A stretch of DNA of 64,000 nt from Centroscyllium fabricii (Eukaryota): the NCBI GenBank assembly GCA_051313645.2, contig JBNRSN020000002.1:577220001-577284000 (forward strand), written 5' to 3'. The translations under genes and the position numbers were made by a program. Shown piece after piece: positions 1 to 64,000 of this stretch. A model generated the notes under the pieces. The model made no database searches, was not told the origin of the DNA, and saw only the letters and a list, made by a program, of their open reading frames with translations. Positions within the stretch are counted from its first letter, which is position 1. Every line of letters starts with the position of its first letter.

Positions 1-1357
1 ATTTACAAAAGGCATTTGACAAGGTGCCCCACAGAAGATTATTACTCAAGATAAAAAATCACGGGGTTGGGGGTAATATTCTGGCATGGGTGGAAGATTG
101 GCTTTCTAACAGAAAACAGAGAGTTGGGATAAATGGTTCGTTCTCAGACTGGCAGTCAGTCACTAGTGGTGTTCCGCAAGGGTCGGTGCTGGGACCCCAA
201 CTCTTTACAATCTATATTAATGATTTGGAAGAAGGGACCAAGTGCAACATATCAAAGTTTGCAGATGACACAAAGATGGGAGGGAGGGTGATGAGTGAGG
301 AGGACATTAAAAACCTGCAAAAGGACATAGATAGGCTAAGTGAGTGGGCAGAGATTTGGCAGATGGAGTATAATACTGGAAAGTGTGAAGTTATGCACTT
401 TGGCAGGAAAAATAATAGAGCGAGTTATTATCTAAATGAAAAGAAACTGGAAAGTACTTCAGTGCAAAGGGATCTGGGGGTCTTGGTGCAGGAAACACAG
501 AAAGTTAGTATGCAGGTGGTCAGGAAGGCCAACGGAATGTTGGCTTTTATTGCTAAGGGGATTGAGTATAAAAGCAGGGAGGTCTTGCTGCAGTTGTACA
601 GGGTATTGGTGAGACCACACCTGGAATACTGCATGCAGTTCTGGTATCCATATTTAAGAAAGGACATACTTGCTCTCGAGGCAGTGCAAAGAAGGTTCAC
701 TAGGTTAATTCCGGGGATGAGGGGGCTAACATATGACGAGAGACTGAGTAGATTGGGCCTCTACTCATTGGAGTTCAGAAGAATGAGAGGCGATCTTATT
801 GAAACATATAAGATTGTGAGAGGGCTTGATTGGGTGGATGCGGTGAGGATGTTCCCAATGGTGGGTGAAACTAGGACTAGGGGGCATAATCTTAAATTAA
901 GGGGCTGCCATTTCAAAACTGAGAGGAGGAGAAACTACTTCACTCAAAGGGTGGTGGGGCTGTGGAATTTGCTGCCCCAGAGAGCTGTGGATGCTACTCC
1001 ATTGAACAAATCTAAAACAGAGATAGACAGTTTCCTAGAAGTAAAGGGAATTAGGGGTTATGGTGAGCGGGCAGGTAAGTGGACGTGAGGCTAGGTTCAG
1101 ATCAGCCATGTGATCTCCTGGACCAGTTTTCGATCGCCTAGAGGGGTCGGAGAGGAATTTCCCAGATTTTTTCTCCCAAATTGGCCACTGGGTTTTTTAT
1201 CTGGTTTTTCGCCTCTCCCGGGTGATCACATGGGTTTGGGCGGGATGGAGAGTAAAAATAAAATTGAGGTTAGGATCAGATCAGCCATGATCTTGTTAAA
1301 TGGCGGAGCAGGCTCGAGGGGCCGATTGGCCGACTCCTGCTCCTATTTCTTATGTTA
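1..1357 (+). mobile_element. CR1 LINE, 3' part (RT plus extended 3' UTR); 5' end beyond window
   Basis: ORF 24-1088 with PQGSVLGP, FADD and RPHLEYC motifs; CR1 tail ggcggagcaggctcgaggggcc...ctcctgctcc. Confidence 0.95.
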
Positions 1358-1577
1358 GTAAGGTGGCAAGGCAGAGGAACTCAGGCAGGTAATTCCAGAG
1401 GACTGGAGCAAAGTGGCTGAACCAACGGTAGAGGGAGGGGCAAGGAGTAGGCTAGCATTGGAGGAAGGAAGGGTGCATGTGAGGATGCAAGGCTTGAGAT
1501 CGCTACGGTAGGGTGGGGTGAGACTGTGGGCCAATTTGCAAGTGATACTGAAAATTTAGATGGCAGCTTGGGAGACA

Positions 1578-1777
1578 TAATGTGGAGGTGCCGGTGTTGG
1601 ACTGGGGTGGACAAATGCAAGAAGTCACACAACACCAGATTATAGTCCAACGGTTTTATTTTATATCACAAGCTTTCGGAGCGCTGCTCCTTCCTCAGGT
1701 GTCCACCTGAGGAAGGAGCAGCGCTCCGAAAGCTTGTGATTTAAAATAAAACCGTTGGACTATAATCTGGTGTTGTG
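1578..1777. mobile_element. Penelope-like terminal-repeat insertion, palindromic, with hammerhead motifs
   Basis: 17-bp TSD TGGCAGCTTGGGAGACA (1561-1577, 1778-1794); ~75-bp inverted arms; CTGAGGA-A-GGAGC-agc-GCTCC-GAAAGCTT. Confidence 0.75.
1704..1738 (+). ncRNA. Minimal type-I hammerhead ribozyme motif (mirror copy on - strand ~1667-1701)
   Basis: cac-CUGAGGA-a-GGAGC/GCUCC-GAA-AGCU(palindromic helix III)-U-gug; activity not shown. Confidence 0.6.
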
Positions 1778-2737
1778 TGGCAGCTTGGGAGACAGTAGAG
1801 TTTGCAGAGGATGAGAGACGACAGTAATGAGAAATGCCATTTTGAGTGAGTTGTAATTTGTGGAGGTTTGAGGCAGGGATGCTGGCTGGGAAAGTTCAGC
1901 AAATGGAGTGTTGAGGTGCTGAAGGCATGGATTCGGGTTTTGGTGGTACCGGGGGAAGAGGTAGGGATGGAGGCAGATAATATTGCAGAGGTGAAGAAAA
2001 GTGGTCTTGGTATCGCGTGGACGTTGGGCAGGAAACTAATGTTGGACAGCGTTAGAACTGACAAAATACATTTAAGGATAACGTGTAAATTGGTTGTTTG
2101 TCACGCATACTCTTGCTCTCATTTGTGCAGTTTAATCCAGTTCCAAAGGGGTTGCTTTTGAGGTTTGCCTTCACTGTGTAAGACCCCACAATATTTGCTC
2201 TGCAGCCTACCTTTCCCTGACTCTGTCTCGCACTTCAGTTTTCACTGACGTGTTTTAAAGTGCAGCCCTTCAGCTCATCGCCTGCCGAAGAATGGCGGAA
2301 CTATCCGGTTGTGCAGCAGGCAAGTGCTTTGGTAACTGGGAGTTTAAAATTAGCACTGAATGGACGTGCTGGTGAGTGAAGTATGTGTCAGCTGTACGAG
2401 CAGCCATTGCAGGAACCCACTTGTACCCTGTAACTGGAGCACCACAATGATTTGTGTTTCCTGTCCGACGCAAGCTAACACCTGGCTCCGTGCATTCCAG
2501 TCCATGTGAGATTGGAAACTCGTCAGGTGAACTTACATTTCAGCTTTGAAGCGATGTATTGATGCATCAATACAAAGCACCGCTGTAATACCCAGGAGGG
2601 ACTGAGTTCTTGCGGATCAAGTTGCTTTTAGCATCTCCAAATTGTAATGCGGAAGAGAATTTTATGATTTGATAAATTTATTTTTTTGTTCTCATTTCAG
2701 GTAAGACCAGTTTGGGGATGAACTTGGCCAAATAAAG

Positions 2738-2903
2738 ATGAATCAAGAGGGTCACATGGCATCTTACGGGCAGCCTCAGCCTGGTTACCAAGGGTACCAG
2801 CAGTTCGGATACAGCAGTCAGCATTCGGCGGGCGCTCCACCCTCTCAATATGGACCATACAATGGACCCCCCCAAGGTTACCAACAAACTGCTCTACCAC
2901 AAG
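2738..2903 (+). CDS. SEC24C: SEC24C coding exon 1 (exon begins 2701; ATG 2738)
   Basis: ttctcatttcag| acceptor at 2700; MNQEGHMASYGQPQPGYQGY...YNGPPQGYQQTALPQ; donor AAG|gtatct; phase 1. Confidence 0.92.
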
Positions 2904-3258
2904 GTATCTATTACAGTGAACTAGAAAAAAACACAAGGGTGCAGTGTAGAACTGATTAAAAATCTTTCTTCACTGTTATTTGCCCATCTAATTTTACATT
3001 GTTGAATTTCTCCTTGACCTGCGAAATGCCATTGTACTCCACCGTTGTACATGAAACTCTTGAAATGTTCTTAAGATACTTTATATCACTCTTTTTGTTG
3101 TCTTACTCTTTCTACACATTTCTAGGAAACTAGTGCTGAATATCAAGCAGAATCAAAGAAACTTTGGGAAATGCAGGACATTTTGCCATGTGATATGACT
3201 AAATATTGTCATTTTTATTTTTAATCTGAGGTGGGGGGATGCTTATTCTGTTCTTAAA

Positions 3259-3565
3259 GGATGCACGGTGGCACAGTGGTTAGCACTGTTGCCTTACAGC
3301 ACTAGAGACCCGGGTTCAAATCCGGCCTCGGGTACTATCTGTGTGGAGTTTACACATTCTCCCCGTGTCTGCGTGGGTTCCCTCCGGGTGCTCCGGTTTC
3401 CTCCCACAGTCCAAAGATGTGCGGGTTAGGTTGATTGGCCATGATAAATTGACCCTTAGTGTTAGGGGGATTGAATATGTGGGGTTACGGGGATAGGGTG
3501 GGATATGTGTCGGTGCAGGCTCGATGGGCCGAAATGGCCTCTATCTGCACTGTAGGGATTCTATG
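3259..3565 (+). mobile_element. V-SINE (HE1-like), short-tail variant
   Basis: tRNA-like head (tggcacagtgg...gttcaaatcc); V-domain tgtggagtt...ctccccgtgtctgcgtggg. Confidence 0.9.
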
Positions 3566-3839
3566 TTGCCATAACCCAGCTTTTTACTTCAATCTCTATT
3601 GAGCAATCCCTGAAGTACATGTGCCTGTAAAGGTTGAGGTCGTTGAAAAGGGGCAGTTAAGAAGTCCAAGGCTGCCATTATTTCGCCTTGATCAAGAACA
3701 AGTGGATCTTTGAGCAGAAGAAGCTGATTTTTATCAGTGTGATTGCAGTTTGAAGGTATTTTACAAACACTGGCAAGAGCTGGGGCTGCGCAAAAAGGAG
3801 GTACGAGGTGACGTGGAAAGAGATGCATGTTAAAGCTCT

Positions 3840-4285
3840 AAATAAACAAAGACTTGCATTTATATAGCACCTTTCACGACCACCAGACGTCTCAAAGCGC
3901 TTTACAGTCAATTAAGTACTTTTGAAGTGGAGTCATTGTTGTAATGTGGGAAACGCGGCAGCCAATTTGCGCACAGCAAGGTCCCACAAACAGCAATGTG
4001 ATCAGCAGATAATCTGTTTTTTGTTATGTTGGTTGAGGGATAAATGTTGGCCAGGGCACCAGGGAGAACTCCCTTTCTCCTCTTTTGATTAGTGCCATGG
4101 GATCTTTTACGTCCACTTGAGAGCGTCTCATCCGAAAGACGGCACCTCCGACAGTGCAGCACTCCCTCAGCATTGGCACTGGAGTGTCAACCTAGCTTTA
4201 TGTGCTCAAGTCTCTGGAGTGGGTCTTGAACCCACAACTTTCCAACTCAGGCGAGTGTGCTGCCCACTGAGCCACGGCTGACACA
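3840..4285 (-). mobile_element. Deu-domain SINE (SacSINE1-like)
   Basis: ggcagccaatttgcgcacagcaaggtcccacaaacagcaatgtg core; tRNA-like head at the right end. Confidence 0.8.
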
Positions 4286-5919
4286 GACATTAGAGAGAAT
4301 CAGTTTTGTTTTATTAATTTAAACACTTTCTTCTTCATGAAAGTTGGCCAATTTTCTGGTCGAGGTACAACTTTGTTCGATGGCAACAGGTGTGAAGTAT
4401 ACACCTAGAGTTTAAGGATGCTGGATACAGAATGATGTTTATTTTTCAGTTTCTATTTGCTGAACAAGATCTGCCCCTTGAGTACACATTTGGACACTGC
4501 TGCTGCGTTCTCCTAACCTCGCTTTCTGGCCCATTCGGAATATGGGTGGTTAGAATTGGATATGTTGTTATTTATTGTGCTGCGGTGGACTCGATTGATC
4601 CTCTCATTAAAGCTTTGGGGGGGGGTTTCACCTGTTCATATTCTGAATGAATAAAGGTAGACTAAGTCGGACACCAATTGTGTTTATAATTAACCGGGCG
4701 AATATTTTATCTGTAAATGCATTCAGATCTGTGTAAGTAGAATCCTATAATTTGAGTGATATTGTTGTGTTTGTACTGACATTGTGAGGCTAAGTATTTT
4801 TTCTGTACATGTGTGGATTCTGTCTGTCTTTCCTTTAATGACCTGTTAGACCTGAATTGCGTTTACCCTGATCCCCACTGAACATGTATTTAAAACATTT
4901 CTTGTTTTTCAATGTTGATTGTTGACGGGGTTTTACTTGGGGAAGCAGAAGTATCGTCAGTCAGTCTGTACACCTTGGATGGAGAGAGAGGGGAGGAGGA
5001 GAAGTTAAGAATTTAAGATTTTCAACATATTTTATAGACGGTCACCGTTGGCATTTATCTTGAGGCAGAAGTTTTTGGAACCCCCCCCCCCCCCCCCCCA
5101 AACATTTGGTCTTCCGTCTTCCACACCCCTCATTTTCTTCACCCACCTCTCCTGAGGATGTTGGCTTCTTGCTGGATCCAGTTACACAGACAGGGAACTC
5201 CTCCCCTCCCATCCCCCTGTCGTAGAATCCCCAAGCAGCCATTCTTTGAGAGTTCAGACCAGTGTATTGAATCGCCGAGTGTCATCACATTGCTGTCCTC
5301 ACCTGAAGACTTTGCGCACCTCCAGCAGGGTTTGTTGGATCTCATTGAGAACGGGAACCTTGCTTGTTTGTTTTACCAATCTACAACCTAGGGGTGCTCA
5401 GTCCCTGGCCATTTCTAAAAGCAAAATGTCATTTATTTCACTTTCATTGCAGTTTATTGAAGAGTCCTGACGAGAGTGAGCACGCTGGGATCCATTAGTG
5501 TGCAAATCCCTGTTTCTGTCAGCCTTTGGTACTTGAACAGCATCAATTTAAATGAATTTTGCACACAAGAGGACTTTGTCAGACTTTGCAATCCTTTTGC
5601 TGTCACAGTCATAGAATGACAGAACAGGAGGAAGCCATTCGACCCTTCTTGCCAATGCTGGTTCTTCAGTTATCTATTCCTAATCCCATTCCCCCATCCT
5701 TTTGCTCATAATCCTTCATGCTCTCCCTTTTAAGTGAAGTTATAGTCTCTGCTACTCCACACTCCTTGGGCGCTTCCACTTTCACCTCACTCTGAAGTCT
5801 GAGGTGAAATACTTCAGTATCTCTGCCACCCTTGGTTCTTGATGTGAGATGGCCAGACTTCTTGTAGTGGCCCCATCCTTTGGACTATCCTTCTACAAAC
5901 ATGTTTCATTAAAGAAAAA

Positions 5920-7997
5920 CCCTCACCGTTGCCCTGTCCCTCACCGTTGCCCTGTCCCTCACCGTTGCCCTGTCCCTCACCGTTTCCCCGTCCCTCACCG
6001 TATCCCCTGTCCCTCACCATATCCCTGTCCCTCACCGTATCCCTGTCCCTCACCGTATCCCTGTCCCTCACCGTATCCCTGTCCCTCACCGTATCCCTGT
6101 CCCTCACCGTATCCCTGTCCCTCACCGTATCCCTGTCCCTCACCGTATCCCTGTCCCTCACCGTATCCCTGTCCCTCACCGTATCCCTGTCCCTCACCGT
6201 ATCCCTGTCCCTCACCGTATCCCTGTCCCTCACCGTATCCCTGTCCCTCACCGTTTCCCCGTCCCTCACCGTTTCCCCGTCCCTCACCGTTTCCCCGTCC
6301 CTCACCGTTTCCCCGTCCCTCACCGTTTCCCCGTCCCTCACCGTTTCCCCGTCCCTCACCGTTTCCCCGTCCCTCACCGTTTCCCCGTCCCTCACCGTTT
6401 CCCCGTCCCTCACCGTTTCCCCGTCCCTCACCGTTTCCCCGTCCCTCACCGTTTCCCCGTCCCTCACCGTTTCCCCGTCCCTCACCGTTTCCCCGTCCCT
6501 CACCGTTTCCCCGTCCCTCACCGTTTCCCCGTCCCTCACCGTTTCCCCGTCCCTCACCGTTTCCCCGTCCCTCACCGTTTCCCCGTCCCTCACCGTTTCC
6601 CCGTCCCTCACCGTTTCCCCGTCCCTCACCGTTTCCCCGTCCCTCACCGTTTCCCCGTCCCTCACCGTTTCCCCGTCCCTCACCGTTTCCCCGTCCCTCA
6701 CCGTTTCCCCGTCCCTCACCGTTCCCCCGTCCCTCACCGTTCCCCCGTCCCTCACCGTTCCCCCGTCCCTCACCGTTCCCCCGTCCCTCACCGTTCCCCC
6801 GTCCCTCACCGTTCCCCCGTCCCTCACCGTTCCCCCGTCCCTCACCGTTCCCCCGTCCCTCACCGTTGCCCCGTCCCTCACCGTTGCCCCGTCCCTCACC
6901 GTTGCCCCGTCCCTCACCGTTGCCCCGTCCCTCACCGTTGCCCCGTCCCTCACCGTTGCCCCGTCCCTCACCGTTGCCCCGTCCCTCACCGTTCCCCCGT
7001 CCCTCACCGTTCCCCCGTCCCTCACCGTTCCCCCGTTCCCCCGTCCCTCACCATATCCCTGTCCCTCACCATATCCCTGTCCCTCGCCGTTGCCCCGTCC
7101 CTCGCCGTTGCCCCGTCCCTCGCCGTTGCCCCGTCCCTCGCCGTTGCCCCGTCCCTCGCCGTTGCCCCGTCCCTCGCCGTTGCCCCGTCCCTCGCCGTTG
7201 CCCCGTCCCTCGCCGTTGCCCCGTCCCTCGCCGTTGCCCCGTCCCTCGCCGTTGCCCCGTCCCTCGCCGTTGCCCCGTCCCTCGCCGTTGCCCCGTCCCT
7301 CGCCGTTGCCCCGTCCCTCGCCGTTGCCCCGTCCCTCGCCGTTGCCCCGTCCCTCGCCGTTGCCCCGTCCCTCGCCGTTGCCCCGTCCCTCGCCGTTGCC
7401 CCGTCCCTCGCCGTTGCCCCGTCCCTCGCCGTTGCCCCGTCCCTCGCCGTTGCCCCGTCCCTCGCCGTTGCCCCGTCCCTCGCCGTTGCCCCGTCCCTCG
7501 CCGTTGCCCCGTCCCTCGCCGTTGCCCCGTCCCTCGCCGTTGCCCCGTCCCTCGCCGTTGCCCCGTCCCTCGCCGTTGCCCCGTCCCTCGCCGTTGCCCC
7601 GTCCCTCGCCGTTGCCCCGTCCCTCGCCGTTGCCCCGTCCCTCGCCGTTCCCCCGTCCCTCGCCGTTCCCCCGTCCCTCGCCGTTCCCCCGTCCCTCGCC
7701 GTTCCCCCGTCCCTCGCCGTTCCCCCGTCCCTCGCCGTTCCCCCGTCCCTCGCCGTTCCCCCGTCCCTCGCCGTTCCCCCGTCCCTCGCCGTTCCCCCGT
7801 CCCTCGCCGTTCCCCCGTCCCTCGCCGTTGCCCCGTCCCTCGCCGTTGCCCCGTCCCTCGCCGTTGCCCCGTCCCTCGCCGTTGCCCCGACCCTCTCCTT
7901 ATCCCTGTCCCTCGCCGTTGCCCGGTCCCTCGCCGTTGCCCGGTCCCTCGCCGTTGCCCGGTCGCTCGCCGTTGCCCCATCCCTCGCCGTTGCCCTG
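5920..7997. repeat. 18-bp C-rich minisatellite, ~115 units (ccctcRccgtWNcccYgt)
   Basis: Direct tandem periodicity of 18 bp; variants occur in homogeneous blocks. Confidence 0.98.
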
Positions 7998-10756
7998 TAT
8001 ATTGACCAGTCTCCGTATTCCTTCCCAATCTCACTTTTTGCTTCTTTTTCATTCTGAGCATATTTCTAAGTTTCCTTCAGCATTTCTTCCAATGTTTGTT
8101 ATATGCCTTTCTAAAGCTTTATCCAGAAAAGCCCAGCCTTTTGCTCATCCCGTTTACTCCTATTAGGAATGTGTTTAAATTATACTCTATCCTTTCATAA
8201 TTAAATATCTCCCACTGCTGCTCTTCTGGCTGTTCTGCAATATTAGGCATAGAACGGACAGGTTATGCTGATTTTGTGAATTATGTTTCCCACCAGAAGT
8301 GGATTGACATCATACCCCATGGGTGCTGCTAATAGTGCGTTTGCAATGCGTATTAAAAATTAATTTGGTTTAAAATTGAATAAAGGTGCGGGGGAGGGGG
8401 CTTAATGGTGCATCACATTCTTCTGTGTTTTGTTTGCAGTGCAGCAGGAGGCCGTGCTTTTGCTAATGACACTTTCATGTGGATTTCGAATGGCTCGAGT
8501 GTTACCTGACCTGAAGCAATAACCGTTTTAGAAATTAAAATATGTCTCTTATTTATGGAAATTGTATTGTGATGCACATTTATGTATTTGATTACCATCA
8601 CTGTTTACTGGTAATTTCACAATTGACTACGCCGAGCTTTGTATTTCTATGGATAGCTAATTTAACGCCTTGCACTCAACAAAATTCCTTCCACAAGCAG
8701 GCCGATCGGCGGCCACATCTTTAAGGATTTCTGCATCTTTGACCCTTGCTTGAAGTCGTGTCTGAATTTCAGTTGTCTCAAAGCCACAGTGCTTACATTT
8801 TACCAGTCACCATTTCTGAAGGAAAGTCAAATTTTTGCTGATCAGCTTCAAAGTAGAATTATTTTCTGTAATTGTACAGTTTGTCTCGTTTGGTAACAGA
8901 ATTTTGCAAATTTAAGCTTTAGCGCCTGTGGAGAAAGAAGCCAAGAGCTTACTCATGTTGCTGTTAAGCTTACTTTGCTAATTATTGTTGGGCATTGCAC
9001 CTTTTAATATTTCAACAGGGGCTGAGCAAAGGTTTTTTTTTAATGTTCTTACGCAATCATTAATTTTTCATAGTGCATTATTAGATTTAGACTCTTTTCA
9101 ATCCTTTGCACATTGCGTCTCTATGGAGGATAAAAGCTCGTGAACATAACTGGATTTCAATTTCTGTGCTGCAACAAAACCGCCAGCCGTACGTCAACTG
9201 TTGCTCTGACCCCCTAACAGCTGTACTGATCTCCAACCTTGGACATGAGTTTGCTGATGTTCCAAGCTGACTCCACACCTTCTACACATCCACTTCACCC
9301 CACCACGGACTTCAATGCTGGCTCTCTTCANNNNNNNNNNNNNNNNNNNNNNNNNNNNNNNNNNNNNNNNNNNNNNNNNNNNNNNNNNNNNNNNNNNNNN
9401 NNNNNNNNNNNNNNNNNNNNNNNNNNNNNNNNNNNNNNNNNNNNNNNNNNNNNNNNNNNNNNNNNNNNNNNNNNNNNNNNNNNNNNNNNNNNNNNNNNNN
9501 NNNNNNNNNNNNNNNNNNNNNNNNNNNNNNTCCCCGAACACCATGAAAGTCCCAGAGTTTCCAGCTAATTCCAGGGGGATTTATTTAACACTGTCCAATG
9601 AGGTTGAAGCCTAGTAAGAGAACTATCTCTAATGACGTAGCATGAACTTTGTTCTTCCCTGTTTATCTCCTGGGTGTTGACTCTGTGGATATGCTCCTGT
9701 GGGTAGCAGGAACCTTCCATAACTTGCCCAAGTGCTCTTTATTCAGCAAGCTATATCTGACTGGGGTGGACAACACAAACTAGTCCAATTCTGTCCTCGC
9801 ATCGCACCCACAGACGTGGGCCGCTATATAGCAGTCACAAGCTGGAACCCTGGCCACCTTTCCACCCCTGCCGCTCGGCCAGAGATACCAGCGCCTCCAG
9901 CTGAGATCAATTTGCCCAGCACAGGCAGGGGAGCAACCTGGCCAGTATGCTGACTTTACCTCTCAGCTGCTGAGAGCTGCGAATGATCCGTTTTATATTT
10001 TTGCCAAATCTGGTAAGTTGCACTTTGTGTGCCCCACTGATTCTTCCAGTGTGTTTCAGAAGTTGGCACAATTTGTATGATAGGATTAAGCTGTTTGATA
10101 ACATTCAAAACACTCCCTTTAAAAAGAACTGTTTCAGGATTGCAGTAGCATTCATTGAGTCATAGAAACTTACAGCACAGCAAGAGGCCATTCGGCCCGT
10201 CGTGCCTGTGCTGGCTCTTTGAAAGAGCAGTCGCGCTCAGTCACATGTCTCCGTGCTTTGTCCATAAGCCTGTAAGTTGCTCATCCTCACGTGCCTATCC
10301 AACATTCTTTTTACAGATATTTTTAAGCTGTATTTTATATTCTCCGTGAATATGGAACCCTGATGGTTTTGGAGAATGCTAGGTTAGTGTTGAATCTATG
10401 CACTGAATCCCACAGAGAAACCCCCAATCACATTTAATTGGGTCGCAGAAGTGAATGAGCGGCGACCTACAAAATAATTTCCCCAAAATTATACAGTTGT
10501 GTTTCAGTTTTGCATCACAGTGTAATTTATTTTGCAACAATATCTGAAAGATATTTTAAATCCAGTCTATACTTTCATATGTTTTGCCTATTTTATGCAG
10601 AGACTTGGCTGGCCTGAGTTTAGAACTGTTTCTTTTTGTCGCGCTAGTGTCTAGTTTGTTAAATAAATGAAATTTCAGAGTTTTCTAATAAGACAGTTAT
10701 GTAGGAAGCTTCTAGTTTTACTCCTACATTATAAGGGACTTTTCATTATTTTGGTC

Positions 10757-11245
10757 TCTCTTAGGCAGCCCCTGGGAACCGAGGCTGACTTGCTTCCACA
10801 TTAAAAATGAGTTTGCAGGTGACTGACGAGTCAAATGTGGGACCTACAGTCTCTGTCACAGGTGGTTGAAGGGGCAGGTGGGTGGGGTGCTTGGGTTGAC
10901 GTGCGCTCTTTGCGCTGCCTGCGCTTGGCTTCCGCTTGCTCCCGGCGAAGAGACTCGAGGTGTTCGGCGCCTTCCCGGATGCTTCTCCTCCACTTTGTGC
11001 GGTCTCGGGCCAGGGATTCCCAGGTGTCGGTGGGGATGCTGCACTTTTCCAAAGAGGCTTTGAGGGTGTCCTTGAAGCATTTCCTCTGCCCACCTGGGGC
11101 TCTCTTGCCGTGCCAGAGCTCCGAGTAGAGCGCCTGTTTTGGGACTCTCAGATCGGGCATGCAGACAATGTGACCCGTCCATCGGAGCTGATCGAGCGTG
11201 GTCAAAGCTTCGATGCTGGGGATGTTGGCCTGAGCGAGAACACTG
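10757..11245 (-). mobile_element. RTE-clade LINE 3' fragment
   Basis: QLRWTGHIVCMPDLRVPKQALYSEL..GKRAPGGQRKCFKDTLKASL is a typical RTE C-terminus. Confidence 0.9.
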
Positions 11246-11363
11246 AATTATTTTGGTGTTGTGCTGTTGGCATCACAATTACAGAATAAGCAAATCCATT
11301 AATAACGTTCCCCATTTTCAGAGATGCATTTGTTAAAATTCTAATGTTTTAAATATTTTGTAG

Positions 11364-11502
11364 GTCCTTTAAGGCCACCACCAGCATCAGGAGCACCCCT
11401 AACCTCATTACCGCCTTCAGCAGCTGCACAGCAGCCAACCTATAACCAGTACGGGCAGGGGGACGTACAGAATGGGCCTGCAGTGCCTGACCAGATGCAA
11501 AG
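11364..11502 (+). CDS. SEC24C: SEC24C coding exon 2
   Basis: ttttgtag| ... |gtttgt; GPLRPPPASGAP...QYGQGDVQNGPAVPDQMQR; phase 1 to 2. Confidence 0.92.
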
Positions 11503-13124
11503 GTTTGTCACGATTTGTACCTGAAACAAATGGACCAGAGAAATACTCTGGAATATTTCGAAACAAAAACCAGATCACTTGGAGTTCAGAGGACCTTAAC
11601 GTGAGCTTTGACATCCTCTGAACTCAAGTGGGTTACAACCTTGTAACTACAAAATGTGCATTCCACACCTAATACGTGACTTTAATATACACAAGGTACA
11701 CAACAGACTCGGTTTTAAAAAGATCTATTTAAGCCCAATATAAATGTTACTTGTTTCAAAACTTGCACTGTGATACTGCAGAAAAATGTTTGTGTCTGTT
11801 ATATTTTAGCAGAGATGTACAAATGAATGTATTGTGTCTATTGCTCCTTAGAGAAGAACCTGTAGAAAGTCCATAGGTAAGGAATTTAACTCTAGACAAG
11901 GATTTTAAAATCGAAAACGTTAATTACATATACATAGAATTACTTAAAGGTTACAAAACACACAGGTAATTCAGCCCAACCAGTCTACATTGTTTATTCT
12001 CCATGTGAGCAGTATCTTAATCTCCTGCTCACTCTTTCTTTAACCATTCCCTTCAACCGCCTACCTAACCGATTCTTAAACGCTCACAGTCTCTGCTTTC
12101 ATCATTAACACTGGGCCTTATAGCCCGCTGTGTAACTAAGAAAAGTTCCCCTGTGCTAAATCACTTAGATTTAATCTTCTGCCTATATCCCTTTGTTCAG
12201 ATCCTCAATCACTGGAAACAGTCTTTCTCTCTACTCTGTCCCAACCCATTGTCATTTTAAACCCCCATTAATCTCCTCGGTTCTAATTTTGTATTTAAAT
12301 TTAAATTTTATTTAAGATTCAAAATAAATGTTCGGCTGAATTGATCAGCCAAAAACGTGTTCCCCCAAAAGGAGTGCATCAGGAATTTTTTTTAGTGCAA
12401 GTAACAAGATCAGTATCCCTTCCAAAGATTATGGTTTTCCTGTTTTTCAAAAAAGAAGTTCTCCTGCTATTGTATGCAATATTTTTGCTGAAGTGCTGAT
12501 GAGGCGACTACTGCCCTGTTCGACCTGACCCCAGGAACCTGAACGGATTTGACATCCTGGATGAATGTCTCTTCAATGATTCCATCTCTTTCAAATCGGA
12601 AGAACATTCAGCAAGATGATTTCTCTCTACTGAAGTCACCATTTCAAATAAAAGGGGAGGTTGGGGGAGGGGTGAGAGTAAACTAATATTAACTCCTCAT
12701 AAAAGTGTCCTTACACAGCCCCCCTCTCGTGCTGGATTTATACTGCATGCTTTGGGTACTCAAACCATCGACAGGCCGCTGGCGGGGATCTCGCACCTCA
12801 GGGTTTTAGTGGTCTTCAGTTACTCAAAACATAGGTTTTGCTTGAAATCGCCCCTTCCCCCGTAAACCACTTTGCATCAACCTAAATGCGGTAATACAAA
12901 TGCAGCCTTGCAGAGCACTTTCCAGATGCGGATATGAGAAGCAAGTTAAATCATCTGGGTTCAGAGTAACTGTTCAACATGCTGCATGACATGGTCATGC
13001 TGCTGACTCTCTCTGCATGACCCAATTGCAAAGCCAGTATGAGAAATACTCCAGCAAAGGCACAAACCCAATTGGAATGACCGCTTGTGAATGCCAGAAT
13101 CTAACTGTTGAAATCCTTTTACAG

Positions 13125-13306
13125 GCTTCCAGTGTCTCAGTCGTACATGCCTGGTAATACACTTCAGTCTGGGAGCCAGCCAATGCCATATCAACAATAT
13201 GCGCCCCCGCTCAGTAATGCTCAACAGTTACCAAATCAGATGGCGAGAATGCAAATCAGTGGTGTTTCTACCAACAGCGCGCCACCTCCTGTCAGCCAGG
13301 GATACG
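13125..13306 (+). CDS. SEC24C: SEC24C coding exon 3
   Basis: ttttacag| ... |gtaagc; LPVSQSYMPG...QMARMQISG...QGY; phase 2 to 1. Confidence 0.92.
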
Positions 13307-13642
13307 GTAAGCAATGTTAAGCTGATGGGATTGTGCACCATTCAAGTCATCTCAAAATCAACAAAACCACATGCTTTAAAGTATATCCATCTGAACTGCC
13401 ATTGTGAAAACCGAATTCCTAGTTTCTTTTAAAAACTTGTTGTTACAAAGTATTTAGAGCACAGGAACAGGCCATTGACCCAGCTGGTCGATGTCTGTAT
13501 TTGTGCGCTCACGAGTCACCGCCCATCCTATTTCATCTCACCGGCATCATTTAGTCTGTTGCACATGGCTGAAATATCCCAGAAAGACAATCAGTCCAGC
13601 CCACAAGAATGATGCTCAACCTCCTTTTTTGTTCAAAATCTA

Positions 13643-14765
13643 CATGAGAAAAATCAGAGGGCAAACATAAACAAGAGCCCTAAAGAGCGCGTCACTGGTT
13701 GCACCAAGTGCGAGATGTCGGTTTGTACCCACAATGAGGTCCTGATCTCTGCCGAGGCCATCGGGCAGGGGGAGGGGGAAAGAGGAGGAGAAACCACAAC
13801 CCCCAACGTGGAGAGAAAACCCCGAGTGTGAATCCAGCCATCCCACTCCTGCAGATGTAGGACTTTGGAAAGCAGTGAAGTGTTTTACAGAAAAATAAAA
13901 TATATGGACATGTATTACACAATTCCTTAAATTGTTAGTTATTTCTTAATCACAACCCTTTTAAACATTTCACTTCATGTTAAAGCATGTTCTTATTGCT
14001 CCTCACTGGCCCCGAAGCAGATCTCTGTCTTTGCTGTTTAGCAGCCACCTGCTCGCAAACGCAGCCTTGCAGGAGCTTCCAACCATTAGACAGATTCACC
14101 CATTGGTACAATCCGTCTCTCGGCTCTGTGAAACATAGAAGATAGGAGCAGGAGTCGGCCATTTGGCCCTTCGAGCCTGCTCCGCCATTCAATGAGATCA
14201 TGGCTGATCATCCATACCCAGTATCCTGTCCCTGCCTTGTCCCCATATCCCTCTCGAGCCTGCACCCACACATATCTCACCCTATCCCCTTAACCCCACA
14301 TATTCAATCCCCCTAACACTAAGGGTCAATTTATCCTGGCCAATCAACCTAACCCGCATATCTTTGGACTGTGGGAGGAAACCGGAGCACCCGGAGGAAA
14401 CCCACGCAGACACGGGGAGAATGTGCAAACTCCACACAGATAGTCACCCGAGGCTGGATTTGAACCCGGGTCTCTAGCGCTGTGAGGCAACAGTGCTAAC
14501 CACTATGCCACCGTGCCGCCCGTGAATGGGCAGCTTCGCTGCTTTCCAAAGTTCTACATCTGCAGGAGTGGGATGGCTGGATTCACACTCGGGGTCTTCT
14601 CTCCACGTTGTGGTTTCTCCTCCTCTTCTCCCCCTCCCCCTGCCCGATGGCCTCGGCAGAGATCAGGACCTCATTGTGGGTACAAATCGACATCTCGCAC
14701 TTGGTGCAACCAGTGACACGCTCTTTAGGGCTCTTGTTTCTGTTTGCCCTCTGATTTCTCTCATG
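13643..14765. mobile_element. Unclassified non-autonomous element with ~235-bp terminal inverted repeats and TA flanks
   Basis: 13643-~13878 is the near reverse complement of ~14533-14765; TA|CATGAG...CTCATG|TA. Confidence 0.8.
14131..14521 (-). mobile_element. V-SINE (HE1-like) with CR1-derived tail, nested in the long-TIR element
   Basis: V-domain and tRNA head reversed; tail matches the CR1 3' end. Confidence 0.92.
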
Positions 14766-15254
14766 TATATTGTACCGTGCAACATATTAAAGAAGGTGAA
14801 ATACAGAAGGGCGCATCAATGTATTTGAGAACCAGTCAATTACTTGGGAATTCCTGGGGTAATATATGTGGATTAATTCACCGTCTCTTGCACGGGGACA
14901 GAATCGTTGATGGTCTACTTGTTACCTCTAAGTCCCATAACCAATTCCACGATTTTTGTAGCTGATGGAATGATTAGTGTGATTCGCTCCGCTGTTAGTG
15001 GGATTTCTGAAAATTCTGACTTTATGCAAGCCTTTTTAAAATCTATTAAATTGCGTTTAAAATAAGAGTACTGAGAACAGCTGTAACACCACTGTATCAG
15101 TTGTGGGTTATCTTGGCAACAGCCCTGCTGTAACTGCTGCAGTTACAGTACTGCCGGCATCTGCTGATGTGAGGCTGAAGTTTCTGTCTCAAAAGACAAT
15201 TTCATCAACAAATTTGTTGATGGCAACACCTGCTTTTATTGGAATGATTTTTTT

Positions 15255-15685
15255 AAAATGTATTCTCGGGATGTGGGCATTGCCAGCAAGGCCTGCATTT
15301 ATTGCCCATCGCTCATTATTCTTGAGAAGGTGAACCACCTTCTTGAGCTGCTGCAGTCCATCGTAACACTTTTTTATATGACAGAGTGTCTCACTGGGCC
15401 ATTTCAGAGGGCAGTTAAGAGTCCGCCACATTGATGTGGGTCTGGAGTCACATATAAGCCAGACCGGGTAAGGACGGCAGATTTCCATTCCAAAAGGACA
15501 TTAGTGAACCAGTTGGGGTTTTTACAACAATCTGATCGTTTCACGGTCACCATTACTGATACTAACTTTGCCTCAATTCCAAATTTGTTTAGTTAACTGC
15601 ATTTAAATTCCCCAACTGGTGTGGTGGGTCATTAGTCCAGGCCTCTGGATTACTAGTCCAGTAACATAACCACTGTGCTACCATT
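15255..15685 (-). mobile_element. tRNA-SINE, third family (tail shared with the LINE at 36600-38090)
   Basis: gggatgtggg...gcatttattgcccat...gggccatttcagagggc...ggattactagtccagtaac. Confidence 0.75.
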
Positions 15686-15705
15686 CCCTCTAGTTTTTGC
15701 TCGTA

Positions 15706-16442
15706 CAGGTCGAAGTTCGTTAATCTGGCACGGGCGGGACCAGGCCCATACCGGACATGTGAAAATCCCGAACGACTGAAATTTCGGCGAGCGCATGCGC
15801 AGACCATTAAAAATGGCCGCCGCGAAAGGCCGGCGGCCATTTTGAGTGGTCTGCGCATGCGCTGATCGTTCAGGGAGACCCGGCTCGGGGAAGCTCGCAG
15901 CGGCCAGGCTCGGGGAAGCTCGCAGCGGCCAGGCTCGGGGAAGCTCACAGCGGCCAGGCTCGGGGAAGCTCGCAGCGGCCAGGCTCGGGGAAGCGCGCAG
16001 CGGCCAGGCTCGGGGAAGCTCGCAGCGGCCAGGCTCGGGGAAGCTCGCAGCGGCCAGGCTCGGGGAAGCTCGCAGCGGCCAGGCTCGGGGAAGCTCGCAG
16101 CGGCCAGGCTCGGGGAAGCTCGCAGCGGCCAGGCTCGGGGAAGCTCGCAGCGGCCAGGCTCGGGGAAGCTCGCAGCGGCCAGGCTCGGGGAGGCTCGCAG
16201 CGGCCAGGCTCGGGGAAGCTCGCAGCGGCCAGGCTCGGGGAGGCTCGCAGCGGCCAGGCTCGGCTCGGCCATTGTGAATGATCTGCGCATGTGCTCGCCG
16301 TTTGGCGGCGCATGCGCAGATCATTCGCCGAAGCATCGATCGCGGTGGCCATTTTGCGCATGCGCAGGGCAGTCGGGGAAATTATTGCCGGACGTTCGAA
16401 GTCGCCGGTTTTTCGGGTGCCGGATTAACGAACTTCAACCTG
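15706..16442. mobile_element. Tigger/pogo-like MITE with GCGCATGCGC hairpins and an internal 25-bp minisatellite
   Basis: TA|CAGGTCGAAGTTCGTTAATCTGGCAC ... GTGCCGGATTAACGAACTTCAACCTG|TA. Confidence 0.9.
15880..16262. repeat. 25-bp GC-rich minisatellite, ~15 units (cggccaggctcggggaagctcgcag)
   Basis: Direct tandem periodicity of 25 bp. Confidence 0.97.
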
Positions 16443-16783
16443 TATTCTGCGGGGCAGTACAATGCCTCTTCATATTGCCTGCAACAATCTTTTACTGTTT
16501 GAGTACATTTTCTGTGAGGTAATACTGGCCTTAACACACTGGGCTATTCCTGCTGCATTATCTACTTTCACCCTCTGGCCGCAGCTGCTCATGTCACTGG
16601 TATTCCATTGCCCGGCTAATGCAAGCAAGGTGCATCCACCCAGAGGAAAGCTATGGGCCATGTTTACTTCCAATTGTCTTACTTCCTGTCTCAGTTGTGA
16701 ACTATTGCAAATCAATGTATTGCGTCTACTTTTAGAATTCTCCTATGGGAATCCAGTTGACTGTAGATTTCTCTTGTTCACAG

Positions 16784-17224
16784 GCCCACCAGCTTCTCAT
16801 CCTCAAACCACAGCAAGTTTGCCACCCGCGGGACCAGCAGCGTACGCACAATATTCTACTCCGCTACAGAATATTCCCTCGAGCATAGCCCAGGGTGGTA
16901 GCTCTCTTCAGCCTCCCTATCCCGGGCAACCCGCCCCTGTGTCAGCTTTCACCTCTCCTCCCACATCTAGTCTTACCGGCATGAGTCTCCCTGCTCCACC
17001 CGGGGCGCAAAGACCCCCAACAATGCACGGACCACCACTGCCAGGGCAGCCTCCGACAGGGCTCCCTCCGTCCCAGCCTCCGACAGGACTTTACCCGTCC
17101 CAGCCTAATCACGGGTCTGTGGGTCCTCAACCAGGTATGCCAGGGGTCGTGCCTGGTCCCCCACCTCAGGGCTTTCAAGTACATCCGACACAACCAAGTC
17201 AGGGATTTATACCTCAACAGAACG
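16784..17224 (+). CDS. SEC24C: SEC24C coding exon 4 (Pro-rich)
   Basis: ttgttcacag| ... |gtaagt; PPASHPQ...GFIPQQN; 441 nt, phase 1 to 1. Confidence 0.93.
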
Positions 17225-17526
17225 GTAAGTCTTTTTATGCCTAATACTTGGCGCAGCATTTTAAGCAGTGGAGGTGACTTATTTGCTGTTTTGTGTAATA
17301 TTCCCCTCAAGCAATAAATTGGTGAAGCAACTGTTGTACATAAGATGAACCAGTTCGCACCACCTTGTTTATCTGCTCCAACCGCCGTGGTCCCAGTTGC
17401 ATCACATGCCAGTTTGTGCCTGTGTCCTTTCAAGGAATCTGCAACAGGTTCAGCTAAAGGAAAAGGAGAAAAGAAAGATAACTTCTCCAATTAACACCCA
17501 AGTAATTTAGCTCTATATTTTAGCTC

Positions 17527-18097
17527 AAGGTGAGACCACACCTTGAGTACTGTGTGCAGTTTTGGTCTCCTTATCTAAGGAAGGATGTTCTTGCCATGGA
17601 GGGAGTGCAGAGAAGATTCACCAGGCTGATAACCTGGGATGGCAGGATTGACATATGAGGAGAGATTGGGTAGACTGGGTTTGTACTCTCTGGAGTATAG
17701 AAGATTGAGAGGGGATCTCATCGAAACATATAAAATTCTAACTGGTCTCGACAAACTTGATGCAGGAAGAATGTTCCCGATGATCGGAGAGTCCAGAACC
17801 AGGGGTCATAGTGTAAGGATAAGGGGTAACTCATTTAGGACAGAGATGAGGAGGAATTTCTTCACCCAGAGAGTGGTGAACCTGTGGAATTCTCTGCCAC
17901 AGAGGGCGGTGGAGGCTAGTTCATTGAATATATTCAAGAAGGAGCTGGATGTATTTCTTAAGGCTAAAGGGATCAAGGGATATGGGGAGAAGGCAGGGAC
18001 GGGGTGAGTTTGGATGATCAGCCATGATCGCATTGAATGGCGGAGCAGGCTCGAGGGGTCGAATGGCCTACTCCTGCTCCTATCTTCTATGTTTCTA
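17527..18097 (+). mobile_element. 5'-truncated CR1 LINE
   Basis: ORF2 C-terminus RLRGDLIETYKI...NFFTQRVVNLWNSLP plus CR1 tail. Confidence 0.93.
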
Positions 18098-18419
18098 TTA
18101 ATCGGGGTGGGGGGGTGAAGCAGTTGTGAAACGTCGAAGATGAAAATTAAACATTTTGCCAACTTTTCATTGGATATTTTCAGTGAAGCGGGGCAGGAAT
18201 ACTGTGAAAATAAGTCAACCTCGTGCATGTACTCTTCCAACCTCTGGCAGTCTTCTTTACTTATTGTACGTCAAGCTAATTAGAGGCTCTTGGGGATGCA
18301 TCATTGTTGAACATATTGATTTTCAGCACGATACAATCCAGGACTGAAAAGATTTCTATCTGCACCAGCCCCCAACCCCCCCAAACTCGAGATCAATCCA
18401 CGATTACTGCATAACCCCC

Positions 18420-18680
18420 CTGCACCAGTAATTTTTAAGATAATTGGCAAAAAAACCAAGGGGGAGATGAGAATTTTTTCTACGCAGCGAGTTCTGATCT
18501 GGAACGCGCTGCCTGAAAGGGCGGTGGAAGCAGATTAAATAGTAACTTTCAAAAGGGGCATTAGATAAAAGCTTAAAAAGGAACCATTTGTAGGGCTGTA
18601 GGGAAAGAGTGGGGGAGTGGGACGACAGTAATCGGAGAGCATGATGGGCCGAATGGCCACCTCCTTTGCTGTATGATTTT
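18420..18680 (+). mobile_element. Older CR1 3' fragment
   Basis: Degenerate end of ORF2 and tail gatgggccgaatggccacctcct. Confidence 0.65.
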
Positions 18681-18943
18681 ATAATGCCTTGTTTCTGTTA
18701 GATGTGTATTCCGTAGATCCTATTAAATATACGCTTACTATATTCCATTTCAATCAGTGAATGTGTGCAAATACAGATGAAATTTGGACAATCCAATTTG
18801 CAGCAGCACTGGCCTGTCTCGTTGAGCTGTGAATGGGTAGGAGCTCCCTGTATTTTGCTCATCCCCAGCTATGCTGCTCGAAATGTTCCTTGGTGTTCTG
18901 TTGTTTGCCACTTCGTTCTCCTTGATTTGTGATGTCCTTGCAG

Positions 18944-19068
18944 GTTCTTTTGGACAAATGAGGGCGCCCCAGCCAAACTATGCTGCACCTTACACTGGAA
19001 CACCAAATTACAACAATCAACCCCAATCACAGCAAAAGCGCTTGGACCCAGACAGCATTCCTAGCCCT
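18944..19068 (+). CDS. SEC24C: SEC24C coding exon 5
   Basis: ccttgcag| ... |gtaagc; SFGQMRAPQPNY...KRLDPDSIPSP; ends phase 0. Confidence 0.95.
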
Positions 19069-21289
19069 GTAAGCACCACCATTTTTAACTGTAGTACCTT
19101 TGGCGGCTGTTCTAATGTTTGCAAACTGCTTTGTCCATTTTCTCTCTCTCTCTCTGCTCTAAACTGCTTGTACAAGGATTTGCCTGCATGTGTCCAATGT
19201 TTGCAAACTGGTTGGAGACTTGAATGTAATCCCCAATATATTCTTGTCACGTCTTTATTTGAACATGTTTAGACATTTGCGTAAATATGCACTAAAGTCT
19301 CATAACTGCATCTGAATAATGCAACCCTGCTCACAACACAACTTTATAATAGTTCCTCCACTAAAACGTAGTGTCAGTACCTGAGTATATAGTGACCTGG
19401 CCCCAATCCCCTCTGCTTCAGTTTGGTGTCCTGCACTCTGTCTGAGGCGGTTGGTACTGTAACTCTGGCAGAGCAGACCAGTCTGTTCCTGATCTGCTGC
19501 CAGTGTGCTGGCCTCCACTCGCTTTTCCTCCTTTCCCTTTTCCAGCTTTCTCACTCCCAGCCCTTCTCGGCCGGCACCTCCTTGTTGTTTCTCGGGTTGC
19601 AGCTTCGCTGAGCCTGATGTCCCGCGGCTCCGGCCTGGTGCCCTGTGCTTGATTGGCACTGCCATGCACTCACCTGCTCCTGTCCCAGTCCTGCGCTCCT
19701 GTCGGAATTGGACTCCTCGGTGTTGGTTTCTCTCCTCTCTCCATCTTTTCTTTCTCTGGCGCCAAGTCTGGTGCTGATTGCTGCAGCACTCAATCCGTGA
19801 GAATGGGAGCAAGAGTCTGCTAGTGGAGTCAGTTAGACAGGAGAGCAGCACTGGGCTAGAAGCCGGTAGTCAGCCGTTGGCTCTTGTTGAGACTTGCTGT
19901 AATACCAACCTTGTTATAATGTGCATTTGACTTGTAACCCTCGGTGACATCTTAACGAGGCTGGTCCGTTACTGGTAACTGATAATAATGCTCAATTATG
20001 GAGGATACATTAATGCTTATAAATTTCTGTCAATTAAAAATCCCTGGTTTCTATGGTGTAGTATTGGTGCATTCCTAGAGTTATTTTAGTAAGTACCTTC
20101 TAAAAACAAACTAATTTTAATATTTGAATGTTAATTTTATTCTGGTGAGTCATTGCTGACTAGTTTGGGATCTTAAGCTGCACTTGGATCTGGAGTCAGA
20201 TGATGCAAACAGTATTTCTGCTAAGGTGATGGGTGAGGTGCCTGAATATTTCTGAAACAACCTCGAGAGGTGTGTAAGATAGCAAACCGTACAGAAAGAG
20301 TAGGTTCAGAATCTAACTTCAAACTAAATTGTGATAGTGGGATCATGTTTGTTGAGGATGACGTTGGGATTGTTGGGAAACAGTTTGTTGCCGGTATTGA
20401 CCAGCACATGGAATGGACTTTCGGGTAGGGTAGTGGAGATGAGTACTCTAGAATAATTTAAGAAACCCTTGGATGCGATGATCGGGAGACTGTCGGGTCT
20501 CTCTGGGTGAGCTTAAATGGCTTTCCTTATCTGTTTGGACCGTGTGATGGCCTCAAGGCTTTTCATTCAGGGTTTGAATAAAGATTCCTGAAAGTAGATG
20601 ATGGCGATTACAAGCCTTGTGCCTTTGTTTGGCCGACTTGTTTAGTTTCTGGGGAAGGTGTTGCACTCAATTGGTTTTGCTCTGACTAAACTGCTAACTT
20701 TCGTCCAATTGATCCATTGAAGGAAATGTAAGAAACAAAAGGTCATCCATCCAAAAGGTCATCCATCGAGAGTTCGGCTTAAATGATAATTCAAGAACAG
20801 TGAGCACCCTGGCGTGCTCCAGGGGTTAATGTAGGCACGCACAACTCTGATGGAACAAAGTGATCATGTTTCACTCGAAGGATAGTGTGACCTGGACAGA
20901 AGGAAGTAAATTTTCAGTTGCCGTTCATTTTTGCCATATGTCACCATCTTGGCAGGGAATTCTGGCGCGGGAGTTTTGTCTGTCAAAACTTCTCAACCTG
21001 GGAAGGGATGAGTGAGAAATAACAACAGAAAATGCTGGAAAAACTCAGCAGGCCAGGCAGCATCGGTGGAGAGAGAAATTGAATTAACGTTTCGGGTTCT
21101 GACCCTTTATCAAAACTAAAGTTGGGGAATGAAACACAAGCAGGGAGGCGTGGGGCGGGCGGGGGGAAAGGAACAAAGAAGGCAGCACAAAGAGAAAAGA
21201 CTTAGACGAGATTCTGTGGACAGGAGACAGTGGTTGATTAGGTGTGAAAATCACTGGCAGAACAAGAGGTGGCTGCCAGGAAAGAGAAA

Positions 21290-23173
21290 TGATGTGGAGG
21301 TGCTGGTGTTGGACTGGGGTGGACAATTGTAAGAAGTCACACAACACCAGGTTATAGTCCAACAGTTCTATTTGAAATCACAAGCTTTCGGAGCGCAGCT
21401 CCTTCATCAGGTGAAGTGACGAGATTCATTTAAACATAGCAGACTGTAACATTTGACCCTTTGATCTCAGGCTGACTGATATGTTAAAACACCTTTGATT
21501 GCTTTGATGTCCCTCAGCAGAGGTGTGATGTGAAACAGCTGGAGAGACAACNNNNNNNNNNNNNNNNNNNNNNNNNNNNNNNNNNNNNNNNNNNNNNNNN
21601 NNNNNNNNNNNNNNNNNNNNNNNNNNNNNNNNNNNNNNNNNNNNNNNNNNNNNNNNNNNNNNNNNNNNNNNNNNNNNNNNNNNNNNNNNNNNNNNNNNNN
21701 NNNNNNNNNNNNNNNNNNNNNNNNNNNNNNNNNNNNNNNNNNNNNNNNNNNNNNNNNNNNNNNNNNNNNNNNNNNNNNNNNNNNNNNNNNNNNNNNNNNN
21801 NNNNNNNNNNNNNNNNNNNNNNNNNNNNNNNNNNNNNNNNNNNNNNNNNNNNNNNNNNNNNNNNNNNNNNNNNNNNNNNNNNNNNNNNNNNNNNNNNNNN
21901 NNNNNNNNNNNNNNNNNNNNNNNNNNNNNNNNNNNNNNNNNNNNNNNNNNNNNNNNATAGAATATATAGTATATANNNNNNNNNNNNNNNNNNNNNNNNN
22001 NNNNNNNNNNNNNNNNNNNNNNNNNNNNNNNNNNNNNNNNNNNNNNNNNNNNNNNNNNNNNNNNNNNNNNNNNNNNNNNNNNNNNNNNNNNNNNNNNNNN
22101 NNNNNNNNNNNNNNNNNNNNNNNNNNNNNNNNNNNNNNNNNNNNNNNNNNNNNNNNNNNTATATATAGATAGAATATATAGTATATATATATATAGATAG
22201 AATATATAGTATATATATATATAGATAGAATATATAGTATATATATATATAGATAGAATATATAGTATANNNNNNNNNNNNNNNNNNNNNNNNNNNNNNN
22301 NNNNNNNNNNNNNNNNNNNNNNNNNNNNNNNNNNNNNNNNNNNNNNNNNNNNNNNNNNNNNNNNNNNNNNNNNNNNNNNNNNNNNNNNNNNNNNNNNNNN
22401 NNNNNNNNNNNNNNNNNNNNNNNNNNNNNNNNNTATATATATAGATAGATAGAATATATAGTATATATAGATAGATAGAATATATAGTATATATAGATAG
22501 ATAGAATATATAGTATATATATATAGATAGAATATATAGTATATATATATAGATAGAATATATAGTATATATATATAGATAGAATATATAGTATATATAT
22601 ATAGATAGAATATATAGTATATATATATAGATAGAATATATAGTATATATATATATATATAGATAGATAGAATATATAGTATAAATATATATATAGATAG
22701 AATATATAGTATATATATATATATATAGATAGAATATATAGTATAAATATATATAGATAGATAGAATATATAGTATAAATATATATAGATAGATAGAATA
22801 TATAGTATATATATATATATATATATATAGATAGAATATATATATATATATATATCTTTAGAGAGAGAGAGAGAATATTTAGTATATGTATATAGAATGA
22901 ATATTTAGTATATGTATATAGAGTATGAAAATATATAGGTATATATAGAGAGAAAATATATAGGTATATATAGAGAAAATATATAGGTATATATAGAGAG
23001 GAAAATATATAGGTATATATAGAGAGAAAATATATAGGTATATATATATATATATATGCTATGTTTAAATGAATCTCGTCACTTCGCCTGAGGAAGGAGC
23101 AACGCTCCGAAAGCTTGTGATTTCAAATAAAACTGTTGGACTATAACCTGGTGTTGTGTGACTTCTTACAAAC
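21290..23173. mobile_element. Penelope-like insertion with inverted ends, each carrying a hammerhead motif; interior gapped
   Basis: ~21325-21441 is inverted at ~23057-23171; TSD GAAAGAGAAA (21280-21289, 23174-23183). Confidence 0.72.
21958..23057. repeat. AT-rich compound simple repeat (atatatagt(at)n agatagaat), with N gaps
   Basis: Direct tandem repeats. Confidence 0.95.
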
Positions 23174-23803
23174 GAAAGAGAAAAGAAAGGCTAAATAAAC
23201 ATCAGAAAATGCTGGAAAAACTCAGCAGGATAAAAAGAGGTTCCTCTGCTGTAGTCACCTTTACACCGCTGACCATTTAACAATACAGTGGTTGTAGACA
23301 CTCTACTGTCTAGACGGTTCAGCACGCTCAGCTGATGGATCTGTCTGGGTAAGTGGCTTGCACAAGGCTGATGGGGAGACTAAAAGGGGCATTAAAACAT
23401 TACACCATTTAAACTTCAACTCTGTATATTATAGTTTCATGCTGTATTTCTGTTAAAAATGTACTTTATTTTTGTCTCATTTTTCTGAATTAATGCTGTT
23501 GGACAAGTTCAAAGTTGAAAAGCTAACTCTTTACTTATGTATGAATTTGTAGATCTTGCCAGAATATTTTTAGCTTGCTTTCTAATATTAAAGCTGTAGA
23601 AATGTGAAGGGCCCTGCATATGGCATTAAGATGAACAGATAATCAGTCTAACTGAATAACACAACTTGCATGTGCAATGATGTATGTGTAAACGTATGTC
23701 AAAGGACCTGCTGATGTGGCACCATTAGTGTGGGAAGATAGAAGTAACAATTGTTACTCTTCTGTTTCTCTCCTGTTTTGCTGCTCATTTGTGCCTTTTT
23801 AAG

Positions 23804-23872
23804 CAACTTAATGAACTGCCACCTCAACAGAAAACAAGACATAGAATAGATCCAGATGCAATTCCTAGTCCA
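23804..23872 (+). CDS. SEC24C: SEC24C 69-nt in-frame cassette exon (QLNELPPQQKTRHRIDPDAIPSP)
   Basis: gcctttttaag| ... |gtaagt; 23 codons, phase 0-0; repeats the DPDxIPSP motif. Confidence 0.88.
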
Positions 23873-24481
23873 GTAAGTCTGCTTGTATGTATGTGTGCTG
23901 TTACTTTCTGCATTCTGCCTTTGCTTTAACTCCAGAACGCTTGTTGATCTCCATACGTCAACTACATGCTGTAAGGTCACGAAATCTCATCAGCTAAATT
24001 GCACTTCACCTTGTGCATCCTATTTTACAACGCGACATTATTGTAAATGTTAAATGACTTCATACAACTGTACTCGTTCCATGTGAATTTTTACAGTGCA
24101 ACTCGTTCTGACACAGTGCTGGAACTTTATAGCCATATAACTTGGATTGGTTCGTGTTTGAGCAAATTATCCTGGTGATCTGCTTTGGTACCTTACAGAC
24201 ATGTTTTAAGAGGATAGTGTTAGAAACTTAAATCAATTGCTTGAATCAAATTTAAACTTGCATACTTAACTTGGCAAACATTTGTGGTCTTAGTTTTAAT
24301 TTGCAGCACTGACGAGCTTTTTTTGCAAGATGTCACTGTTCTTTCTAATTGCACCGATATCAATATCCTCGTGAAAGAACGCAGATCATTTTAACTCTGC
24401 CGCATGCATTTCATTGTTTCCCAAATCGTGCACAAGAGTCAGAAACCCTCCTGTAACTTTTGTCCCCTTTTGGTTACCTTA

Positions 24482-25985
24482 ATAGAAACATAGAAGATAG
24501 GATCAGGAGTCGGCCATTCGGCCCCTCGAGCCTGCTCTGCCATTCAATGCGATCATGGCTGATCATCCAAATTCCGTACCCTGTCCCTGCCTTGTTCCCA
24601 TATCCCTTGATCCCTTTAGCTTTAAGGAATACATCTAACTCCTTCTTGAATATATTTAATGAATTGGCCTCTACTGCCTTCTGTGGTAGAAAATTCCACA
24701 GGTTCACCACTCTCTGGGTGAAGAAATTTCTCCTCATCTTTGTCCTAAATGGCCTACCCCTTATCCTTAGACTGTGACCCCTGGTTCTGGACTCCCTGGC
24801 CACCAGGAACATCCTGCATCTAGTCTGTCCAGGCCTGACAGAATTTTGTAGGTTTCGATGAGCTCCCCTCTCAATCTTCTAAACTCCAGCGAGTATAAGC
24901 CCAATTGACACAATCTCTCCTCATACTTCATTCCTGCCATCCCAGGTATCAGCCTGGTGAATCTTCGCTGCACTCCTTCCATGACAAGAACATCCTTCCT
25001 CAGATAGGGGCGGCACGGTGGCATAGTGGTTAACACTGTCGCCTCACAGCATTGGAGACCCGGGTTCAAATCCAGCCTCGGGTACTTTCTGTGTGGAGTT
25101 TGCACATTCTCCCCGTGTCTGCGTGGGTTTCCTCCGGGTGCTCCGGTTTCCTCCCACAGTCCAAAGATGTGTGGGTTAGGTTGATTGGCCATGATAAATT
25201 GACCCTTAGTGTTAGGGGGATTAAATATGTGGGGTTACGGGGATAGGGTGGGATACGTGTCGGTGCAGGTTCGATAGGGATCGAGGGATATGGGGACAAG
25301 GCAGGGACGGGGTACTGAGTTTGGATGATCAGCCATGATCTCATTGAATGGCGGAGCAGGCTCGCAGAGCCGAATGGCCTACTCCTCCTATGTTTCTATA
25401 AGGCGACCAAAACTGCACACAATACTCGCGGTGTGGTCTCACCAAGGCCCTGTACAGCTGCAGCAAGACATCCTTGTTCCTGTACGCATATCCTCTTGCT
25501 ACAAAGACCAACATACCATTTGCCGCCTTAACCGCCTGCTGCACCTACATGCTCACCTTCAGCGACTGGTGCACAAGGACACCCAGGTCACTTTGCACTT
25601 CCCCTTCTCCCAATCTATTGCCATTCAAATAATAATCTGCCTTCCTATTTTTTGCCACCAAAGTGGATAACCTCACATTTATCCACATTACAGTGCATTT
25701 ACCATGTTTCTGCCCAATCACCCAACCTGTCCAAATCGTACTGGAGATCCACGACATCCTCCTCACAGCATACCCTCCCACCCAGCTTTGTTATCGAAAG
25801 CCTTCTGAAAGTCCAAATACACCACATCCAATGGTTCTCCCTAATCTATTTTACCAGTTACATCCTCAAAAAAACTCCAGTAGATTAGTCAAGCGCGATT
25901 TACCTTTTGTAAATCCATGTTGACTTTGTCCGATCCTGTCACTGCTTTCCAAGTGCTCTGCTATTACATCTTTTATAATGAACGC
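24482..25985 (-). mobile_element. CR1 LINE fragment with internal deletion, interrupted by a V-SINE
   Basis: Minus-strand ORF2 pieces (QHGFTKGKS..TNLLEFF; QQAVKAANGML; RNFFTQRVV) and tail. Confidence 0.9.
25006..25398 (+). mobile_element. V-SINE (HE1-like) with CR1-derived tail
   Basis: Full head gggcggcacggtggcatagtgg, V-domain and tail. Confidence 0.93.
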
Positions 25986-27009
25986 TAGCATTTGCAGAAG
26001 ACTTGGTTTACCAGTTAATAGTAATATTAAAGGGTTGGGGGGTGAGAGGTGTAGTACAGCAAAATAAAGTGAAACAATATCCAATAAGTTATGAGTATCC
26101 GAATAGCCCAAGCCTGGTTAAGCCTGTAGAAGTTATTTGTGCTTTGATACTGTATTTCAGGATGGAAAAGAGGCTTAAATTTAACGAATACAGTGGATGT
26201 ATTTGTGTTTGGAATTTTTTTTAATTGAGCACTAATGCTGAATGAGATCACCTGTGGTCTTATTGAGAGCCACTCTCTCGCCTGTAAAGTTGCGTTTAGT
26301 TGGCATGCAATGTCAGCTATGGAATAATATAAGTACCCTCTTGCTATATAGATTCACAGTGCATACACCATTGATGTCAAGTATTTGTTCTTTCCCTTCC
26401 CCCCACTGCCAAATTTCACTTCCCCGCTCACCCACTGTTAATTTCTCCCTAACCAATAATTCATCTCTCCTCCGACCCCACCCAGCGGCTATTGTGCAGT
26501 TCCACAGGCATCAAAAGCCGAATTCGTACCTTGTCCAAATGGTCATTTTCTGTGTGAGCCTGAAGTCTGTAAGCAAGCTGTTCCAGGTTGGAGAGGGCAC
26601 CACAGCTGAGCCTAATCTGGTGCTCGCTTAGTGTTCACCCGTGCACTTCCCAGCAGCAACCAGGGATCAGGATTGGGACCCTGGGCTAATTCCTTTTTGT
26701 TTTCTTCCCTCACAAGAGTGCTGAAGCCAATTGTGGGCTGAGACCCGCTCACTCCGCTCAGCACGGCCCCGGGGCCAAGCCTGGGATCTTCCTGTGCTGT
26801 GGCTCCGTACTACACCAGGCAGTGCACTTGCTGACTGGAGTGTTGGGGAGCTTTGTTAAATGTATGTTCAGTCGTAGCTGGTGGGAATGTGGCTGCACAA
26901 ATCCTTTGATACCAGAGTGCAATGGCTTTAGATCACTCTACAAACTGAAATGTATGTCTTGGGTTTTATTGAGTGACGGTTTGAAATGTTGTATTGTGTG
27001 CTGTGACAG

Positions 27010-27121
27010 ATCCAAGTGATTGAAGATGATAAGTCAAACCGAGGATCTGAGCCGTTCTCGACTGGTGTAAGAGGACAAGTTCCACCACTTGTTACTACTG
27101 ACTTCATGTTAAAAGATCAAG
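27010..27121 (+). CDS. SEC24C: SEC24C coding exon 7
   Basis: gacag| IQVIEDDKSNRGSEPFSTGVRGQVPPLVTTDFMLKDQ |gtagcg. Confidence 0.95.
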
Positions 27122-27769
27122 GTAGCGTCCCAGTGCTCAGTTCTACATTGTTTAACTAAACTCTCTAATATCTTCAGTATTCTGATTCATGGTAACACTG
27201 CTTATAACCAAAGCATATTTTGCAAATGGGATTGGCTGGCTTTACATAACCCTGTTCATTACATATATCCAAATTAGTCTGCATAGCTCTAACTTGGAAA
27301 AACTTTAAATGTTTTTCACATTAACATAAGATCAGCATCTCAATGTACTGAAATGGATGGGGTTAACCATTGAAGGATCATACACACTGGTCTTCACAAA
27401 GTCCTGGTGCCTGTCTTCCTTCAGAGCGCAATGCCAATACAACCTTTGGTCTGCTCAAGGGTATGAATCAAGTTATAAACTGCCATTTGATTCCAAAGGA
27501 GAGAAGTCCAAAAATGAGATGAAGTTGACAATTTGGGATATAATGAGAAGTTATCTAGCTATTTGATTATCTTCAGTCAAGAGATTGAATCGGATTACTT
27601 CTCTCCATCTGAGCCAGCCAGTGTTGCAGGACACGGACTGTCCGTGCCTTCTCTCTTGTGGTCCTTGGGAAAGGAATAATCACTTTGTCTTTGAAAAATC
27701 TTCAAAACACCTAGAGATTAAAAAAGACAGCTGACTCCCACGTACTAAAAGCTTCATCCTCGCACCTTT

Positions 27770-27881
27770 TACAGCGAGGCATCGCCAGCAGTATCTCCGC
27801 AGCAAGCCCCACTGCCCTAACGTGTACAGCGAGGCATCGCCAGCAGTATCTCAGCAGCAAGCCCCACTGCCCTAACGTGTA
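27770..27881. repeat. Two-copy ~55-bp tandem duplication
   Basis: tacagcgaggcatcgccagcagtatctc...gccctaacgtg occurs twice. Confidence 0.9.
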
Positions 27882-27926
27882 CTGAACTTGCACAGTTCCC
27901 TTCAGGATCTTCTACAGCTGGAAATA

Positions 27927-28247
27927 CAGGTTGCGCACCGTTAATCCGGCACCCTTGGGACCAGGCTGGAGCCGGACAACTGAAAATTCCGAACCACTGA
28001 AGGTTAAGGTAGAACGTGTGGGTAGGACACTCCCCGGGGCCCGGAGCACGCGGGTAGAACACTCCCCGGGAGGGAGCCTGGGGATAGAACACTTACAAGC
28101 CTTTTAAAAAAAACAGAAACCCAAACGCCCGACTCCTTCGGCGCGCGCCCACCCTTCGCGGGAAACGGTGGCCCCGCCGAGCGGCTGCTCCGCAAACTGA
28201 AGAGCGCCGGTTTCGATTCGGGTGCCGGATTACCGGTGCTCAACCTG
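27927..28247 (-). mobile_element. Tigger/pogo-like MITE ('empty' sister of 45135-45816)
   Basis: TA|CAGGTTGCGCACCGTTAATCCGGCACCC ... GGGTGCCGGATTACCGGTGCTCAACCTG|TA. Confidence 0.92.
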
Positions 28248-28330
28248 TAAAAGCTATTCAGTTCATCGCACATCCCTCTCCAATCACAGCATCTCATTGT
28301 ATTTTCAATATTCCCAGTGTATATTCCTTG

Positions 28331-28724
28331 ATAGAAACTAGGAGCAGGAGTAGGCCATTCAGCCCTTCGAGCCTGCTCCGCCATTCAATGAGATCATGGC
28401 TGATCATCCAAACCCAGTACCCTGTCCCTGCCTTGTCCCCATATCCCTCGATCCCTATCAAGCCTGCACCAACACACATCCCACCCTATCCCCGTAACCC
28501 CACATATTCAATCCCCCTAACACTAAGGGTCAATTTATCCTGGCCAATCAACCTAACCCGCACATCTTTGGACTGTGGGAGGAAACTGGAGCACCCGAAG
28601 GAAACCCAGGCAGACACGGGGAGAATGTGCAAACTCCACACCGATAGTACCCGAGGCTGGATTTGAACCCGGGTCTCTAGTGCTGTAAGGCAACAGTGCT
28701 AACCACTATGCCACCGTGCCGCCC
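28331..28724 (-). mobile_element. V-SINE (HE1-like) with CR1-derived tail
   Basis: Same structure as 25006-25398, reversed; CCTTGAT at both flanks. Confidence 0.93.
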
Positions 28725-28859
28725 TTGATGATCTTGCTTGGTAAATTAGTGAATGTTTTCCTGAATTCTGGTCTAAATATACTTTTCACTCCTCTCCTCT
28801 TGTCTTGTGTGTAGTTTAAAATGGAAATAATCTGACTTTCTCTCCTCTCTCCAACATAA

Positions 28860-29911
28860 TTGGATGATTTGGACATGTTGGGCGAGTGGGCTGATACATG
28901 GCAGATGCAGTATAATGTGGATAAATGCGAGGTTATCCACTTTGGGGGAAAAAATAGAAATGCCGACTATTATCTAAATGGCAATAGATTAGGAGAAAGG
29001 GAAGTACAACGAGACCTGGGTGTCCTGGTGCACCGGTCGCTAAAGGTGAGCTTGCAGGTGCAGCAGGCGGTTAAGAAGGCAAATGGTATGTTGGCCTTCA
29101 TAGCGAGAGGTTTTGAGTACAGGAATAGGGAGGTCTTGCTGCAGTTGTACAGGGCTTTGGTGAGACCAAGCCTTGAGTACTGTGTGCAGTTTTGGTCTCC
29201 TTATCTAAGGAAGGACGTTCTTGCCATGGAGGGAGTGCAGAGGAGATTCACCAGGCTGATACCTGGGATGGCAGGATTGACGTATGGGGAGAGACTGGGT
29301 AGACTGGGTTTGTACTCTCTGGAGTTTAGAAGATTGAGAGGGGATCTCATCGAAACGTATAAAATTCTAACTGGTCTGGACAGACTTGATGCAGGAAGAA
29401 TGTTCCCGATGGTAGGAGAGTCCAGAACCAGGGGTCATAGTCTAAGGATAAGGGGTGACTCATTTAGGACGGAGATGAGGAGGAATTTCTTCAGCCAGAG
29501 GGTGGTGGGGCTGTGGAATTTGCTGCCCCAGAGAGCTGTGGAAGCTACTACTTTGAATAAATTTAAAACAGAGATAGACAGTTTCCTGGAAGAAAAGGGA
29601 ATTAAGGGTTATGGTGAGCGGGCAGGCAAGTGGACATGAGGATAAGTTCAGATCGGCCATGTGATCTCCTGGACTAGTTTTCGATCGCTTAGATGGGTCG
29701 GAGAGGAATTTCCCAGATTTTTTCTCCCAAATTGGCTACTGGGTTTTTTATCTGGTTTTTCGCCTCTCCCGGGTGATCACATGTGTTTGGGTGGGATGGA
29801 AAGTTAAAATAAAATTGAGGTTGGGATCAGATCAGCCATGATCTTGTTGAATGGCGGAGCAGGCTCGAGGGGCCGATTGGCCTACTCCTGCTCCTATTTC
29901 TTATGTTCTTA
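28860..29911 (+). mobile_element. 5'-truncated CR1 LINE (chimeric, extended 3' UTR)
   Basis: ORF 28860-29639 (CR1 ORF2 C-terminus) plus tail. Confidence 0.94.
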
Positions 29912-30439
29912 TAACATTTGACAGATGTTTCAAGTTCCTTTCCTTAGCTGCTTTTTCTCTGGAATATCGAGCTCAATCTTTCCTCACACTTGGACACAGT
30001 CTTCGTGCACTGTGACCAACACTAACACTCTATTCCCAGTGTGATGTGAGGAGTGTATTAGGAATTCTTTGACGTATTTATAAACTTGTATTCCACTGTT
30101 CTGGCTCTGTATCCCAATGTTCTTTTTATAAATTGCACATTGACAGTAACCTGTCTCCCAATTATTTTTGGTCTTGTGCTAAAACAGTCCATTCATTGTA
30201 GACTTGACCCATTTTTCCAACCTGTGTGTGATACTTCACTTTTGGGAGTATTGGGATGTCATTTGCCCAATTGCACAACTGATCTAAATTATTTTTCAAA
30301 TCGTTTACTTTTTTGTGCTCCTCTCCATCCCCATCAACCAAGTCTATCGAAGGCAGTGTGGTTCAGTATGTTGGCCACTAGCCATATGTGGCTAACTGGG
30401 AATGCAGATGTGGCTAATTGCAATTTTGATTCATTAAAG

Positions 30440-31149
30440 GACATTTAAGAAAGGACATACTTGCTCTCGAGGCAGTGCAAAGAACGTTCACTAGGTTAAT
30501 TCCAGGGATGAGGGGGGCTGACATTATGACGAGAGATTGAGTAGATTGGGCCTCTACTCATTGGAGATCAGAAGAATGAGAGGCGATCTTATTGAAACAT
30601 ATAAGATTGAGAGAGGGCTTGATCGGGTGGATGCAGTGAGGATGTTCCCAATGGTGGGTGAAACTAGGACTAGGGGGCATAATCTTAAAATAAGGGGCTG
30701 CCATTTCAAAACTGAGATGAGGAGAAACTTCTTCACTCAGAGGGTGGTGGGGCTGTGGAATTTGCTGCCCCAGAGAGCTGTGGAAGCTACTACATTGAAT
30801 AAATTTAAAACAGAGATAGACAATTTCCTGGAAGTGAAGGGAATTAGGGGTTATGGTGAGCGGGCAGGTAAGTGGACGTGAGGCTAGGTTCTGATCGGCC
30901 ATGTGATCTGGACCAGTTTTCGATCGCCTGGATGGGTCGGAGAGGAATTTCCCAGATTTTTTCTCCCAAATTGGCCACTGGGTTTTTTATCTGGTTTTTC
31001 GCCTCTCCCGGGTGATCACATGGGTTTGGGTGGGATGGAGAGTAAAAGTAAAATTGAGGTTAGGATCAGATCAGCCATGATCTTGTTGAATGGCGGAGCG
31101 GGCTTGAGGGGCTGATTGGCCGACTCCTGCTCCTATTTCTTATGCTCTT
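30440..31149 (+). mobile_element. 5'-truncated CR1 LINE, same subfamily as 1-1357
   Basis: Near-identical to 652-1357. Confidence 0.94.
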
Positions 31150-31734
31150 AAAAAAATTAAGTAATCTCATTGGGTACGTGACCTGGATACACTGAGTCAC
31201 ACAGTGTGTGCATGTGTACTTCAACCGTTTTGTGCATTTGTTGAAGTGCTAAGCCTAAAAGCCGAGTGTGCGAGTGTTATTGTGAGTGCTTTACTTCCTT
31301 GGTTACTGAATGGTGCTAGATGCTTAAGTAAATATACATGTGAAGTATGTTTACCTGTATTGCACCAGATGTTTTCTCCTAAAATTAGTGCATGTGGTGA
31401 AAATGGTGTTGCCACAGCCTCACCTGTGGCTAGTTCGCGATTTCTATTGGACAGCACTTGGCCAAAAGATATGTGGATGGAAACTCCATTCAAAATGTTA
31501 AATTTGGATAGATCACTGATTCATCGGCGGTATATGGTGCATGTTCTCATTCTCATTGAATGAGGTTAGTGGAGAATAATTTATGTAAAATTGAAGTTCT
31601 GTTTTTGTTTGAATTGCTGAACCACATCAAGCATAGCTTTTGCAACAAAGCAGCTCCTTGGCATTCTACATTGGTTTTCTAGAAGTAGGAATATTGTTTT
31701 GGGATATTACAACTTGTTTGTGCTTGTCTTGCAG

Positions 31735-31862
31735 GGAATTCAAGTCCTCGTTTCATTCGATGTGCAGCTTACAATATTCCTTGTACATCAGATATGGCAA
31801 AACAATGCCAAGTTCCCCTCACTGCAGTTATTAAACCGCTTGCTACGTTACCAACTGATGAG
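31735..31862 (+). CDS. SEC24C: SEC24C coding exon 8
   Basis: cttgcag| [42 protein letters not shown] |gtaatt. Confidence 0.95.
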
Positions 31863-31983
31863 GTAATTGCATTGTAATCTACATGCTTCAGATGTTCATT
31901 CTGTTCCCTTTCTTTCAACTGGATGCACTATTTCAAATCTCCTTCGCTTTTGGCTTTTCCCCCCCTCACAGAGCACATGTGTA

Positions 31984-32563
31984 CAGGTTGAGCACCGCTC
32001 ATCCGGTAACCAAAAAGCCGGCAACTTCGGTTGTCCGGCATAATTGCCCTGACTGTCCTGCGCATGCGCAAAATGGCTGCCGCAGTCGATGCTTCGGCAA
32101 ATGATCTGCGCATGCGCCACCGAACGACGAGCGCATGCGCAGATCATTCAAAACGGCCGCCGGAGGCCGGACTGACCTTTGCCTCATTCGTGTGCCGCCG
32201 AACGGTAAGGATCTGTCGCTCGCTCCGGCCTCTCTCCCTCAGCGCTGCCCGGGACCGGGACTGCGCTCTACTAACTTGTTAGTGCTGTGCTGGGCCTACA
32301 GCCTAGGCCTTAATTTATGGTGGTGGGGTGGGGGGAGGGACCCATCCTGTCTGCCTGTTGAGCCGAGCCGAGGGATCTTTGCACGGCGGGTTCTGGGCGG
32401 CTGCAGCTACACTGCAGGTGATCAAAACTTCCGGGGGCCATTTCCAATGTTGTGCGCATGTGCGTGGCCATTTTGAATATGGCCAACTTCATTCTCCCGG
32501 TTTTTTTCGGTATACCGGCGCGGGCCTAGTCCCGCCCGTGCCGAATTAACGGTGCTCAACCTG
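31984..32563. mobile_element. Tigger/pogo-like MITE related to 15706-16442 (opposite orientation), different interior
   Basis: TA|CAGGTTGAGCACCG ... CGGTGCTCAACCTG|TC; ~32010-32150 is the reverse complement of ~16275-16415. Confidence 0.88.
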
Positions 32564-33092
32564 TCTTAGACCAAAGGTTCTATTCAACACTGAAACATGC
32601 TTCACCTGACTTAAGTGCTTTCAACCAAATGTTTAAACGTTAGCCTAAATAACCCGATAGACGGCCAGTTTATTCGATGATTAGATGAGCCTTTTGGACT
32701 CTGAAGGTTATCCGGTTAGATCCATGGCTTTGTGTTGCGTCAGGAAGGTGGTCGAGGCGCAACAGTTGGTTTCGTTGCTTTTAAATTAAACGAGGGATGG
32801 GGGAAATCGGCCATGGCTTGCAGTCTTAATTGTAAACCGGAGAGCCCTACTGGGAGAGTGCATGTGCGGAATGGCCTGGACAGGGCAAGAATCCTGGAAT
32901 TATTTAAGAAACTGCTGAATAGTACCACGGTGGGGCTGTGGTTTCTCTCTGCATGTGTGGGCTCAGATGGGCCGACTAGACTTCCTCATCTGTGCCGAGG
33001 CACTGACTGCTCTGTCACTCCGTATGGGTGAATAGCAACTGCTTGGCTGACTTCCTGGGGATTGACTGGCACTCGGGAAATAGTTCCCCAAC

Positions 33093-33833
33093 AGAGCCGA
33101 CAACAACCTGGAACTGAACACCAAGAAAACCAAGGAGATCAGAGTGGACTTCCAGAAGACTAAAAGCAGAAGACACACCCCCATCTTCATCCAAGGGGCT
33201 GAGGTGGAAAGGGTGTCCAGCTTCAAGTTCCTCGGGGTCCACATCTCGGAAGACCTCTCCTGGTTACTAAACACCTCCTCTCTGGTTAAGAAGGCCCAAC
33301 AGCGCCTGTACTTCCTAAGGAAGCTGAAAAAAGCCAAGCTGACATCCGGCATCCTCACCAACTTCTACCGCTGCACAATCGAAAGCATACTGACAAACTG
33401 CATCACAGTCTGGTATGGAAACTGCACCATCTCGGACTGGAAGGCCCTGCAGCGGGTAGTCAAAACTGCCCCACGAATCACCGGCACCCAGCTACCGTCA
33501 ATTGAAAGCACCTACCTGAAACGCTGCCTACGGAGGTCTCACAACATTATTAATGACCCCACACACCCAGCCATAGTCTGTTTGCCCCCCTGCTTTCCGG
33601 GAGACGCTACAGATCAATTCGCACCCGCACGACTAGATTCAAGAACAGCTTCTTCCCCAGGGCTGTCAGCCTCCTGAACTCTAACAAAAACCTCCAGTAT
33701 CTGCACACCTGAAATGTACTTTACTGTATGCAATTGTATGTAACTTACTTGCACTACTCTCGGGAGCGGCGAGTCTTCGTTTCGTTGTATTGTACTAGTA
33801 CTCTGCAATGACAATAAAACTTGAATTGAATTG
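33093..33833 (+). mobile_element. Rex1/Babar-clade LINE, 5'-truncated
   Basis: VERVSSFKFLGVHISEDLSW..NT..LVKKAQQRLYFLRKL..FYRCTIESILT; tail gacaataaaacttgaattgaattga. Confidence 0.9.
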
Positions 33834-35649
33834 ATGCCTTTAGGAAGAGAAAGGAAAAAATGAACAAAAATAGGAAGGGGAAAATGGCTTACAAACTGAA
33901 AGTGGAGTCCTTCAGTCAATGTTATTGGATACGTTGGCCCCATCATAATTTAAATATTTCCAGCTCTGGATTTGTGGATTTCCAGGCTTGTTTGCAGTGA
34001 CTGTTCCAATACGATGAGTGAAGCTGCCTCACAGGATCTTTCCACATCAGTGGTTGATGTCCCGGGGGGCAGGAAGACCAGTAAAAGCAGGCGTTCAGTG
34101 AGAAAGAGCATTCAAAAACAAAACTTTTAATTTCCCCCCTCATTTGTTTCCCTTTTTTCTCTCTCTCTCTGTTTTCTTCCTTCTGTCTTTCTCTCCGTCA
34201 GCTTCTCATCTTCCTTCCCACATTCTTTTGCTCATTGCCTGTCTCTCTCTCTCTCTCGCTCTCCTTTGAAAGCAGACAATGTTGGATTTTTTTTTGTGAG
34301 GTGATATGCTCTCCTCGTACTCTGTTACATTTCTGAACAGCTACATCCACCTCTCCAAGTCAGCTGGAGTGAGACATGATACTGAATTTGTTGCATTTGT
34401 CATTATTCCAAAAAAAAGCCTATGAAATTAGATCTGACTGCAAGTGGGTAGGTCTACCCAGCTCCCATCATGCTTAACCTGCCAACATGCAGAATTGCAC
34501 CCCTAGTGTGGCAGCAGGTAGCTTTTGTCTGCAGAAGCGCTCTAAATTTATCTTCCTGTTCATAGGTTTTGTGTGTGGGGAAAATTAGCTCTCGTTTACT
34601 TCACAGAAATTTGTTTCCCTGAAATTGAATGTTGTGAGCTGGAGAGCAATGCTTTACTTCAATGAAAGTCTAGCTTGCCAGTGCTTGCTGTCAAAGTTCA
34701 TGCGAGCGATGGCCGCGTTGCTGCCAATGGAACAGTGCCCCAGCACCGACTGAAGCCAAATAGAATGTGCGGTCTTTCAGTTAATGACGAGTTTTATTTT
34801 GTCGAGGTTCTTTGTGACGATGGTTCCATTTTTTCTGGTGCAGCTGTTGAGATAAATCCAAAAGCTGTAAATGACACCAGGCTCTGGAGGTCAGATCAGC
34901 ACATTTGGTTTGGACATTTCAAATTCCTGGATCATGCACTTGAGGTGCAGTTAATACCGTCAGCATGGATCGCATTTTTCCCTTTTTGGATTTAGGAAAA
35001 ACTCTTGGGTTGAAATAGATCCAGAATGACTGTGTGCATGTTCCCAAGATAGAAAATGGGAAATAGTTTGACTTGAAACTAATTAATTGCTACTGTAAAA
35101 CCCAATAGTGCATTGTCCACTAATGTGCCAACTATTTTATGAGGCTTCCAATATAGAAAAAGCTAGAGAAATATCGTTGCATCCATGAAGCTAAACAAGG
35201 TAGCTGTTTCCCTGCACTGTTTGGAAGGGAATTGGCCACTGGAGTATAGAAAGTCTTCTCATCTGACAGGAACTACTTCATGTTAAATCGTGACTATGGG
35301 ACGGGGCGACCGATTTAACCTGGTAAATGACATATTTAGGGTGTCAATTCTCGTCTAATTCTGCTCCGGTGAAGTGCCTTGGGACGTTTTACTCCATTAA
35401 AGGTGCTATATAAATGCCAGTTGTTTCAGTGAGATCAATGAGTTCTCTCTATACAGCATAGAGGGAGTAGTACTCAGAATGGATTTTCTATAATTATGTT
35501 TTTTGATCCTGCTTGCGGTATTACGGGAGGATAACTGGGAACTGTCTCCAAATAAGGGTATGCACAGCCGTGCCATTATACTCGGCCACACGTCACAACT
35601 CGGATTGATGTGCTTGCCTGTAACAGTCAACAAATGAGTTAAGATCAGA

Positions 35650-36528
35650 GACACAGGAACAGGAGGAGGCCATTGAGCCCCTCGAGCTTGTTCCTGTTCC
35701 GCCATTCAATGAGATCATGGCCGAGCTGTGACCTAACTCCATATACCCTCCTTTACCCCATATCCCTTAATACCTTTGGTTAACAAAAAGCTATCAATCT
35801 CGGATTTAAAATTAACAGCTGATCCAGCATCAATTGCCATTTGCGGAAGAGAGTTCCAAACATCTACCACCCTTTGTGTGTAGACGTGTTTCCTAACTTC
35901 ATTCCCGAAAGGTCTGGCTCTAATTTTGAGACTGTGCCCCCCTAGTCCCAGACTCCCCAACCAGTGGGAATAGTTTCTCTCTATCCACCCTATCCCCGGT
36001 AATATTTTGAAAACTCCGATCAGATCACCCCTTAACCTTGTAAATTCTAGGGATTGCGACCCTAATTTGTGTAATCTCTCCTCGTAATTTAACCCTTGGA
36101 GTCCTGGTATCATTCTAGTAAACCCATGGTGCACTCCCTCCAAGGCCAATATATGCTTCCTAGAACGGCTCCCAGTGCTCCAGGTGTGGTCTAACCAGGG
36201 TTTTGGAGAGCTGCAGCTCCCCCTTGTATTCTAGTCCTCTAGATATAAAGGCCAGCATTCCATGAGCCTTTTTGATTATGTTCTGTATCTGTTCATGACA
36301 TTTTAATGATCTATGTACCTGAACCCCCCAAGTCTCTTTGGACAGACACTGTTTTTCGCTTTTCACCATTTAGAAAGTATCCTGTTCTGTCCTTTTTAGG
36401 CCCAAAGTGGATGACCTTACATTGAAACCCATTTGCCACAGCTTTGCCCATTCACTTAATCTGGTGATATCCCTTTGTAATTTTATGCTTTCATCTACAC
36501 TGCCTACAATGCTGCCTATCCTTGTGTC
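35650..36528 (-). mobile_element. CR1 LINE, continues at 38274-38360 after nested insertions
   Basis: ORF 35733-36149 is a CR1 C-terminus; the KFANDT motif is split across the insertion. Confidence 0.88.
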
Positions 36529-38273
36529 TGATGGAATAAAGACTTACCAAGCTTTAGTGAACATAAAGCTAGGCTTTATTCAACTTATAACACAACATTA
36601 AAAAATTTTTTTTTTTATCCATTTAGCCATTTTTTTATCCTAGGCTGGCTGGCTGGGCCTGCATTTAGTGCCCATCTCTAATCGCCCTTGAGAAGATGGT
36701 GGTGAGCCACCTTCTTGAACCGCTGCAGTCCATATGGTGTAGGTACACCCACAATGTTGTTAGGAAGGGAGTTCCAGGATTTTGGCCCAGCGACAGTGAA
36801 GGAGCGGCGATACAGGTCCAAGTCAGGATGGTGTGTGGCTTGGAGGGGAACTTGTAGGTGGTGCTGTTCCCATGCGTCTGCTGCCCTTGTCCTTCTAAGT
36901 GGTAGAGGTCGCGGGTTTGGAAGGTGCTGTTGAAGGAGCTTTGGCGAGTTGCTGCAGTGCATCTTGTAGATGGTACACACTGCAGCCACAGTGCGCCGGT
37001 GGTGGAGGGAGTGAATGTTGAAGGTGGTGGATGGAGTGCCAATCAAGCGGCCTGCTTTATCCTGAATGGTGTCGAGCTTCTGGAGTGTTGTTGGAGCTGC
37101 ACTCATCCAGGCAAGTGGAGAGTATTCCATCACACTCCTGACTTGTGCCTTGTAGATGGTGGAAAGGCTTTGGGGAGTCAGGAGGTGAGACACTCGCCGC
37201 AGAATTCCCAGCCTCTGGCCTGCTCTTTTAGCCACAGTATTTATATGGCTGGTCCCGTTCAGTTTCCAATCAATGATAACCCCCAGGATGTTGATAGTGG
37301 GGGATTCAGCGATGATAATGCCATTGAATGTCAAGGGGAGATGGTTAGAGTCTCGCTTGTTGGAGATGGTCATTGCCTGGCACTTGTGTGGTGCGAATGT
37401 TACTTGCCACTTGTCAGCCCAAGTCTGAATGTTGTCCAGGTCTTGCTGCATATGGACACAGACTGCGTCAGTATCTGACGAGTCTCGAATGGTCCTGAAC
37501 AGTGTGCAATCATCAGCGAACATCCCCACTTCTGACCTTATGATGGAGGGAAGGTCATTGATGAAACAGCTGAAGATGGTTGGGCCGAGGACACTGCCCT
37601 GAGGAACTCCTGCAGTGATGTCCTGTGGTTGAGATGAATGACCTCCAACAACCACAGCCAACTTCCTTTGTGCTAGGTATGATTCCAACCAATGGAGAAT
37701 TTCCCCTTGATTCCCATTGACTTCAGCTTTGCCAGGGCTCCTTGATGCCACACTCGTTCAAATGCTGCCTTGATGTCAACGCAGTGATTCTCACCTCACC
37801 TCTTGAGTTCAGCTCTTTTGTCCATGTTTGGACCAAGGCTGTAATGAGGTCAGGAGCTGAGTGGCCCTGGGGGAACCCAAACTGGGCGTCAGTTAGCAGG
37901 TTATTGCTGAGTAAGTGCTGCTTGGTAGCACTGTCGACACCTTCCATCACTTTGCTGATGATTGAGAGTAGACTGATGGGACGGTAATTAGCCAGGTCGG
38001 AATTGTCCTGCTTTTTGGAGACAGGACATACTTGGGCAATTTTCCACATTGCTGGGTAGATGCCAGTGTTGTAGCTGTACTGGAACAGCTAAAGATAGTA
38101 AGCTAGTTCAGTCACTAGCCTCCAACTTCCAGAGTGTCTCAGTCCAACTGGTGCATAAATTCCAGTATTTATACTTCCTGGTCAGGTGCCCTCAGCTGGC
38201 CGACCAGTAACTGTTCCTGGGTTGGTTGGAAGTCCAACCAATAACTCTTTATTTAGGAAGTCGTATTTTACGA
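36529..38273 (-). mobile_element. Probable solo LTR (~250 bp net), itself split by a LINE
   Basis: 5-bp TSD GTGTC (36524-36528, 38274-38278); TG start; minus-strand TATAAATA (~38165) and AATAAA (~36575). Confidence 0.55.
36600..38090 (-). mobile_element. CR1/L2-group LINE of a second lineage (RT region to 3' end)
   Basis: NYRPISLLS, PQGSVLGP..FADDC, KSWNSLP; A-rich tail at the left end. Confidence 0.9.
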
Positions 38274-38499
38274 GTGTCATTGGCAAATTTGGATATGTGG
38301 CTTTCTATCCCAGCACCTAAGTCATTAATAAATACGGTGAATAGTTGAGGCCCCAGCAGATTCAGTATCCCACTGAACGAAAAGGCTTGCACAAATTGAA
38401 GAAAAAGTGAAAGTCTAGTTGACTGGGAGCAACAAGGGTCTGCAAAGAAAATAGAGGCGCAAATAAGAAATATTAATTAAAAGACTTGCTGCTATCCCA

Positions 38500-38840
38500 G
38501 CTAACAGCAAAAAAATATATATATATATTGAGAGAAAGTGTGAAAGGGGAATGTGGGTCCATTAAATGGAGATGCAGGCGTGCCTCCAATGGGCAGTATG
38601 GAGATAGCAGACTTGTTAATTGAGTACTTTGTACAGGATATCCATCTTCAGAGTGGAGGAAGAGGATAAAATATCAGCACAACAGAACCGAAAACTACGT
38701 CAAGGGTAGGAACTTAGTGGATTTGATACAAGTTTATAAAAATAGTCATGGAGAAAATAATGGGACAAGATCGTCGACTATCCAGCACCTGAGTTTCCAC
38801 TAATAATCAGCAATAAGTGAGGAAATTGCAGATGCGTTGG
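38500..38840 (+). mobile_element. Degenerate CR1 ORF2 fragment (pre-RT region)
   Basis: Similar to 41870-42190 (NVGPL..., EIADLL.EYF, EEIADAL). Confidence 0.55.
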
Positions 38841-38849
38841 TCACTCCAG

Positions 38850-39196
38850 TGATTTGAGCCGTATGAAGGAAATGCTGCATTGTCAGAAGTGCCGTCTTTT
38901 GGATGAGATGTTCTACTGAGGCCCTATCTGCCCTCTTGGGTGGATATAAACGATCCCATAGTACTATTTAAACAGGGGGGAGTTCTCCTGGTGGCCTGGC
39001 CAACATTTATCTCTCAATAAACGCCACCAAAACAGAGTATCTGGCCATTGCCTCACTGCTGTTTGTGGGACCTTGCTGTGTGCAAATTGGCTGCTGCGTT
39101 TGCCTCTAACAATAGTGAGTACAGTTCAAAAATACTTCATTGACGATGCAAAGCTTTGCGGTGTCCTGTGGATGTGAAAGGTGCTTTATAAATGTA
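38850..39196 (+). mobile_element. Deu-domain SINE, degenerate
   Basis: tttgtgggaccttgctgtgtgcaaattggctgc core, reverse of the 3840-4285 copy. Confidence 0.78.
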
Positions 39197-39354
39197 CCCT
39201 CTTTAAATGATGGGTATGAAGGCTTATTTGCTAAACAATCTGAACTATTTCTAGTGTCTGATACAATTATTAGAATGGAAATATATGTAACCTCCATCAT
39301 TTCTTTAAATTTGACTAACTGTATTAACCATTGCATTTTGTCTTCTAATCGCAG

Positions 39355-39493
39355 CTGCCCCCTTACATCGTAGATCATGGTGAGACTGGTCCAGTAAGGT
39401 GCAATAGGTGCAAGGCTTACATGTGCCCCTATATGCAGTTTATTGAAGGTGGGCGGAGGTTCCAGTGTGCATTCTGCAGCTGTGTCACTGAAG
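39355..39493 (+). CDS. SEC24C: SEC24C coding exon 9 (zinc finger)
   Basis: tcgcag| [46 protein letters not shown] |gtaatc. Confidence 0.96.
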
Positions 39494-40482
39494 GTAATCC
39501 TTTTTGTCCCATTGGAAGGAAACTGTTGAGCTATCTGAATATTTTCCCCCTCTTGTTCAACCTCCAAATAAAATACTATTGGAGAACAGCAGAGTCAAGT
39601 TCACAAATCTCCATGCAGCACCGTGTTGAAAGTGACTGTGTTGAACAGGTCACGGGGCTGCACTTCAGACTTGACATGCTTTGCTTTTCCCTTGCCTTCC
39701 CCACACTCTCTGTGGAAGAGGGAACTGAAACCAGCCCTCTGCTGGGCACCTGAGTGTAAATTTCTGTTGAACAGCGTCTGGTCTCTGAGTGCTCTAGCTC
39801 TCTCACTCCCAGGCTAGCTGCTCTACAAAACGTTTGATGTGTCATCAGATGCACCTCTCTAGTTTTTGACACTTTTAAGATGCTTTTTCTAGAAATGCAC
39901 GTTGTTGTAATACATAACTTCAGTTTAAATGCAGCAGAATAAAGAGGGTGGTGCATGTCGGTACCAACGATATCGGTAAGAAGCGGGAAGAGGTCCTACA
40001 AGCAGAATTTAGGGAGCTAGGAGCTAAATTAAAAAGTAGGACCTCAAAGGTAGTAATCTCTGGATTGCTACCAGTGCCACGTGCTAAGCAGAGTAGAGCG
40101 AGCAGGATAGCTAGATTAAACACGTGGCTTGAGCAGTGGTGCAAGAGGGAGGGATTCAAATTCCTGAGGCATTGGAACCAGTTCTGGGGGAAGTGGGACC
40201 TGTACAAAAGGGACGGTCTGCACTTGGGCAGGACTGGAACCGATGTCCTGGGGGTAACATTTGCTAACGCAGTATGGCAGGGGGATGGGAACCTAGGCAG
40301 TGAAACAGGGGGAAGTAATATGCAGTCTGAAACAAATGGTAGAAGGGTGAGAAGCAATAGGGAAAGGCTGAGTAAACAAGGGCAAGAAACACAAAAGGCC
40401 ACGCCAAAGCATAAATCTAAAAGGACAACGGGTGTTAAAAAAACAAGCCTGAAGGCTCTGTGTCTTAATGCAAGGAGTATCC

Positions 40483-40840
40483 TTGGAGAGACCCGGGTTC
40501 AAATCCAGCCTCGGGTACTATCTGTGTGGAGTTTGCACATTCTCCCCGTGTTTGCGTGGGTTTCCTCCGGGTGCTCTGGTTTCCTCCCACAGTCCAAAGA
40601 TGTGCAGGTTAGGTTGATTGGCCAGGTTAAATTGACCCTTAGTGTTAGGGGGATTGACTGTGTGGGGTTACGGGGATAGGGTGGGATGTGTCGGTGCAGG
40701 CTCGAGAGGGATCGAGGGATATGGGGACAAGGCAGGGACAGGGTGCTGGGTTTGGATGATCAGCCATGATCTCATTGAATGGCGGAGCAGGCTCGACGGG
40801 CCGAATGGCCTACTCCTGCTCCTATCTTCTATGTTTCTAT
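40483..40840 (+). mobile_element. 5'-truncated V-SINE inserted in CR1 ORF2
   Basis: GTATCC duplicated at 40477-40482 and 40841-40846. Confidence 0.9.
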
Positions 40841-42714
40841 GTATCCGTAATAAGGTGGATGAATTAACTGCAAATAGATGTTAACGGATATGATGTGATT
40901 GGGATTACAGAGATGATCAGGGCTGGGAACTGAACATCGAGGGATATTCAACTTTCAGGAAAGATAGAAAAAAAGGAAAAGGGGGTGGGGTAGCATTGCT
41001 GGTTAAAAAGGAGATTAATGCAATAGCTAGGAAGGACATTTGCTTGGAGGATGTGGAATCCATATCGGTGGAGCTGCAGAACACCAAAGGACAGAAAATG
41101 TTAAGTGGGAGTTGTGTACAGACCTCCAAACAGTGGTAGGGAGTTAGGGGAGTGTATGAAACAGGAAATAAGGGATGCGTGCAATAAAGGCACTGCAGTC
41201 ATCATGGGTGACTTTAATATGCATATAGATTGGGCTACTCAAACTGGAAGCAATACGGTAGAGGAAGATTTCCTGGAGTGCCTAAGGGATGGTTTCCTAG
41301 AACAATATGTATAGGAACCAACTAGAGGGGAGGCCATCCTGGACTGGGTGTTGAGTAATGAGGAAGGACTAATTAGCAATCTTGTGGTGCGAGGCCCCTT
41401 GGGGAAGAGTGACCATAGTATGGTGGAGTTCTTCATTAGGATGGAGAAGGAAACAGCTAATTCAGGGACCTTGGTCCAAAACTTAAATAAGGGCAACTTT
41501 GAGGGTATGAGGCGTGAACTGGCTAGGTTAGATTGGCAAATGATATTTAAGGGGTTGTCAGTGGATGGGCAATGGCAGTCATTTAGAGATCACATGGATG
41601 AACTACAAAAATTGTACATCCCTGTCTGGCGTAAAAATAAAAAAGGGAAGGTGGCTCAACCATGGCTAACAAGGGAAATCAGGGATAGTATTAAAGCCAA
41701 GGAAGTGGCATACAAATTGGCCAGAAGTAGCAGCAAACCCATTGACTGGGAGAAATTTAAAACTCAGCAGAGGAGGACGAAGGGTTTGATTAAGGCAGGG
41801 AAAATAGAATATGAAAGGAAGCTTGCAGAGAACCTTAAAACTGACTGTAAAAGTTTCTATAGATATGTAAAGAGAAAGAGGTTAGCAAAAACAAACGTAG
41901 GTCCCCTGCAGTCGGAAGCAGGGGAAGTCATAATGGGGAACAAAGAAATGGCGGATCAATTGAACAAGTACTTTGGTTCGGTATTTACTAATGAGGACAC
42001 AAACAACCTTCCGGACATAAAAGGGGTCAGAGGGTCTAGTAAAAAGGAGGAGCTGAGGGAGATCCTATTTAATCGGGAAAATGTGTTCGGGAAATTGATG
42101 GCACTGAAGGCTGATAAATCCCCAGAGCCTGATGGTCTGCATCCCAGAGTACTTAAAGAAGTGGCCTTGGAAATAGTGGATGCATTGACGATCATTTTCC
42201 AACATTCCATAGACTCTGGATCAGTTCCAATGGAGTGGAGGGTGGCTAACGTAACCCCACTTTTTAAAAAAGGAGGGAGGGGGAAAACAGGGAATTACAG
42301 ACCAGTCAGCCTGACATCGGTAGTGGGTAAAATGATGGAATCAATTATTAAGGATGTCATAGCAGACCATTTGGAAAGTGGTGACATGATAGGTCCAAGT
42401 CAGCATGGATTTGCAAAAGGGAAATCATGCTTGACAAATCTTCTGGAATTTTTTGAGGATGTTTCCAGTAGAATGGAGAGGGGAGAACCAGTGGATGTGG
42501 TGTACTTGGACTTTCAGAAGGTTTTCGACAAGGTCCCACACAAGAGATTGGTGTGCAAAGTTAAAGCACATGGGATTGGGGTAATGTGTTGACGTGGATT
42601 GAGAACTGGTTGGCACACAGGAAACAAAGAGTAAGAGTAATGGGCAGTTTTCAGAATGGCAGGCAGTGACCAGCGGGGTACCGCAAGGTTCAGTGCTGGG
42701 GCCCCAGCTGTTTA

Positions 42715-43016
42715 AAAAAAAAAATGTATTCGTTGATGGGATGTGGGCGTCGCTGGCTGGCTAGGCCTGCATTTAGTGCCCATCCCTAATTGCCCTTGAG
42801 AAGATGGTGGTGAGCCGCCTTCTTGAACCGCTGCAGTCCATATGGTGTAGGTACACCCACAATGGTGCGAAGCGGTTGTTTACAACTGAGTGGCTTGCTG
42901 GGCCATTTCAGAGGGCATTAAGAGTCAACCACATTGCTGTGGGTCTGGAGTCACATGTAGGCCAGACCAGGTAAGGACGGCAGATTTCCTTCCCTAAAGG
43001 ACATTAGTGAACCAGA
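42715..43016 (-). mobile_element. Third-family SINE, truncated, inserted in the CR1 RT
   Basis: Matches 60465-60760; TTTA at both flanks. Confidence 0.82.
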
Positions 43017-44131
43017 TTTACATTATATATTAATGATTTGGACGAAGGGATTAAGTGTTGTATCTCCAAATTTGCAGATGACACTAAATTGGGAGGCAGC
43101 GTGAGCTGCGAGGAGGATGCTAAGAGGCTACAGAGTGACTTGGACAGGTTAGGTGAATGGGCAAATGTATGGCAGATGAAGTACAATGTGGATAAATGTG
43201 AGGTTATCCACTTTGGTAGTAAAAATAGAGAGACAGACTATTACCTGAATGGTGACAGATTAGGGAAAGGGGAAGTGCAACGAGACCTGGGCGTCATGGT
43301 CCATCAGTCACTGAAGGTGGAAATGCAGGTACGGCAGGCAGTTAAGAAAGCAAATGGCATGTTGGCCTTCATAGCGAGGGGATTTGAGTACAGGAGTAAG
43401 GAGGTGTTGCTACAGTTGTACAGGGCCTTGGTGAGGCCACACTTGGAGTATTGTGTGCAGTTTTGGTCTCCTAACTTGAGGAAGGACATTCTTGCTATTG
43501 AGGGAGTGCAGCGAAGGTTCACTAGATTGATTCCCGGGATGGCCGGACTGACATATCAAGAAAGACTGGATCAACTGAACTTGTACTCTCGAGTTCAGAA
43601 GAATGAGGGGGGATCTCATAGAAACGTTTAAAATACTGACCGGTTTAGACAGGTTAGATGCGGGCAGAATGTTCCCAATGTTGGGGAAGTCCAGAACCAG
43701 GGGGCACAGACTAAGGATAAGGAGTAAGCCATTTAGGATCGAGGTGAGGAGAAACTTCTTCACCCAGAGAGTGGTGAACCTGTGGAATTCCCTACCACAG
43801 AAAGTTGTTGAGGCCAGTTCACTAAATATATTCAAAAGGGAGTTAGATATAATACTTACAACTAGGGGGATCAAGGAATATGGCGAGAAAGCAGGAACGG
43901 GGTACTGATGTAGCATGTTCAGCAATGAACGTATTGAATGGCGGTGCAGGCTCGAAGGGCCGAATGGTCTCCTCCACCTATTTTCTATGTTTCTATGTGT
44001 GGATCGACTTTAAAGTTGTGTTGCTAATAATGTGTGACTGACTTGTCCAAATGCCTTTCCCATTTTTCCTAATTGCCTATTCTGATGTACCTGGTTTGGC
44101 TGTATTGTAATGTGTATTTCTCTTTCTCCAG

Positions 44132-44247
44132 TACTGCCTCACTATTTCCAACATTTGGATCACACTGGCAAGCGAATGGACTACTATGATCGACCAGAGC
44201 TCTCACTTGGTTCCTATGAATTTTTAGCTACTGTAGACTACTGCAAG
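44132..44247 (+). CDS. SEC24C: SEC24C coding exon 10
   Basis: ttctccag| [38 protein letters not shown] |gtattt. Confidence 0.96.
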
Positions 44248-44477
44248 GTATTTTATTGCAGTGACTATACTCATTAATCTGCATTCTTCTATTATGGTGG
44301 TTAAATTATCCATTTTAAATCCTCCTAGTTATAATTTTCAGAGACACGATATATTCTACAAATCTTGTCCAGGTTTGCTGATTCAGATCATATCCTGCGA
44401 TTATTGCATGATATATCTTTCAATTTGTAGCTTTGAATGATTCATAATTTAAGTTTACTGACCTAGGTAAATATATA

Positions 44478-44822
44478 CTGGTTGAGCACCGTTAATCCGG
44501 CACCCTCGGGACCAGGCCGGTGCTGGACCACTGAAAATTCTGAACCACTGAAGGTTCGGGGGAGCACGCGGTAGAATACTCCCCAGGGCCCGGAGCGCAC
44601 AGTCGAACACTCCCCGGGAGGGAGCCCGGGGCTGGAACTCTTACAAGACGTAAAAAAACAGAAACCCAAACGCCCGACGCCTTCGGCGCTCGCCTACCCT
44701 TCGCAGGAAATGGTGGCGCCGTCGAGCGGCTGCTCCGCAAAATGAAGAGCGCCGGTTTCCAATCGTGCCGAACCACTGAAGCTGCCAGACCATCGGGTGC
44801 TCGATTACCGGTGCTCAACCTG
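44478..44822 (-). mobile_element. Tigger/pogo-like MITE ('empty' sister of 45135-45816)
   Basis: TA|CTGGTTGAGCACCGTTAATCCGGCACCC ... CGGTGCTCAACCTG|TA. Confidence 0.92.
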
Positions 44823-45134
44823 TATCTGTAACTTCTCTGCCACACTTGTGCAACTTAATGTCGTTAGATAACAAACCAAACTACAGGTAGTAAGAAATCC
44901 GATTTGTTGCTGATATCGGATGATTTACTCTTTGTTCAGTAAATTTTCCCATGAGTGATTTGCTTGCTGTCAGATACAGGAGAGCAGATACTTGGGAATT
45001 ATTTTCACCTTGTCAACTCCTGGGCAGCACCTTGTTGCTGTGTTTGCATTGACGTATGTCCATGCCTGACTTTAAGCAAGATCAGAAGGAATATTTATGA
45101 ATGGGAGTTGCTGTACACTAGGAACATTCGCGTA

Positions 45135-45816
45135 CAGGTTGAGCACCGTTAATCCGGCACCCGATGGTCCGGCACCTTCAGTGGTTCGGCAGAAATCGAA
45201 ACCGGCGGCCTTCAGTTTGCGGAGCAGCCGCTCGGCAGTGCCACCGTTTCCTGCGAAGGGTGGGCGAGCGCCGACGGCGTCGGGCGTTTCGGTTTCTGTT
45301 TTTGAGTGTTCTATCCCCAGGCTCCCTCCCGGGGAGTGTTCTACCAGCACGCTCCGGGCCCCGGGGAGCAAGGCAACGACTGGGCTATAAACCATGGACA
45401 GCCACGGCAGGAAAGTAGTGGTCTGTGACAACGGAACCGGGGTAGGTTTGTATTTTATTGGCCTAGATGCGAGAAGAGGAAGTGAAGCGGCGGCCCGGCC
45501 ACGCCTCTCTCCCCTCAGCCTCGCTCCCCTCAGCCTCTCCCTGCGGCCCAGGGTGAGGGCTCTGCGGTCACAATACCTCACCGTGCGCGGCAGTCCGAGT
45601 GTGTGGGCGTGGGCGGGATTTCTCTCCGGCAGCACCACCGCGGCCTGGTATTACTGACGGCTCCGTGAGCACCTGAGAGGCCGAGCCTCCTCCACTCACC
45701 CCCTGCACCTCTCACTGCAACCGCTTGCATTTATGTTTAGCTTCAGTGGTTCGGAATTTTCAGTAATCCGGCACCGGCCTGGTCCCGAGGGTGCCGGATT
45801 ACCGGTGCTCAAGCTG
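45135..45816 (+). mobile_element. Tigger/pogo-like Pack-type MITE carrying an ACTR2 exon-1/intron-1 fragment
   Basis: TA|CAGGTTGAGCACCGTTAATCCGGCACCC ... GGGTGCCGGATTACCGGTGCTCAAGCTG|TA; ~45369-45740 absent from sister copies. Confidence 0.92.
45394..45441 (+). pseudogene. ACTR2: Captured first coding exon of ACTR2 (Arp2): MDSHGRKVVVCDNGTG then donor gtaggt
   Basis: 15/16 identity to the recalled vertebrate Arp2 N-terminus MDSQGRKVVVCDNGTG; similarity stops exactly at a GT donor; Kozak accATGG. Confidence 0.88.
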
Positions 45817-46225
45817 TACCAATTAAATTACAAAGGCCATTCCTACAATACATAATTAGGTGACAGGATGTTTTAGAATCAGTGTTGCAGCATGGTGAGT
45901 GATCAGTCTTTACCAGTGGTTGTCTGTACCAAATTGTGCCGCGGTTTCTTTGGTGGTGGGGGCAGGGGCAGGGGCAGGGTGATGCTAAGGCGTTTAGGGA
46001 TTTCCTCCAACTTTGTCAAAATAAAAATCAAGTCAAGCCAACAACACCCCTTTTGTACACATCAACCTGGCAATTGCGTCAGCAGCACTGCAATTGTCAT
46101 CTGCTCCGCTCGCTTCAGGTGGGTTTCCCCGTCCCCAGTTTGTTCTGGTTTTTCCTGCTTTGCAGAAAATGGACAATGGACTTGAGATCCTTCAACTGAA
46201 ATTTCATAAAGGCTTTCTTTTACAG

Positions 46226-46350
46226 AACAATAAAGTTCCTAATCCGCCTGCTTTCATCTTTATGATTGATGTGTCCTACAATGCACTGAAGAGTGGGCTC
46301 GTCCATCTACTGTGTGAGGAGCTGAAAGCTCTGCTGGATTACCTTCCAAG
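46226..46350 (+). CDS. SEC24C: SEC24C coding exon 11 (start of trunk domain)
   Basis: ttttacag| [42 protein letters not shown] |gtgagc; starts phase 0. Confidence 0.96.
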
Positions 46351-46489
46351 GTGAGCGAATATTTGCTGTTACTGCATAAATGGTAATAACCAGGTCCATT
46401 GTCAGTGGTTTCTCAACAATGTTCTCATGTATTAGCAGCAATCTGTCTAATGGAAATAAGTTGCCATCCACTCCAGTACTTAAAATCAT

Positions 46490-47160
46490 TATACTTTAAA
46501 TGTATTCTGAACCTTCTCTGCTCTAAGCTTCTCCAGTCTCTCCACATACCTGAAGTCCCTCATCCAGGGTACCATTCTAGTAAATCTCCTCCGCGCTCGC
46601 TCCAAAGGCCTTGACGTTGTTCCTAAATTGCCCAGAATGGGACACAGTACTCCAGCTGGTGCCTAGCCAGTGATCTCTGAGGGTTTCGCATAACTTCCTT
46701 GCTTTTGTTCTCTATGCCTATATTTATAAAGCCAAGGATCCCGTGTGCTTTTCAACAGCCTTCTCAACTTGTCCTGCCACCTTCAAAGTTTTGTGTACAG
46801 ACACCCCCAGGTGTCTCTGTTCTTTCACCCCCTTTAAAATGGTGCCATTTACTTTCTACATTACCTCACACTTCTCTGCATTAAATCTCATCTGCCATGT
46901 GTCCTCCTGAAGTCTGTTACTATCCTCCTCGCTGTATACTGCATTTTCGAGTTTAGTGTCATCTGCAAGCTTTTGAAATTCTGCCCTGTTGTCGGCAAGT
47001 CCAGATCATGAATTGAAACGAGCAGTGGTCCGAATACCGACCCCTGGGGAGCACCACTGCAGACTTCCCTCCACTCTGGAAAAACAACCACTCACCTCTA
47101 CTCTCTGCATTCTGTCCCTTTGCCAATTTTGTATCCACGCTGTCACTGTCCCTTTAATCT
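46490..47160 (-). mobile_element. Old degenerate CR1 fragment
   Basis: CSGAPQGSVFGP and other RT remnants on the minus strand. Confidence 0.7.
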
Positions 47161-47462
47161 CAACAGAATTGCAGCAATTTGTTTACTTCAGCGGATTAGC
47201 TGTGATACAATATTTGTAACCGCGACGATGAAAGAAATGTAGGTCGTTCCTTCACACCCAGTGAGAAGTTTTGAAACCGGAAACTCTGCTACAATGCTTT
47301 GTGACCCTGATCATTACTCATTTGCTTATAGTCTGTCTGTAGCATTGTTTCAGCATGGCGCACCCTATTAAAGGCACTTCACTTAGGACCTAATGTAACT
47401 TAAGTGTTGTGCTGCAAAGTAATCTCTGTATAGTTTTGGACTTGTTGCTTTTCCTCCTCCAG

Positions 47463-47654
47463 GGAGGGCAATGCAGAGGAATCGGCGATAAGGGTTGGAT
47501 TTGTAACTTACAACAAAGTTCTGCATTTTTACAACGTGAAGAGCTCATTGGCGCAGCCGCAGATGATGGTGGTGTCTGATATAGCCGACATGTTTGTCCC
47601 CTTGCTTGACGGATTCCTGGTCAATGTGAATGAGTCGCGGACTGTCATAAACAG
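47463..47654 (+). CDS. SEC24C: SEC24C coding exon 12
   Basis: cctccag| [39 protein letters not shown]... |gtaagc. Confidence 0.96.
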
Positions 47655-48339
47655 GTAAGCACCCCATCCAGTGACGATCCTACAGCGTCACAGCCAAGCT
47701 CCGACTTTCATGCTGATCATTGCAACGCGGTATTCTGGAGTGTAATGTCTGTACTCTGAGGTGTAACAGTTGTTCAGTGGTGACTCCACTGTGCCATACC
47801 CCTTCTAACTCCCAAACCCATTCCTGCTGGTGTGCAGATAATAGTTGGAACCTAAACTGCCATTTACTGTACAAAATCTGAAACGAGATACTAAAATATC
47901 GGTGCCACTGCTTGTGAAAGGTACCACTGAGGTACGGGCTCTGGCACTTGGCTATTCTTTTGGTACTCTGATGTTGGGACTTGGACAGGTTTTCAGAACT
48001 CAAATTGGGCTGATTTCATGGCATTTTCCACTGGTGCATTCCCATATATTGCCAGATTCATTGAATTCAGTTTCACGATTTAATATTGTGACCTCTGGGT
48101 TGCTAGTCCTGGACCGTAACCATATCCTTGCTTACTGTTGGGAATCTTGTGTATTGTGAAACGTAGGCTCTTGGAACATATAATACTTTAGTTCTCCTGA
48201 TTTGCAGTTTGATCTGAATGTGATGTTTGGTAAATCTTGGTGTAGCTCATGGAACTGAATTACAGTCTTGCTGTCAATGAAGGATTCAATAATGACAAAG
48301 TAATGAACTCACTTTCCCCCCCCCCCCCCCCCCCCCCAG

Positions 48340-48433
48340 TTTGTTAGAACAGATTCCTGAGATGTTTGCTGATACCAGAGAGACAGAGACAGTCTTTGGA
48401 CCAGTCGTTCAGGCTGGCCTCGAGGCTCTAAAG
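48340..48433 (+). CDS. SEC24C: SEC24C coding exon 13
   Basis: (C)22 ag| [31 protein letters not shown] |gtaaga. Confidence 0.96.
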
Positions 48434-48796
48434 GTAAGACTCTCTTTTATATACAAAGCTGCGTAGAATTACCATTTTGTTTTAACAATGACCATTGAAT
48501 ATCCACATCAGTGGGATTGCAGCTGTGTACAGTGACGCCACTATTCCCAGCCAGAATGGAGATGATTGGGTCATTGCCTCGTCAACCCCGCCTGGAGACC
48601 GCATTGCTGTCAGTGATTGGGATTGATTTTACGCACCTAATTTGTATACAACTATCCTCCATTCGCTGCATTTCGCTGGAGAAATAATCCTGCTTTTATC
48701 AGGAGAAGTTGCTGCAGTTTCTGTCATGAGTTTTGTTTGCGGTAAGTCCGTAGAGACTCTTATGTTTGCCGTAAGTCCCACCCTGCTTCCAACTCA

Positions 48797-50710
48797 TTGG
48801 CTGACCCAGGTGTCAGTAGACACTCTGACCATTGACTGACCCAGGTGTCGGTAAACACTCTGACCATTGACTGACAGGTGTCGGTAAACACTCTGACCAT
48901 TGACTGACAGGTGTCAGTAGACACTCTGACCATTGACTGACAGGTGTCAGTAGACACTCTGACCATTGACTGACCCAGGTGTCAGTAGACACTCTGACCA
49001 TTGACTGACCCAGGTGTCAGTAGACACTCTGACCATTGACTGACACAGGTGTCGGTAGACACCCTGACCATTGACAGACACAGGTGTCAGTAGACACTCT
49101 GACCATTGACTGACACAGGTGTCGGTAGACACCCTGACCATTGGCTGACACAGGTGTCAGTAGACACTCTGACCATTGACTGACCCAGGTGTCGGTAAAC
49201 ACTCTGACCATTGACTGACACAGGTGTCGGTAGACACTCTGACCATTGGCTGACCCAGGTGCAGGTAGACACTCTGACCATTGACTGACACAAGTGTCGA
49301 TGGACACTCTGACCATAGGCTGACACAGGTGTCGGTAGACACTCTGACCATTGACTGACCCAGGTGTCGGTAGACACTCTGACCATTGGCTGACACAGGT
49401 GTCGGTAGACACTCTGACCATTGGCTGACACAGGTGTCGGTAGACACACTGACCATTGACTGACCCAGGTGTTGGTAGACACTCTGACCATTGACTGACC
49501 CAGGTGCAGGTAGACACTCTGACCATTGACTGACCCGGGTGCAGGTAGACACTCTGACCATTGACTGACATGGGTGTCGGTAGACACTCTGACCATTGAC
49601 TGACCCAGGTGTCGGTAGACACTCTGACCATTGGCTGACACGGGTGTCGGTAGACACTCTGACCATTGACTGACCCAGGTGTCGGTAGACACTCTGACCA
49701 TTGGCTGACACAGGTGTTGGTAGACACTCTGACCATTGGCTGACACGGGTGTCGGTAGACACTCTGACCATTGACTGACCCAGGTGTCGGTAGACACTCT
49801 GACCATTGGCTGACACAGGTGTCGGTTGACACTCTGACCATTGACTGACACGGGTGTCGGTAGACACTCTGACCATTGGCTGACACGGGTGTCGGTAGAC
49901 ACTCTGACCATTGACTGACACAGGTGTCGGTAGACACTCTGACCATTGACTGACACGGGTGTCGGTAGACACTCTGACCATTGACTGACACGGGTGTCGG
50001 TAGACACACTGACCATTGACTGACACGGGTGTCGGTAGACACACTGACCATTGACTGACACGGGTGTCGGTAGACACTCTGACCATTGGCTGACACGGGT
50101 GTCGGTAGACACTTTGACCATTGACTGGCACAGGTGTCGGTAGACACCCTGACCATTGACTGACACGGGTGTCGGTAGACACTCTGACCATTGGCTGACA
50201 CGGGTGTCGGTAGACACTCTGACCATTGGCTGACACGGGTGTCGGTAGACACTCTGACCATTGGCTGACGCGGGTGTCGGTAGACACTCTGACCATTGGC
50301 TGACACGGGTGTCGGTAGACACTCTGACCATTGGCTGACACGGGTGTCGGTAGACACTCTGACCATTGGCTGACACGGGTGTCGGTAGACACTCTGACCA
50401 TTGACTGACACGGGTGTCGGTAGACACTCTGACCATTGACTGACCCAGGTGTCGGTCGACACTCTGACCATTGGCTGACACAAGTGCTCTGACCATTGGC
50501 TGACACGGGTGTAGGTAGAGACTCTGACCATTGGCTGACACGGGTGTAGGTAGAGACTCTGACCATTGGCTGACACGGGTGTAGGTAGACACTCTGACCA
50601 TTGACTGACACAAGTGTCGATGGACACTCTGACCATTGACTGACACAGGTGTAGGTAGACACCCTGACCATTGGCTGACACGGGTGTAGGTAGACACTCT
50701 GACCATTGGC
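48797..50710. repeat. 35-bp minisatellite, ~54 units (ctgaccattgRctgacacgggtgtcggtagacact)
   Basis: Direct tandem periodicity of 35 bp. Confidence 0.98.
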
Positions 50711-50742
50711 TTGGTTTGCTGATCAGTATTTTCTACTTGCAG

Positions 50743-50859
50743 GCAGCAGAATGTGCTGGCAAACTGTTTATATTCCATTCATCCCTGCCTCTCGCTGAAG
50801 CACCTGGAAAGCTGAAGAATAGAGATGACAAGAAGCTTATTAACACAGACAAAGAAAAG
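50743..50859 (+). CDS. SEC24C: SEC24C coding exon 14
   Basis: cttgcag| [39 protein letters not shown] |gtagga. Confidence 0.96.
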
Positions 50860-50949
50860 GTAGGATAGTCAAGATGCCTTTTCCATAATTTGCAATTTAT
50901 TATTTGCAAGGTATTTGAAAAATGAAGCACTTTGAGTAAAAAAAAATTT

Positions 50950-51280
50950 TAAGCGTTCTCTGGGTGTGGGTGAAGCGGGCAGTGCCACATTTACTGCCCA
51001 TCCCTAGCTGTCCTGATGGCATTAAGAGTCAACCATGTAAAGTGGGACTGGAGCCATGTGTTGGCCAGACCAGGTAGAGGGTGGCTGCTTCCCTTCCTGG
51101 AAGGGTGTTGGTGACCCTGTTGGGTTTTTACGACAATCCAACACCTTTCACGGTCATTTTATCTGATGCTAGCCCACAAATCACCAGATTTAAGAAATTG
51201 AATTTCCCAATTTGCCACGGTGGGATTTAAATTCTCAACCCCAGGATTGTTAGTCCAGTACCATAACCACGAGGCTGCCA
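50950..51280 (-). mobile_element. Third-family SINE, degenerate
   Basis: Similar to 15255-15685 and 60465-60890. Confidence 0.65.
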
Positions 51281-51837
51281 TACCTGTCATAACCTCGGTT
51301 TTCTACACAGGAGCAGTTTAAGTCTGCAGGACGTGATCCTGTGTCTGTGCTGAGCCATTGCAGAAAGTCAGCGAGTGATGTGGGTCAGTGCGAAGAGGAA
51401 AAGCTTTGCGAACCAATGGGTGAAGGGAAGCGGGAGTGGAGACCCCAGAAAGAATGGGAGGGAGGGAATGTGGATGAAGGTCACAGAAGAATGGGCGATT
51501 TAGAAGGGGAAAAAAACAACTCGCAAGAAGCATTTCTTGTGGGAATTGTGTGCGTTTTTAAAACAAAATGACTGGTTAGAGAATCGTGTCCCCTTAACCA
51601 ATTTGAATGCTTCAACATTCAAGTCAACTGGAGCAGCTTTTAATGCATGAACCGTGGAAAGTAATGTCCGACTAAGAGGCAATCCGCTGCAAATAAAACA
51701 CTGATACTGTGTTCATATGCGATGTACAGAGGCTTATCAAGTGTACCTTGATTATTTCTCTCCCTCCCTCCCCCTGTCTCTCTCGCCTCTCTCTTTCTTT
51801 CTCTCTCTCTATTAAATGTATACATTTGTTTTTGCAG

Positions 51838-52008
51838 GTTCTGTTCCAACCTCAGACTAGCTTTTACAATAACCTGGCCAAGGAGTGTGTTGCACAAGGC
51901 TGCTGTGTGGATCTCTTCCTATTCCCCAATCAGTACGTTGATGTGGCTACTTTAGGGCTGGTTACTTACCAGACCGGGGGTTCCATTTACAAGTACACCT
52001 ATTTCCAG
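51838..52008 (+). CDS. SEC24C: SEC24C coding exon 15
   Basis: tttgcag| [39 protein letters not shown]...YKYTYFQ |gtaatg. Confidence 0.96.
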
Positions 52009-52147
52009 GTAATGTTTGTAATTTGTGCCATTGCAGTAGCTACACAGGAATTTCACAACTGTCCTTCAGAGGTTTAACTTAGACCTGCCTCCTCCTATGC
52101 ACAAATATCGGACTTTTTGACGATTCTTTCAGAGCTGTTATCGAGGA

Positions 52148-53075
52148 AAGTTCAACTTCAAGTTTATTGTCACATGTACTAAATGCAATCTAGACAGTGA
52201 AATGCTTACTGCTATCCGAATGCACCGTGCAACAAGGACATTAAGCTGCCCGGCACGCACGAGCCCGCAAGACGTCAGACATTCTCCGGCGCCATCATCG
52301 TGGGTCCTGATCCTGCTACGGCCTCTCAGTACGATGTTAATTGTCCTCCGTTAACTTGCTCTGCTGCTGTTTCTTCCATGGTTACTCTTCACATGACTCC
52401 TTTCTGTCCGACACCATTCCGGCTCCCCCGAATCCACGGAGCTCCGAACTCCGGGTGCAGCATCCTGAGGCCTGGGGCCTAGCTTTTGTCCAAGCACCAT
52501 TCCGACTCCCCCGAGCTCCGGACCAAGGCCTGGGGCCTAGCCTGGCTCTCCTCCAGGTGCCCAATCTCGGCTCCTCCAGACCAAGGCCTGGGGCCTAGCC
52601 TGGCTCTCCTCCAGGTGCCCAATCCCGGCTCCTCCAGACCAAGGCCTGGGGCCTAGCCTGGCTCTCCTCCAGGTGCCCAATCCCGGCTCCTCCGGACCAA
52701 GGCCTGGGGCCGAGCCTGGCTCTCCTCCAGGTGCCCAATCCAGGCTCCCTCGAGCTTCGGACCAAGTCCTGGGGCCTAGCTCTCCTCCGGGCGCCCAATA
52801 CAGGCTCCCCAGATCTCCGAGCCAAGGCCATCCCGACTCCCTGGAGGTCCAAACTCCGGACCGAGGCCTGGGGCCTAGCATGCGGCCCGGCGCCCATCCC
52901 GGCTCCCCGAGTCCTCCGAGCTCACTCCCGATGGCCGATCGGCGCCCCGCATCTTACCGGGCTCCCTCCCGGCGTTGCTGATGTCGGATGGCGGCCGATT
53001 TAAGTAAATTAACTTCACGTAGAGGTGTGGCCGCCATGAATGGCGACCGCTCCAGCCAGGACTGGAACCGGAAAT
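52148..53075 (-). mobile_element. Non-autonomous element with a Rex1-like tail, GC-rich body and internal 58-bp repeats
   Basis: Minus-strand end gacaataaacttgaagttgaac resembles the Rex1 tail at ~33810-33833; 58-bp tandem units ~52520-52760. Confidence 0.55.
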
Positions 53076-53294
53076 GTGCATTCTTCATGTAACAAGGAAT
53101 GTTTTCTCACATCTCCCATTTATAGTTAACTGGTTAAAGGGCAGTGATTTTTGAGCTGTGTCACTTAGAATGAATTGCTACAATAAAAAGTGATTTTAAA
53201 ATAGATTTTTCTTTTGAATTGATTTTAAAAGTCACTGTCATTTCTCTGTTTGGAGACTAAATGGTGGCCTCCTCCGATTGTGATTCAGAAGGTA

Positions 53295-53569
53295 GATACA
53301 TAGATACATAGAAAATAGGTGCAGGAGTAGACCATTCGGCCCTTCGAGCCTGCACCGCCATTCAACACGTTCATGGCTGAACATGCTACCTCAGTACCCC
53401 GTTCCTGCTTTCTCGCCATATCCCTTGATCCCCCTAGTTGTAAGTATTACATCTAACTCCCTTTTGAATATATTTAGCGAACTGGCCTCAACAACTTTCT
53501 GTGGTAGGGAATTCCACAGGTTCACCACTCTCTGGGTGAAGAAGTTTCTCCTCATCTCAGTCCTGAATG
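53295..53569 (-). mobile_element. CR1 3' fragment (subfamily of 39935-43997)
   Basis: Near-identical to the reverse of 43730-43997. Confidence 0.9.
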
Positions 53570-53821
53570 TCCAGATTCCTTGTGCATACGGAGTGCAGGT
53601 CACGCCTCTCGTATTGCTGGTCACTGCGGTCGGAGTAAGCAGCTGTGGGAAGCTTCCATTTCAAATAAAGTAAGCTGATACTGCAAACTTCTGAAAGTGT
53701 CCCACCCTGGGGAAGTTGGAAGTGGACTCGAGGCCCCAGTACCCCAGTGAGCAGTTTCTGATGATCTTGGCGGTTACATCAGGGAGGTGTGATGAGCAAC
53801 AGAGCAGGAAGAAGGTTCCCG

Positions 53822-54345
53822 TTTTTTTTAATCCATTGATGGGATGTGGGCGTCGCTGGCTGGCTAGGCCTGCATTTAGTGCCCATCCCTAATTGCCCTT
53901 GAGAAGATGGTGGTGAGCCACCTTCTTGAACCGCTGCAGTCCATATGGTGTAGGTACACCCACAATGTTGTTAGGAAGGGAGTTCCAGGATTTTGGCCCA
54001 GCGACAGTGAAGGAGCGGCTATACAGGTCCAAGTCAGGATGGTGTTTGGCTTGGAGGGGAACTTGTAGGAGGTGCTGTTCCCATGCGTCTGCTGCCCTTG
54101 TCCTTCTAAGTGGTAGAGGTCGCGGGTTTGGAAGGTGCTGTTGAAGGAGCTTTGGCGAGTTGCTGCAGTGCATCTTGTAGATGGTACGCACTGCAGCCAC
54201 AGTGCGCCGGTGGTGGAGGGAGTTAATGTTGAAGGTGGTGGATGGAGTGCCAATCAAGCGGCCTGCTTTATCCTGAATGGTGTCGAGCTTCTTGAGTGTT
54301 GTTGGAGCTGCACTCATCCAGGCAAGTGGAGAGTATTCCATCACA
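53822..54345 (-). mobile_element. 3' fragment of the second LINE lineage
   Basis: Near-identical to 36640-37135. Confidence 0.92.
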
Positions 54346-54410
54346 CATCCCGATGATCGGAGAGTCCAGAACCAGGGGTCATAGTCTTAGGATAAGGGGT
54401 AAGCCATTTA

Positions 54411-54818
54411 CATAGAAACATAGAAGATAGGAGCAGGAGTAGGCCATTTGGCCCTTCGAGCCTGCTCCGCCATTCAATGAGATCATGGCTGATCATCCAA
54501 ACCCAGCACCCCGCCCCTGCCCTCTCCCCTCTCCCCATATCCCTCGATCCCTATCGAGCCTGCACCGAGACACATCCCACCCGATCCCCGTAACCCCACA
54601 TATTTAATCCCCCTAACACTAAGGGCCAATTTATCATGGCCAATCAACCTAACCCGCACATCTTTGGACTGGGAGGAAACCGGAGCACCCGGAGGAAACC
54701 CACGCAGACACGGGGAGAATGTGCAAACTCCACACAGATAGTACCCGAGGCTGGAATTGAACCCGGGTCTCCAGTGCTGTGAGGCAACAGTGCTAACCAC
54801 TATGCCACCGTGCCGCCC
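54411..54818 (-). mobile_element. V-SINE (HE1-like) with CR1-derived tail
   Basis: Full head, V-domain and tail. Confidence 0.92.
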
Positions 54819-55297
54819 GGTATGTGTGCTTTCTTGGCTGGAGATGGCGTGTGGTGCAAAGAGATGAATAAATAAGGGATAGGGAGGGGGAAAGTGTCGG
54901 AGCATTATCATAAATATGTGCTGACATAGTTACCGAGAGCAAGACTCTAATGAGGTTTTACATTTCCTAGAGCATACATCCAGAATTGCCTGTACTGTTG
55001 ATGTGGGAATTGCCGTCTATAACTTCTTTCTGAGCCACAGATTGTATCTGCCCATGAACGCTTTAAAGCCATTACTTGACCAAAGTGCAAGATAATAGTG
55101 AAACTGAATCCCGTAGAGTAGCTATCAGAGCCTCCTTAAAAATGAGGAAAAGCCTATAAAAAAATTCTAAACATTGCTCCACACACAGTATCAACATTTT
55201 TTGTTGAAAAAAATATTGTAAGTACCTTATTAACTGGCAGAGCAGGCTCGAGGGGCCAAATGGCCGACTGCTGTTGTGGGTTCAAGTCCTACTCCAG

Positions 55298-55562
55298 AGG
55301 ACAGAGATGAGGAGGAATTTCTTCACCCAGAGAGTGGTGAACCTGTGGAATGTTCTACCACAGAATGTAGTTGAGGCCAAGTCATTAATATATTCAAGAA
55401 GGAGTTAGATATATTTCTTGGAGCTAAAGGTATCAAGGGCTATGGGGCGAAGGCAGGGACAGGGTACTGAGTTTGGATGATCAGCCATGATCTCATTGAA
55501 TGGCAGAGCAGGCTTGAGGGGCCGAATGGCCAACTCCTGCTCCTATCTTCTATGTTTCTATG
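55298..55562 (+). mobile_element. CR1 3' fragment
   Basis: ggacagagatgaggaggaatttcttcacccagagagtgg... plus tail. Confidence 0.9.
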
Positions 55563-57226
55563 TAACTACTTTCCAGAAAAAAGCACGACTGGGGACTGTG
55601 TTGCTCAGACTGCTCTTGCACACTTAATTGATGCCACAAATTGTCTGCTCTCTTGGTGTGTGGAGGAGAGGGAATTTGTAGCCACAATCTTGGTAATGAG
55701 CTGCCCATGAGGGAGCAAGAAAATTTGGCTGAGACTGGACAACTATGAGCAATGGGGTGAGGATCTGTCCGGCCACCCATCCCGCCTGGATGCCATTGGT
55801 GGCAACCTTGACGAAGTCTGGCCTGGACCATCACACCTTGCAGCCAGTGCGGTTTACCATTGGTACAAGAGGTAGAGGATTGCTGGGGAAGAGGCAACAC
55901 CACTGGTGATTAATAAGAGAAGAGTTATGGGACGATTTTGGATTTTGGTTGTACCTTTTAGTAATGTGAGGTACTCATTTGTCCTGCTTTCAACTAGTAT
56001 TCTAATATTACACACAGGTGAGATTTTGGCAAACAGCTGTTCATGTTGTACAAAAAATGTACTGTTTTATGGCCTCATATCCTTATTTAGCAACAGCTTT
56101 TCATAAAGTTGATATAATTTTCCTTGTGAGCAAATGAATACAATTACGATCAATCATTAAACATGGTTGGTTTGTATCCATAAGTTGCTGGGTAAAAGTT
56201 GTCGTTTATGTGCAGCAGAGTTTAAAAGTTGCCCCTGATGTAGTGAAGGACTCGGTTTGTGCAGATGGGCCCATGACATCACTTCTTAAAATCCATGACA
56301 TCATTTCCTCAGTAACTGGCCCATAATGCTCTGACAAGAGTTATATAGAACTACTGACAAATATAATTAAAAAATTCAAAAATTACTTATCACAGGGCTG
56401 ACTTTCATTAATCGTGTGTTTATGGAAGACAGTTTGCAGCAGCAGAAGTATAATTAGGGTTACAGATTTACTTCCAACTGGTTGCTAAAACGGCTTTGTA
56501 AGTAAGCCTTGTTTTCAATCAAACATTGCATCTTTTTGAATGTTGCAATTAATGATTTAGCATTCACTTTATAAAAATAAAATAAAAAAGAGAATGAATT
56601 AACTCTCATTATATTGCTCTCTAAATATTGCAGGAGTTGAGCATCCCATGAGTTGGGAGCTTGAATGTTTAAGTGTCTGGTTTAAGGAGATGTAAAATAA
56701 CATCAGACTATTTGGATATACTGTAGCTTCTTTCTCCCACCAAAGCCTCCTCCCAAGAAGACTATTTTTGCAAACACATCCCTCACAATTAGTATTCTGC
56801 AATGACTTGCATGAAATGATCTGCTTGGGTCATATCTTGGGGGTTGAGGTTTTAGCCCCAAGGCCTGAAGGTGTAATATGGACTTTGGTGGCATTGGAAA
56901 ATACACTACTTGAGGACCCAGCTGTTTGACTCATAGTGCGTAGCAATCTGCAGTACTCGACTGGAGGAGAGTTGTCTGCAAGTAGTTAACTTGGATTAGG
57001 TTCGGTTGTCAATTTCTGATTCCTGTCCTCTTGAGGAAAAAATATAGTTGACTTCATTCCTTAAAGCTCTTAATTTTTACATCAACATTTTGGCCCTCTG
57101 AAGGCGCTTGCAATTTTATGGCTTATTCCAAGAGAACTGTTCAAACTAAAGAGCTTGCTCCTTTAGAGGGGAAAGTAGCCTTTACCTTGGCATGCAGATT
57201 TTAAAGTGCTATTTGTTTCTTTCCAG

Positions 57227-57323
57227 GCACAGGCGGATGGGGAGCGCTTCCTAAATGACCTACACAGGGATGTTCGAAAAGTGATCGGGTTTGATTCTGT
57301 GATGCGGGTGCGCACAAGCACGG
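57227..57323 (+). CDS. SEC24C: SEC24C coding exon 16
   Basis: ttccag| AQADGERFLNDLHRDVRKVIGFDSVMRVRTST |gtatgt. Confidence 0.96.
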
Positions 57324-57413
57324 GTATGTTACTTCATGAACGGCTGGCGTTTTTAACAATCTCATTGAAAATATCGTGTGACCAGACTTGTAGTCCATAT
57401 CGTACAATTTCAA

Positions 57414-57589
57414 GAAGTCGCACAACACCAGGTTATAGTCCAACAGTTTTATTTGAAATCACAAGCTTTCGGAACGCTGCTCCTTCATCAGCTTGTGATT
57501 TCAAATAAAACTGTTGGACTATAACCTGGTGTTGTGTGACTTCTTGCATTTGCCCACCCCAGTCCAACACCGGCACCTCCACATCATGG
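57414..57589. mobile_element. Penelope-like palindromic insertion with a minus-strand hammerhead motif
   Basis: TSD GTACAATTTCAA (57402-57413, 57590-57601); CTGATGA-A-GGAGC-agc-GTTCC-GAAAGCTT on - strand. Confidence 0.75.
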
Positions 57590-57678
57590 GTACAATTTCA
57601 ACACAGCTTTCGACCTGTGAACAGCCTTTGATCTTTGTACCTATGCTGTAATTGTTTCTCATGGGCTGCACTTTCATA

Positions 57679-57929
57679 ACATAAGAAATAGGAGCAGGTG
57701 TCGGCCAGTCGGCCCCTCCAGCCTGCTCCGCCATTCAATAAGATCATGGCTGATCTGATCCTAACCTCAAGTTTACTTCTACTCTCCATCCCGCCCAAAC
57801 CCATGTGATCACCCGGAAGAGGCGAAAAACCAGATAAAAAACCCAGTGGCCAATTTGGGAGAAACAATCTGGGAAATTCCTCTCCGACCCATCTAGGCGA
57901 TCGAAAACTGGTCCAGGAGATCACATGGC
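57679..57929 (-). mobile_element. CR1 extended 3' UTR only
   Basis: Reverse of 1104-1355. Confidence 0.9.
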
Positions 57930-58151
57930 CTCAATCACTGACTTGTTTTCGTGTCCTGCACGTGTATATGCAAAGCTCAATCTTCACATTATTATTTTTA
58001 TCCGGCGCTGTGCACTTCCATCATATCTTGGGTGCGATTTAGTTGCATTGAATACCAACAGACTTGTTAATCAGTGACTAAGTGGAGATTGCATTAATTG
58101 AAAATGATTCAAAATAAACTTTGACCACACAGAGCACTAATCTACGATATA

Positions 58152-58738
58152 CAGGTACACAACCCTTTATCCGAAAACCTCGGGACCGGGCGGGTTTCGG
58201 TTTTCGGATAAATACGGTTTTTAGGGTTGGCCCCAGTGCACATGTGCAGATCGCTTGCGCATGCACATTGCCGTGTTTGCGGCCCAGCTCGCGGTCGGGG
58301 AACAGCATATCGGCCGTTTGCAGGGGGAGGCCGGCCGTTTGCAGGGGGAGGCCGGCCGTTTGCAGGGGGAGGCCGGCCGTTTGCAGGGGGAGGCCGGTCG
58401 TTTGCAGGGGGAGGCCGGCCGTTTGAAACATAGAAGATAGAAGCAGGAGTAGGCCATTCGGCCCATCGAGCCTGCTCCGCCATTCAATGAGATCATGGCT
58501 GATCATCCAAACCCAGTACCCTGTCCCTGCCTTGTCCCCATATCCCTCGATCCCTATCGAGCCAGGGGGAGGCCGGCTGTTTTTTTCCTCAGCACGGCAT
58601 CAACAGCACGAGATCGGGGTAGGAACGTGTTTTTTCTGCTGCAGCTTAAATCATTTTTTTCTTAAATAAATTGAAGAAAAACGTCGGTTTTTGGAGCTTT
58701 TCGGTTTTTGGAGTTGCGGATAAGGGATTGTGAACCTG
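58152..58738. mobile_element. Tigger4/MER46-like MITE with an internal 21-bp repeat and nested SINE tail (58426-58562)
   Basis: TA|CAGGTACACAACCCTTTATCCG ... CGGATAAGGGATTGTGAACCTG|TA; (ggccgtttgcagggggaggcc) ~5 units. Confidence 0.88.
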
Positions 58739-59276
58739 TACTGATGATGAGAACCTTGTGTTACCCAGCGTTGATGCAGCTTTAATCTGATAGCATTTAC
58801 GTCAGATTATTCTTAAGTATTAAAACTTTGATTTGGATGTCAATCAGACCTATTTGCTGTTTTAATATCCAGCTTTATTTGAAACATGCACTCATTGCTA
58901 AATGCTCATTTCCTCTTGTTGCAATTTTTGGCATCACTTTTTGTGTCAATATTGTAGATACCTGTGTAATCAGCGAAAATGGGAATTCCCTGTGTAAACA
59001 GCCTCATTGACTCACATTGCAGGTTGAGGCCACTCGATGCATTTTAACTCCCTGGATCCCTGTGAGTGATGTCATGGAACATATGCTAGTTTTTTTTTTA
59101 TGTATTCGTGTAAAAGGATAGTTTGCCGACAGAAATAACCTTAAAATTTAATTTGTTACATCTGTGATCACAGAACCTTGTTGAAAAAGACAGCCTGTTT
59201 CGAAATGATTCATGTTGGAAAATTTGGCTTTGCCTTTAATCATGGTAATAATGTCAAAACTCTGCTTTTGTTCCAG

Positions 59277-59422
59277 GGATTCGAGCAACTGATTTCTTTG
59301 GCTCATTCTATATGAGCAACACAACAGATGTGGAGCTGGCTGCGTTAGACTGTGATAAAACTATCACTGTGGAGTTCAAACATGACGATAAGTTGAATGA
59401 AGATACTGGAGCTCAAATTCAG
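59277..59422 (+). CDS. SEC24C: SEC24C coding exon 17
   Basis: ttccag| [48 protein letters not shown] |gtgaga. Confidence 0.96.
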
Positions 59423-59965
59423 GTGAGAAAATGCCATAAAACCGCTTTCAATTTGAAGCAATTTTTCTAATCCATCTATAAATATTTTTAGAAAAGTAGG
59501 GAGATTTTTGAGTTTAGTGTGCTGCCAGTTTGTGTTCTCCTTTTTGCTCATGCCACTCGCCATTCCTTTGTGGGGGCAAGTATCAAATTCTCTGGCGCAG
59601 CCACTTCAATATTCCTCTCCCTTGTCTGGAATTATGAAGCCTCAACCATCCTCTGACTACCTGGCTGAGATTGGGTGCCCTCCACGTGGAAGTGAGCACA
59701 GGCCGTATCCTTCCACAGCGTGCTGCTTCAGAGAACCAGCGCTCTCGCTTAAGATGGCTGCCTTGCGATGACCTTGTACTGGTGTGACACTCCTGTACAG
59801 GCGTATGTTGGCAGCAGTCTGTCACTAATCTTAATTCTTTGTTTAAGGCATTTGGGTACACTTTGCTTTCGGTCACAGATTGGCATCTGTTTTACAAGTA
59901 AGGGATCACAAGATAGATACAGATGGGGAAGGCTATTCAGATCATATTAACCAATCCATCTAGAG

Positions 59966-60259
59966 CAGCGGTCCCCAACCTTTTTTGCACCACGGACCAG
60001 TTTCATGCAGGACAATTTTTCCACGGACCGGGGGGGAAGAATTAGCTTGTGGGCTTAATTTATCGGTGCATGGAAAAAAACTGCGACTGAGACAAGTGCG
60101 GAAAAGAGGCACAGACGGAAGTGGTAATTTTTCAAAATAAAACACCCTGCAGACTGCGATAGTCAATAAAATGGAAATAAAATAAAAATTAAAACGTTTT
60201 TATTCTTTCTGTGCGGCCCGGTACCAAATGATCCACGGCCCGGTAATTGGGGACCCCTG
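59966..60259. mobile_element. hAT-Charlie (MER1-like) MITE
   Basis: Perfect 8-bp TSD ATCTAGAG (59958-59965, 60260-60267); TIR CAGCGGTCCCCAA / TTGGGGACCCCTG. Confidence 0.93.
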
Positions 60260-60464
60260 ATCTAGAGAGATACTACAGACCCTTGGTTATTTCAAGACTG
60301 TTTCTTAAAATAGTTCCTGGGTTTCACCTCCATTACTTTAGCTGGAAGTCCATTCCATGTATTTGCCCTTTGTTGGTATGAATCTGTGATCTTGGTCTTA
60401 CGGTCGCTGTTTAGTCATGATCCAGATCGGGTTTTTTGACACTATTTGCAGTCTAATTATTTTT

Positions 60465-60890
60465 TTATTATTCGTTGATGGGATGTGGGCGTCGCTGGCT
60501 GGCTAGGCCTGCATTTAGTGCCCATCCCTAATTGCCCTCGAGAAGATGGTGGTGAGCCGCCGCCTTGAACCGCTGCAGTCCATACAGTGTAGGTACACCC
60601 ACAATGTTGCGTAGCGTTTTTTTTACAACTGGAGTGGCTCGCTGGGCCATTTCAGAGGGCATTAAGAGTCAACCACATTGCTGTGGGTCTGGAGTCACAT
60701 GTAGGCCAGACCAGGTAAGGACGGCAGATTTCCTTCCCTAAAGGACATCCGTGAACCAGATGGGTTTTTGCAACAATCGACAGTGGTATCATGGCCGCCA
60801 TTACTAAGACTAACATTTAATTCCAGAATTAAATTGAATTGAATTTAAATTCCACCAGCTGCCGTGGTTCGATTTGAACCCATATCCTCA
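60465..60890 (-). mobile_element. Third-family tRNA-SINE
   Basis: Tail matches the LINE 3' end at 53822-53960; B-box-like gatttgaaccc at the right end. Confidence 0.82.
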
Positions 60891-60924
60891 GAGCATTTGA
60901 CTGAGCCTGATTGCTTCTTAATCT

Positions 60925-61470
60925 GCTCCTTTCAAGGCTGGAAAACCCGCGTTTCCTCAATCTTCCCTCATAACTCCGTTCTCTGGGTTCAGGCTCATGG
61001 TTCTTCGTTAAGCTGCCTCCAGGGCTTGAATGTCCGCCCTGTGTTTTGGTGAGCAGACCTGGACGCAATGCTCAAGCTGCACTCTGACCAGGGCACTGTA
61101 CAGTTTGAGCATACTGTCCTTCGACTTGCACTCCATGGTTTCATCTATTCGCTTTCAAACAGTTCAGAGTGTGGCTGCGGGCTTTAGCAAGTGGCATCAC
61201 CGTACCAGTGTAAAGTGACATAATTCAAGCATTGATCCACCTGCACATTCCGACAGGTTCATTGACATGGTTATAACTTTAAGATCACACAGCACTGAAG
61301 GAGGCAATCGGCCCATTGTACCTCTGCTGGCTCTTTGAACGAGCTCTCCAATTCGTCCCACTCCCCCCGCTCTTTCCCCAGAGCCCTGCAAATTTTTCCC
61401 CTGCTAGTATTTCTCCAATTCCCTTTTGAAAGTTACTATTGAATCTGCTTCCACCGCCCTTTCAGGCAGC
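60925..61470 (-). mobile_element. Old CR1 fragments
   Basis: SYEGRLRKRGFSSLERSRLRS remnant; tail remnant at 61285-61470. Confidence 0.6.
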
Positions 61471-61705
61471 ACAACCATTTGTATTTAATACTTGTGTTTC
61501 TTGTGGTATTTTTGTGTGAAGTTTAAACTACAGAAACATTGTTTAGCTCTTCTATTAAAATAAATTGTGTGCAGTTCACTGATTTATCCCTCAGTTGGAT
61601 TCTCTTTCAAAATTCGCTAAAGTAAAGCTCAATGTCTATTTTTGTTCTGTATCGTATCTATGCATTTGATAAACGAGCGTTTTCCTTTCTTCCCCTCCTC
61701 CGCAG

Positions 61706-61844
61706 TGTGCTTTGCTCTATACCAGTTGCAGTGGACAGAGGAGGTTACGTATACACAACCTGTCCCTTAATTGTTGTACTCAGCTTGCTGACCTGTACAG
61801 AAACTGTGAGACTGACACACTAATCAACTTCTTTGTGAAACTGG
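61706..61844 (+). CDS. SEC24C: SEC24C coding exon 18
   Basis: ccgcag| [46 protein letters not shown] |gtaagc. Confidence 0.96.
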
Positions 61845-63527
61845 GTAAGCTGCTGCCGGGACTCTGCCTCACGTCTGTTACAGAAATTGCCTTGATACAG
61901 AGGACAGTGAGCGGGGCTCGGTGTCTACTGTGCTGAGCTAGCCTTGGACAATAATGCTGCGTGAGCTCGCTGATCGCAGTGGGCTGACGTTCAGAGTGCG
62001 ACAGTCTCGCTGTCCCTGGGCAGGGGAGGGAAGGTCAGTTGGTCAGGACTCTAGCCCCTGATCGCTATCCCGGGATGTCTCTTGGGCAGTGTGCGTGTAT
62101 AGATCTCGGGTGAGGATCGGATCGGGTGTGGCCGTGATGTCCTGCAGTTTTAATAGCCTGGCCGGACTGACTGCCGAGGCCCACAGGTGAATAACAGTGG
62201 TACCTGAAGAGGTACCTGAAGAGGCCTGGGTGCCACAGACGTGGCCTCCAGTTGACACCTTTGGGAGGGAAGGGGAGAGAATTAGCAGAGAAAGGAGATG
62301 GAAAATGATCCTGCAGTTGACTATAGAAAGCATTCAACAAACTCCACGGCTGGAATCTAGTCTCTGGTTTCAAATAATTGTCAGCTACTCGAGGTTTGTA
62401 ATCACCTGCAAAATCTTACTACCCTGAAATTCAATTCCATTTGCAGTTTTATAATGCACCCTACACAAGTCTTAATCTGTGAGTATCCTGAAAAATCCTG
62501 GAGATTTGTCTAACTTGGGGTGGAAAAGTGTAATGCTGTTTTTTAATCTTGTTCTCCAGCCATTATTTAGATGCTTGTCATTTAGCAGGTTGGTTTCAAA
62601 TGACTGCCTTTAATACAAGCTCATGTTTCCTTGAACAAAACTCGTGTCAAATGCAATAATTCTCTGTAAAGGTGTCCGAGTCCCTTGCAGAATATGTCTG
62701 TGAGGAGGCTGTTGATGCTTTAGTGAGAACCAATAAACAATGCATCTTAATGTCAAAGTCAGCAGTCCAGTCAGTAGCTCTTGTATATTGATACTCCCTT
62801 TAATACCTTGAACCACAAATTAATTTTAGATTTAAAGTTCCAGATTACAGTAGGAACAGTTATATTTGTTTAAGGTAGTTTACAACTGCTAAAAACTTTG
62901 CTTGTGGGCTGAATTTTTTTACTGTTTAATATTATCATGATCCTATTATTAATATGTAATGCGTCAGCACTTTTACAAACTATAGAGCGATTTAGGGAAC
63001 AGATGAAGCTTCCTGTTTCTTAAATTTGGTTACATGTAAAATTATTTGCCATAAAATTTGTGTTTCTTTATAAACAGTCTCCTGAAAAGCTTGTGTACCG
63101 GTTCTAATTAACCATTAGTGCGGATGGGTTAGTGGGAACATGAACATAGCATGCTGTTCCCATCAAATATCTTTCGTTCCCATCTCTGATATTTTTATAG
63201 CGAATAAATGAAAGTATTCAAAGAAAATGAACAACATTTTTTTTAATGATTTTTCTTCTGAGTTTGCTGGCAGCAGTATCCAGGAGATTAATGTTTAATT
63301 CCTGGCGACTCAATCCTGGAGTGTTGGCAGCTCCTTGGAAATAAACCATGCTTGTGTCCTAGTGGGAGACCTCAAGCTTTTTAGTTCCATTCCAGCGGAT
63401 GAAAAACTGGTTTAAGTGTTGAGATTTGTCTGCAGAACAAGTGTAAAGTTTTTAAACCGTGCGTTCCGTGTCTGACATGCCGCCACAGTTGGTTTAACAC
63501 GAGAAACACATTGTCTCATGTTTGCAG

Positions 63528-63646
63528 CATATCGTGGTGTCCTGAACAATCCCACAAAGACCGTACGAGACAGCTTAATTAACCAGTCAGCTCAGATTCT
63601 CGCCTGCTACCGCAAGAATTGTGCAAGTCCATCATCAGCTGGACAG
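63528..63646 (+). CDS. SEC24C: SEC24C coding exon 19
   Basis: tttgcag| YRGVLNNPTKTVRDSLINQSAQILACYRKNCASPSSAGQ |gtaaga. Confidence 0.96.
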
Positions 63647-64000
63647 GTAAGACACTAGTCCTGCTTGCAGATCTTTGTTTTTAGGCCGTCACATCAAATG
63701 ACATGTTAGTTTGAGCGAATCGTAGAATGGTTACAGCACGGCAGAAGGCCGTTCGGCCCATCAAGCCCATGCAAATTTGAACACAAACTGGCCGCTTTGA
63801 AAGATGCCTGCACTGTTGGGATGGAAGGAATTCCGAATTAGCAGCATTAGGGAATTTTTGGTCCTGAATTGGCAACCATGAACAAAACTGATCTCTCCCC
63901 CTGTTCTCAGTGCATGTGCTTTCTGACCGTGAATTAGAAACAATCTCTGACTGCGTATTGCACAGCACAGGCTGTGGGACACCTCAACAACTGCTAAAAG

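Follow-up and report, generated by a model that had tools for sequence, protein, structure and literature searches.

Captured host gene starts in high-copy pogo/Tigger MITEs of the shark Centroscyllium fabricii

The genome of Centroscyllium fabricii contains non-autonomous pogo/Tigger elements (MITEs) that have very probably captured the starts of host genes and then spread to many TA sites, where the copies are likely methylated and neutral. This is gene capture of the Pack-TIR type, on an unusually large scale. The stretch of DNA analysed here (the window; 64,000 nt) carries six elements, E1 to E6, all within introns of SEC24C, the exons of which include one encoding the Sec23/Sec24 zinc finger (39349..39498, + strand) and one with SEC24C as its best match (51835..52011, + strand, E=6e-25). 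A sequence-only reading of the window had proposed an abundant MITE system that repeatedly captures and disperses pieces of housekeeping promoters. Capture and dispersal are borne out by three host-gene 5' ends traced to three contigs, but the ACTR2 piece lacks a core promoter, and promoter enrichment is judged from 3 traced of about 15 cassettes, which were selected for recognisable coding starts.

All six elements have inverted ends at exactly the proposed boundaries: E1 (15706..16442, − strand, as judged from end homology to the 5' and 3' ends of Tigger-C), E2 (27927..28247, −), E3 (31984..32563, +), E4 (44478..44822, −), E5 (45135..45816, +) and E6 (58152..58738, −). The one-base end variants noted earlier are present at the left end at 44478 and the right end at 45816, and the subterminal GGGACC block occurs in 5 of the 6 elements, the sixth having a one-base variant. 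TA flanks both sides of five elements, but the right flank of E3 is TC. Similarly, the common type of terminal inverted repeat (A-type) holds for five elements but not for E6, the ends of which match Tigger-B (alignment z=7.2 and 11.0); this B-type MITE belongs to a sister Tigger family, and the six cannot be treated as a single family. A strict end pattern found 10 ends in the window versus 0 on the reversed sequence, and a looser one was discarded because the reversed control matched equally often. An Rfam search of the window gave no matches. The ends may resemble those of human Tigger4/Zombi-MER46 (pogo group), with which the system shares pogo-group transposase domains, the TA target and a short terminal repeat beginning with CAG.

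The elements are indeed CpG-rich (GC 0.56-0.68; CpG observed/expected 0.85-1.07, versus 0.54 for the window), whereas the supposedly AT-rich host gene is only mildly so, with GC mostly at 0.42-0.50. A lenient CpG-island test was passed by 16 of 18 hand-picked interior segments and by 338 of 1199 background 300-bp windows.

One traced capture is in E5, in which a backbone of the E2/E4 type carries the start of the ACTR2 gene (45363..45736, + strand, the same as that of the host gene). The piece comprises ~30 bp of 5'UTR, the 48-bp coding exon 1 (45394-45441), the splice donor (45442) and ~295 bp of intron 1; the core promoter is absent. The identity of the exon was confirmed by a match to residues 1-16 of Arp2 in the PDB (E=2.2e-4). 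The host locus (G000:C1044:145,860,295-145,860,668) is 81.9% identical to E5 over 387 bp, lacks transposon ends, and is followed by ACTR2 exon 3 ~39 kb downstream. A second ACTR2 paralog (contig C956) was ruled out as the source, its match extending over just 51 bp at 82%. A first look gave 454 candidate places for the cassette genome-wide, which is not a verified copy number, and carriers were found at 30 loci across 16 contigs (91-93% identity), at distinct sites, indicating that the loaded element transposed further. Among these copies, the start codon is intact in 26/30 and the donor GT in 28/30. The rates of change are alike in exon and intron (0.027 versus 0.020), and the captured exons are without constraint in the copies; the rates were measured on the top-ranked matches, which biases divergence low. 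The host sequence and the family majority differ at 1 of 48 exon sites and 24 of 282 intron sites.

Two further captures were traced to their sources. One consists of the entire head-to-head promoter of NPRL2 and a cytochrome-b561 gene, together with both first exons. Its host locus (L308:3003-3377) lacks transposon ends and is 86-88% identical to the copies over 386 bp. NPRL2 was identified by a PDB match, and a b561 exon lies 23 kb away on the correct strand; the locus was found via PF03188, while a search of the genome with the PF06218 profile gave no match. The first-look count for this cassette is 2,945 candidates, again not a verified copy number. The other capture is the proximal promoter and exon 1 of CENPW, the host locus of which (L352:9024-9177) is 81-85% identical to five copies over 112-154 bp and has no match to the backbone; CENPW exon 2 is ~11 kb downstream, the identification has a PDB match (E=2.2e-4), and the cassette was found at 25 further places. 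Thus, all three parent loci are free of the element, and all three pieces retain introns or non-transcribed promoter DNA. The introns carried in the pieces imply that capture occurred at the DNA level. By eye, a few bases are shared at the ACTR2, NPRL2 and CENPW junctions, which may represent microhomology or chance.

The origin of the other interiors is less clear. E3 had been read as carrying a second exon-like cassette, but the exon end of that cassette (32164..32421, + strand) is backbone sequence and its source remains untraced. It combines a piece of ~30 bp, 14 bp copied from the backbone and a GC-rich, intron-start-like piece starting with GTAAG (32205), and is a longer cassette with an internal deletion. 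Five pattern searches for the cassette not followed by backbone and one DNA search returned only element copies. L326 has just the ~30-bp piece in common with the E3 cassette, upstream of an unrelated gene start, and could be a source or a remnant. There were 1,801 first-look candidates for the E3 interior (not a verified copy number), and the depth of contig runs on L091 was 7-10 over unique flanks versus ~125,000 over the E3-type cassette in run X3, a figure that does not measure copy number. Among the joints listed between three contig runs and L091, none corresponded to an E3-type donor, which is evidence neither way. The L042 cassette contains an acidic reading frame (1,929 first-look candidates); DNA-level searches retrieved only element variants or the L042 copy itself, none of 28 candidates in a protein search gave a source, and Pfam gave no match. 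The peptide of L116 likewise found none among 19 protein candidates, and no source was traced for the interiors of L070, L091, L192, L039, L124, L069, L303 and L305. Most cassettes are without a traced source, and some could derive from other repeats.

E2 and E4 (85% identical over 304 bp) represent the parent class of the ACTR2 carrier. Their interiors, previously called empty, both contain a ~190-bp CpG-rich core that is also common to E5 and for which no origin was traced. The two minisatellites were confirmed, in the palindrome-rich E1 (15882..16263, 15.3 units of 25 bp) and in E6 (58311..58425, 5.5 copies of 21 bp), but they are local expansions of a unit internal to the element rather than captured pieces; relatives of E1 hold ~1 unit (L091:2790-3187) or ~4.5 units (L110) of the 25-bp repeat. 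E6 also contains a nested SINE/LINE 3' tail of ~138 bp (58425..58563, + strand), presumably HE1/CR1, of which the window carries 8 other copies at 90-97% identity over 122-146 bp and more at lower identity.

The elements measure 300-900 bp, lack transposase coding and are present in high copy number. In a sample of 399.8 kb, 27 ends were found versus 1 on the reversed control, and 9 complete elements sorted into 8 interior clusters. Extrapolation from these 400 kb places the A-type family at roughly 2x10^5 copies genome-wide, with diverse interiors. TA is found on both sides of 127 of 165 catalogued elements and on one side of 37. Several cassettes are chimeric: in L238, the NPRL2 piece of traced origin is fused to an unlike one, and L324 and L346-348 combine cassettes of several classes.

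Open pogo frames in the genome encode CENP-B_N, HTH_Tnp_Tc5 and DDE_1 domains (Pfam). The GGGACC end of E1-E5 aligns with the 3' end of Tigger-C (best z 4.9-6.3), and the other A-type end with its 5' end (best z 4.8-5.6 for E1, E3 and E5; weaker for E2 and E4). An autonomous pogo element with the exact A-type repeat was not present in the 45 transposase loci retrieved out of 1,715 candidates; mobilisation is likely due to the transposase of Tigger-C, an abundant relative. In the backbone, an 18-bp stem folds into a hairpin (z=-3.5). We suggest that repair or replication could stall at such internal hairpins or at short direct repeats of the element, and that the stalled synthesis would then take the open, GC-rich DNA of gene starts as its new template, in a process of the gap-fill/FoSTeST type. 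Repeated rounds of capture may then yield the chimeras and internal deletions, and slippage may expand internal units into minisatellites.

On a rival view, what the elements spread is functional promoters or CpG islands: many of the copies would escape methylation and would provide the genes they enter with an alternative promoter or first exon, as E5 might. E5 does lie in sense orientation within SEC24C, its start codon and donor are intact, as they are in most copies of its family, and the NPRL2/b561 cassette brings a whole head-to-head promoter, of which 24 of 28 copies keep the E-box intact and 23 of 28 the CRE. However, this retention is about what low divergence alone would produce, and the ACTR2 piece comes without its core promoter. 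Backbones of the E1/E3 type bear arrays of motifs that we take to be NRF1-like and YY1-like, neither of which was found in the E2/E4/E5 backbone. In rice, Pack-MULEs with promoter pieces are more often expressed (PMC5861414). Against a working-promoter role, CpG transitions in the copies are 4.0-9.1 times as frequent as changes at non-CpG C/G sites, at or above the 1.5-5.6-fold ratio in transposase gene and LINE pieces, and for the NPRL2 class the rate in promoter sequence is 0.111 at CpG versus 0.020 elsewhere. On this fast decay, the idea that the copies persist as unmethylated CpG islands was rejected; the copies show none of the protection that an unmethylated germ line would confer, and the interiors are island-like in composition alone. 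We thus consider the working-promoter reading unlikely. Judging from the mutation spectra, the copies are likely methylated and drifting neutrally, as passengers rather than working promoters.

Two other explanations fare worse. The interiors might have arisen by ordinary deletion within an autonomous Tigger or through the insertion of other repeats, leaving the ACTR2 match a one-off. Some B-type MITEs (L002, L144) do align to internal Tigger-B sequence, nested SINE/LINE insertions make up several of the catalogued interiors, and no host source was traced for the E2/E4 core, E3 or L042; but the A-type interiors align to neither Tigger-B nor Tigger-C bodies, which argues against a single autonomous consensus, and the three host sources, independent of one another and each on its own contig, largely refute this explanation, making it very improbable. 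Retrocopying or segmental duplication of the genes, with MITEs flanking the copies by chance, is more improbable still. A truncated transcript could provide exon 1 and the 5'UTR, but not the intron and non-transcribed promoter DNA; the breakpoints are fixed inside one pair of ends, with unrelated flanks and TA on each side, and neither poly-A tails nor shared sequence beyond the ends were seen among the loci examined.

More speculatively, promoter mimicry may have favoured some elements within the capture system: motif-bearing MITEs would stay accessible to the transposase in the germ line and out-amplify empty ones, seeding shark genomes with promoter/first-exon modules, a minority of them functional. 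We regard this as doubtful. If it were true, motifs (NRF1-like, YY1-like, E-box, CRE, CCAAT) would sit in either backbone or cargo, tens of thousands of promoter-plus-first-exon modules would exist, loaded mostly in the direction of the transposase gene, and a minority would act as alternative first exons or in small-RNA feedback onto ACTR2, NPRL2 and CENPW.

Annotation of CpG islands and genes in large shark genomes will face thousands of false first exons. In this vertebrate system, the many dated copies left by each capture offer a way to test the mechanisms, the bias towards open GC-rich DNA and the effect of cargo on amplification. In the literature searched, repeat databases and supplements excepted, we found no description of such a system in cartilaginous fishes. 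Gene capture by cut-and-paste transposons of animals is described as rare and nearly always single-copy (PMC8277862). Animal Pack-TIRs share with the shark elements a TIR transposon, TcMariner/Tigger included, that carries a host fragment and a parent locus without the element; their multicopy cases favour GC-rich DNA, and one in a frog includes a 291-bp 5'UTR (Tan et al. 2021, PMC8277862). Here, by contrast, the candidate places for one capture number in the hundreds to thousands, and cassette carriers account for a large part of a family of ~10^5 copies. Amplification of a foreign insert by a non-autonomous vertebrate DNA transposon is known from the MER6 MITE with a SINE V domain (PMC6887750), and an insert amplified to thousands of copies from turtle REP-21 CPB (bioRxiv 10.1101/2021.11.26.470093), but in both the cargo is a fragment of another transposon acquired in a single event, not the starts of several host genes. 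Rice has ~3,000 Pack-MULEs with GC-rich gene pieces, the acquisition of which is tied to open chromatin and a subset of which include promoters; they belong to the plant Mutator superfamily, whereas the shark elements are pogo with TA, and their expression and methylation were measured rather than, as here, inferred (PMC5861414). Most individual Pack-MULEs have few copies, and 36% are multicopy (figure quoted in PMC8277862). Thus, capture in the shark resembles that of plants at a higher copy number, with one MITE lineage repeatedly taking and massively amplifying gene starts.

All six elements with inverted ends proposed by the sequence-only reading were recovered, at 15706-16442 (E1), 27927-28247 (E2), 31984-32563 (E3), 44478-44822 (E4), 45135-45816 (E5) and 58152-58738 (E6), within SEC24C, which lies on the + strand. 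The repeats present are shark-like in character. Five of the six carry the expected TA on both sides, the remaining one lacking a full pair. Related ends had been claimed throughout; those of E1-E5 are of one type (A type), whereas the end of E6 is related but distinct (B type). A strict end pattern returned exactly 10 ends in the window, those of E1-E5, and 0 in the reversed sequence. GC content is 0.56-0.68 and CpG o/e is 0.85-1.07 in the six elements, compared with 0.54 across the window. Both minisatellites described previously are present: in E1, the 25-bp array has expanded from a unit that sister copies carry about once to 4.5 times, and the 21-bp array of E6 is interrupted by a SINE/LINE tail. 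E2 and E4, by contrast, are not empty, as had been thought, but contain a ~190-bp CpG-rich core of untraced origin. The backbones (element sequence around the insert) of the E1/E3 type, e.g., at 32050-32170, contain arrays of NRF1-like palindromes and of a YY1-like motif, with as many as 10 and 5, respectively, in a single element; neither was found in the E2/E4/E5 backbone. The SEC24C region also includes large tandem arrays at 5920-7995 (18 bp x 115, CpG-rich), 48795-50708 (35 bp x 55) and 52516-52826 (58-60 bp unit), none flanked by A- or B-type ends.

The interior of E5 codes for residues 1-16 of Arp2 (15/16 identical), bearing out the ACTR2 exon previously read there, and has 454 first-look candidate places genome-wide, 40 of which were scored and, window copy aside, show 91-93% identity. 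The captured piece runs from ~30 bp of 5'UTR through the 48-bp exon and its donor into ~295 bp of intron 1, and was substituted for a short stretch of an E2/E4-type parent element. Its parent is the ACTR2 gene start at C1044:145,860,295-145,860,668 (81.9% over 387 bp), a locus without element ends that lies about 39 kb upstream of exon 3. In the host promoter, CCAAT-, CRE- and E-box-like motifs, recognized by eye, lie upstream of the captured piece and are not carried. The genome encodes two ACTR2 paralogs (G000:C1044:145.86-145.90 Mb and C956:0.92-0.97 Mb); the second was rejected as the parent, its match being limited to 51 bp.

A sampled element, L116, carries the whole head-to-head promoter between NPRL2, identified by a PDB match, and a cytochrome-b561 gene (presumably CYB561D2, with a PF03188 exon 23 kb away), together with the first coding exon of each gene. 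The parent at C1156:5,726,003-5,726,377 is 86-88% identical over 386 bp and lacks element ends; the cassette (interior insert) has 2,945 candidate places. The third captured class holds the proximal promoter of CENPW along with most of its first exon. Its parent, C1:428,958,824-428,958,977, is 81-85% identical to the five copies examined, shows no backbone match and lies about 11 kb upstream of exon 2; the cassette is found at no fewer than 25 further places. All three traced sources are gene starts, the traced cassettes having been picked for recognizable coding starts from a set in which about a dozen others have no traced source.

No source was located for E3, which had been read as a second exon-like cassette. 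The 'exon' is not established because the 14 bases preceding its GTAAG duplicate backbone sequence, and the backbone abuts GTAAG directly in two long-form copies. E3, with 1,801 candidate places for its interior, represents an internally deleted version of a longer cassette, whose unique segment has 420. The first piece of the E3 cassette has a single ~30-bp match, without backbone, at L326 (G000:C1266:36,077,649), about 450 bp upstream of a gene start. Chimeras combine cassettes of different classes (L238, L324, L346-L348). In L346-L348, a cassette with several CCAAT boxes (about 1830-2010 in L346), likely another promoter piece, is fused to the L042 cassette. Three further cassettes were noted (L303:3640-4200, L305:990-1500, L192:2525-2815): one is intron end-like with an acceptor, one sits in an E2-type backbone and one has a donor-like site. 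Cassettes mostly share the orientation in which the transposase gene would be read, running from the 5'-type end to the end with the subterminal GGGACC block: ACTR2, CENPW, NPRL2 and five without traced source, the latter judged by eye (E5, E3, L141, L014, L349, L070, L091:178-911 and L039 versus L192). L192 and the b561 exon read in the opposite direction.

In a sample of forty 10-kb stretches spread evenly over the 7.2-Gb assembly (399.8 kb in total), 27 A-type ends were counted, against 1 in the reversed control; B-type ends numbered 12. If this sample is representative, A-type density is about 33 elements/Mb, or about 2x10^5 genome-wide. The 200-kb flanks of the window contain just 7 and 8 ends (reversed controls, 2 and 1); therefore, density is uneven and the window is enriched relative to its surroundings. 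Eight interior clusters account for the 9 complete A elements in the sample. Among 165 catalogued elements, many obtained by targeted search, TA flanks both sides of 127, one side of 37 and neither side of 1.

CpG-island-like composition characterizes 16/18 hand-picked interior segments versus 338/1199 background windows. In five MITE sets, CpG transitions are 4.0-9.1 times non-CpG C/G transitions; the corresponding ratios are 4.1-5.6 for Tigger-C and 1.5-4.1 for LINE/SINE pieces, as estimated from top-ranked copies and with saturation in older families. Thus, the CpG richness of the copies reflects their youth and their GC-rich sources rather than protection from CpG decay. ACTR2 exon and intron mutate alike among copies (0.027 vs 0.020), while the host gene differs from the family majority at 1/48 exon and 24/282 intron positions. 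Start codons (26/30) and donors (28/30) of ACTR2 copies, as well as promoter motifs (24/28 and 23/28), remain mostly intact, as the 2-3% divergence predicts.

A DDE_1 search yielded 1,715 candidates. The 45 loci examined comprise 41 Tigger-C and 3 Tigger-B, two autonomous-type pogo/Tigger families, and 1 solitary locus; open reading frames 618 and 679 codons long bear CENP-B_N, HTH_Tnp_Tc5 and DDE_1. The E6 ends align with Tigger-B (z 7.2 and 11.0). For the GGGACC end of E1-E5, the best alignment is to the 3' end of Tigger-C (z 4.9-6.3; E4 gives z 5.7 against Tigger-B). The opposite end aligns with the Tigger-C 5' end in E1, E3 and E5 (z 4.8-5.6), E2 and E4 being less clear. No autonomous element with the exact A-type end was present among the 45 loci examined of the 1,715. 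A-type interiors did not align to the Tigger-B or Tigger-C body, whereas two B-type MITEs do align to transposon body. In L203-L205, Tigger-B copies that retain long open frames for transposase adjoin C2H2 zinc-finger frames encoded on the other strand; in L204 and L205, the zinc-finger frame extends into the transposon end. A solitary 510-codon pogo-type frame (L207:2394-3923), without matching copies among the loci examined, is possibly a domesticated TIGD-like gene.

Our data demonstrate DNA-level capture followed by transposition, serial chimerism and deletion. Capture may proceed by template switching at backbone hairpins or direct repeats; the backbone contains a hairpin with an 18-bp stem (z -3.5), and several cassettes begin, by eye, at the same backbone position. 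Open GC-rich gene starts would be the favoured templates, and Tigger-C would probably amplify the products in trans.

The capture process itself is already known. We found no report of this kind of capture in cartilaginous fishes in the literature searched, the coverage of which was incomplete, with supplements and repeat databases outside it. Just 4/370 Pack-TIRs in 100 animal genomes existed in more than one copy, each numbering a handful (PMC8277862), and in vertebrate MITEs that amplified a foreign insert, the cargo came from other transposons (PMC6887750; bioRxiv 10.1101/2021.11.26.470093). The template switching proposed here agrees with the FoSTeST model of Tan et al. (PMC8277862), and the suggested preference for gene starts agrees with the open-chromatin bias described for Pack-MULEs (PMC5861414).
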